From Eledone cirrhosa (Eukaryota), in the NCBI GenBank assembly GCA_964016885.1, contig OZ024747.1, forward strand, positions 29,698,001-29,762,000: a stretch of 64,000 bases of DNA, read 5' to 3'. Each line of letters opens with the position of its first letter. Position 1 is the first letter of the stretch. The notes beneath the pieces were generated by a model that did no database searches, was not told the origin of the DNA, and was given only the letters and a program-made list of their open reading frames with translations. The position numbers and the translations under genes were made by a program. This document shows positions 1 to 64,000 of the stretch, in pieces.

Positions 1-707
1 AGAGATAATATTTAAAAAAATCAGGCGGAGATAATTTGTAAAAAAAATCAGGGGGAGATAATTTGTAAAAAAATCAGGGGGAGATAATTTGTAAAAAAAA
101 ATCAGGGGGAGATAATTTGTAAAAAAAAATCAGGGGGAGATAATTTGTAAAAAAAAATCAGGGGTAGATAATTTGTAAAAAAAAATCAGGGGGAGATAAT
201 TTGTAAAAAAAAAATCAGGGGGAGATAATTTGTAAAAAAATCAAGGGGAGATAATTTCCAGCCGTCCAAGGGGAGATAATTTTCAGCCGTCCAAGGAGAG
301 GTAATTTCTAGCCGTCCAAGGGGAGATAATTTCCAGCCGTCCAAGGGGAGATAATTTTTTAAAAAAAATCAGGCGGAGATAATTTGTAAACAAAAATCAG
401 GGGGAGATAATTTGTAAAAAAAAATCAGGGGGAGATAATTTGTAAAAAAAAATCAGGGGGAGATAATTTGTAAAAAAAATCAAGGGGAGATAATTTGTAA
501 AAAAAAATCAGGGGTAGATAATTTGTAAAAAAAAATCAGGGGGAGATAATTTGTAAAAAAAAAATCAGGGGGAGATAATTTGTAAAAAAATCAAGGGGAG
601 ATAATTTCCAGCCGTCCAAGGGGAGATAATTTTCAGCCGTCCAAGGAGAGGTAATTTCTAGCCGTCCAAGGGGAGATAATTTCCAGCCAGCCAAGGGGAG
701 ATAATTT
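1..707. repeat. Satellite family A block 1 (27-bp and 25-bp units sharing GGGGAGATAATTT), truncated by window start
   Basis: Tandem units (CAG)GGGGAGATAATTTGTA7-10T and GGGGAGATAATTTCCAGCCGTCCAA read directly. The segment is near-identical to 11538-12244 and about 48883-49589. Confidence 0.97.
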
Positions 708-3485
708 TTTTATGGGGGGGGTCCGTTTTTTATTTGGGTACCCCGTTTTTTATTTGGGTGCCCCGTTTTTTTATGGGGGGGGTCCGTTTTTTATTTGGGT
801 GTCCCGTTTTTTTATGGGGGGGGTCCGTTTTTTATTTGGGTGCCCCGTTTTTTTATGGGGGGGGTCCCGTTTTTTATTTGGGTACCCCGTTTTTTATTTG
901 GGTGCCCCGTTTTTTTATGGGGGGATCCGTTTTTTATTTGGGTGCCCCGTTTTTTATTTGGGTGTCCCGTTTTTTTATGGGGGGATCCGTTTTTTATTTG
1001 GGTGCCCCGTTTTTTATGGGGGGGGGTCCGTTTTTTATTTGGGTACCCCGTTTTTTATTTGGGTGCCCCGTTTTTTTATGGGGGGGGTCCGTTTTTTATT
1101 TGGGTGCCCCGTTTTTTTATGGGGGGGGTCCGTTTTTTATTTGGGTGCCCCGTTTTTTTATGGGGGGGGGGTCCCGTTTTTTATTTGGGTGCCCCGTTTT
1201 TTTATGGGGGGGGGTCCGTTTTTTATTTGGGTACCCCGTTTTTTATTTGGGTGCCCCGTTTTTTTATGGGGGGGGGTCCGTTTTTTATTTGGGTGCCCCG
1301 TTTTTTTATGGGGGGGGGCCGTTTTTTATTTGGGTGCCCCGTTTTTTTATGGGGGGGTCCCGTTTTTTATTTGGGTGCCCCGTTTTTTTATGGGGGGGGT
1401 CCGTTTTTTATTTGGGTACCCCGTTTTTTATTTGGGTGCCCCGTTTTTTTATGGGGGGGGTCCGTTTTTTATTTGGGTGCCCCGTTTTTTATTTGGGTGC
1501 CCCGTTTTTTTATGGGGGGGATCCGTTTTTTATTTGGGTGCCCCGTTTTATATTTGGGTGCCCCGTTTTTTATTTGGGTGCCCCGTTTTTTTATGGGGGG
1601 GTCCGTTTTTTATCTGGGTACCCCGTTTTTTATTTGGGTACCCCGTTTTTTATTTGGGTGCCCCGTTTTTTTATGGGGGGGGGTCCGTTTTTTATTTGGG
1701 TGCCCCGTTTTTTTAATGGGGGGGGGTCCGTTTTTTATTTGGGTGCCCCGTTTTTTATTTGGGTACCCCGTTTTTTATTTGGGTGCCCCGTTTTTTATTT
1801 GGGTGCCCCGTTTTTTTATGGGGGAGTCCGTTTTTTATTTGGGTGCCCCGTTTTTTATTTGGGTACCCCGTTTTTCATTTGGGTGCCCCGTTTTTTTATG
1901 GGGGGGTCCGTTTTTTATTTGGGTGCCCCGTTTTTTTATGGGGGGGGGCCGTTTTTTATTTGGGTACCCCGTTTTTTATTTGGGTGCCCCGTTTTTTATT
2001 TGGGTACCCCGTTTTTTATTTGGGTGCCCCGTTTTTTTATGGGGGGGGGTCCGTTTTTTATTTGGGTGCCCCGTTTTTTTATGGGGGGGGTCCGTTTTTT
2101 ATTTGGGTGCCCCGTTTTTTTATGGGGGGGTCCCGTTTTTTATTTGGGTGCCCCGTTTTTTTATGGGGGGGGGTCCGTTTTTTATTTGGGTACCCCGTTT
2201 TTTATTTGGGTGCCCCGTTTTTTTATGGGGGGGTCCGTTTTTTATTTGGGTGCCCCGTTTTTTTATGGGGGGGTCCGTTTTTTATCTGGGTACCCCGTTT
2301 TTTATTTGGGTACCCCGTTTTTTATTTGGGTGCCCCGTTTTTTTATGGGGGGGGTCCGTTTTTTATTTGGGTGCCCCGACTTTTATTTGGGTGTCCCGTT
2401 TTTTTATGGGGGGGTCCCGTTTTTTATTTGGGTGCCCCGTTTTATATTTGGGTGCCCCGTTTTTTATTTGGGTGCCCCGTTTTTTTATGGGGGGGTCCGT
2501 TTTTTATCTGGGTACCCCGTTTTTTATTTGGGTACCCCGTTTTTTTATGGGGGGGGTCCGTTTTTTATTTGGGTGCCCCGTTTTTTTATGGGGGGGTCCC
2601 GTTTTTTATTTGGGTGCCCCGTTTTTTTATGGGGGGGGGGTCCGTTTTTTATTTGGGTACCCCGTTTTTTATTTGGGTGCCCCGTTTTTTTATGGGGGGG
2701 GTCCGTTTTTTATTTGGGTGCCCCGTTTTTTATTTGGGTGCCCCGTTTTTTTATGGGGGGGATCCGTTTTTTATTTGGGTGCCCCGTTTTATATTTGGGT
2801 GCCCCGTTTTTTATTTGGGTGCCCCGTTTTTTTATGGGGGGGTCCGTTTTTTATCTGGGTACCCCGTTTTTTATTTGGGTACCCCGTTTTTTATTTGGGT
2901 GCCCCGTTTTTTTATGGGGGGGGGTCCGTTTTTTATTTGGGTGCCCCGTTTTTTTAATGGGGGGGGTCCGTTTTTTATTTGGGTGCCCCGTTTTTTATTT
3001 GGGTACCCCGTTTTTTATTTGGGTGCCCCGTTTTTTTCTGGGGGGGTCCCGTTTTTTATTTGGGTGCCCCGTTTTTATATGGGGGGGGGGGTCCGTTTTT
3101 TATTTGGGTACCCCGTTTTTTATTTGGGTGTCCCGTTTTTTTATGGGGGGATCCGTTTTTTATTTGGGTGCCCCGTTTTTTATGGGGGGGGGGTCCGTTT
3201 TTTATTTGGGTACCCCGTTTTTTATTTGGGTGCCCCGTTTTTTTATGGGGGGGGTCCGTTTTTTATTTGGGTGCCCCGTTTTTTTATGGGGGGGGGGTCC
3301 GTTTTTTATTTGGGTGCCCCGTTTTTTTATGGGGGGGATCCCGTTTTTTATTTGGGTGCCCCGTTTTTTTATGGGGGGGGTCCGTTTTTTATTTGGGTAC
3401 CCCCGTTTTTTATTTGGGTGTGCCCCGTTTTTTTATGGGGAGGGTCCGTTTTTTATTTGGGTGCCCCGTTTTTTTACAAATTATT
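708..3485. repeat. Satellite family B block 1 (~20-bp units, ~2.8 kb)
   Basis: Tandem CCGTTTTTTATTTGGGT(G/A)CC and CCGTTTTTTTATG(n)T units. The block ends in TTTTTTTACAAATTATT. Confidence 0.97.
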
Positions 3486-3530
3486 GAGATAACATTTAAA
3501 AAAATCAGGCGGAGATAATTTGTAAAAAAA
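3469..3530. repeat. 16-bp perfect inverted repeat at B-to-A junction 1 (TTTTTTTACAAATTAT / ATAATTTGTAAAAAAA, 30-nt spacer)
   Basis: 3469-3484 is the reverse complement of the family A unit segment at 3515-3530. Confidence 0.9.
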
Positions 3531-6500
3531 TCAGGGGGAGATAATTTGTAAAAAAATCAGGGGGAGATAATTTGTAAAAAAAATCAGGGGTAGATAATTT
3601 CCAGCCGTCCAAGGGGAGATAATTTCCATCCTTCCAAGGGGAGATAATTTCCAGCCGTCCGAGGGGAGATAATTTCCCGCCAGCCAAGGAGAGATAATAT
3701 TTAAAAAAATCAGGCGGAGATAATTTGTAAAAAAAATCAGGGGGAGATAATTTGTAAAAAAATCAGGGGGAGATAATTTGTAAAAAAAAATCAGGGGAGA
3801 TAATTTGTAAAAAAAATCAGGGGGAGATGATTTGTAAAAAAAAATCAGGGGTAGATAATTTGTAAAAAAAAATCAGGGGGAGATAATTTGTAAAAAAAAA
3901 ATCAGGGGGAGATAATTTGTAAAAAAATCAAGGGGAGATAATTTCCAGCCGTCCAAGGGGAGATAATTTTCAGCCGTCCAAGGAGGTAATTTCTAGCCGT
4001 CCAAGGGGAGATAATTTCCAGCCGTCCAAGGGGATATAATTTTTTTTTAAAAATCAGGCGGAGATAATTTGTAAACAAAAATCAGGGGGAGATAATTTGT
4101 AAAAAAAAATCAGGGGGAGATAATTTGTAAAAAAAAATCAGGGGGAGATAATTTGTAAAAAAAATCAAGGGGAGATAATTTCCAGCCGTCCAAGGGGAGG
4201 TAATATCTAGCCATCCAAGGGGAGATAATTTCCAGCCGTCCAAGGGGAGATAATTTCCAGCCGTCCAAGGGGAGATAATATCCAGCCGTCCAAGGAGACA
4301 TATTTTCCAGCCGTCCAAGGAGAGGTAATTTCTAGCCGTCCAAGGGGAGATAAGTTCCAGCCTCCAAGGGGAGAAAATTTCCAGCCAGCCAAGGGGAGAT
4401 AATTTGTAAAAAAATCAGGGGGAGATAATTTGTAAAAAAAAAATCAGGGGGAGATAATTTGTAAAAAAATCAGGGGGAGATAATTTGTAAAAAAAAAATC
4501 AGGGGGAGATAATTTGTAAAAAAAATCAGGGGGAGATAATTTGTAGAAAAAATCAGGGGTAGATAATTTGTAAAAAAAATCAGGGGGAGATAATTTGTAA
4601 AAAAAATCAGGGGGAGATAATTTGTAAAAAAAATCAGGGGTAGATAATTTTCAGCCGTCCAAGGGGAGATAATTTCCATCCTTCCAAGGGGAGATAATTT
4701 CCAGCCGTCCAAGGGGAGATAATTTCCCGCCAGCCAAGGAGAGATAACATTTAAAAAAATCAGGCGGAGATAATTTGTAAAAAAAATCAGGGGGAGATAA
4801 TTTGTAAAAAAATCAGGGGGAGATAATTTGTAAAAAAAATCAGGGGTAGATAATTTCCAGCCGTCCAAGGGGAGATAATTTCCATCCTTCCAAGGGGAGA
4901 TAATTTCCAGCCGTCCAAGGGGAGATAATTTCCCGCCAGCCAAGGAGAGATAATATTTAAAAAAATCAGGCGGAGATAATTTGTAAAAAAAATCAGGGGG
5001 AGATAATTTGTAAAAAAATCAGGGGGAGATAATTTGTAAAAAAAAATCAGGGGGAGATAATTTGTAAAAAAAATCAGGGGGAGATAATTTGTAAAAAAAA
5101 ATCAGGGGTAGATAATTTGTAAAAAAAAATCAGGGGGAGATAATTTGTAAAAAAAAAATCAGGGGGAGATAATTTGTAAAAAAATCAAGGGGAGATAATT
5201 TCCAGCCGTCCAAGGGGAGATAATTTTCAGCCGTCCAAGGAGAGGTAATTTCTAGCCGTCCAAGGGGAGATAATTTCCAGCCGTCCAAGGGGAGATAATT
5301 TTTTTAAAAAAATCAGGCGGAGATAATTTGTAAACAAAAATCAGGGGGAGATAATTTGTAAAAAAAAATCAGGGGGAGATAATTTGTAAAAAAAAAATCA
5401 GGGGGTGATAATTTGTAAAAAAATCAAGGGGAGATAATTTCCAGCCGTCCAAGGGGAGATAATTTTCAGCCGTCCAAGGAGAGGTAATTTCTAGCCGTCC
5501 AAGGGGAGATAATTTCCAGCCAGCCAAGGGGAGATAATTTGTAAAAAAATCAGGGGTAGATAATTTGTAAAAAAAAATCAGGGGGAGATAATTTGTAAAA
5601 AAAATCAGGGGGAGATAATTTGTAAAAAAATCAGGGGGAGATAATTTGTAAAAAAAATCAGGGGGAGATAATTTGTAAAAAAATCAGGGGGAGATAATTT
5701 GTAAAAAAAAAATCAGGGGGATATAATTTGTAAAAAAAATCAGGGCGAGATAATTTGTAAAAAAAATCAGGGGTAGATAATTTGTAAAAAAAATCAGGGG
5801 GAGATAATTTGTAAAAAAAATCAGGGGGAGATAATTTGTAAAAAAAATCAGGGGTAGATAATTTCCAGCCGTCCAAGGGGAGATAATTTCCATCCTTCCA
5901 AGGGGAGATAATTTCCAGCCGTCCAAGGGGAGATAATTTCCCGCCAGCCAAGGAGAGATAACATTTAAAAAAATCAGGCGGAGATAATTTGTAAAAAAAA
6001 TCAGGGGGAGATAATTTGTAAAAAAATCAGGGGGAGATAATTTGTAAAAAAAATCAGGGGTAGATAATTTCCAGCCGTCCAAGGGGAGATAATTTCCATC
6101 CTTCCAAGGGGAGATAATTTCCAGCCGTCCAAGGGGAGATAATTTCCCGCCAGCCAAGGAGAGATAATATTTAAAAAAATCAGGCGGAGATAATTTGTAA
6201 AAAAAATCAGGGGGAGATAATTTGTAAAAAAATCAGGGGGAGATAATTTGTAAAAAAAAATCAGGGGAGATAATTTGTAAAAAAAATCAGGGGGAGATAA
6301 TTTGTAAAAAAAATCAGGGGTAGATAATTTGTAAAAAAAAATCAGGGGGAGATAATTTGTAAAAAAAAAATCAGGGGGAGATAATTTGTAAAAAAATCAA
6401 GGGGAGATAATTTCCAGCCGTCCAAGGGGAGATAATTTTCAGCCGTCCAAGGAGGTAATTTCTAGCCGTCCAAGGGGAGATAATTTCCAGCCGTCCAAGG

Positions 6501-9500
6501 GGAGATAATTTTTTTAAAAAAATCAGGCGGAGATAATTTGTAAACAAAAATCAGGGGGAGATAATTTGTAAAAAAAAATCAGGGGGAGATAATTTGTAAA
6601 AAAAAATCAGGGGGAGATAATTTGTAAAAAAAATCAAGGGGAGATAATTTCCAGCCGTCCAAGGGGAGGTAATATCTAGCCATCCAAGGGGAGATAATTT
6701 CCAGCCGTCCAAGGGGAGATAATTTCCAGCCGTCCAAGGGGAGATAATATCCAGCCGTCCAAGGAGACATATTTTCCAGCCGTCCAAGGAGAGGTAATTT
6801 CTAGCCGTCCAAGGGGAGATAAGTTCCAGCCTCCAAGGGGAGATAATTTCCAGCCAGCCAAGGGGAGATAATTTGTAAAAAAATCAGGGGGAGATAATTT
6901 GTAAAAAAAAAATCAGGGGGAGATAATTTGTAAAAAAATCAGGGGGAGATAATTTGTAAAAAAAAAATCAGGGGGAGATAATTTGTAAAAAAAATCAGGG
7001 GGAGATAATTTGTAGAAAAAATCAGGGGTAGATAATTTGTAAAAAAAATCAGGGGGAGATAATTTGTAAAAAAAATCAGGGGGAGATAATTTGTAAAAAA
7101 AATCAGGGGTAGATAATTTTCAGCCGTCCAAGGGGAGATAATTTCCATCCTTCCAAGGGGAGATAATTTCCAGCCGTCCAAGGGGAGATAATCTCCCGCC
7201 AGCCAAGGAGAGATAACATTTAAAAAAATCAGGCGGAGATAATTTGTAAAAAAATCAGGGGAAGATAATTTGTAAAAAAAATCAGGGGTAGATAATTTCC
7301 AGCCGTCCAAGGGGAGATAATTTCCATCCTTCCAAGGGGAGATAATTTCCAGCCGTCCAAGGGGAGATAATTTCCCGCCAGCCAAGGAGAGATAATATTT
7401 AAAAAAATCAGGCGGAGATAATTTGTAAAAAAAATCAGGGGGAGATAATTTGTAAAAAAATCAGGGGGAGATAATTTGTAAAAAAAAATCAGGGGGAGAT
7501 AATTTGTAAAAAAAATCAGGGGGAGATAATTTGTAAAAAAAATCAGGGGTAGATAATTTGTAAAAAAAAATCAGGGGGAGATAATTTGTAAAAAAAAAAT
7601 CAGGGGGAGATAATTTGTAAAAAAATCAAGGGGAGATAATTTCCAGCCGTCCAAGGGGAGATAATTTTCAGCCGTCCAAGGAGAGGTAATTTCTAGCCGT
7701 CCAAGGGGAGATAATTTCCAGCCGTCCAAGGGGAGATAATTTTTTTAAAAAAATCAGGCGGAGATAATTTGTAAACAAAAATCAGGGGGAGATAATTTGT
7801 AAAAAAAAATCAGGGGGAGATAATTTGTAAAAAAAATCAGGGGGAGATAATTTGTAAAAAAAATCAAGGGGAGATAATTTCCAGCCGTCCAAGGGGAGGT
7901 AATATCTAGCCATCCAAGGGGAGATAATTTCCAGCCGTCCAAGGGGAGATAATTTCCAGCCGTCCAAGGGGAGATAATATCCAGCCGTCCAAGGAGACAT
8001 ATTTTCCAGCCGTCCAAGGAGAGGTAATTTCTAGCCGTCCAAGGGGAGATAAGTTCCAGCCTCCAAGGGGAGATAATTTCCAGCCAGCCAAGGGGAGATA
8101 ATTTGTAAAAAAATCAGGGGGAGATAATTTGTAAAAAAAAAATCAGGGGGAGATAATTTGTAAAAAAATCAGGGGGAGATAATTTGTAAAAAAAAAATCA
8201 GGGGGAGATAATTTGTAAAAAAAATCAGGGGGAGATAATTTGTAAAAAAAATCAGGGGTAGATAATTTGTAAAAAAAATCAGGGGGAGATAATTTGTAAA
8301 AAAAATCAGGGGGAGATAATTTGTAAAAAAAATCAGGGGTAGATAATTTTCAGCCGTCCAAGGGGAGATAATTTCCATCCTTCCAAGGGGAGATAATTTC
8401 CAGCCGTCCAAGGGGAGATAATCTCCCGCCAGCCAAGGAGAGATAACATTTAAAAAAATCAGGCGGAGATAATTTGTAAAAAAAATCAGGGGGAGATAAT
8501 TTGTAAAAAAATCAGGGGGAGATAATTTGTAAAAAAAATCAGGGGTAGATAATTTCCAGCCCTCCAAGGGGAGATAATTTCCATCCTTCCAAGGGGAGAT
8601 AATTTCCAGCCGTCCAAGGGGAGATAATTTCCCGCCAGCCAAGGAGAGATAATATTTAAAAAAATCAGGCGGAGATAATTTGTAAAAAAAATCAGGGGGA
8701 GATAATTTGTAAAAAAATCAGGGGGAGATAATTTGTAAAAAAAAATCAGGGGGAGATAATTTGTAAAAAAAATCAGGCGGAGATAATTTGTAAAAAAAAT
8801 CAGGGGTAGATAATTTGTAAAAAAAAATCAGGGGGAGATAATTTGTAAAAAAAAAATCAGGGGGAGATAATTTGTAAAAAAATCAAGGGGAGATAATTTC
8901 CAGCCGTCCAAGGGGAGATAATTTTCAGCCGTCCAAGGAGAGGTAATTTCTAGCCGTCCAAGGGGAGATAATTTCCAGCCGTCCAAGGGGAGATAATTTT
9001 TTTAAAAAAATCAGGCGGAGATAATTTGTAAACAAAAATCAGGGGGAGATAATTTGTAAAAAAAAATCAGGGGGAGATAATTTGTAAAAAATAATCAGGG
9101 GGAGATAATTTGTAAAAAAAATCAAGGGGAGATAATTTCCAGCCGTCCAAGGGGAGATAATATCCAGCCGTCCAAGGAGACATATTTTCCAGCCGTCCAA
9201 GGAGAGGTAATTTCTAGCCGTCCAAGGGGAGATAAGTTCCAGCCTCCAAGGGGAGATAATTTCCAGCCAGCCAAGGGGAGATAATTTGTAAAAAAATCAG
9301 GGGGAGATAATTTGTAAAAAAAAAATCAGGGGCAGATAATTTGTAAAAAAATCAGGGGGAGATAATTTGTAAAAAAAAAATCAGGGGGAGATAATTTGTA
9401 AAAAAAATCAGGGGGAGATAATTTGTAAAAAAAATCAGGGGTAGATAATTTGTAAAAAAAATCAGGGGGAGATAATTTGTAAAAAAAATCAGGGGTAGAT

Positions 9501-12244
9501 AATTTTCAGCCGTCCAAGGGGAGATAATTTCCATCCTTCCAAGGGGAGATAATTTCCAGCCGTCCAAGGAGAGATAATTTCCCGCCAGCCAAGGAGAGAT
9601 AACATTTAAAAAAATCAGGCGGAGATAATTTGTAAAAAAAATCAGGGGGAGATAATTTGTAAAAAAATCAGGGGGAGATAATTTGTAAAAAAAATCAGGG
9701 GTAGATAATTTCCAGCCGTCCAAGGGGAGATAATTTCCATCCTTCCAAGGGGAGATAATTTCCAGCCGTCCAAGGGGAGATAATTTCCCGCCAGCCAAGG
9801 AGAGATAATATTTAAAAAAATCAGGCGGAGATAATTTGTAAAAAAAAATCAGGGGGAGATAATTTGTAAAAAAAATCAAGGGGAGATAATTTCCAGCCGT
9901 CCAAGGGGAGGTAATATCTAGCCATCCAAGGGGAGATAATTTCCAGCCGTCCAAGGGGAGATAATTTCCAGCCGTCCAAGGGGAGATAATATCCAGCCGT
10001 CCAAGGAGACATATTTTCCAGCCGTCCAAGGAGACGTAATTTCTAGCCGTCCAAGGGGAGATAAGTTCCAGCCTCCAAGGGGAGATAATTTCCAGCCAGC
10101 CAAGGGGAGATAATTTGGAAAAAAATTAGGGGGAGATAATTTGTAAAAAAAAATTAGGGGGAGATAATTTGTAAAAAAAAATCAGGGGGAGATAATTTGT
10201 AAAAAAAAATCAGGGGGAGATAATTTGTAAAAAGAATCAAGGGGAGATAATTTCCAGCCGTCCAAGGGGAGATAATTTTCAGCCGTCCAAGGAGAGGTAA
10301 ATTCTAGCCGTCCAAGGAGATATAATTTCCAGCCGTCCAAGGGGAGATAATTTCCAGCCGTCCAAGGGGAGATAATTTAAAAAAAAAAATCAGGCGGAGA
10401 TAATTTGTAAACAAAAATCAGGGGGAGATAATTTTTAAAAAAAGAAGTCAGGGGGAGATAATTTGTAAAAAAAAATCAGGGGGAGATAATTTGTAAAAAA
10501 AATCAAGGGGAGATAATTTCCAGCCGTCCAAGGGGAGGTAATATCTAGCCATCCAAGGGGAGATAATTTCCAGCCGTCCAAGGGGAGATAATTTCCAGCC
10601 GTCCAAGGGGAGATAATATCCAGCCGTCCAAGGAGACATATTTTCCAGCCGTCCAAGGAGAGGTAATTTCTAGCCGTCCAAGGGGAGATAAGTTCCAGCC
10701 TCCAAGGGGAGATAATTTCCAGCCAGCCAAGGGGAGATAATTTGTAAAAAAATCAGGGGGGAGATAATTTGTAAAAAAAATCAGGGGGAGATAATTTGAA
10801 AAAAAAAATCAGGGGGAGATAATTTGTAAAAAATATCAAGGGGAGATAATTTCCAGCCCTCCAAGGGGCTATAATTTCCAGCCGTGCAAGGGGAGATAAT
10901 TTCCAGCCGTCCAAGGGGAGATAATTTCCATCCTTCCAAGGGGAGATAATTTCCAGCCGTCCAAGGGGAGATAATTTCCCGCCAGCCAAGGGAAGATAAT
11001 TTTTTAAAAAATCAGGCGGAGATTGTAAAAAAAATCAGGGGGAGATAATTTGTAAAAAAATCAGGGGGAGATAATTTGTAAAAAAAAAATCAGGGGGAGA
11101 TAATTTGTAAAAAAAAATCAGGGGGAGATAATTTGTAAAAAAAATCAGGGGGAGATAATTTGTAAAAAAAATCAGGGGTAGATAATTTGTAAAAAAAATC
11201 AGGGGGAGATAATTTGTAAAAAAAATCAGGGGGAGATAATTTGTAAAAAAAATCAGGGGTAGATAATTTTCAGCCGTCCAAGGGGAGATAATTTCCATCC
11301 TTCCAAGGGGAGATAATTTCCAGCCGTCCAAGGGGAGATAATTTCCCGCCAGCCAAGGAGAGATAACATTTAAAAAAATCAGGCGGAGATAATTTGTAAA
11401 AAAATCAGGGGGAGATAATTTGTAAAAAAAATCAGGGGTAGATAATTTCCAGCCGTCCAAGGGGAGATAATTTCCATCCTTCCAAGGGGAGATAATTTCC
11501 AGCCGTCCAAGGGGAGATAATTTCCCGCCAGCCAAGGAGAGATAATATTTAAAAAAATCAGGCGGAGATAATTTGTAAAAAAAATCAGGGGGAGATAATT
11601 TGTAAAAAAATCAGGGGGAGATAATTTGTAAAAAAAAATCAGGGGGAGATAATTTGTAAAAAAAAATCAGGGGGAGATAATTTGTAAAAAAAAATCAGGG
11701 GTAGATAATTTGTAAAAAAAAATCAGGGGGAGATAATTTGTAAAAAAAAAATCAGGGGGAGATAATTTGTAAAAAAATCAAGGGGAGATAATTTCCAGCC
11801 GTCCAAGGGGAGATAATTTTCAGCCGTCCAAGGAGAGGTAATTTCTAGCCGTCCAAGGGGAGATAATTTCCAGCCGTCCAAGGGGAGATAATTTTTTAAA
11901 AAAAATCAGGCGGAGATAATTTGTAAACAAAAATCAGGGGGAGATAATTTGTAAAAAAAAATCAGGGGGAGATAATTTGTAAAAAAAAATCAGGGGGAGA
12001 TAATTTGTAAAAAAAATCAAGGGGAGATAATTTGTAAAAAAAAATCAGGGGTAGATAATTTGTAAAAAAAAATCAGGGGGAGATAATTTGTAAAAAAAAA
12101 ATCAGGGGGAGATAATTTGTAAAAAAATCAAGGGGAGATAATTTCCAGCCGTCCAAGGGGAGATAATTTTCAGCCGTCCAAGGAGTGGTAATTTCTAGCC
12201 GTCCAAGGGGAGATAATTTCCAGCCAGCCAAGGGGAGATAATTT
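3486..12244. repeat. Satellite family A block 2 (~8.8 kb) with ~1.2-kb higher-order repeat
   Basis: Continuous 27/25-bp units. Diagnostic cassettes recur, e.g. equivalent ORF-track artefacts at 6676 and 7906, 1230 bp apart. Confidence 0.97.
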
Positions 12245-15200
12245 TTTTATGGGGGGGGTCCATTTTTATTTGGGTACCCCGTTTTTTATTTGGGTGCCCC
12301 GTTTTTTTATGGGGGGGGGTCCGTTTTTTATTTGGGTGTCCCGTTTTTTTATGGGGGGGGGTCCGTTTTTTATTTGGGTGCCCCGTTTTTTTATGGGGGG
12401 GGTCCGTTTTTTATTTGGGTACCCCGTTTTTTATTTGGGTGCCCCGTTTTTTTATGGGGGGATCCGTTTTTTATTTGGGTGCCCCGTTTTTTATTTGGGT
12501 GTCCCGTTTTTTTATGGGGGGATCCGTTTTTTATTTGGGTGCCCCGTTTTTTATGGGGGGGGGTCCGTTTTTTATTTGGGTACCCCGTTTTTTATTTGGG
12601 TGCCCCGTTTTTTTATGGGGGGGGTCCGTTTTTTATTTGGGTGCCCCGTTTTTTTATGGGGGGGGTCCGTTTTTTATTTGGGTGCCCCGTTTTTTTATGG
12701 GGGGGGGGTCCCGTTTTTTATTTGGGTGCCCCGTTTTTTTATGGGGGGGGGGTCCGTTTTTTATTTGGGTACCCCGTTTTTTATTTGGGTGCCCTGTTTT
12801 TTTATGGGGGGGGGTCCGTTTTTTATTTGGGTGCCCCGTTTTTTTATGGGGGGGGGTCCGTTTTTTATTTGGGTGCCCCGTTTTTTTATGGGGGGGTCCC
12901 GTTTTTTATTTGGGTGCCCCGTTTTTTTATGGGGGGGGGTCCGTTTTTTATTTGGGTACCCCGTTTTTTATTTGGGTGCCCCGTTTTTTTATGGGGGGGG
13001 TCCGTTTTTTATCTGGGTGCCCCGTTTTTTATTTGGGTGCCCCGTTTTTTTATGGGGGGGATCCGTTTTTTATTTGGGTGCCCCGTTTTATATTTGGGTG
13101 CCCCGTTTTTTATTTGGGTGCCCCGTTTTTTTATGGGGGGGTCCGTTTTTTATCTGGGTACCCCGTTTTTTATTTGGGTACCCCGTTTTTTATTTGGGTG
13201 CCCCGTTTTTTTATGGGGGGGGGTCCGTTTTTTATTTGGGTGCCCCGTTTTTTTAATGGGGGGGGGTCCGTTTTTTATTTGGGTGCCCCGTTTTTTATTT
13301 GGGTACCCCGTTTTTTATTTGGGTGCCCCGTTTTTTATTTGGGTGCCCCGTTTTTTTATGGGGGAGTCCGTTTTTTATTTGGGTGCCCCGTTTTTCATTT
13401 GGGTGCCCCGTTTTTTTATGGGGGGGTCCGTTTTTTATTTGGGTGCCCCGTTTTTTTATGGGGGGGGGCCGTTTTTTATTTGGGTACCCCGTTTTTTATT
13501 TGGGTGCCCCGTTTTTTATTTGGGTACCCCGTTTTTTATTTGGGTGCCCCGTTTTTTTATGGGGGGGGGTCCGTTTTTTATTTGGGTGCCCCGTTTTTTT
13601 ATGGGGGGGGTCCGTTTTTTATTTGGGTGCCCCGTTTTTTTATGGGGGGGTCCCGTTTTTTATTTGGGTGCCCCGTTTTTTTATGGGGGGGGTCCGTTTT
13701 TTATTTGGGTACCCCGTTTTTTATTTGGGTGCCCCGTTTTTTTATGGGGGGGTCCGTTTTTTATTTGGGTGCCCCGTTTTTTTATGGGGGGGTCCGTTTT
13801 TTATCTGGGTACCCCGTTTTTTATTTGGGTACCCCGTTTTTTATTTGGGTGCCCCGTTTTTTTATGGGGGGGGGTCCGTTTTTTATTTGGGTGCCCCGAC
13901 TTTTATTTGGGTGTCCCGTTTTTTTATGGGGGGGTCCCGTTTTTTATTTGGGTGCCCCGTTTTATATTTGGGTGCCCCGTTTTTTATTTGGGTGCCCCGT
14001 TTTTTTATGGGGGGGTCCGTTTTTTATCTGGGTACCCCGTTTTTTATTTGGGTACCCCGTTTTTTTATGGGGGGGGTCCGTTTTTTATTTGGGTGCCCCG
14101 TTTTTTTATGGGGGGGTCCCGTTTTTTATTTGGGTGCCCCGTTTTTTTATGGGGGGGGTCCGTTTTTTATTTGGGTACCCCGTTTTTTATTTGGGTGCCC
14201 CGTTTTTTTATGGGGGGGATCCGTTTTTTATTTGGGTGCCCCGTTTTATATTTGGGTGCCCCGTTTTTTATTTGGGTGCCCCGTTTTTTTATGGGGGGGT
14301 CCGTTTTTTATCTGGGTACCCCGTTTTTTATTTGGGTACCCCGTTTTTTATTTGGGTGCCCCGTTTTTTTATGGGGGGGGGTCCGTTTTTTATTTGGGTG
14401 CCCCGTTTTTTTAATGGGGGGGTCCGTTTTTTATTTGGGTGCCCCGTTTTTTATTTGGGTACCCCGTTTTTTATTTGGGTGCCCCGTTTTTTTCTGGGGG
14501 GGTCCCGTTTTTTATTTGGGTGCCCCGTTTTTATATGGGGGGGGGGTCCGTTTTTTATTTGGGTACCCCGTTTTTTATTTGGGTGTCCCGTTTTTTTATG
14601 GGGGGATCCGTTTTTTTATTTGGGTGCCCCGTTTTTTATGGGGGGGGGGTCCGTTTTTTATTTGGGTACCCCGTTTTTTATTTGGGTGCCCCGTTTTTTT
14701 ATGGGGGGGGGTCCGTTTTTTATTTGGGTGCCCCGTTTTTTTATGGGGGGGGGTCCGTTTTTTATTTGGGTGCCCCGTTTTTTTATGGGGGGGGGTCCCG
14801 TTTTTTATTTGGGTGCCCCGTTTTTTTATGGGGGGGGGTCCGTTTTTTATTTGGGTACCCCGTTTTTTATTTGGGTGCCCCGTTTTTTTATGGGGGGGGG
14901 GTCCGTTTTTTATTTGGGTGCCCCGTTTTTTTATGGGGGGGGTCCGTTTTTTATTTGGGTGCCCCGTTTTTTTATGGGGGGGTCCCGTTTTTTATTTGGG
15001 TGCCCCGTTTTTTTATGGGGGGGGTCCGTTTTTTATTTGGGTACCCCGTTTTTTATTTGGGTGCCCCGTTTTTTTATGGGGGGGTCCGTTTTTTATTTGG
15101 GTGCCCCGTTTTTTATTTGGGTGCCCCGTTTTTTTATGGGGGGGATCCGTTTTTTATTTGGGTGCCCCGTTTTATATTTGGGTGCCCCGTTTTTTATTTG

Positions 15201-18200
15201 GGTGCCCCGTTTTTTTATGGGGGGGTCCGTTTTTTATCTGGGTACCCCGTTTTTTATTTGGGTACCCCGTTTTTTATTTGGGTGCCCCGTTTTTTTATGG
15301 GGGGGGGGGGGGTCCGTTTTTTATTTGGGTGCCCCGTTTTTTTTATGGGGGGGGTCCGTTTTTTATTTGGGTGCCCCGTTTTTTATTTGGGTACCCCGTT
15401 TTTTATTTGGGTTTCCCGTTTTTTATTTGGGTGCCCCGTTTTTTTATGGGGGAGTCCGTTTTTTATTTGGGTGCCCCGTTTTTTATTTGGGTACCCCGTT
15501 TTTTATTTGGGTGCCCCGTTTTTTTATGGGGGGGTTCGTTTTTTATTTGGGTGCCCCGTTTTTTTATGGGGGGGGCCGTTTTTTATTTGGGTACCCCGTT
15601 TTTCATTTGGGTGCCCCGTTTTTTTATGGGGGGGTCCCGTTTTTTATTTGGGTGCCCCGTTTTATTATTTGGGTGCCCCGTTTTTTTATGGGGGGGGCCG
15701 TTTTTTATTTGGGTGCCCCGTTTTTTTATGGGGGGGGTCCGTTTTTTATTTGGGTACCCCGTTTTTTATTTGGGTGCCCCGTTTTTTTATGGGGGGATAC
15801 GTTTTTTATTTGGGTGCCCCGTTTTTTATTTGGGTGTGCCGTTTTTTTATGGGGGGGTCCGTTTTTTATTTGGGTGCCCCGTTTTTTTATGGGGGAGTCC
15901 GTTTTTTATTTGGGTGCCCCGTTTTTTATTTGGGTACCCCGTTTTTCATTTGGGTGCCCCGTTTTTTTATGGGGGGGTCCGTTTTTTATTTGGGTGCCCC
16001 GTTTTTTTATGGGGGGGGGCCGTTTTTTATTTGGGTACCCCGTTTTTTATTTGGGTGCCCCGTTTTTTATTTGGGTACCCCGTTTTTTATTTGGGTGCCC
16101 CGTTTTTTTATGGGGGGGGGTCCGTTTTTTATTTGGGTGCCCCGTTTTTTTATGGGGGGGGTCCGTTTTTTATTTGGGTGCCCCGTTTTTTTATGGGGGG
16201 GTCCCGTTTTTTATTTGGGTGCCCCGTTTTTTTATGGGGGGGGTCCGTTTTTTATTTGGGTACCCCGTTTTTTATTTGGGTGCCCCGTTTTTTTATGGGG
16301 GGGTCCGTTTTTTATTTGGGTGCCCCGTTTTTTTATGGGGGGGTCCGTTTTTTATCTGGGTACCCCGTTTTTTATTTGGGTACCCCGTTTTTTATTTGGG
16401 TGCCCCGTTTTTTTATGGGGGGGGGTCCGTTTTTTATTTGGGTGCCCCGACTTTTATTTGGGTGTCCCGTTTTTTTATGGGGGGGTCCCGTTTTTTATTT
16501 GGGTGCCCCGTTTTATATTTGGGTGCCCCGTTTTTTATTTGGGTGCCCCGTTTTTTTATGGGGGGGTCCGTTTTTTATCTGGGTACCCCGTTTTTTATTT
16601 GGGTACCCCGTTTTTTTATGGGGGGGGTCCGTTTTTTATTTGGGTGCCCCGTTTTTTTATGGGGGGGTCCCGTTTTTTATTTGGGTGCCCCGTTTTTTTA
16701 TGGGGGGGGTCCGTTTTTTATTTGGGTACCCCGTTTTTTATTTGGGTGCCCCGTTTTTTTATGGGGGGGATCCGTTTTTTATTTGGGTGCCCCGTTTTAT
16801 ATTTGGGTGCCCCGTTTTTTATTTGGGTGCCCCGTTTTTTTATGGGGGGGTCCGTTTTTTATCTGGGTACCCCGTTTTTTATTTGGGTACCCCGTTTTTT
16901 ATTTGGGTGCCCCGTTTTTTTATGGGGGGGGGTCCGTTTTTTATTTGGGTGCCCCGTTTTTTTAATGGGGGGGTCCGTTTTTTATTTGGGTGCCCCGTTT
17001 TTTATTTGGGTACCCCGTTTTTTATTTGGGTGCCCCGTTTTTTTCTGGGGGGGTCCCGTTTTTTATTTGGGTGCCCCGTTTTTATATGGGGGGGGGTCCG
17101 TTTTTTATTTGGGTACCCCGTTTTTTATTTGGGTGTCCCGTTTTTTTATGGGGGGATCCGTTTTTTATTTGGGTGCCCCGTTTTTTATGGGGGGGGGGTC
17201 CGTTTTTTATTTGGGTACCCCGTTTTTTATTTGGGTGCCCCGTTTTTTTATGGGGGGGGTCCGTTTTTTATTTGGGTGCCCCGTTTTTTTATGGGGGGGG
17301 GTCCGTTTTTTATTTGGGTGCCCCGTTTTTTTATGGGGGGGGGTCCCGTTTTTTATTTGGGTGCCCCGTTTTTTTATGGGGGGGGTCCGTTTTTTATTTG
17401 GGTACCCCGTTTTTTATTTGGGTGCCCCGTTTTTTTATGGGGGGGGGGTCCGTTTTTTATTTGGGTGCCCCGTTTTTTTATGGGGGGGGGTCCGTTTTTT
17501 ATTTGGGTGCCCCGTTTTTTTATGGGGGGGTCCCGTTTTTTATTTGGGTGCCCCGTTTTTTTATGGGGGGGGTCCGTTTTTTATTTGGGTACCCCGTTTT
17601 TTATTTGGGTGCCCCGTTTTTTTATGGGGGGGTCCGTTTTTTATTTGGGTGCCCCGTTTTTTATTTGGGTGCCCCGTTTTTTTATGGGGGGGATCCGTTT
17701 TTTATTTGGGTGCCCCGTTTTATATTTGGGTGCCCCGTTTTTTATTTGGGTGCCCCGTTTTTTTATGGGGGGGTCCGTTTTTTATCTGGGTACCCCGTTT
17801 TTTATTTGGGTACCCCGTTTTTTATTTGGGTGCCCCGTTTTTTTATGGGGGGGGGGGGTCCGTTTTTTATTTGGGTGCCCCGTTTTTTTTATGGGGGGGG
17901 TCCGTTTTTTATTTGGGTGCCCCGTTTTTTATTTGGGTACCCCGTTTTTTATTTGGGTTTCCCGTTTTTTATTTGGGTGCCCCGTTTTTTTATGGGGGAG
18001 TCCGTTTTTTATTTGGGTGCCCCGTTTTTTATTTGGGTACCCCGTTTTTTATTTGGGTGCCCCGTTTTTTTATGGGGGGGTTCGTTTTTTATTTGGGTGC
18101 CCCGTTTTTTTATGGGGGGGGCCGTTTTTTATTTGGGTACCCCGTTTTTCATTTGGGTGCCCCGTTTTTTTATGGGGGGGTCCCGTTTTTTATTTGGGTG

Positions 18201-21200
18201 CCCCGTTTTATTATTTGGGTGCCCCGTTTTTTTATGGGGGGGGCCGTTTTTTTATTTGGGTGCCCCGTTTTTTTATGGGGGGGGTCCGTTTTTTATTTGG
18301 GTACCCCGTTTTTTATTTGGGTGCCCCGTTTTTTTATGGGGGGATACGTTTTTTATTTGGGTGCCCCGTTTTTTATTTGGGTGTGCCGTTTTTTTATGGG
18401 GGGGTCCGTTTTTTATTTGGGTGCCCCGTTTTTTTATGGGGGGGGTCCGTTTTTTATTTGGGTACCCCTTTTGTTATTTGGGTGCCCCGTTTTTTTATGG
18501 GGGGGGGGTCCGTTTTTTATTTGGGTGCCCCTTTTTTTTATGGGGGGGGGGTCCGTTTTTTATTTGGGTGCCCCGTTTTTTTATGGGGGGGTCCCGTTTT
18601 TTATTTGGGTGCCCCGTTTTTTTATGGGGGGGGTCCGTTTTTTATTTGGGTACCCCGTTTTTTATTTGGGTGCCCCGTTTTTTATGGGGGGATCCGTTTT
18701 TTATTTGGGTGTCCCGTTTTATATTTGGGTGTCCCGTTTTTTTATGGGGGGGTCCGTTTTTTATTTGGGTGCCCCGTTTTTTTATGGGGGGGTCCCGTTT
18801 TTTATTTGGGTGCCCCGTTTTTTTATGGGGGGGGGGGTCCCGTTTCTTATTTGGGTGCCCCGTTTTTTTATGGGGGGGGTCCGTTTTTTATTTGGGTACC
18901 CCGTTTTTTATTTGGGTGCCCCGTTTTTTTATGGGGGGGGTCCGTTTTTTATTTGGGTGCCCCGTTTTTTTATGGGGGGGGTCCGTTTTTTATTTGGGTG
19001 CCCCGTTTTTTTATGGGGGGTCCCGTTTTTTATTTGGGTGCCCCGTTTTTTTATGGGGGGGGGGGTCCCGTTTTTTATTTGGGTACCCCGTTTTTTTATG
19101 GGGGGGTCCGTTTTTTATTTGGGTACCCCGTTTTTTATTTGGGTGCCCCGTTATTTTATGGGGGGGTCCGTTTTTTATTTGGGTGCCCCGTTTTTTTATG
19201 GGGGGGGGTCCGTTTTTTATTTGGGTGTCCCGTTTTTTTACGGGGGGTCCCGTTTTTTATTTGGGTGCCCCGTTTTTTATTTGGGTGCCCCGTTTTTTTA
19301 TGGGGGGGGGTCCGTTTTTTATTTGGGTGCCCCGTTTTTTTATGGGGGGACCGTTTTTTATCTGGGTACCCCGTTGTTTATTTGGGTACCCCGTTTTTTT
19401 TTATGGGGGGGTCCGTTTTTTTTATGGGGGGGTCCGTTTTTTATTTGGGTACCCCGTTTTTTATTTGGGTGCCGCGTTTTTTTATGGGGGGGGGTCCGTT
19501 TTTTATTTGGGTGCCCCGTTTTTTTATGGGGGTACCCCGTTTTTTATTTGGGTGCCCCGTTTTTTTTATGGGGGGGGTCCGTTTTTTTATTTGGGTGCCC
19601 CGTTTTTTTATGGGGGGGGGCCGTTTTTTATTTGGGTGCCCCGTTTTTTTATGGGGGTACCCCGTTTTTTATTTGGGTGCCCCGTTTTTTTATGGGGGGG
19701 GGGGTCCGTTTTTTATTTGGGTGCCCCGTTTTTTTATGGGGGGGGGCCGTTTTTTATTTGGGTGCCCCGTTTTTTATTTGGGTACCCCGTTTTTTATTTG
19801 GATTTCCCGTTTTTTATTTGGGTGCCCCGTTTTTTTATGGGGGAGTCCGTTTTTTATTTGGGTGCCCCGTTTTTTATTTGGGTACCCCGTTTTTTATTTG
19901 GGTGCCCCGTTTTTTTTATGGGGGGGTTCGTTTTTTATTTGGGTGCCCCGTTTTTTTATGGGGGGGGGCCGTTTTTTATTTGGGTACCCCGTTTTTTATT
20001 TGGGTGCCCCGTTTTTTTATGGGGGGGTCCCGTTTTTTATTTGGGTGCCCCGTTTTATTATTTGGGTGCCCCGTTTTTTTATGGGGGGGGGCCGTTTTTT
20101 ATTTGGGTGCCCCGTTTTTTTATGGGGGGGGTCCGTTTTTTATTTGGGTACCCCGTTTTTTATTTGGGTGCCCCGTTTTTTTATGGGGGGATCCGTTTTT
20201 TATTTGGGTGCCCCGTTTTTTATTTGGGTGTCCCGTTTTTTTTATGGGGGGGTCCGTTTTTTATTTGGGTGCCCCGTTTTTTTATGGGGGGGGTCCGTTT
20301 TTTATTTGGGTACCCCTTTTGTTATTTGGGTGCCCCGTTTTTTTATGGGGGGGGGGTCCGTTTTTTATTTGGGTGCCCCGTTTTTTTATGGGGGGGGTCC
20401 GTTTTTTATTTGGGTGCCCCGTTTTTTTATGGGGGGGGTCCCGTTTTTTATTTGGGTGCCCCGCTTTTTTATGGGGGGGGGGGCCGTTTTTTATTTGGGT
20501 ACCCCGTTTTTTATTTGGGTGCCCCGTTTTTTATGGGGGGATCCGTTTTTTATTTGGGTGTCCCGTTTTTTATTTGGGTGTCCCGTTTTTTTATGGGGGG
20601 GTCCGTTTTTTATTTGGGTGCCCCGTTTTTTTATGGGGGGGTCCCGTTTTTTATTTGGGTGCCCCGTTTTTTATGGGGGGGTCCCGTTTCTTATTTGGGT
20701 GCCCCGTTTTTTTATGGGGGGGGTCCGTTTTTTATTTGGGTACCCCGTTTTTTATTTGGGTGCCCCGTTTTTTTATGGGGGGGTCCGTTTTTTATTTGGG
20801 TGCCCCGTTTTTTTATGGGGGGGGTCCGTTTTTTATTTGGGTGCCCCGTTTTTTTATGGGGGGGGTCCGTTTTTTATTTGGGTACCCCGTTTTTTATTTG
20901 GGTGCCCCGTTTTTTTATGGGGGGGGGTCCGTTTTTTATTTGGGTGCCCCGTTTTTTTATGGGGGGGGTCCGTTTTTTATTTGGGTGCCCCGTTTTTTTA
21001 TGGGGGGTCCCGTTTTTTATTTGGGTGCCCCGTTTTTTTATGGGGGGGGGTCCCGTTTTTTATTTGGGTACCCCGTTTTTTTATGGGGGGTCCGTTTTTT
21101 ATTTGGGTACCCCGTTTTTTTATGGGGGGTCCGTTTTTTATTTGGGTACCCCGTTTTTTATTTGGGTGCCCCGTTTTTTTATGGGGGGGTCCGTTTTTTA

Positions 21201-23346
21201 TTTGGGTGCCCCGTTTTTTATGGGGGGGGGGATCCGTTTTTTATTTGGGTGTCCCGTTTTTTTACGGGGGGGTCCCGTTTTTTATTTGGGTGCCCCGTTT
21301 TTTATTTGGGTGCCCCGTTTTTTTATGGGGGGGGGTCCGTTTTTTATTTGGGTGCCCCGTTTTTTTATGGGGGGACCGTTTTTTATCTGGGTACCCCGTT
21401 GTTTATTTGGGTACCCCGTTTTTTATTTGGGTGCCGCGTTTTTTTATGGGGGGGGTCCGTTTTTTATTTGGGTGCCCCGTTTTTTTATGGGGGTACCCCG
21501 TTTTTTATTTGGGTGCCCCGTTTTTTTATGGGGGGGGGTCCGTTTTTTATTTGGGTGCCCCTTTTTTTTATGGGGGGGGGCCGTTTTTTATTTGGGTGCC
21601 CCGTTTTTTTATGGGGGTACCCCGTTTTTTATTTGGGTGCCCCGTTTTTTTATGGGGGGGGTCCGTTTTTTATTTGGGTACCCCGTTTTTTATTTGGGTG
21701 TCCCGTTTTTTTATGGGGGGGTCCGTTTTTTATTTGGGTACCCCGTTTTTTATTTGGGTGCCCCGTTTTTTTATGGGGGGGTCCGTTTTTTATTTGGGTG
21801 CCCCGTTTTTTTATGGGGGGGGTCCGTTTTTTATTTGGGTGCCCCGTTTTTTTATGGGGGGGGTCCCGTTTTTTATTTGGGTGCCCCGTTTTTTTATGGG
21901 GGGGGTCCGTTTTTTATTTGGGTACCCCGTTTTTTATTTGGGTGCCCCGTTTTTTTATGGGGGGGTCCGTTTTTTATTTGGGTACCCCGTTTTTTATTTG
22001 GGTGCCCCGTTTTTTTATGGGGGGGTCCGTTTTTTATTTGGGTGCCCCGTTTTTTTATGGGGGGGTCCGTTTTTTATTTGGGTGCCCCGTTTTTTTATGG
22101 GGGGGGTCCCGTTTTTTATTTGGGTGCCCCGTTTTTTTATGGGGGGGGGTCCGTTTTTTATTTGGGTACCCCGTTTTTTATTTGGGTGCCCCGTTTTTTT
22201 ATGGGGGGGGTCCGTTTTTTATTTGGGTGCCCCGTTTTTTTATGGGGGGGTCCGTTTTTTATTTGGGTGCCCCGTTTTTTTATGGGGGGGTCCCGTTTTT
22301 TATTTGGGTGCCCCGTTTTTTTATGGGGGGGGTCCGTTTTTTATTTGGGTACCCCGTTTTTTATTTGGGTGCCCCGTTTTTTTATGGGGGGGGTCCGTTT
22401 TTTATTTGGGTGCCCCGTTTTTTATTTGGGTGCCCCGTTTTTTTATGGGGGGGATCCGTTTTTTATTTGGGTGCCCCGTTTTATATTTGGGTGCCCCGTT
22501 TTTTATTTGGGTGCCCCGTTTTTTATTTGGGTGCCCCGTTTTTTTATGGGGGGGTCCGTTTTTTATCTGGGTACCCCGTTTTTTATTTGGGTACCCCGTT
22601 TTTTATTTGGGTGCCCCGTTTTTTTATGGGGGGGTCCGTTTTTTATTTGGGTGCCCCGTTTTTTTTATGGGGGGGGTCCGTTTTTTATTTGGGTGCCCCG
22701 TTTTTTATTTGGGTACCCCGTTTTTTATTTGGGTGCCCCGTTTTTTATTTGGGTGCCCCGTTTTTTTATGGGGGGGTCCGTTTTTTATTTGGGTGACCCG
22801 TTTTTTATTTGGGTACCCCGTTTTTTATTTGGGTGCCCCGTTTTTTTATGGGGGGGTCCGTTGTTTATTTGGGTGCCCCGTTTTTTTATGGGGGGGGCCG
22901 TTTTTTATTTGGGTACCCCGTTTTTTATTTGGGTGCCCCGTTTTTTTATGGGGGGGGTCCGTTTTTTATTTGGGTGCCCCGTTTTTTTATGGGGGGGGTC
23001 CGTTTTTTATTTGGGTGCCCCGTTTTTTTATGGGGGGGTCCCGTTTTTTATTTGGGTGCCCCGTTTTTTTATGGGGAGGGTCCGTTTTTTATTTGGGTGC
23101 CCCGTTTTTTTATTGGGGGGTCCCGTTTTTTATTTGGGTGCCCCGTTTTTTTATGGGGGGGGTCCGTTTTTTATTTGGGTACCCCGTTTTTTATTTGGGT
23201 GCCCCGTTTTTTTATGGGGGGGGTCCGTTTTTTATTTGGGTGCCCCGTTTTTTTATGGGGGGGTCCCGTTTTTTATTTGGGTGCCCCGTTTTTTTATGGG
23301 GAGGGTCCGTTTTTTATTTGGGTGCCCCGTTTTTTTACAAATTATT
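12245..23346. repeat. Satellite family B block 2 (~11.1 kb)
   Basis: Same units and the same two junction sequences as block 1. Contains an internal ~2.55-kb tandem duplication. Confidence 0.97.
13340..18410. repeat. ~2.55-kb tandem duplication inside B block 2 (boundaries approximate)
   Basis: Rare variants recur at an offset of ~2550: CCCCGACTTTT near 13895/16446, TAA stops at 14414/16965, GGGTTTCCCG near 15409/17955, GGATACG near 15795/18342. Confidence 0.85.
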
Positions 23347-23391
23347 GAGATAACATTTAAAAAAATCAGGCGGAGATAATTTGTAAAAAAA
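23330..23391. repeat. Same inverted repeat at B-to-A junction 2
   Basis: Identical junction CGTTTTTTTACAAATTATTGAGATAACATTT, offset 19861 from junction 1. Confidence 0.9.
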
Positions 23392-26300
23392 TCAGGGGGA
23401 GATAATTTGTAAAAAAATCAGGGGGAGATAATTTGTAAAAAAAATCAGGGGTAGATAATTTCCAGCCGTCCAAGGGGAGATAATTTCCATCCTTCCAAGG
23501 GGAGATAATTTCCAGCCGTCCGAGGGGAGATAATTTCCCGCCAGCCAAGGAGAGATAATATTTAAAAAAATCAGGCGGAGATAATTTGTAAAAAAAATCA
23601 GGGGGAGATAATTTGTAAAAAAATCAGGGGGAGATAATTTGTAAAAAAAAATCAGGGGAGATAATTTGTAAAAAAAATCAGGGGGAGATGATTTGTAAAA
23701 AAAATCAGGGGTAGATAATTTGTAAAAAAAAATCAGGGGGAGATAATTTGTAAAAAAAAAATCAGGGGGAGATAATTTGTAAAAAAATCAAGGGGAGATA
23801 ATTTCCAGCCGTCCAAGGGGAGATAATTTTCAGCCGTCCAAGGAGGTAATTTCTAGCCGTCCAAGGGGAGATAATTTCCAGCCGTCCAAGGGGATATAAT
23901 TTTTTTTTAAAAATCAGGCGGAGATAATTTGTAAACAAAAATCAGGGGGAGATAATTTGTAAAAAAAAATCAGGGGGAGATAATTTGTAAAAAAAAATCA
24001 GGGGGAGATAATTTGTAAAAAAAATCAAGGGGAGATAATTTCCAGCCGTCCAAGGGGAGGTAATATCTAGCCATCCAAGGGGAGATAATTTCCAGCCGTC
24101 CAAGGGGAGATAATTTCCAGCCGTCCAAGGGGAGATAATATCCAGCCGTCCAAGGAGACATATTTTCCAGCCGTCCAAGGAGAGGTAATTTCTAGCCGTC
24201 CAAGGGGAGATAAGTTCCAGCCTCCAAGGGGAGAAAATTTCCAGCCAGCCAAGGGGAGATAATTTGTAAAAAAAAAATCAGGGGGAGATAATTTGTAAAA
24301 AAATCAGGGGGAGATAATTTGTAAAAAAAAAATCAGGGGGAGATAATTTGTAAAAAAAATCAGGGGGAGATAATTTGTAGAAAAAATCAGGGGTAGATAA
24401 TTTGTAAAAAAAATCAGGGGGAGATAATTTGTAAAAAAAATCAGGGGGAGATAATTTGTAAAAAAAATCAGGGGTAGATAATTTTCAGCCGTCCAAGGGG
24501 AGATAATTTCCATCCTTCCAAGGGGAGATAATTTCCAGCCGTCCAAGGGGAGATAATTTCCCGCCAGCCAAGGAGAGATAACATTTTAAAAAATCAGGCG
24601 GAGATAATTTGTAAAAAAAATCAGGCGGAGATAATTTGTAAAAAAATCAGGGGGAGATAATTTGTAAAAAAAATCAGGGGTAGATAATTTCCAGCCGTCC
24701 AAGGGGAGATAATTTCCATCCTTCCAAGGGGAGATAATTTCCAGCCGTCCAAGGGGAGATAATTTCCCGCCAGCCAAGGAGAGATAATATTTAAAAAAAT
24801 CAGGCGGAGATAATTTGTAAAAAAAATCAGGGGGAGATAATTTGTAAAAAAATCAGGGGGAGATAATTTGTAAAAAAAAATCAGGGGGAGATAATTTGTA
24901 AAAAAAATCAGGGGGAGATAATTTGTAAAAAAAAATCAGGGGTAGATAATTTGTAAAAAAAAATCAGGGGGAGATAATTTGTAAAAAAAAAATCAGGGGG
25001 AGATAATTTGTAAAAAAATCAAGGGGAGATAATTTCCAGCCGTCCAAGGGGAGATAATTTTCAGCCGTCCAAGGAGAGGTAATTTCTAGCCGTCCAAGGG
25101 GAGATAATTTCCGGCCGTACAAGGGGAGATTATTTTTTTTTAAAAATCAGGCGGAGATAATTTGTAAACAAAAATCAGGGGGAGATAATTTGTAAAAAAA
25201 AATCAGGGGGAGATAATTTGTAAAAAAAAAATCAGGGGGTGATAATTTGTAAAAAAATCAAGGGGAGATAATTTCTAGCCGTCCAAGGGGAGATAATTTT
25301 CAGCCGTCCAAGGAGAGGTAATTTCTAGCCGTCCAAGGGGAGATAATTTCCAGCCAGCCAAGGGGAGATAATTTGTAAAAAAATCAGGGGTAGATAATTT
25401 GTAAAAAAAAATCAGGGGGAGATAATTTGTAAAAAAAATCAGGGGGAGATAATTTGTAAAAAAAATCAGGGGTAGATAATTTCCAGCCGTCCAAGGGGAG
25501 ATAATTTCCATCCTTCCAAGGGGAGATAATTTCCAGCCGTCCAAGGGGAGATAATTTCCCGCCAGCCAAGGAGAGATAACATTTAAAAAAATCAGGCGGA
25601 GATAATTTGTAAAAAAAATCAGGGGGAGATAATTTGTAAAAAAATCAGGGGGAGATAATTTGTAAAAAAAAAATCAGGGGGAGATAATTTGTAAAAAAAA
25701 TCAGGGGGAGATAATTTGTAAAAAAAATCAGGGGTAGATAATTTGTAAAAAAAATCAGGGGGAGATAATTTGTAAAAAAAATCAGGGGGAGATAATTTGT
25801 AAAAAAAATCAGGGGTAGATAATTTCCAGCCGTCCAAGGGGAGATAATTTCCATCCTTCCAAGGGGAGATAATTTCCAGCCGTCCAAGGGGAGATAATTT
25901 CCCGCCAGCCAAGGAGAGATAACATTTAAAAAAATCAGGCGGAGATAATTTGTAAAAAAAATCAGGGGGAGATAATTTGTAAAAAAATCAGGGGGAGATA
26001 ATTTGTAAAAAAAATCAGGGGTAGATAATTTCCAGCCGTCCAAGGGGAGATAATTTCCATCCTTCCAAGGGGAGATAATTTCCAGCCGTCCAAGGGGAGA
26101 TAATTTCCCGCCAGCCAAGGAGAGATAATATTTAAAAAAATCAGGCGGAGATAATTTGTAAAAAAAATCAGGGGGAGATAATTTGTAAAAAAATCAGGGA
26201 GAGATAATTTGTAAAAAAAAATCAGGGGAGATAATTTGTAAAAAAAATCAGGGGGAGATAATTTGTAAAAAAAATCAGGGGTAGATAATTTGTAAAAAAA

Positions 26301-28783
26301 AATCAGGGGGAGATAATTTGTAAAAAAAAAATCAGGGGGAGATAATTTGTAAAAAAATCAAGGGGAGATAATTTCCAGCCGTCCAAGGGGAGATAATTTT
26401 CAGCCGTCCAAGGAGGTAATTTCTAGCCGTCCAAGGGGAGATAATTTCCAGCCGTCCAAGGGGAGATAATTTTTTTAAAAAAATCAGGCGGAGATAATTT
26501 GTAAACAAAAATCAGGGGGAGATAATTTGTAAAAAAAAATCAGGGGGAGATAATTTGTAAAAAAAAATCAGGGGGAGATAATTTGTAAAAAAAATCAGGG
26601 GTAGATAATTTCCAGCCGTCCAAGGGGAGATAATTTCCATCCTTCCAAGGGGAGATAATTTCCAGCCGTCCAAGGGGAGATAATTTCCCGCCAGCCAAGG
26701 AGAGATAATATTTAAAAAAATCAGGCGGAGATAATTTGTAAAAAAAATCAGGGGGAGATAATTTGTAAAAAAATCAGGGGGAGATAATTTGTAAAAAAAA
26801 ATCAGGGGGAGATAATTTGTAAAAAAAAATCAGGGGGAGATAATTTGTAAAAAAAAATCAGGGGGAGATAATTTGTAAAAAAAATCAAGGGGAGATAATT
26901 TCCAGCCGTCCAAGGGGAGATAATTTTCAGCCGTCCAAGGAGAGGTAAATTCTAGCCGTCCAAGGGGAGATAATTTCCAGCCGTCCAAGGGGAGATAATT
27001 TTTAAAAAAAAATCAGGCGGAGATAATTTGTAAACAAAAATCAGGGGGAGATAATTTTTAGAAAAAAATCAGGGGGAGATAATTTGTAAAAAAAAATCAG
27101 GGGGAGATAATTTGTAAAAAAATCAAGGGGAGATAATTTCCAGCCGTCCAAGGGGAGGTAATATCTAGCCATCCAAGGGGAGATAATTTCCAGCCGTCCA
27201 AGGGGAGATAATTTCCAGCCGTCCAAGGGGAGATAATATCCAGCCGTCCAAGGAGACATATTTTCCAGCCGTCCAAGGAGAGGTAATTTCTAGCCGTCCA
27301 AGGGGAGATAAGTTCCAGCCTCCAAGGGGAGATAATTTCTAAAAAAATCAGGGGGGAGATAATTTGTAAAAAAAATCAGGGGGAGATAATTTGAAAAAAC
27401 ATCAGGGGGAGATAATTTGTAAAAAATATCAAGGGGAGATAATTTCCAGCCCTCCAAGGGGCTATAATTTCCAGCCGTGCAAGGGGAGATAATTTCCAGC
27501 CGTCCAAGGGGAGATAATTTCCATCCTTCCAAGGGGAGATAATTTCCAGCCGTCCAAGGGGAGATAATTTCCCGCCAGCCAAGGGAAGATAATTTTTTAA
27601 AAAATCAGGCGGAGATTGTAAAAAAAATCAGGGGGAGATAATTTGTAAAAAAATCAGGGGGAGATAATTTGTAAAAAAAAAATCAGGGGGAGATAATTTG
27701 TAAAAAAAAATCAGGGGGAGATAATTTGTAAAAAAAATCAGGGGGAGATAATTTGTAAAAAAAATCAGGGGTAGATAATTTGTAAAAAAAATCAGGGGGA
27801 GATAATTTGTAAAAAAAATCAGGGGGAGATAATTTGTAAAATAAATCAGGGGTAGATAATTTTCAGCCGTCCAAGGGGAGATAATTTCCATCCTTCCAAG
27901 GGGAGATAATTTCCAGCCGTCCAAGGGGAGATAATTTCCCGCCAGCCAAGGAGAGATAACATTTAAAAAAATCAGGCGGAGATAATTTGTAAAAAAATCA
28001 GGGGGAGATAATTTGTAAAAAAAATCAGGGGTAGATAATTTTCAGCCGTCCAAGGGGAGATAATTTCCATCCTTCCAAGGGGAGATAATTTCCAGCCGTC
28101 CAAGGGGAGATAATTTCCCGCCAGCCAAGGAGAGATAACATTTAAAAAAATCAGGGGGAGATAATTTGTAAAAAAAAATCAGGGGGAGATAATTCGTAAA
28201 AAAAAATCAGGGGGAGATAATTTGTAAAAAAAAATCAGGGGTAGATAATTTGTAAAAAAAAATCAGGGGGAGATAATTTGTAAAAAAAAAATCAGGGGGA
28301 GATAATTTGTAAAAAAATCAAGGGGAGATAATTTCCAGCCGTCCAAGGGGAGATAATTTTCAGCCGTCCAAGGAGAGGTAATTTCTAGCCGTCCAAGGGG
28401 AGATAATTTCCAGCCGTCCAAGGGGAGATAATTTTTTAAAAAAAATCAGGCGGAGATAATTTGTAAACAGAAATCAGGGGGAGATAATTTGTAAAAAAAA
28501 TCAGGGGGAGATAATTTGTAAAAAAAAATCAGGGGGAGATAATTTGTAAAAAAAATCAAGGGGAGATAATTTCTAAAAAAAAATCAGGGGTAGATAATTT
28601 GTAAAAAAAAATCAGGGGGAGATAATTTGTAAAAAAAAAATCAGGGGGAGATAATTTGTAAAAAAATCAAGGGGAGATAATTTCCAGCCGTCCAAGGGGA
28701 GATAATTTTCAGCCGTCCAAGGACAGGTAATTTCTAGCCGTCCAAGGGGAGATAATTTCCAGCCAGCCAAGGGGAGATAATTT

Positions 28784-28980
28784 GTAAAAAATCAGGGGTA
28801 GATAATTTGTAAAAAAAAATCAGGGGGAGATAATTTGTAAAAAAAATCAGGGGGAGATAATTTGTAAAAAAAATCAGGGGTAGATAATTTCCAGCCGTCC
28901 AAGGGGAGATAATTTCCATCCTTCCAAGGGGAGATAATTTCCAGCCGTCCAAGGGGAGATAATTTCAGGCCAGCCAAGGA
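28784..28980. other. Empty (B-free) allele of the insertion site: 197 bp of family A that the B block replaces elsewhere
   Basis: Left flank CCAGCCAGCCAAGGGGAGATAATTT and right flank GAGATAACATTT match the B junctions. Upstream and downstream marker variants are the same as around filled sites. Confidence 0.8.
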
Positions 28981-31900
28981 GAGATAACATTTAAAAAAAT
29001 CAGGCGGAGATAATTTGTAAAAAAAATCAGGGGGAGATAATTTGTAAAAAAATCAGGGGGAGATAATTTGTAAAAAAAATCAGGGGTAGATAATTTCCAG
29101 CCGTCCAAGGGGAGATAATTTCCATCCTTCCAAGGGGAGATAATTTCCAGCCGTCCAAGGGGAGATAATTTCCCGCCAGCCAAGGAGAGATAATATTTAA
29201 AAAAATCAGGCGGAGATAATTTGTAAAAAAAATCAGGGGGAGATAATTTGTAAAAAAATCAGGGGGAGATAATTTGTAAAAAAAAATCAGGGGAGATAAT
29301 TTGTAAAAAAAAATCAGGGGGAGATAATTTGTAAAAAAAAATCAGGGGTAGATAATTTGTAAAAAAAAATCAGGGGGAGATAATTTGTAAAAAAAAAATC
29401 AGGGGGAGATAATTTGTAAAAAAATCAAGGGGAGATAATTTCCAGCCGTCCAAGGGGAGATAATTTTCAGCCGTCCAAGGAGGTAATTTCTAGCCGTCCA
29501 AGGGGAGATAATTTCCAGCCGTCCAAGGGGATATAATTTTTTTTAAAAAATCAGGCGGAGATAATTTGTAAACAAAAATCAGGGGGAGATAATTTGTAAA
29601 AAAAAATCAGGGGGAGATAATTTGTAAAAAAAAATCAGGGGGAGATAATTTGTAAAAAAAATCAAGGGGAGATAATTTCCAGCCGTCCAAGGGGAGGTAA
29701 TATCTAGCCATCCAAGGGGAGATAATTTCCAGCCGTCCAAGGGGAGATAATTTCCAGCCGTCCAAGGGGAGATAATATCCAGCCGTCCAAGGAGACATAT
29801 TTTCCAGCCGTCCAAGGAGAGGTAATTTCTAGCCGTCCAAGGGGAGATAAGTTCCAGCCTCCAAGGGGAGAAAATTTCCAGCCAGCCAAGGGGAGATAAT
29901 TTGTAAAAAAATCAGGGGGAGATAATTTGTAAAAAAAAAATCAGGGGGAGATAATTTGTAAAAAAATCAGGGGGAGATAATTTGTAAAAAAAAAATCAGG
30001 GGGAGATAATTTGTAAAAAAAATCAGGGGGAGATAATTTGTAGAAAAAATCAGGGGTAGATAATTTGTAAAAAAAATCAGGAGGAGATAATTTGTAAAAA
30101 AAATCAGGGGGAGATAATTTGTAAAAAAAATCAGGGGGAGATAATTTGTAAAAAAATCAGGGGGAGATAATTTGTAAAAAAAATCAGGGGTAGATAATTT
30201 CCAGCCGTCCAAGGGGAGATAATTTCCATCCTTCCAAGGGGAGATAATTTCCAGCCGTCCAAGGGGAGATAATTTCCCGCCAGCCAAGGAGAGATAATAT
30301 TTAAAAAATCAGGCGGAGATAATTTGTAAAAAAAATCAGGGGGAGATAATTTGTAAAAAAATCAGGGGGAGATAATTTGTAAAAAAAAATCAGGGGGAGA
30401 TAATTTGTAAAAAAAATCAGGGGGAGATAATTTGTAAAAAAAATCAGGGGTAGATAATTTGTAAAAAAAAATCAGGGGGAGATAATTTGTAAAAAAAAAA
30501 TCAGGGGGAGATAATTTGTAAAAAAATCAAGGGGAGATAATTTCCAGCCGTCCAAGGGGAGATAATTTTCAGCCGTCCAAGGAGAGGTAATTTCTAGCCG
30601 TCCAAGGGGAGATAATTTCCAGCCGTCCAAGGGGAGATAATTTTTTTAAAAAAATCAGGCGGAGATAATTTGTAAGCAAAAATCAGGGGGAGATAATTTG
30701 TAAAAAAAAATCAGGGGGAGATAATTTGTAAAAAAAAAATCAGGGGGTGATAATTTGTAAAAAAATCAAGGGGAGATAATTTCCAGCCGTCCAAGGGGAG
30801 ATAATTTCCAGCCGTCCAAGGGGAGATAATATCCGGCCGTCCAAGGAGACATATTTTCCAGCCGTCCAAGGAGAGGTAATTTCTAGCCGTCCAAGGGGAG
30901 ATAAGTTCCAGCCTCCAAGGGGAGATAATTTCCAGCCAGCCAAGGGGAGATTTGTAAAAAAATCAGGGGGAGATAATTTGTAAAAAAAAAATCAGGGGGA
31001 GATAATTTGTAAAAAAAAAATCAGGGGGTGATAATTTGTAAAAAAATCAAGGGGAGATAATTTCCAGCCGTCCAAGGGGAGATAATTTTCAGCCGTCCAA
31101 GGAGAGGTAATTTCTAGCCGTCCAAGGGGAGATAATTTCCAGCCAGCCAAGGGGAGATAATTTGTAAAAAAATCAGGGGTAGATAATTTGTAAAAAAAAA
31201 TCAGGGGGAGATAATTTGTAAGAAAAATCAGGGGGAGATAATTTGTAAAAAAAATCAGGGGTAGATAATTTCCAGCCGTCCAAGGGGAGATAATTTCCAT
31301 CCTTCCAAGGGGAGATAATTTCCAGCCGTCCAAGGGGAGATAATTTCCCGCCAGCCAAGGAGAGATAACATTTAAAAAAATCAGGCGGAGATAATTTGTA
31401 AAAAAAATCAGGGGGAGATAATTTGTAAAAAAATCAGGGGGAGATAATTTGTAAAAAAAAAATCAGGGGGAGATAATTTGTAAAAAAAATCAGGGGGAGA
31501 TAATTTGTAAAAAAAATCAGGGGTAGATAATTTGTAAAAAAAATCAGGGGGAGATAATTTGTAAAAAAAATCAGGGGGAGATAATTTGTAAAAAAAATCA
31601 GGGGTAGATAATTTCCAGCCGTCCAAGGGGAGATAATTTCCATCCTTCCAAGGGGAGATAATTTCCAGCCGTCCAAGGGGAGATAATTTCCCGCCAGCCA
31701 AGGAGAGATAACATTTAAAAAAATCAGGCGGAGATAATTTGTAAAAAAAATCAGGGGGAGATAATTTGTAAAAAAATCAGGGGGAGATAATTTGTAAAAA
31801 AAATCAGGGGTAGATAATTTCCAGCCGTCCAAGGGGAGATAATTTCCATCCTTCCAAGGGGAGATAATTTCCAGCCGTCCAAGGGGAGATAATTTCCCGC

Positions 31901-34599
31901 CAGCCAAGGAGAGATAATATTTAAAAAAATCAGGCGGAGATAATTTGTAAAAAAAATCAGGGGGAGATAATTTGTAAAAAAATCAGGGGGAGATAATTTG
32001 TAAAAAAAAATCAGGGGAGATAATTTGTAAAAAAAATCAGGGGGAGATAATTTGTAAAAAAAATCAGGGGTAGATAATTTGTAAAAAAAAATCGGGGAGA
32101 TAATTTGTAAAAAAAAAATCAGGGGGAGATAATTTGTAAAAAAATCAAGGGGAGATAATTTCCAGCCGTCCAAGGGGAGATAATTTTCAGCCGTCCAAGG
32201 AGGTAATTTCTAGCCGTCCAAGGGGAGATAATTTCCAGCCGTCCAAGGGGAGATAATTTTTTTTAAAAAATCAGGCGGAGATAATTTGTAAACAAAAATC
32301 AGGGGGAGATAATGTGTAAAAAAAAATCAGGGGGAGATAATTTGTAAAAAAAAATCATGGGGAGATAATTTGTAAAAAAATTCAGGGGTAGATAATTTCC
32401 AGCCGTCCAAGGGGAGATAATTTCCATCCTTCCAAGGGGAGATAATTTCCAGCCGTCCAAGGGGAGATAATTTCCCGCCAGCCAAGGAGAGATAATATTT
32501 AAAAAAATCAGGCGGGGATAATTTGTAAAAAAAATCAGGGGGAGATAATTTGTAAAAAAATCAGGGGGAGATAATTTGTAAAAAAAAATCAGGGGGAGAT
32601 AATTTGTAAAAAAAAATCAGGGGGAGATAATTTGTAAAAAAAAATCAGGGGGAGATAATTTGTAAAAAAAATCAAGGGGAGATAATTTCCAGCCGTCCAA
32701 GGGGAGATAATTTTCAGCCGTCCAAGGAGAGGTAAATTCTAGCCGTCCAAGGGGAGATAATTTCCAGCCGTCCAAGGGGAGATAATTTTTAAAAAAAAAT
32801 CAGGCGGAGATAATTTGTAAACAAAAATCAGGGGGAGATAATTTTTAAAAAAAAATCAGGGGGAGATAATTTGTAAAAAAAAATCAGGGGGAGATAATTT
32901 GTAAAAAAAATCAAGGGGAGATAATTTCCAGCCGTCCAAGGGGAGGTAATATCTAGCCATCCAAGGGGAGATAATTTCCAGCCGTCCAAGGGGAGATAAT
33001 TTCCAGCCGTCCAAGGGGAGATAATATCCAGCCGTCCAAGGAGACATATTTTCCAGCCGTCCAAGGAGAGGTAATTTCTAGCCGTCCAAGGGGAGATAAG
33101 TTCCAGCCTCCAAGGGGAGATAATTTCCAGCCAGCCAAGGGGAGATAATTTCTAAAAAAATCAGGGGGGAGATAATTTGTAAAAAAAATCAGGGGGAGAT
33201 AATTTGAAAAAAACATCAGGGGGAGATAATTTGTAAAAAATATCAAGGGGAGATAATTTCCAGCCCTCCAAGGGGCTATAATTTCCAGCCGTGCAAGGGG
33301 AGATAATTTCCAGCCGTCCAAGGGGAGATAATTTCCATCCTTCCAAGGGGAGATAATTTCCAGCCGTCCAAGGGGAGATAATTTCCCGCCAGCCAAGGGA
33401 AGATAATTTTTTAAAAAATCAGGCGGAGATTGTAAAAAAAATCAGGGGGAGATAATTTGTAAAAAAATCAGGGGGAGATAATTTGTAAAAAAAAAATCAG
33501 GGGGAGATAATTTGTAAAAAAAAATCAGGGGGAGATAATTTGTAAAAAAAATCAGGGGGAGATAATTTGTAAAAAAAATCAGGGGTAGATAATTTGTAAA
33601 AAAAATCAGGGGGAGATAATTTGTAAAAAAAATCAGGGGGAGATAATTTGTAAAAAAAATCAGGGGTAGATAATTTTCAGCCGTCCAAGGGGAGATAATT
33701 TCCATCCTTCCAAGGGGAGATAATTTCCAGCCGTCCAAGGGGAGATAATTTCCCGCCAGCCAAGGAGAGATAACATTTAAAAAAATCAGGCGGAGATAAT
33801 TTGTTAAAAAATCAGGGGGAGATAATTTGTAAAAAAAATCAGGGGTAGATAATTTTCAGCCGTCCAAGGGGAGATAATTTCCATCCTTCCAAGGGGAGAT
33901 AATTTCCAGCCGTCCAAGGGGAGATAATTTCCCGCCAGCCAAGGAGAGATAACATTTAAAAAAATCAGGGGGAGATAATTTGTAAAAAAAAATCAGGGGG
34001 AGATAATTCGTAAAAAAAAATCAGGGGGAGATAATTTGTAAAAAAAAAATCAGGGGTAGATAATTTGTAAAAAAAAATCAGGGGGAGATAATTTGTAAAA
34101 AAAAAATCAGGGGGAGATAATTTGTAAAAAAATCAAGGGGAGATAATTTCCAGCCGTCCAAGGGGAGATAATTTTCAGCCGTCCAAGGAGAGGTAATTTC
34201 TAGCCGTCCAAGGGGAGATAATTTCCAGCCGTCCAAGGGGAGATAATTTTTAAAAAAAAATCAGGCGGAGATAATTTGTAAACAAAAATCAGGGGGAGAT
34301 AATTTGTAAAAAAAAATCAGGGGGAGATAATTTGTAAAAAAAAATCAGGGGGAGATAATTTGTAAAAAAAATCAAGGGGAGATAATTTGTAAAAAAAAAT
34401 CAGGGGTAGATAATTTGTAAAAAAAAATCAGGGGGAGATAATTTGTAAAAAAAAAATCAGGGGGAGATAATTTGTAAAAAAATCAAGGGGAGATAATTTC
34501 CAGCCGTCCAAGGGGAGATAATTTTCAGCCGTCCAAGGACAGGTAATTTCTAGCCGTCCAAGGGGAGATAATTTCCAGCCAGCCAAGGGGAGATAATTT

Positions 34600-34797
34600 G
34601 TAAAAAAATCAGGGGTAGATAATTTGTAAAAAAAAATCAGGGGGAGATAATTTGTAAAAAAAATCAGGGGGAGATAATTTGTAAAAAAAATCAGGGGTAG
34701 ATAATTTCCAGCCGTCCAAGGGGAGATAATTTCCATCCTTCCAAGGGGAGATAATTTCCAGCCGTCCAAGGGGAGATAATTTCCCGCCAGCCAACGA
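34600..34797. other. Second empty allele of the insertion site (198 bp)
   Basis: Same flanks and markers (downstream GGGGATATAA near 35345 and GGAGAAAATTT near 35685), ~5.8 kb after the first empty site. Confidence 0.8.
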
Positions 34798-37700
34798 GAG
34801 ATAACATTTAAAAAAATCAGGCGGAGATAATTTGTAAAAAAAATCAGTGGGAGATAATTTGTAAAAAAATCAGGGGGAGATAATTTGTAAAAAAAATCAG
34901 GGGTAGATAATTTCCAGCCGTCCAAGGGGAGATAATTTCCATCCTTCCAAGGGGAGATAATTTCCAGCCGTCCAAGGGGAGATAATTTCCCGCCAGCCAA
35001 GGAGAGATAATATTTAAAAAAATCAGGCGGAGATAATTTGTAAAAAAAATCAGGGGGAGATAATTTGTAAAAAAATCAGGGGGAGATAATTTGTAAAAAA
35101 AAATCAGGGGAGATAATTTGTAAAAAAAATCAGGGGGAGATAATTTGTAAAAAAAAATCAGGGGTAGATAATTTGTAAAAAAAAATCAGGGGGAGATAAT
35201 TTGTAAAAAAAAAATCAGGGGGAGATAATTTGTAAAAAAATCAAGGGGAGATAATTTCCAGCCGTCCAAGGTTGAGATAATTTTCAGCCGTCCAAGGAGG
35301 TAATTTCTAGCCGTCCAAGGGGAGATAATTTCCAGCCGTCCAAGGGGATATAATTTTTTTTTAAAAATCAGGCGGAGATAATTTGTAAACAAAAATCAGG
35401 GGGAGATAATTTGTAAAAAAAAATCAGGGGGAGATAATTTGTAAAAAAAAATCAGGGGGAGATAATTTGTAAAAAAAATCAAGGGGAGATAATTTCCAGC
35501 CGTCCAAGGGGAGGTAATATCTAGCCATCCAAGGGGAGATAATTTCCAGCCGTCCAAGGGGAGATAATTTCCAGCCGTCCAAGGGGAGATAATATCCAGC
35601 CGTCCAAGGAGACATATTTTCCAGCCGTCCAAGGAGAGGTAATTTCTAGCCGTCCAAGGGGAGATAAGTTCCAGCCTCCAAGGGGAGAAAATTTCCAGCC
35701 AGCCAAGTGGAGATAATTTGTAAAAAAATCAGGGGGAGATAATTTGTAAAAAAAAAATCAGGGGGAGATAATTTGTAAAAAAATCAGGGGGAGATAATTT
35801 GTAAAAAAAAAATCAGGGGGAGATAATTTGTAAAAAAAATCAGGGGGAGATAATTTGTAGAAAAAATCAGGGGTAGATAATTTGTAAAAAAAATCAGGGG
35901 GAGATAATTTGTAAAAAAAATCAGGGGGAGATAATTTGTAAAAAAAATCAGGGGTAGATAATTTTCAGCCGTCCAAGGGGAGATAATTTCCATCCTTCCA
36001 AGGGGAGATAATTTCCAGCCGTCCAAGGGGAGATAATTTCCCGCCAGCCAAGGAGAGATAACATTTAAAAAAATCAGGCGGAGATAATTTGTAAAAAAAA
36101 TCAGGGGGAGATAATTTGTAAAAAAATCAGGGGGAGATAATTTGTAAAAAAAATCAGGGGTAGATAATTTCCAGCCGTCCAAGGGGAGATAATTTCCATC
36201 CTTCCAAGGGGAGATAATTTCCAGCCGTCCAAGGGGAGATAATTTCCCGCCAGCCAAGGAGAGATAATATTTAAAAAAATCAGGCGGAGATAATTTGTAA
36301 AAAAAATCAGGGGGAGATAATTTGTAAAAAAATCAGGGGGAGATAATTTGTAAAAAAAAATCAGGGGGAGATAATTTGTAAAAAAAATCAGGGGGAGATA
36401 ATTTGTAAAAAAAAATCAGGGGTAGATAATTTGTAAAAAAAAATCAGGGGGAGATAATTTGTAAAAAAAAAATCAGGGGGAGATAATTTGTAAAAAAATC
36501 AAGGGGAGATAATTTCCAGCCGTCCAAGGGGAGATAATTTTCAGCCGTCCAAGGAGAGGTAATTTCTAGCCGTCCAAGGGGAGATAATTTCCAGCCGTCC
36601 AAGGGGAGATAATTTTTTTAAAAAAATCAGGCGGAGATAATTTGTAAACAAAAATCAGGGGGAGATAATTTGTAAAAAAAAATCAGGGGGAGATAATTTG
36701 TAAAAAAAAAATCAGGGGGTGATAATTTGTAAAAAAATCAAGGGGAGATAATTTCCAGCCGTCCAAGGGGAGATAATTTTCAGCCGTCCAAGGAGAGGTA
36801 ATTTCTAGCCGTCCAAGGGGAGATAATTTCCAGCCAGCCAAGGGGAGATAATTTGTAAAAAAATCAGGGGTAGATAATTTGTAAAAAAAAATCAGGGGGA
36901 GATAATTTGTAAAAAAAATCAGGGGGAGATAATTTGTAAAAAAATCAGGGGGAGATAATTTGTAAAAAAAATCAGGGGGAGATAATTTGTAAAAAAATCA
37001 GGGGGAGATAATTTGTAAAAAAAAAATCAGGGGGATATAATTTGTAAAAAAAATCAGGGCGAGATAATTTGTAAAAAAAATCAGGGGTAGATAATTTGTA
37101 AAAAAAATCAGGGGGAGATAATTTGTAAAAAAAATCAGGGGGAGATAATTTGTAAAAAAAATCAGGGGTAGATAATTTCCAGCCGTCCAAGGGGAGATAA
37201 TTTCCATCCTTCCAAGGGGAGATAATTTCCAGCCGTCCAAGGGGAGATAATTTCCCGCCAGCCAAGGAGAGATAACATTTAAAAAAATCAGGCGGAGATA
37301 ATTTGTAAAAAAAATCAGGGGGAGATAATTTGTAAAAAAATCAGGGGGAGATAATTTGTAAAAAAAATCAGGGGTAGATAATTTCCAGCCGTCCAAGGGG
37401 AGATAATTTCCATCCTTCCAAGGGGAGATAATTTCCAGCCGTCCAAGGGGAGATAATTTCCCGCCAGCCAAGGAGAGATAATATTTAAAAAAATCAGGGG
37501 GAGATAATTTGTAAAAAAAATCAGGGGGAGATAATTTGTAAAAAAATCAGGGGGAGATAATTTGTAAAAAAAAATCAGGGGAGATAATTTGTAAAAAAAA
37601 TCAGGGGGAGATAATTTGTAAAAAAAATCAGGGGTAGATAATTTGTAAAAAAAAATCAGGGGGAGATAATTTGTAAAAAAAAAATCAGGGGGAGATAATT

Positions 37701-40700
37701 TGTAAAAAAATCAAGGGGAGATAATTTCCAGCCGTCCAAGGGGAGATAATTTTCAGCCGTCCAAGGAGGTAATTTCTAGCCGTCCAAGGGGAGATAATTT
37801 CCAGCCGTCCAAGGGGAGATAATTTTTTTAAAAAAATCAGGCGGAGATAATTTGTAAACAAAAATCAGGGGGAGATAATTTGTAAAAAAAAATCAGGGGG
37901 AGATAATTTGTAAAAAAAAATCAGGGGGAGATAATTTGTAAAAAAAATCAAGGGGAGATAATTTCCAGCCGTCCAAGGGGAGGTAATATCTAGCCATCCA
38001 AGGGGAGATAATTTCCAGCCGTCCAAGGGGAGATAATTTCCAGCCGTCCAAGGGGAGATAATATCCAGCCGTCCAAGGAGACATATTTTCCAGCCGTCCA
38101 AGGAGAGGTAATTTCTAGCCGTCCAAGGGGAGATAAGTTCCAGCCTCCAAGGGGAGATAATTTCCAGCCAGCCAAGGGGAGATAATTTGTAAAAAAATCA
38201 GGGGGAGATAATTTGTAAAAAAAAAATCAGGGGGAGATAATTTGTAAAAAAATCAGGGGGAGATAATTTGTAAAAAAAAAATCAGGGGGAGATAATTTGT
38301 AAAAAAAATCAGGGGGAGATAATTTGTAGAAAAAATCAGGGGTAGATAATTTGTAAAAAAAATCAGGGGGAGATAATTTGTAAAAAAAATCAGGGGGAGA
38401 TAATTTGTAAAAAAAATCAGGGGTAGATAATTTTCAGCCGTCCAAGGGGAGATAATTTCCATCCTTCCAAGGGGAGATAATTTCCAGCCGTCCAAGGGGA
38501 GATAATCTCCCGCCAGCCAAGGAGAGATAACATTTAAAAAAATCAGGCGGAGATAATTTGTAAAAAAATCAGGGGGAGATAATTTGTAAAAAAAATCAGG
38601 GGTAGATAATTTCCAGCCGTCCAAGGGGAGATAATTTCCATCCTTCCAAGGGGAGATAATTTCCAGCCGTCCAAGGGGAGATAATTTCCCGCCAGCCAAG
38701 GAGAGATAATATTTAAAAAAATCAGGCGGAGATAATTTGTAAAAAAAATCAGGGGGAGATAATTTGTAAAAAAATCAGGGGGAGATAATTTGTAAAAAAA
38801 AATCAGGGGGAGATAATTTGTAAAAAAAATCAGGGGGAGATAATTTGTAAAAAAAATCAGGGGTAGATAATTTGTAAAAAAAAATCAGGGGGAGATAATT
38901 TGTAAAAAAAAAATCAGGGGGAGATAATTTGTAAAAAAATCAAGGGGAGATAATTTCCAGCCGTCCAAGGGGAGATAATTTTCAGCCGTCCAAGGAGAGG
39001 TAATTTCTAGCCGTCCAAGGGGAGATAATTTCCAGCCGTCCAAGGGGAGATAATTTTTTTAAAAAAATCAGGCGGAGATAATTTGTAAACAAAAATCAGG
39101 GGGAGATAATTTGTAAAAAAAAATCAGGGGGAGATAATTTGTAAAAAAAATCAGGGGGAGATAATTTGTAAAAAAAATCAAGGGGAGATAATTTCCAGCC
39201 GTCCAAGGGGAGGTAATATCTAGCCATCCAAGGGGAGATAATTTCCAGCCGTCCAAGGGGAGATAATTTCCAGCCGTCCAAGGGGAGATAATATCCAGCC
39301 GTCCAAGGAGACATATTTTCCAGCCGTCCAAGGAGAGGTAATTTCTAGCCGTCCAAGGGGAGATAAGTTCCAGCCTCCAAGGGGAGATAATTTCCAGCCA
39401 GCCAAGGGGAGATAATTTGTAAAAAAATCAGGGGGAGATAATTTGTAAAAAAAAAATCAGGGGGAGATAATTTGTAAAAAAATCAGGGGGAGATAATTTG
39501 TAAAAAAAAAATCAGGGGGAGATAATTTGTAAAAAAAATCAGGGGGAGATAATTTGTAAAAAAAATCAGGGGTAGATAATTTGTAAAAAAAATCAGGGGG
39601 AGATAATTTGTAAAAAAAATCAGGGGGAGATAATTTGTAAAAAAAATCAGGGGTAGATAATTTTCAGCCGTCCAAGGGGAGATAATTTCCATCCTTCCAA
39701 GGGGAGATAATTTCCAGCCGTCCAAGGAGAGATAATTTCCCGCCAGCCAAGGAGAGATAACATTTAAAAAAATCAGGCGGAGATAATTTGTAAAAAAAAT
39801 CAGTGGGAGATAATTTGTAAAAAAATCAGGGGGAGATAATTTGTAAAAAAAATCAGGGGTAGATAATTTCCAGCCGTCCAAGGGGAGATAATTTCCATCC
39901 TTCCAAGGGGAGATAATTTCCAGCCGTCCAAGGGGAGATAATTTCCCGCCAGCCAAGGAGAGATAATATTTAAAAAAATCAGGCGGAGATAATTTGTAAA
40001 AAAAATCAGGGGGAGATAATTTGTAAAAAAAATCAGGGGGAGATAATTTGTAGAAAAAATCAGGGGTAGATAATTTGTAAAAAAAATCAGGGGGAGATAA
40101 TTTGTAAAAAAAATCAGGGGGAGATAATTTGTAAAAAAAATCAGGGGTAGATAATTTTCAGCCGTCCAAGGGGAGATAATTTCCATCCTTCCAAGGGGAG
40201 ATAATTTCCAGCCGTCCAAGGGGAGATAATCTCCCGCCAGCCAAGGAGAGATAACATTTAAAAAAATCAGGCGGAGATAATTTGTAAAAAAAATCAGGGG
40301 GAGATAATTTGTAAAAAAATCAGGGGGAGATAATTTGTAAAAAAAATCAGGGGTAGATAATTTCCAGCCGTCCAAGGGGAGATAATTTCCATCCTTCCAA
40401 GGGGAGATAATTTCCAGCCGTCCAAGGGTAGATAATTTCCCGCCAGCCAAGGAGAGATAATATTTAAAAAAATCAGGCGGAGATAATTTGTAAAAAAAAT
40501 CAGGGGGAGATAATTTGTAAAAAAATCAGGGGGAGATAATTTGTAAAAAAAAATCAGGGGGAGATAATTTGTAAAAAAAATCAGGGGGAGATAATTTGTA
40601 AAAAAAATCAGGGGTAGATAATTTGTAAAAAAAAATCAGGGGGAGATAATTTGTAAAAAAAAAATCAGGGGGAGATAATTTGTAAAAAAATCAAGGGGAG

Positions 40701-43700
40701 ATAATTTCCAGCCGTCCAAGGGGAGATAATTTTCAGCCGTCCAAGGAGAGGTAATTTCTCGCCGTCCAAGGGGAGATAATTTCCAGCCGTCCAAGGGGAG
40801 ATAATTTTTTTAAAAAAATCAGGCGGAGATAATTTGTAAAAAAAAATCAGGGGGAGATAATTTGTAAAAAAAAATCAGGGGGAGATAATTTGTAAAAAAA
40901 ATCAAGGGGAGATAATTTCCAGCCGTCCAAGGGGAGGTAATATCTAGCCATCCAAGGGGAGATAATTTCCAGCCGTCCAAGGGGAGATAATTTCCAGCCG
41001 TCCAAGGGGAGATAATATCCAGCCGTCCAAGGAGACATATTTTCCAGCCGTCCAAGGAGAGGTAATTTCTAGCCGTCCAAGGGGAGATAAGTTCCAGCCT
41101 CCAAGGGGAGATAATTTCCAGCCAGCCAAGGGGAGATAATTTGTAAAAAAATCAGGGGGAGATAATTTGTAAAAAAAAAATCAGGGGGAGATAATTTGTA
41201 AAAAAATCAGGGGGAGATAATTTGTAAAAAAAAAATCAGGGGGAGATAATTTGTAAAAAAAATCAGGGGGAGATAATTTGTAAAAAAAATCAGGGGTAGA
41301 TAATTTGTAAAAAAAATCAGGGGGAGATAATTTGTAAAAAAAATCAGGGGTAGATAATTTTCAGCCGTCCAAGGGGAGATAATTTCCATCCTTCCAAGGG
41401 GAGATAATTTCCAGCCGTCCAAGGAGAGATAATTTCCCGCCAGCCAAGGAGAGATAACATTTAAAAAAATCAGGCGGAGATAATTTGTAAAAAAAATCAG
41501 GGGGAGATAATTTGTAAAAAAATCAGGGGGAGATAATTTGTAAAAAAAATCAGGGGTAGATAATTTCCAGCCGTCCAAGGGGAGATAATTTCCATCCTTC
41601 CAAGGGGAGATAATTTCCAGCCGTCCAAGGGGAGATAATTTCCCGCCAGCCAAGGAGAGATAATATTTAAAAAAATCAGGCGGAGATAATTTGTAAAAAA
41701 AATCAGGGGGAGATAATTTGTAAAAAAATCAGGGGGAGATAATTTGTAAAAGAAAATCAGGGGGAGATAATTTGTAAAAAAAATCAGGGGGAGATAATTT
41801 GTAAAAAAAAATCAGGGGTAGATAATTTGTAAAAAAAAATCAGGGGGAGATAATTTGTAAAAAAAAAATCAGGGGGAGATAATTTGTAAAAAAATCAAGG
41901 GGAGATAATTTCCAGCCGTCCAAGGGGAGATAATTTTCAGCCGTCCAAGTAGAGGTAATTTCTAGCCGTCCAAGGGGAGATAATTTCCAGCCGTCCAAGG
42001 GGAGATAATTTTTTTAAAAAAATCAGGCGGAGATAATTTGTAAACAAAAATCAGGGGGAGATAATTTGTAAAAAAAATCAGGGGGAGATAATTTGTAAAA
42101 AAAAATCAGGGGGAGATAATTTGTAAAAAAATTCAAGGGGAGATAATTTCCAGCCGTCCAAGGGGAGGTAATATCTAGCCATCCAAGGGGAGATAATTTC
42201 CAGCCGTCCAAGGGGAGATAATTTTTTTAAAAAAATCAGGCGGAGATAATTTGTAAACAAAAATCAGGGGGAGATAATTTGTAAAAAAAAATCAGGGGGA
42301 GATAATTTGTAAAAAAAAAATCAGGGGGTGATAATTTGTAAAAAAATCAAGGGGAGATAATTTCCAGCCGTCCAAGGGGAGATAATTTTCAGCCGTCCAA
42401 GGAGAGGTAATTTCTAGCCGTCCAAGGGGAGATTATTTCCAGCCAGCCAAGGGGAGATAATTTGTAAAAAAATCAGGGGTAGATAATTTGTAAAAAAAAA
42501 TCAGGGGGAGATAATTTGTAAAAAAAATCAGGGGGAGATAATTTGTAAAAAAAATCAGGGGTAGATAATTTCCAGCCGTCCAAGGGGAGATAATTTCCAT
42601 CCTTCCAAGGGGAGATAATTTCCAGCCGTCCAAGGGGAGATAATTTCCCGCCAGCCAAGGAGAGATAACATTTAAAAAAATCAGGCGGAGATAATTTGTA
42701 AAAAAAATCAGGGGGAGATAATTTGTAAAAAAATCAGGGGGAGATAATTTGTAAAAAAAAAATCAGGGGGAGATAATTTGTAAAAAAAATCAGGGCGAGA
42801 TAATTTGTAAAAAAAATCAGGCGTAGATAATTTGTAAAAAAAATCAGGGGGAGATAATTTGTAAAAAAAATCAGGGGGAGATAATTTGTAAAAAAAATCA
42901 GGGGTAGATAATTTCCAGCCGTCCAAGGGGAGATAATTTCCATCCTTCCAAGGGGAGATAATTTCCAGCCGTCCAAGGGGAGATAATTTCCCGCCAGCCA
43001 AGGAGAGATAACATTTAAAAAAATCAGGCGGAGATAATTTGTAAAAAAAATCAGGGGGAGATAATTTGTAAAAAAATCAGGGGGAGATAATTTGTAAAAA
43101 AAATCAGGGGTAGATAATTTCCAGCCGTCCAAGGGGAGATAATTTCCATCCTTCCAAGGGGAGATAATTTCCAGCCGTCCAAGGGGAGATAATTTCCCGC
43201 CAGCCAAGGAGAGATAATATTTAAAAAAATCAGGCGGAGATAATTTGTAAAAAAAATCAGGGGGAGATAATTTGTAAAAAAATCAGGGGGAGATAATTTG
43301 TAAAAAAAAATCAGGGGAGATAATTTGTAAAAAAAATCAGGGGGAGATAATTTGTAAAAAAAATCAGGGGTAGATAATTTGTAAAAAAAAATCAGGGGGA
43401 GATAATTTGTAAAAAAAAAATCAGGGGGAGATAATTTGTAAAAAAATCAAGGGTAGATAATTTCCAGCCGTCCAAGGGGAGATAATTTTCAGCCGTCCAA
43501 GGAGGTAATTTCTAGCCGTCCAAGGGGAGATAATTTCCAGCCGTCCAAGGGGAGATAATTTTTTTAAAAAAATCAGGCGGAGATAATTTGTAAACAAAAA
43601 TCAGGGGGAGATAATTTGTAAAAAAAAATCAGGGGGAGATAATTTGTAAAAAAAAATCAGGGGGAGATAATTTGTAAAAAAAATCAAGGGGAGATAATTT

Positions 43701-46700
43701 CCAGCCGTCCAAGGGGAGGTAATATCTAGCCATCCAAGGGGAGATAATTTCCAGCCGTCCAAGGGGAGATAATTTCCAGCCGTCCAAGGGGAGATAATAT
43801 CCAGCCGTCCAAGGAGACATATTTTCCAGCCGTCCAAGGAGAGGTAATTTCTAGCCGTCCAAGGGGAGATAAGTTCCAGCCTCCAAGGGGAGATAATTTC
43901 CAGCCAGCCAAGGGGAGATAATTTGTAAAAAAATCAGGGGGAGATAATTTGTAAAAAAAAAATCAGGGGGAGATAATTTGTAAAAAAATCAGGGGGAGAT
44001 AATTTGTAAAAAAAAAATCAGGGGGAGATAATTTGTAAAAAAAATCAGGGGGAGATAATTTGTAGAAAAAATCAGGGGTAGATAATTTGTAAAAAAAATC
44101 AGGGGGAGATAATTTGTAAAAAAAATCAGGGGGAGATAATTTGTAAAAAAAATCAGGGGTAGATAATTTTCAGCCGTCCAAGGGGAGATAATTTCCATCC
44201 TTCCAAGGGGAGATAATTTCCAGCCGTCCAAGGGGAGATAATCTCCCGCCAGCCAAGGAGAGATAACATTTAAAAAAATCAGGCGGAGATAATTTGTAAA
44301 AAAAATCAGGGGGAGATAATTTGTAAAAAAATCAGGGGGAGATAATTTGTAAAAAAAAATCAGGGGAGATAATTTGTAAAAAAAATCAGGGGGAGATAAT
44401 TTGTAAAAAAAATCAGGGGTAGATAATTTGTAAAAAAAAATCAGGGGGAGATAATTTGTAAAAAAAAAATCAGGGGGAGATAATTTGTAAAAAAATCAAG
44501 GGTAGATAATTTCCAGCCGTCCAAGGGGAGATAATTTTCAGCCGTCCAAGGAGGTAATTTCTAGCCGTCCAAGGGGAGATAATTTCCAGCCGTCCAAGGG
44601 GAGATAATTTTTTTAAAAAAATCAGGCGGAGATAATTTGTAAACAAAAATCAGGGGGAGATAATTTGTAAAAAAAAATCAGGGGGAGATAATTTGTAAAA
44701 AAAAATCAGGGGGAGATAATTTGTAAAAAAAATCAAGGGGAGATAATTTCCAGCCGTCCAAGGGGAGGTAATATCTAGCCATCCAAGGGGAGATAATTTC
44801 CAGCCGTCCAAGGGGAGATAATTTCCAGCCGTCCAAGGGGAGATAATATCCAGCCGTCCAAGGAGACATATTTTCCAGCCGTCCAAGGAGAGGTAATTTC
44901 TAGCCGTCCAAGGGGAGATAAGTTCCAGCCTCCAACGGGAGATAATTTCCAGCCAGCCAAGGGGAGATAATTTGTAAAAAAATCAGGGGGAGATAATTTG
45001 TAAAAAAAAAATCAGGGGGAGATAATTTGTAAAAAAATCAGGGGGAGATAATTTGTAAAAAAAAAATCAGGGGGAGATAATTTGTAAAAAAAATCAGGGG
45101 GAGATAATTTGTAGAAAAAATCAGGGGTAGATAATTTGTAAAAAAAATCAGGGGGAGATAATTTGTAAAAAAAATCAGGGGGAGATAATTTGTAAAAAAA
45201 ATCAGGGGTAGATAATTTTCAGCCGTCCAAGGGGAGATAATTTCCATCCTTCCAAGGGGAGATAATTTCCAGCCGTCCAAGGGGAGATAATCTCCCGCCA
45301 GCCAAGGAGAGATAACATTTAAAAAAATCAGGCGGAGATAATTTGTAAAAAAAATCAGGGGGAGATAATTTGTAAAAAAATCAGGGGGAGATAATTTGTA
45401 AAAAAAATCAGGGGTAGATAATTTCCAGCCCTCCAAGGGGAGATAATTTCCATCCTTCCAAGGGGAGATAATTTCCAGCCGTCCAAGGGGAGATAATTTC
45501 CCGCCAGCCAAGGAGAGATAATATTTAAAAAAATCAGGCGGAGATAATTTGTAAAAAAAATCAGGGGGAGATAATTTGTAAAAAAATCAGGGGGAGATAA
45601 TTTGTAAAAAAAAATCAGGGGGAGATAATTTGTAAAAAAAATCAGGGGGAGATAATTTGTAAAAAAAATCAGGGGTAGATAATTTGTAAAAAAAAATCAG
45701 GGGGAGATAATTTGTAAAAAAAAAATCAGGGGGAGATAATTTGTAAAAAAATCAAGGGGAGATAATTTCCAGCCGTCCAAGGGGAGATAATTTTCAGCCG
45801 TCCAAGGAGAGGTAATTTCTAGCCGTCCAAGGGGAGATAATTTCCAGCCGTCCAAGGGGAGATAATTTTTTTAAAAAAATCAGGCGGAGATAATTTGTAA
45901 ACAAAAATCAGGGGGAGATAATTTGTAAAAAAAAATCAGGGGGAGATAATTTGTAAAAAATAATCAGGGGGAGATAATTTGTAAAAAAAATCAAGGGGAG
46001 ATAATTTCCAGCCGTCCAAGGGGAGGTAATATCTAGCCATCCAAGGGGAGATAATTTCCAGCCGTCCAAGGGGAGATAATTTCCAGCCGTCCAAGGGGAG
46101 ATAATATCCAGCCGTCCAAGGAGACATATTTTCCAGCCGTCCAAGGAGAGGTAATTTCTAGCCGTCCAAGGGGAGATAAGTTCCAGCCTCCAAGGGGAGA
46201 TAATTTCCAGCCAGCCAAGGGGAGATAATTTGTAAAAAAATCAGGGGGAGATAATTTGTAAAAAAAAAATCAGGGGCAGATAATTTGTAAAAAAATCAGG
46301 GGGAGATAATTTGTAAAAAAAAAATCAGGGGGAGATAATTTGTAAAAAAAATCAGGGGGAGATAATTTGTAAAAAAAATCAGGGGTAGATAATTTGTAAA
46401 AAAAATCAGGGGGAGATAATTTGTAAAAAAAATCAGGGGTAGATAATTTTCAGCCGTCCAAGGGGAGATAATTTCCATCCTTCCAAGGGGAGATAATTTC
46501 CAGCCGTCCAAGGAGAGATAATTTCCCGCCAGCCAAGGAGAGATAACATTTAAAAAAATCAGGCGGAGATAATTTGTAAAAAAAATCAGGGGGAGATAAT
46601 TTGTAAAAAAATCAGGGGGAGATAATTTGTAAAAAAAATCAGGGGTAGATAATTTCCAGCCGTCCAAGGGGAGATAATTTCCATCCTTCCAAGGGGAGAT

Positions 46701-49589
46701 AATTTCCAGCCGTCCAAGGGGAGATAATTTCCCGCCAGCCAAGGAGAGATAATATTTAAAAAAATCAGGCGGAGATAATTTGTAAAAAAAATCAGGGGGA
46801 GATAATTTGTAAAAAAATCAGGGGGAGATAATTTGTAAAAAAAAATCAGGGGGAGATAATTTGTAAAAAAAATCAGGGGGAGATAATTTGTAAAAAAAAT
46901 CAGGGGTAGATAATTTGTAAAAAAAAATCAGGGGGAGATAATTTGTAAAAAAAAATCAGTGGGAGATAATTTGTAAAAAAATCAAGGGGAGATAATTTCC
47001 AGCCGTCCAAGGGGAGATAATTTTCAGCCGTCCAAGGAGAGGTAATTTCTAGCCGTCCAAGGGGAGATAATTTCCAGCCGTCCAAGGGGAGATAATTTTT
47101 TTAAAAAAATCAGGCGGAGATAATTTGTAAACAAAAATCAGGGGGAGATAATTTGTAAAAAAAAATCAGGGGGAGATAATTTGTAAAAAAAAATCAGGGG
47201 GAGATAATTTGTAAAAAAAATCAAGGGGAGATAATTTCCAGCCGTCCAAGGGGAGGTAATATCTAGCCATCCAAGGGGAGATAATTTCCAGCCGTCCAAG
47301 GGGAGATAATTTCCAGCCGTCCAAGGGGAGATAATATCCAGCCGTCCAAGGAGACATATTTTCCAGCCGTCCAAGGAGACGTAATTTCTAGCCGTCCAAG
47401 GGGAGATAAGTTCCAGCCTCCAAGGGGAGATAATTTCCAGCCAGCCAAGGGGAGATAATTTGGAAAAAAATTAGGGGGAGATAATTTGTAAAAAAAAATT
47501 AGGGGGAGATAATTTGTAAAAAAAAATCAGGGGGAGATAATTTGTAAAAAAAAATCAGGGGGAGATAATTTGTAAAAAGAATCAAGGGGAGATAATTTCC
47601 AGCCGTCCAAGGGGAGATAATTTTCAGCCGTCCAAGGAGAGGTAAATTCTAGCCGTCCAAGGAGATATAATTTCCAGCCGTCCAAGGGGAGATAATTTCC
47701 AGCCGTCCAAGGGGAGATAATTTTTAAAAAAAAATCAGGCGGAGATAATTTGTAAACAAAAATCAGGGGGAGATAATTTTTAAAAAAAGAAGTCAGGGGG
47801 AGATAATTTGTAAAAAAAAATCAGGGGGAGATAATTTGTAAAAAAAATCAAGGGGAGATAATTTCCAGCCGTCCAAGGGGAGGTAATATCTAGCCATCCA
47901 AGGGGAGATAATTTCCAGCCGTCCAAGGGGAGATAATTTCCAGCCGTCCAAGGGGAGATAATATCCAGCCGTCCAAGGAGACATATTTTCCAGCCGTCCA
48001 AGGAGAGGTAATTTCTAGCCGTCCAAGGGGAGATAAGTTCCAGCCTCCAAGGGGAGATAATTTCCAGCCAGCCAAGGGGAGATAATTTGTAAAAAAATCA
48101 GGGGGGAGATAATTTGTAAAAAAAATCAGGGGGAGATAATTTGAAAAAAAAAATCAGGGGGAGATAATTTGTAAAAAATATCAAGGGGAGATAATTTCCA
48201 GCCCTCCAAGGGGCTATAATTTCCAGCCGTGCAAGGGGAGATAATTTCCAGCCGTCCAAGGGGAGATAATTTCCATCCTTCCAAGGGGAGATAATTTCCA
48301 GCCGTCCAAGGGGAGATAATTTCCCGCCAGCCAAGGGAAGATAATTTTTTAAAAAATCAGGCGGAGATTGTAAAAAAAATCAGGGGGAGATAATTTGTAA
48401 AAAAATCAGGGGGAGATAATTTGTAAAAAAAAAATCAGGGGGAGATAATTTGTAAAAAAAAATCAGGGGGAGATAATTTGTAAAAAAAATCAGGGGGAGA
48501 TAATTTGTAAAAAAAATCAGGGGTAGATAATTTGTAAAAAAAATCAGGGGGAGATAATTTGTAAAAAAAATCAGGGGGAGATAATTTGTAAAAAAAATCA
48601 GGGGTAGATAATTTTCAGCCGTCCAAGGGGAGATAATTTCCATCCTTCCAAGGGGAGATAATTTCCAGCCGTCCAAGGGGAGATAATTTCCCGCCAGCCA
48701 AGGAGAGATAACATTTAAAAAAATCAGGCGGAGATAATTTGTAAAAAAATCAGGGGGAGATAATTTGTAAAAAAAATCAGGGGTAGATAATTTCCAGCCG
48801 TCCAAGGGGAGATAATTTCCATCCTTCCAAGGGGAGATAATTTCCAGCCGTCCAAGGGGAGATAATTTCCCGCCAGCCAAGGAGAGATAATATTTAAAAA
48901 AATCAGGCGGAGATAATTTGTAAAAAAAATCAGGGGGAGATAATTTGTAAAAAAATCAGGGGGAGATAATTTGTAAAAAAAAATCAGGGGGAGATAATTT
49001 GTAAAAAAAAATCAGGGGGAGATAATTTGTAAAAAAAAATCAGGGGTAGATAATTTGTAAAAAAAAATCAGGGGGAGATAATTTGTAAAAAAAAAATCAG
49101 GGGGAGATAATTTGTAAAAAAATCAAGGGGAGATAATTTCCAGCCGTCCAAGGGGAGATAATTTTCAGCCGTCCAAGGAGAGGTAATTTCTAGCCGTCCA
49201 AGGGGAGATAATTTCCAGCCGTCCAAGGGGAGATAATTTTTTAAAAAAAATCAGGCGGAGATAATTTGTAAACAAAAATCAGGGGGAGATAATTTGTAAA
49301 AAAAAATCAGGGGGAGATAATTTGTAAAAAAAAATCAGGGGGAGATAATTTGTAAAAAAAATCAAGGGGAGATAATTTGTAAAAAAAAATAAGGGGTAGA
49401 TAATTTGTAAAAAAAAATCAGGGGGAGATAATTTGTAAAAAAAAAATCAGGGGGAGATAATTTGTAAAAAAATCAAGGGGAGATAATTTCCAGCCGTCCA
49501 AGGGGAGATAATTTTCAGCCGTCCAAGGAGAGGTAATTTCTAGCCGTCCAAGGGGAGATAATTTCCAGCCAGCCAAGGGGAGATAATTT

Positions 49590-52500
49590 TTTTATGGGGG
49601 GGGTCCGTTTTTTATTTGGGTACCCCGTTTTTTATTTGGGTGCCCCGTTTTTTTATGGGGGGGGTCCGTTTTTTATTTGGGTGTCCCGTTTTTTTATGGG
49701 GGGGGGTCCGTTTTTTATTTGGGTGCCCCGTTTTTTTATGGGGGGGGGTCCGTTTTTTATTTGGGTACCCCGTTTTTTATTTGGGTGCCCCGTTTTTTTA
49801 TGGGGGGATCCGTTTTTTATTTGGGTGCCCCGTTTTTTATTTGGGTGTCCCGTTTTTTTATGGGGGGATCCGTTTTTTATTTGGGTGCCCCGTTTTTTAT
49901 GGGGGGGGGGTCCGTTTTTTATTTGGGTACCCCGTTTTTTATTTGGGTGCCCCGTTTTTTTATGGGGGGGGGTCCGTTTTTTATTTGGGTGCCCCGTTTT
50001 TTTATGGGGGGGGTCCGTTTTTTATTTGGGTGCCCCGTTTTTTTATGGGGGGGGGGTCCCGTTTTTTATTTGGGTGCCCCGTTTTTTTATGGGGGGGGGG
50101 GTCCGTTTTTTATTTGGGTACCCCGTTTTTTATTTGGGTGCCCCGTTTTTTTATGGGGGGGGGGTCCGTTTTTTATTTGGGTGCCCCGTTTTTTTATGGG
50201 GGGGGTCCGTTTTTTATTTGGGTGCCCCGTTTTTTTATGGGGGGGTCCCGTTTTTTATTTGGGTGCCCCGTTTTTTTATGGGGGGGGTCCGTTTTTTATT
50301 TGGGTACCCCGTTTTTTATTTGGGTGCCCCGTTTTTTTATGGGGGGGGTCCGTTTTTTATTTGGGTGCCCCGTTTTTTATTTGGGTGCCCCGTTTTTTTA
50401 TGGGGGGGATCCGTTTTTTATTTGGGTGCCCCGTTTTATATTTGGGTGCCCCGTTTTTTATTTGGGTGCCCCGTTTTTTTATGGGGGGGTCCGTTTTTTA
50501 TCTGGGTACCCCGTTTTTTATTTGGGTACCCCGTTTTTTATTTGGGTGCCCCGTTTTTTTATGGGGGGGGGTCCGTTTTTTATTTGGGTGCCCCGTTTTT
50601 TTAATGGGGGGGGGTCCGTTTTTTATTTGGGTGCCCCGTTTTTTATTTGGGTACCCCGTTTTTTATTTGGGTGCCCCGTTTTTTATTTGGGTGCCCCGTT
50701 TTTTTATGGGGGAGTCCGTTTTTTATTTGGGTGCCCCGTTTTTTATTTGGGTACCCCGTTTTTCATTTGGGTGCCCCGTTTTTTTATGGGGGGGTCCGTT
50801 TTTTATTTGGGTGCCCCGTTTTTTTATGGGGGGGGGCCGTTTTTTATTTGGGTACCCCGTTTTTTATTTGGGTGCCCCGTTTTTTATTTGGGTACCCCGT
50901 TTTTTATTTGGGTGCCCCGTTTTTTTATGGGGGGGGGGTCCGTTTTTTATTTGGGTGCCCCGTTTTTTTATGGGGGGGGTCCGTTTTTTATTTGGGTGCC
51001 CCGTTTTTTTATGGGGGGTCCCGTTTTTTATTTGGGTGCCCCGTTTTTTTATGGGGGGGGGTCCGTTTTTTATTTGGGTACCCCGTTTTTTATTTGGGTG
51101 CCCCGTTTTTTTATGGGGGGGTCCGTTTTTTATTTGGGTGCCCCGTTTTTTTATGGGGGGGTCCGTTTTTTATCTGGGTACCCCGTTATTTATTTGGGTA
51201 CCCCGTTTTTTATTTGGGTGCCCCGTTTTTTTATGGGGGGGGGTCCGTTTTTTATTTGGGTGCCCCGACTTTTATTTGGGTGTCCCGTTTTTTTATGGGG
51301 GGGTCCCGTTTTTTATTTGGGTGCCCCGTTTTATATTTGGGTGCCCCGTTTTTTATTTGGGTGCCCCGTTTTTTTATGGGGGGGTCCGTTTTTTATCTGG
51401 GTACCCCGTTTTTTATTTGGGTACCCCGTTTTTTTATGGGGGGGGTCCGTTTTTTATTTGGGTGCCCCGTTTTTTTATGGGGGGGTCCCGTTTTTTATTT
51501 GGGTGCCCCGTTTTTTTATGGGGGGGGGTCCGTTTTTTATTTGGGTACCCCGTTTTTTATTTGGGTGCCCCGTTTTTTTATGGGGGGGGTCCGTTTTTTA
51601 TTTGGGTGCCCCGTTTTTTATTTGGGTGCCCCGTTTTTTTATGGGGGGGATCCGTTTTTTATTTGGGTGCCCCGTTTTATATTTGGGTGCCCCGTTTTTT
51701 ATTTGGGTGCCCCGTTTTTTTATGGGGGGGTCCGTTTTTTATCTGGGTACCCCGTTTTTTATTTGGGTACCCCGTTTTTTATTTGGGTGCCCCGTTTTTT
51801 TATGGGGGGGGGGGGTCCGTTTTTTATTTGGGTGCCCCGTTTTTTTAATGGGGGGGGTCCGTTTTTTATTTGGGTGCCCCGTTTTTTATTTGGGTACCCC
51901 GTTTTTTATTTGGGTGCCCCGTTTTTTTCTGGGGGGGTCCCGTTTTTTATTTGGGTGCCCCGTTTTTATATGGGGGGGGGGGTCCGTTTTTTATTTGGGT
52001 ACCCCGTTTTTTATTTGGGTGTCCCGTTTTTTTATGGGGGGATCCGTTTTTTATTTGGGTGCCCCGTTTTTTATGGGGGGGGGGTCCGTTTTTTATTTGG
52101 GTACCCCGTTTTTTATTTGGGTGCCCCGTTTTTTTATGGGGGGGGTCCGTTTTTTATTTGGGTGCCCCGTTTTTTTATGGGGGGGGGGTCCGTTTTTTAT
52201 TTGGGTGCCCCGTTTTTTTATGGGGGGGGGTCCCGTTTTTTATTTGGGTGGCCCGTTTTTTTATGGGGGGGGTCCGTTTTTTATTTGGGTACCCCGTTTT
52301 TTATTTGGGTGCCCCGTTTTTTTATGGGGGGGGGTCCGTTTTTTATTTGGGTGCCCCGTTTTTTTATGGGGGGGGGTCCGTTTTTTATTTGGGTGCCCCG
52401 TTTTTTTATGGGGGGGTCCCGTTTTTTATTTGGGTGCCCCGTTTTTTTATGGGGGGGGTCCGTTTTTTATTTGGGTACCCCGTTTTTTATTTGGGTGCCC

Positions 52501-55500
52501 CGTTTTTTTATGGGGGGGGTCCGTTTTTTATTTGGGTGCCCCGTTTTTTATTTGGGTGCCCCGTTTTTTTATGGGGGGGATCCGTTTTTTATTTGGGTGC
52601 CCCGTTTTATATTTGGGTGCCCCGTTTTTTATTTGGGTGCCCCGTTTTTTTATGGGGGGGTCCGTTTTTTATCTGGGTACCCCGTTTTTTATTTGGGTAC
52701 CCCGTTTTTTATTTGGGTGCCCCGTTTTTTTATGGGGGGGGGGGGGGTCCGTTTTTTATTTGGGTGCCCCGTTTTTTTTATGGGGGGGGTCCGTTTTTTA
52801 TTTGGGTGCCCCGTTTTTTATTTGGGTACCCCGTTTTTTATTTGGGTTTCCCGTTTTTTATTTGGGTGCCCCGTTTTTTTATGGGGGAGTCCGTTTTTTA
52901 TTTGGGTGCCCCGTTTTTCATTTGGGTACCCCGTTTTTTATTTGGGTGCCCCGTTTTTTTATGGGGGGGTTCGTTTTTTATTTGGGTGCCCCGTTTTTTT
53001 ATGGGGGGGGCCGTTTTTTATTTGGGTACCCCGTTTTTTATTTGGGTGCCCCGTTTTTTTATGGGGGGGTCCCGTTTTTTATTTGGGTGCCCCGTTTTAT
53101 TATTTGGGTGCCCCGTTTTTTTATGGGGGGGGCCGTTTTTTATTTGGGTGCCCCGTTTTTTTATGGGGGGGGTCCGTTTTTTATTTGGGTACCCCGTTTT
53201 TTATTTGGGTGCCCCGTTTTTTTATGGGGGGATACGTTTTTTATTTGGGTGCCCCGTTTTTTATTTGGGTGTGGCGTTTTTTTATGGGGGGGTCCGTTTT
53301 TTATTTGGGTGCCCCGTTTTTTTATGGGGGGGGTCCGTTTTTTATTTGGGTACCCCTTTTGTTATTTGGGTGCCCCGTTTTTTTATGGGGGGGGGGTCCG
53401 TTTTTTATTTGGGTGCCCCGTTTTTTTATGGGGGGGGGTCCGTTTTTTATTTGGGTGCCCCGTTTTTTTATGGGGGGGTCCCGTTTTTTATTTGGGTGCC
53501 CCGTTTTTTTATGGGGGGGGTCCGTTTTTTATTTGGGTACCCCGTTTTTTATTTGGGTGCCCCGTTTTTTATGGGGGGATCCGTTTTTTATTTGGGTGTC
53601 CCGTTTTATATTTGGGTGTCCCGTTTTTTTATGGGGGGGTCCGTTTTTTATTTGGGTGCCCCGTTTTTTTATGGGGGGGTCCCGTTTTTTATTTGGGTGC
53701 CCCGTTTTTTTATGGGGGGGGGTCCCGTTTCTTATTTGGGTGCCCCGTTTTTTTATGGGGGGGGGTCCGTTTTTTATTTGGGTACCCCGTTTTTTATTTG
53801 GGTGCCCCGTTTTTTTATGGGGGGGTCCGTTTTTTATTTGGGTGCCCCGTTTTTTTATGGGGGGGGGTCCGTTTTTTATTTGGGTGCCCCGTTTTTTTAT
53901 GGGGGGGGGTCCGTTTTTTATTTGGGTACCCCGTTTTTTATTTGGGTGCCCCGTTTTTTTATGGGGGGGGTCCGTTTTTTATTTGGGTGCCCCGTTTTTT
54001 TATGGGGGGGGGTCCGTTTTTTATTTGGGTGCCCCGTTTTTTTATGGGGGGTCCCGTTTTTTATTTGGGTGCCCCGTTTTTTTATGGGGGGGGGGGGGTC
54101 CCGTTTTTTATTTGGGTACCCCGTTTTTTTATGGGGGGGTCCGTTTTTTATTTGGGTACCCCGTTTTTTATTTGGGTGCCCCGTTATTTTATGGGGGGGT
54201 CCGTTTTTTATTTGGGTGCCCCGTTTTTTTATGGGGGGGGGGGTCCGTTTTTTATTTGGGTGTCCCGTTTTTTTACGGGGGGTCCCGTTTTTTATTTGGG
54301 TGCCCCGTTTTTTATTTGGGTGCCCCGTTTTTTTATGGGGGGGGGTCCGTTTTTTATTTGGGTGCCCCGTTTTTTTATGGGGGGACCGTTTTTTATCTGG
54401 GTACCCCGTTGTTTATTTGGGTACCCCGTTTTTTTTATGGGGGGGTCCGTTTTTTTTATGGGGGGGTCCGTTTTTTATTTGGGTACCCCGTTTTTTATTT
54501 GGGTGCCGCGTTTTTTTATGGGGGGGGTCCGTTTTTTATTTGGGTGCCCCGTTTTTTTATGGGGGTACCCCGTTTTTTATTTGGGTGCCCCGTTTTTTTA
54601 TGGGGGGGGTCCGTTTTTTATTTGGGTGCCCCGTTTTTTTATGGGGGGGGCCGTTTTTTATTTGGGTGCCCCGTTTTTTTATGGGGGTACCCCGTTTTTT
54701 ATTTGGGTGCCCCGTTTTTTTATGGGGGGGGGGGGCCGTTTTTTATTTGGGTGCCCCGTTTTTTTATGGGGGGGGGCCGTTTTTTATTTGGGTACCCCGT
54801 TTTTTATTTGGGTGCCCCGTTTTTTATTTGGGTACCCCGTTTTTTATTTGGGTACCCCGTTTTTTATTTGGGTGCCCTCTTTTTTTATGGGGGGGGTCCG
54901 TTTTTTATTTGGGTGCCCCGTTTTTTTATGGGGGGGTCCCGTTTTTTATTTGGGTGCCCCGTTTTTTTATGGGGGGGGGTCCGTTTTTTATTTGGGTACC
55001 CCGTTTTATATTTGGGTGCCCCGTTTTTTTATGGGGGGGGTCCGTTTTTTATTTGGGTGCCCCGTTTTTTTATGGGGGTGTCCGTTTTTTATCTGGGTAC
55101 CCCGTTTTTTATTTGGGTACCCCGTTTTTTATTTGGGTGCCCCGTTTTTTTATGGGGGGGTCCGTTTTTTATCTGGGTACCCCGTTTTTTATTTGGGTAC
55201 CCCGTTTTTTATTTGGGTGCCCCGTTTTTTTATGGGGGGGGGGGTCCGTTTTTTATTTGGGTGCCCCTTTTTTTTTTATGGGGGGGGTCCGTTTTTTATT
55301 TGGGTGCCCCGTTTTTTATTTGGGTACCCCGTTTTTTATTTGGATTTCCCGTTTTTTATTTGGGTGCCCCGTTTTTTTATGGGGGAGTCCGTTTTTTATT
55401 TGGGTGCCCCGTTTTTTATTTGGGTACCCCGTTTTTTATTTGGGTGCCCCGTTTTTTTATGGGGGGGTTCGTTTTTTATTTGGGTGCCCCGTTTTTTTAT

Positions 55501-58500
55501 GGGGGGGGGCCGTTTTTTATTTGGGTACCCCGTTTTTTATTTGGGTGCCCCGTTTTTTTATGGGGGGGTCCCGTTTTTTATTTGGGTGCCCCGTTTTATT
55601 ATTTGGGTGCCCCGTTTTTTTATGGGGGGGGGCCGTTTTTTATTTGGGTGCCCCGTTTTTTTATGGGGGGGGTCCGTTTTTTATTTGGGTACCCCGTTTT
55701 TTATTTGGGTGCCCCGTTTTTTTATGGGGGGATCCGTTTTTTATTTGGGTGCCCCGTTTTTTATTTGGGTGTCCCGTTTTTTTATGGGGGGGTCCGTTTT
55801 TTATTTGGGTGCCCCGTTTTTTTATGGGGGGGGGTCCGTTTTTTATTTGGGTACCCCTTTTGTTATTTGGGTGCCCCGTTTTTTTATGGGGGGGGGGTCC
55901 GTTTTTTATTTGGGTGCCCCGTTTTTTTATGGGGGGGGGTCCGTTTTTTATTTGGGTGCCCCGTTTTTTTATGGGGGGGTCCCGTTTTTTATTTGGGTGC
56001 CCCGTTTTTTTATGGGGGGGGGCCGTTTTTTATTTGGGTACCCCGTTTTTTATTTGGGTGCCCCGTTTTTTATGGGGGGATCCGTTTTTTATTTGGGTGT
56101 CCCGTTTTTTATTTGGGTGTCCCGTTTTTTTATGGGGGGGTCCGTTTTTTATTTGGGTGCCCCGTTTTTTTATGGGGGGGTCCCGTTTTTTATTTGGGTG
56201 CCCCGTTTTTTATGGGGGGGTCCCGTTTCTTATTTGGGTGCCCCGTTTTTTTATGGGGGGGGTCCGTTTTTTATTTGGGTACCCCGTTTTTTATTTGGGT
56301 GCCCCGTTTTTTTATGGGGGGGTCCGTTTTTTATTTGGGTGCCCCGTTTTTTTATGGGGGGGGTCCGTTTTTTATTTGGGTGCCCCGTTTTTTTATGGGG
56401 GGGGGTCCGTTTTTTATTTGGGTACCCCGTTTTTTATTTGGGTGCCCCGTTTTTTTATGGGGGGGGGTCCGTTTTTTATTTGGGTGCCCCGTTTTTTTAT
56501 GGGGGGGGTCCGTTTTTTATTTGGGTGCCCCGTTTTTTTTATGGGGGGTCCCGTTTTTTATTTGGGTGCCCCGTTTTTTTATGGGGGGGGGTCCCGTTTT
56601 TTATTTGGGTACCCCGTTTTTTTATGGGGGGTCCGTTTTTTATTTGGGTACCCCGTTTTTTATTTGGGTGCCCCGTTTTTTTATGGGGGGGTCCGTTTTT
56701 TATTTGGGTGCCCCGTTTTTTATGGGGGGGGGGGGGGGAATCCGTTTTTTATTTGGGTGTCCCGTTTTTTTACGGGGGGGTCCCGTTTTTTATTTGGGTG
56801 CCCCGTTTTTTATTTGGGTGCCCCGTTTTTTTATGGGGGGGGGTCCGTTTTTTATTTGGGTGCCCCGTTTTTTTATGGGGGGACCGTTTTTTATCTGGGT
56901 ACCCCGTTGTTTATTTGGGTACCCCGTTTTTTATTTGGGTGCCGCGTTTTTTTATGGGGGGGGTCCGTTTTTTATTTGGGTGCCCCGTTTTTTTATGGGG
57001 GTACCCCGTTTTTTATTTGGGTGCCCCGTTTTTTTATGGGGGGGGGGTCCGTTTTTTATTTGGGTGCCCCGTTTTTTTATGGGGGGGGCCGTTTTTTATT
57101 TGGGTGCCCCGTTTTTTTATGGGGGTACCCCGTTTTTTATTTGGGTGCCCCGTTTTTTTATGGGGGGGGTCCGTTTTTTATTTGGGTACCCCGTTTTTTA
57201 TTTGGGTGTCCCGTTTTTTTATGGGGGGGTCCGTTTTTTATTTGGGTACCCCGTTTTTTATTTGGGTGCCCCGTTTTTTTATGGGGGGGTCCGTTTTTTA
57301 TTTGGGTGCCCCGTTTTTTTATTGGGGGGGTCCGTTTTTTATTTGGGTGCCCCGTTTTTTTATGGGGGGGGTCCCGTTTTTTATTTGGGTGCCCCGTTTT
57401 TTTATGGGGGGGGTCCGTTTTTTATTTGGGTACCCCGTTTTTTATTTGGGTGCCCCGTTTTTTTATGGGGGGGTCCGTTTTTTATTTGGGTACCCCGTTT
57501 TTTATTTGGGTGCCCCGTTTTTTTATGGGGGGGTCCGTTTTTTATTTGGGTGCCCCGTTTTTTTATGGGGGGGTCCGTTTTTTATTTGGGTGCCCCGTTT
57601 TTTTATGGGGGGGGTCCCGTTTTTTATTTGGGTGCCCCGTTTTTTTATGGGGGGGGGGTCCGTTTTTTATTTGGGTACCCCGTTTTTTATTTGGGTGCCC
57701 CGTTTTTTTATGGGGGGGGGTCCGTTTTTTATTTGGGTGCCCCGTTTTTTTATGGGGGGGTCCGTTTTTTATTTGGGTGCCCCGTTTTTTTATGGGGGGG
57801 TCCCGTTTTTTATTTGGGTGCCCCGTTTTTTTATGGGGGGGGTCCGTTTTTTATTTGGGTACCCCGTTTTTTATTTGGGTGCCCCGTTTTTTTATGGGGG
57901 GGGTCCGTTTTTTATTTGGGTGCCCCGTTTTTTATTTGGGTGCCCCGTTTTTTTATGGGGGGGATCCGTTTTTTATTTGGGTGCCCCGTTTTATATTTGG
58001 GTGCCCCGTTTTTTATTTGGGTGCCCCGTTTTTTATTTGGGTGCCCCGTTTTTTTATGGGGGGGTCCGTTTTTTATCTGGGTACCCCGTTTTTTATTTGG
58101 GTACCCCGTTTTTTATTTGGGTGCCCCGTTTTTTTATGGGGGGGTCCGTTTTTTATTTGGGTGCCCCGTTTTTTTTATGGGGGGGGTCCGTTTTTTATTT
58201 GGGTGCCCCGTTTTTTATTTGGGTACCCCGTTTTTTATTTGGGTGCCCCGTTTTTTATTTGGGTGCCCCGTTTTTTTATGGGGGGGTCCGTTTTTTATTT
58301 GGGTGACCCGTTTTTTATTTGGGTACCCCGTTTTTTATTTGGGTGCCCCGTTTTTTTATGGGGGGGTCCGTTGTTTATTTGGGTGCCCCGTTTTTTTATG
58401 GGGGGGGCCGTTTTTTATTTGGGTACCCCGTTTTTTATTTGGGTGCCCCGTTTTTTTATGGGGGGGGTCCGTTTTTTATTTGGGTGCCCCGTTTTTTTAT

Positions 58501-58857
58501 GGGGGGGGGTCCGTTTTTTATTTGGGTGCCCCGTTTTTTTATGGGGGGGTCCCGTTTTTTATTTGGGTGCCCCGTTTTTTTATGGGGAGGGTCCGTTTTT
58601 TATTTGGGTGCCCCGTTTTTTTATTGGGGGGTCCCGTTTTTTATTTGGGTGCCCCGTTTTTTTATGGGGGGGGTCCGTTTTTTATTTGGGTACCCCGTTT
58701 TTTATTTGGGTGCCCCGTTTTTTTATGGGGGGGGTCCGTTTTTTATTTGGGTGCCCCGTTTTTTTATGGGGGGGTCCCGTTTTTTATTTGGGTGCCCCGT
58801 TTTTTTATGGGGAGGGTCCGTTTTTTATTTGGGTGCCCCGTTTTTTTACAAATTATT
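49590..58857. repeat. Satellite family B block 3 (~9.3 kb)
   Basis: Same units and junctions. Shares ordered rare variants with blocks 1 and 2 (CCCCGACTTTT, TTTTTTAATGG, GGGTGACCCG, GGGGAGGGTCC). Confidence 0.97.
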
Positions 58858-58902
58858 GAGATAACATTTAAAAAAATCAGGCGGAGATAATTTGTAAAAA
58901 AA
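58841..58902. repeat. Same inverted repeat at B-to-A junction 3
   Basis: Identical junction sequence, offset 35511 from junction 2. Confidence 0.9.
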
Positions 58903-61900
58903 TCAGGGGGAGATAATTTGTAAAAAAATCAGGGGGAGATAATTTGTAAAAAAAATCAGGGGTAGATAATTTCCAGCCGTCCAAGGGGAGATAATTTCCA
59001 TCCTTCCAAGGGGAGATAATTTCCAGCCGTCCGAGGGGAGATAATTTCCCGCCAGCCAAGGAGAGATAATATTTAAAAAAATCAGGCGGAGATAATTTGT
59101 AAAAAAAATCAGGGGGAGATAATTTGTAAAAAAATCAGGGGGAGATAATTTGTAAAAAAAAATCAGGGGAGATAATTTGTAAAAAAAATCAGGGGGAGAT
59201 GATTTGTAAAAAAAATCAGGGGTAGATAATTTGTAAAAAAAAATCAGGGGGAGATAATTTGTAAAAAAAAAATCAGGGGGAGATAATTTGTAAAAAAATC
59301 AAGGGGAGATAATTTCCAGCCGTCCAAGGGGAGATAATTTTCAGCCGTCCAAGGAGGTAATTTCTAGCCGTCCAAGGGGAGATAATTTCCAGCCGTCCAA
59401 GGGGATATAATTTTTTTTTAAAAATCAGGCGGAGATAATTTGTAAACAAAAATCAGGGGTAGATAATTTGTAAAAAAAAATCAGGGGGAGATAATTTGTA
59501 AAAAAAAATCAGGGGGAGATAATTTGTAAAAAAAATCAAGGGGAGATAATTTCCAGCCGTCCAAGGGGAGGTAATATCTAGCCATCCAAGGGGAGATAAT
59601 TTCCAGCCGTCCAAGGGGAGATAATTTCCAGCCGTCCAAGGGGAGATAATATCCAGCCGTCCAAGGAGACATATTTTCCAGCCGTCCAAGGAGAGGTAAT
59701 TTCTAGCCGTTCAAGGGGAGATAAGTTCCAGCCTCCAAGGGGAGAAAATTTCCAGCCAGCCAAGGGGAGATAATTTGTAAAAAAAAAATCAGGGGGAGAT
59801 AATTTGTAAAAAAATCAGGGGGAGATAATTTGTAAAAAAAAAATCAGGGGGAGATAATTTGTAAAAAAAATCAGGGGGAGATAATTTGTAGAAAAAATCA
59901 GGGGTAGATAATTTGTAAAAAAAATCAGGGGGAGATAATTTGTAAAAAAAATCAGTGGGAGATAATTTGTAAAAAAAATCAGGGGTAGATAATTTTCAGC
60001 CGTCCAAGGGGAGATAATTTCCAGCCGTCCAAGGGGAGATAATTTCCCGCCAGCCAAGGAGAGATAACATTTTAAAAAATCAGGCGGAGATAATTTGTAA
60101 AAAAAATCAGGCGGAGATAATTTGTAAAAAAATCAGGGGGAGATAATTTGTAAAAAAAATCAGGGGTAGATAATTTCCAGCCGTCCAAGGGGAGATAATT
60201 TCCATCCTTCCAAGGGGAGATAATTTCCAGCCGTCCAAGGGGAGATAATTTCCCGCCAGCCAAGGAGAGATAATATTTAAAAAAATCAGGCGGAGATAAT
60301 TTGTAAAAAAAATCAGGGGGAGATAATTTGTAAAAAAATCAGGGGGAGATAATTTGTAAAAAAAAATCAGGGGGAGATAATTTGTAAAAAAAATCAGGGG
60401 GAGATAATTTGTAAAAAAAAATCAGGGGTAGATAATTTGTAAAAAAAAATCAGGGGGAGATAATTTGTAAAAAAAAAATCAGGGGGAGATAATTTGTAAA
60501 AAAATCAAGGGGAGATAATTTCCAGCCGTCCAAGGGGAGATAATTTTCAGCCGTCCAAGGAGAGGTAATTTCTAGCCGTCCAAGGGGAGATAATTTCCAG
60601 CCGTACAAGGGGAGATTATTTTTTTTTAAAAATCAGGCGGAGATAATTTGTAAACAAAAATCAGGGGGAGATAATTTGTAAAAAAAAATCAGGGGGAGAT
60701 AATTTGTAAAAAAAAAATCAGGGGGTGATAATTTGTAAAAAAATCAAGGGGAGATAATTTCTAGCCGTCCAAGGGGAGATAATTTTCAGCCGTCCAAGGA
60801 GAGGTAATTTCTAGCCGTCCAAGGGGAGATAATTTCCAGCCAGCCAAGGGGAGATAATTTGTAAAAAAATCAGGGGTAGATAATTTGTAAAAAAAAATCA
60901 GGGGGAGATAATTTGTAAAAAAAATCAGGGGGAGATAATTTGTAAAAAAAATCAGGGGTAGATAATTTCCAGCCGTCCAAGGGGAGATAATTTCCATCCT
61001 TCCAAGGGGAGATAATTTCCAGCCGTCCAAGGGGAGATAATTTCCCGCCAGCCAAGGAGAGATAACATTTAAAAAAATCAGGCGGAGATAATTTGTAAAA
61101 AAAATCAGGGGGAGATAATTTGTAAAAAAATCAGGGGGAGATAATTTGTAAAAAAAAAATCAGGGGGAGATAATTTGTAAAAAAAATCAGGGGGAGATAA
61201 TTTGTAAAAAAAATCAGGGGTAGATAATTTGTAAAAAAAATCAGGGGGAGATAATTTGTAAAAAAAATCAGGGGGAGATAATTTGTAAAAAAAATCAGGG
61301 GTAGATAATTTCCAGCCGTCCAAGGGGAGATAATTTCCATCCTTCCAAGGGGAGATAATTTCCAGCCGTCCAAGGGGAGATAATTTCCCGCCAGCCAAGG
61401 AGAGATAACATTTAAAAAAATCAGGCGGAGATAATTTGTAAAAAAAATCAGGGGGAGATAATTTGTAAAAAAATCAGGGGGAGATAATTTGTAAAAAAAA
61501 TCAGGGGTAGATAATTTCCAGCCGTCCAAGGGGAGATAATTTCCATCCTTCCAAGGGGAGATAATTTCCAGCCGTCCAAGGGGAGATAATTTCCCGCCAG
61601 CCAAGGAGAGATAATATTTAAAAAAATCAGGCGGAGATAATTTGTAAAAAAAATCAGGGGGAGATAATTTGTAAAAAAATCAGGGAGAGATAATTTGTAA
61701 AAAAAAATCAGGGGAGATAATTTGTAAAAAAAATCAGGGGGAGATAATTTGTAAAAAAAATCAGGGGTAGATAATTTGTAAAAAAAAATCAGGGGGAGAT
61801 AATTTGTAAAAAAAAAATCAGGGGGAGATAATTTGTAAAAAAATCAAGGGGAGATAATTTCCAGCCGTCCAAGGGGAGATAATTTTCAGCCGTCCAAGGA

Positions 61901-64000
61901 GGTAATTTCTAGCCGTCCAAGGGGAGATAATTTCCAGCCGTCCAAGGGGAGATAATTTTTTTAAAAAAATCAGGCGGAGATAATTTGTAAACAAAAATCA
62001 GGGGGAGATAATTTGTAAAAAAAAATCAGGGGGAGATAATTTGTAAAAAAAAATCAGGGGGAGATAATTTGTAAAAAAAATCAGGGGTAGATAATTTCCA
62101 GCCGTCCAAGGGGAGATAATTTCCATCCTTCCAAGGGGAGATAATTTCCAGCCGTCCAAGGGGAGATAATTTCCCGCCAGCCAAGGAGAGATAATATTTA
62201 AAAAAATCAGGCGGAGATAATTTGTAAAAAAAATCAGGGGGAGATAATTTGTAAAAAAATCAGGGGGAGATAATTTGTAAAAAAAAATCAGGGGGAGATA
62301 ATTTGTAAAAAAAAATCAGGGGGAGATAATTTGTAAAAAAAAATCAGGGGGAGATAATTTGTAAAAAAAATCAAGGGGAGATAATTTCCAGCCGTCCAAG
62401 GGGAGATAATTTTCAGCCGTCCAAGGAGAGGTAAATTCTAGCCGTCCAAGGGGAGATAATTTCCAGCCGTCCAAGGGGAGATAATTTTTAAAAAAAAATC
62501 AGGCGGAGATAATTTGTAAACAAAAATCAGGGGGAGATAATTTTTAGAAAAAAATCAGGGGGAGATAATTTGTAAAAAAAAATCAGGGGGAGATAATTTG
62601 TAAAAAAATCAAGGGGAGATAATTTCCAGCCGTCCAAGGGGAGGTAATATCTAGCCATCCAAGGGGAGATAATTTCCAGCCGTCCAAGGGGAGATAATTT
62701 CCAGCCGTCCAAGGGGAGATAATATCCAGCCGTCCAAGGAGACATATTTTCCAGCCGTCCAAGGAGAGGTAATTTCTAGCCGTCCAAGGGGAGATAAGTT
62801 CCAGCCTCCAAGGGGAGATAATTTCCAGCCAGCCAAGGGGAGATAATTTCTAAAAAAATCAGGGGGGAGATAATTTGTAAAAAAAATCAGGGGGAGATAA
62901 TTTGAAAAAACATCAGGGGGAGATAATTTGTAAAAAATATCAAGGGGAGATAATTTCCAGCCCTCCAAGGGGCTATAATTTCCAGCCGTGCAAGGGGAGA
63001 TAATTTCCAGCCGTCCAAGGGGAGATAATTTCCATCCTTCCAAGGGGAGATAATTTCCAGCCGTCCAAGGGGAGATAATTTCCCGCCAGCCAAGGGAAGA
63101 TAATTTTTTAAAAAATCAGGCGGAGATTGTAAAAAAAATCAGGGGGAGATAATTTGTAAAAAAATCAGGGGGAGATAATTTGTAAAAAAAAAATCAGGGG
63201 GAGATAATTTGTAAAAAAAAATCAGGGGGAGATAATTTGTAAAAAAAATCAGGGGGAGATAATTTGTAAAAAAAATCAGGGGTAGATAATTTGTAAAAAA
63301 AATCAGGGGGAGATAATTTGTAAAAAAAATCAGGGGGAGATAATTTGTAAAATAAATCAGGGGTAGATAATTTTCAGCCGTCCAAGGGGAGATAATTTCC
63401 ATCCTTCCAAGGGGAGATAATTTCCAGCCGTCCAAGGGGAGATAATTTCCCGCCAGCCAAGGAGAGATAACATTTAAAAAAATCAGGCGGAGATAATTTG
63501 TAAAAAAATCAGGGGGAGATAATTTGTAAAAAAAATCAGGGGTAGATAATTTTCAGCCGTCCAAGGGGAGATAATTTCCATCCTTCCAAGGGGAGATAAT
63601 TTCCAGCCGTCCAAGGGGAGATAATTTCCCGCCAGCCAAGGAGAGATAACATTTAAAAAAATCAGGGGGAGATAATTTGTAAAAAAAAATCAGGGGGAGA
63701 TAATTCGTAAAAAAAAATCAGGGGGAGATAATTTGTAAAAAAAAATCAGGGGTAGATAATTTGTAAAAAAAAATCAGGGGGAGATAATTTGTAAAAAAAA
63801 AATCAGGGGGAGATAATTTGTAAAAAAATCAAGGGGAGATAATTTCCAGCCGTCCAAGGGGAGATAATTTTCAGCCGTCCAAGGAGAGGTAATTTCTAGC
63901 CGTCCAAGGGGAGATAATTTCCAGCCGTCCAAGGGGAGATAATTTTTTAAAAAAAATCAGGCGGAGATAATTTGTAAACAGAAATCAGGGGGAGATAATT
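58858..64000. repeat. Satellite family A block 4, truncated by window end; copy of 23347-~28490
   Basis: Equivalent positions are offset by 35511 bp (23366/58877, 27628/63139) and share rare variants (CCGTACAAGG, GTAAAATAAATC, ATAATTCGTAA, GTAAACAGAAATC). Confidence 0.96.

What the first reader, a model, noticed from the sequence alone, without database searches (positions are those of the whole stretch)
690..58870. Satellite B occupies one specific site of satellite A, with both filled and empty alleles in the same array
Seen: all three B blocks begin after ..CCAGCCAGCCAAGGGGAGATAATTT (ending 707, 12244, 49589) and end with ..TTTTTTTACAAATTATT before GAGATAACATTT (starting 3486, 23347, 58858). 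The same HOR position occurs without B at 28784-28980 and 34600-34797, where 197-198 bp of ordinary A units separate the two flanks. Homology is supported by the rare GGGGCTATAA cassette 1.3-1.4 kb upstream of the four sites where that region is visible, and by GGGGATATAA and GGAGAAAATTT variants downstream of all five. Inference: a foreign satellite entered once by replacement (deletion plus insertion, no direct target-site duplication), and the composite was then amplified. It is unusual to have the pre- and post-insertion states of a satellite-in-satellite invasion side by side.
Basis: partly seen in the sequence, partly recalled or inferred. Interest (0 to 1): 0.75.

Follow-up and report, generated by a model that had tools for sequence, protein, structure and literature searches.

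The report
One satellite grafted into another
Blocks of one short DNA repeat sit at exactly the same spot of a second, unrelated repeat in every copy found, next to uninterrupted copies of that spot, likely because a single broken-DNA repair joined the two repeats once and later duplications copied the join; it is a clean example of a pattern already known from beetles, flies and humans.

Summary
The window lies in a 343-kb gap-bounded contig with 8 identical left and 8 identical right A/B junctions and 11 empty sites; an unplaced contig adds 1 and 2 more junctions. The predicted empty site at 64295 exists. The empty state also occurs in a B-free stretch of a megabase A array on another chromosome, so it is ancestral, not an excision scar. 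The empties are sister copies, not the exact pre-insertion allele. B blocks range from 2.6 to at least 79 kb; the short ones are deletion products. One-step replacement is likeliest (0.62); an array boundary followed by duplication (0.2) or A into B (0.12) are not excluded. No reads span the junction in the runs laid. Closest known: Tribolium madens TmSat2 cassettes, Drosophila Rsp-like/1.688, human HSat1A. An earlier scan note describes another two-satellite composite in this genome. New member of a known kind.

The parts
1..707 (+). Satellite A (25-29 bp monomers of two types in a ~5.8-kb higher-order unit), ending at left junction 1
708..3476 (+). Satellite B block (20-21 bp monomers, 136 units), short deletion-type block
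3469..3485 (-). Right-junction filler: 16-nt inverted copy of an A monomer core (first 8 nt shared with B's T-run) plus one untemplated T; nearest partner arm at 3515-3530
3486..12244 (+). Satellite A block between right and left junction; carries the variants at 3661 and 3829 that mark filled right flanks
12245..23337 (+). Satellite B block, 544 units, with an internal 125-monomer tandem duplication
23330..23346 (-). Right-junction inverted filler, copy 2
23347..49589 (+). Satellite A block holding two empty sites; duplicated 35,511 bp downstream (28 monomer-level differences in 993 monomers)
28784..28980 (+). Empty site 1: 197 bp of A (8 monomers) in place of B
34600..34797 (+). Empty site 2: 198 bp of A in place of B; 5,816 bp after empty site 1
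49590..58848 (+). Satellite B block, 453 units; colinear with the first ~14 kb of the >=79-kb block downstream
58841..58857 (-). Right-junction inverted filler, copy 3
58858..64000 (+). Satellite A block, continuing beyond the window to empty sites at 64295 and 70112 and a left junction at 85255

Best explanation
A stretch of satellite B lies between two fixed breakpoints 197-198 bp apart in the 5.8-kb higher-order unit of satellite A, likely put there by one microhomology-guided repair of a break in A and then likely multiplied by unequal exchange. Shown: identical junctions in all copies; loss of 8 A monomers; a 3-nt T overlap on the left; a 16-nt inverted A piece on the right whose A-run end overlaps B's T-run by 8 nt; unbroken sites in B-free A DNA. 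Inferred: the left end of the break annealed to a B T-run, the right end first copied a nearby A monomer backwards and then annealed to a B T-run; the captured B was probably long (tens of kb); later duplications of 3.6-50 kb units that span several A units copied filled and empty sites together, while B-B exchange shrank some blocks to 2.6-2.8 kb and grew others locally. No function is implied; the junction is conserved by descent.
For: 8+8 junctions in the contig and 1+2 on C134, all identical. Breakpoints in register: 198 of 5,816 bp, about 3% by chance (my arithmetic). Empty configuration with the same downstream markers at C2:249.122 Mb (gap 198) and an ancestral-type left cassette at C2:250.145 Mb (gap 197), in 240 kb of sampled C2 array with 0 B motifs. 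Filled right flanks share derived variants: the GATGAT variant lies within 1 kb after 8 of 8 right junctions in the contig and nowhere else there, and after both on C134; 7 of 8 filled flanks differ by 0-2 substitutions in 880 bp, empties by 3-4. Rejoining B's end to B's start finds no matching site in 336 kb of B: score 23, and 51 of 60 random joins score as well or better (35 of 40). The only sequence shared by A and reversed B is the 8-mer used at the right junction. Short blocks equal the first ~128 monomers of the 9.3-kb block plus its last few.
Against: Both ends of the contig are B (12.6 kb and 79 kb, cut by gaps), so outer A flanks are not seen. The 79-kb block runs on through a near-perfect unbroken copy of the right breakpoint (2 and 3 differences in 20 monomers) and most of it shares no more with the 9.3-kb block than arrays on other chromosomes do, as a native B array would. 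By eye, B's start falls within about 0-20 monomers of B's end in the ~150-monomer unit of the leftmost block. No exact pre-insertion allele was found. The GATGAT variant also occurs at 2 non-junction places on C134 and once on C2, and the second marker 4 times on C2. The donor array was not identified. No read or contig from public runs was seen to span the junction.
Confidence: 0.62

Rival explanations
1. Two steps: the left junction is an older boundary between an A array and a long B array; a later template switch from about 9-14 kb inside B back to A made the right junction and a tandem duplication, which was then amplified.
For: The last block is at least 79 kb, ends at a gap, is colinear with the 9.3-kb block for about 700 monomers and continues past the right breakpoint. 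An inverted templated filler fits template switching.
Against: Needs the second break to land 198 bp from the first in a 5.8-kb unit, about 3%. A 35-kb B block on C134 with its own interior is closed by both junctions, so long blocks can be inserts.
Confidence: 0.2
2. Mirror image: a circle of A (whole higher-order units, opened with loss of 198 bp) integrated into a B array, and the composite was amplified.
For: The same T7-A octamer flanks A on both sides, so removing A would leave one complete B monomer; contig ends are B; a circle explains why A's ends are in register; loose register of B's ends by eye.
Against: No unbroken B site matches the rejoined ends; the closest unbroken homologues of B's end and start have different neighbours; both joins need a T-run for microhomology, which explains the octamer.
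Confidence: 0.12
3. Assembly artefact: chimeric joins or false duplications in a satellite contig.
For: The contig is bounded by gaps and was placed in a cut of a third satellite whose two sides join seamlessly; one 3,643-bp duplicate is 100% identical; no read support obtained.
Against: 19 junction copies on two contigs with nested flank variants; an inverted filler present in no plain array; A and B share no homology to mis-join on; the 35.5-kb duplicate differs at 28 places.
Confidence: 0.04

Closest known systems
Tribolium madens TmSat2 cassettes within TmSat1 (PMC13081366; abstract, passages and part 1 of 2 of section 7 read)
   Same: Minor satellite embedded in a major one between two conserved transition zones, with a variable number of repeats inside.
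   Different: There the satellites share a ~110-bp ancestor, cassettes number thousands and contain an inversion point. Here A and B are unrelated, 19 junction copies were found, no array-scale inversion lies inside the blocks, and the unbroken target site and the amount lost can still be read.
Drosophila Rsp-like insertions into 1.688 clusters (PMC7403614; passages read)
   Same: Unrelated satellites joined at microhomology, small deletions of the host repeat (2-36 bp), a rare hybrid junction then spread with flanking host repeats and as higher-order units.
   Different: There clusters are small and dispersed in euchromatin, one junction is fixed and the other variable, with five or more events. 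Here both junctions are fixed, the copies are tandem in one array, the deletion is 198 bp and blocks reach tens of kb.
Human HSat1A arrays inside the active alpha-satellite arrays of chromosomes 3 and 4 (bioRxiv 10.1101/2021.07.12.452052; passages read)
   Same: A foreign satellite inserted and expanded inside a higher-order array, host orientation concordant on both sides.
   Different: One megabase block per chromosome in the passages read; the junction pair itself is not described as amplified; centromere function is shown there and untested here.
Cactophilic Drosophila pBuM alpha/beta and pBuM interspersed with DBC-150 or CDSTR130 (PMC5555486; passages read)
   Same: Insertion of non-homologous sequence in an array giving a composite unit that amplifies; interspersed unrelated satellites.
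   Different: The beta insert is a fixed 180-bp piece, not itself an array; interspersion there is not traced to one site in the passages read.
Snap-back synthesis-dependent microhomology-mediated end joining (PMC5728401; passages read)
   Same: Junction insertion that forms a new inverted repeat with sequence near the break and supplies new microhomology.
   Different: Strict criteria are not all met (see membership test); repair here also captured kilobases of foreign DNA.

Membership tests
Satellite-in-satellite cassette with conserved borders (TmSat2/TmSat1 type) | Two fixed transition sequences bounding the inner array | tested here: met
   9 left and 10 right junctions identical at the join
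Satellite-in-satellite cassette with conserved borders (TmSat2/TmSat1 type) | Variable repeat number inside the borders | tested here: met
   Closed blocks of 2,588 to 35,009 bp
Satellite-in-satellite cassette with conserved borders (TmSat2/TmSat1 type) | Macro-dyad: inversion point inside the inner array | tested here: not met
   All A and B in the contig on one strand; only a 16-nt inverted filler
Satellite-in-satellite cassette with conserved borders (TmSat2/TmSat1 type) | Inner and outer satellite share an ancestor | tested here: not met
   Monomer alignments no better than run-shuffled controls, fraction at or above observed 0.57-1.0; low complexity limits the test
Rsp-like/1.688-type microhomology insertion | Microhomology at the junction between unrelated satellites | tested here: met
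   3 T on the left; 8 nt with inverted A on the right
Rsp-like/1.688-type microhomology insertion | Spread of the hybrid junction to dispersed loci | tested here: inconclusive
   Junctions only in the C7 contig and unplaced C134; whether these are one locus is unknown
Rsp-like/1.688-type microhomology insertion | Invader present on extrachromosomal circles | not testable with these tools
   needs circle-enriched sequencing
Snap-back SD-MMEJ junction (criteria in PMC5728401) | Repeat motif of at least 4 bp including the insertion, and microhomology of at least 1 bp | tested here: met
   16-bp inverted repeat, 8-nt microhomology, in 10 of 10 right junctions
Snap-back SD-MMEJ junction (criteria in PMC5728401) | Break-distal end of the motif within 30 bp of the join | tested here: not met
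   Nearest partner arm spans 29-45 bp after the join; the same 16-mer occurs 446 times in one 26-kb block, so the template is not identifiable
Snap-back SD-MMEJ junction (criteria in PMC5728401) | Primer repeat of at least 1 bp | tested here: inconclusive
   One untemplated T separates the arm from resumed A; no clear primer
Transposon-type insertion | Target-site duplication and element ends or coding capacity | tested here: not met
   197-198 bp of target lost, no A duplication, blocks parse wholly into B monomers
Centromeric satellite | CENH3/CENP-A occupancy | not testable with these tools
   no chromatin data

The most novel reading that the evidence does not exclude
Satellite turnover caught in the act: after one capture, B is growing inside A (local amplifications in the 11-, 35- and 79-kb blocks) and has already produced a new 3,643-bp composite monomer (871 bp A plus 2,772 bp B, in tandem), so this array records how a single repair event founds fixed-border satellite cassettes such as those proposed to be functional in Tribolium, and the junction may be young enough to be polymorphic among individuals.
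Probability: 0.25. Interest if true: 0.6.

Novelty: new member of a known kind. Interest (0 to 1): 0.37.

Why it matters
Conserved borders between intermixed satellites have been read as possible functional elements (PMC13081366, which also allows a distribution mechanism). Here the unbroken target, the 198 bp lost, the microhomologies and the templated filler can all be read, which gives a base-level neutral model: one repair event plus unequal exchange yields fixed borders and variable cassettes. The junction 40-mers are also unique markers for measuring how fast a satellite array duplicates and deletes. It does not reveal a new element or mechanism.

Tried and rejected
Public reads: 12 runs listed, none holding half of the sampled words, best share 0.40. 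In one contig run of organism D both satellites are deep but depth collapses in the junction bin and no listed piece spans it; three RAD runs have at most 12 reads on B. A junction-only 54-base probe laid 0 contigs in 4 of 4 runs; these runs may be another species or individual and contigs are filtered, so this neither supports nor refutes. Base-level 1.5-kb comparison of right flanks failed to separate empties from other copies. A to reversed-B scan gave 116 hits; those fetched (9 stretches on C2, C3, C5) are A monomer variants; one C2 hit, one C3 hit, most of the C5 array and 16 unlisted hits were not examined. All four junction scans allow at most 30 bases between motifs, so other junctions can be missed; one known junction was missed through a substitution. 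Common ancestry of A and B: not supported. Excision origin of the empties: rejected, since they hold the missing 198 bp, lack the filled-flank variants and occur on C2. Donor search: B arrays on C1, C2, C5, C6 share 0-20% of 10-monomer words with the blocks, none is the clear donor; the C3 array was not included. Canonical short-loop G-quadruplex motifs: 0 in A and B. A full-text search for four monomer motifs gave 84 papers; none of the 15 listed concerns these satellites. No earlier scan note near this place.

Full report
Setting. The window is G000:C7:29,698,001-29,762,000 in a 3.0-Gb eukaryote assembly. It consists wholly of two satellites: A, 25-29 bp monomers of two types in higher-order repeats, and B, 20-21 bp monomers. 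Fetching 200 kb on either side shows a 343,333-bp contig between two 200-N gaps, with 217.5 kb of A and 125.8 kb of B on one strand. Beyond the gaps lies a third, ~278-bp AT-rich satellite whose two sides join in phase (the 80-bp join occurs 8 times in the flanks), so the contig's position on C7 comes from scaffolding and is not established.

Observation. In the contig there are 8 left and 8 right junctions, identical at the join; closed B blocks measure 2588, 2588, 2772, 2772, 2778, 11102 and 9268 bp, and the end blocks at least 12,609 and 79,331 bp. Unplaced contig C134 has 1 left and 2 right junctions and a closed 35-kb block. Eleven empty sites exist, 10 with a 197-198 bp gap and one with 430 bp, including the predicted one at 64295.

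Is it the same site? Left flanks: of 160 anchors, 7 filled score 0-39 edits over 1.5 kb, the 11 empties 62-64, the next 141. Right flanks: base-level distance does not separate them; a monomer-level score over 35 monomers ranks 8 filled, 10 empty and 1 recombinant first among 201, by a margin of one point. The linkage of the best left and best right flanks at 198 bp is the real evidence. Monomer coding of the contig, C134 and samples of a pure A array on C2 (sampled points from 248.5 to 250.86 Mb are all A) shows a ~5.8-kb unit of four sub-units; the left break is near the end of the fourth and the right break at the start of the first. Chance register is 198/5816, about 3%.

Empties are ancestral-state sisters. 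They keep the 198 bp and lack the variants of filled right flanks; the same configuration is on C2, where 240 kb sampled holds no B motif. But all 11 carry a substitution two monomers before the break and a rearranged upstream sub-unit that filled copies lack; versions closer to the filled left flank occur on C134 and C2. Right flanks of filled and empty sites differ by 3-4 substitutions in 880 bp, so the event is young on the scale of the array; no clock is available.

Junction anatomy. Left: A stops after three T that continue B's T7 run. Right: B stops after T7-A; these 8 nt and the next 8 are the reverse complement of the core of the commonest A monomer; one extra T follows and A resumes. 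The inverted match is exactly 16 nt and its nearest partner starts 29 bp into the resumed A in 10 of 10 copies. The 8-mer is the only sequence shared by A and reversed B. This looks like templated insertion followed by microhomology annealing (PMC5728401, passages), but the strict distance criterion is not met and the template could be any of hundreds of monomers.

One event? Scans for the four junction orientations, each limited to 30 bases between motifs, return only these junctions, A monomer variants where checked, nothing, and one different, older contact on C3, where a diverged B array ends in ~400 bp of A-type monomers. B itself has arrays on C1, C2, C3, C5 and C6, so it is a resident family; a marker of the B end region occurs only in the contig and C134 (9 hits).

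Direction. Rejoining B's end and start finds no matching unbroken site in 336 kb of B; 51 of 60 random joins score as well or better. That asymmetry (A rejoinable, B not) favours B into A. Against it: the contig starts and ends in B; the same octamer flanks A on both sides; B's start is loosely in register with its end by eye; and the 79-kb block passes through unbroken copies of both breakpoints and is mostly as distant from the 9.3-kb block as other chromosomes' arrays. So either the captured piece was long, or the left junction is an older array boundary.

After the event. The short blocks are the first ~128 monomers of the 9.3-kb block joined to its last few. The 11-, 35- and 79-kb blocks contain local exact duplications (periods 125; 256-466; 267 monomers and others). 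A 26-kb A block is repeated 35,511 bp on with 28 differences in 993 monomers. An A-A exchange joined a right flank to a left flank in 871 bp, giving a 3,643-bp composite unit whose two copies are identical; it needs read confirmation. Duplication units larger than 5.8 kb necessarily carry filled and empty sites together, so their coexistence is expected.

Reads. None of the runs available showed the junction, and none is a good holder of the stretch; the structure rests on the assembly.

Comparison. Fixed-border cassettes of one satellite in another are described in Tribolium madens, microhomology insertion with hitch-hiking junctions in Drosophila, large foreign blocks in human centromeric arrays and composite or interspersed repeats in cactophilic Drosophila. 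I saw passages or named sections of these papers, no supplements. Seven paper searches showed no description of these two satellites among the listed results; the library is incomplete. The Tribolium paper was a lead from earlier scan notes, which also call this genome probably an octopus; I did not test that.

Verdict. Real, well resolved, mechanistically readable, but a new member of a known kind. Interest 0.37.

Noticed in passing
G000:C7:29,519,054-29,519,253 and 29,862,587-29,862,786 (gaps; L003, L031): The ~278-bp AT-rich satellite on both sides of the contig joins seamlessly in phase, so the A/B contig was slotted into a cut of that array; its chromosomal position is doubtful.
   Followed up: yes
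G000:C7:29,661,977-29,668,391 (L017-L018): A 3,643-bp composite unit (2,772 bp B plus 871 bp A) in tandem with 0 differences; nascent new monomer or false duplication.
   Followed up: partly
G000:C3:179,429,171 (L082): Independent, older contact: a diverged B array ends in ~400 bp of A-type monomers, followed by 5-bp AT microsatellites; same relative strand as in the window.
   Followed up: partly
G000:C1:290,525,824 (L054): A younger B array abuts, in inverted orientation, a much more degenerate B-like array, a possible older layer of the family.
   Followed up: no
G000:C2:244,332,490-244,346,800 (L108-L110): 3 kb of reversed A and 11 kb of B lie side by side across a gap, both flanked by another, GC-richer tandem repeat.
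   Followed up: no
G000:C5:64.24-64.29 Mb (L066, L067): A diverged A subfamily; the 1.5 kb read consists only of A-run monomers, many shortened.
   Followed up: partly
G000:C2:248,494,100-248,494,800 (L057): Non-satellite sequence beside the large A array that by eye resembles a LINE reverse-transcriptase region (recalled resemblance, not searched).
   Followed up: no
window 1-64000: A and B both have their G-rich strand on +, while the A/T skew flips at each junction.
   Followed up: no
runs X1-X9: Six coded organisms hold small shares of the junction stretch, and a run of organism D carries both satellites at high depth, so both families may be shared with relatives.
   Followed up: partly
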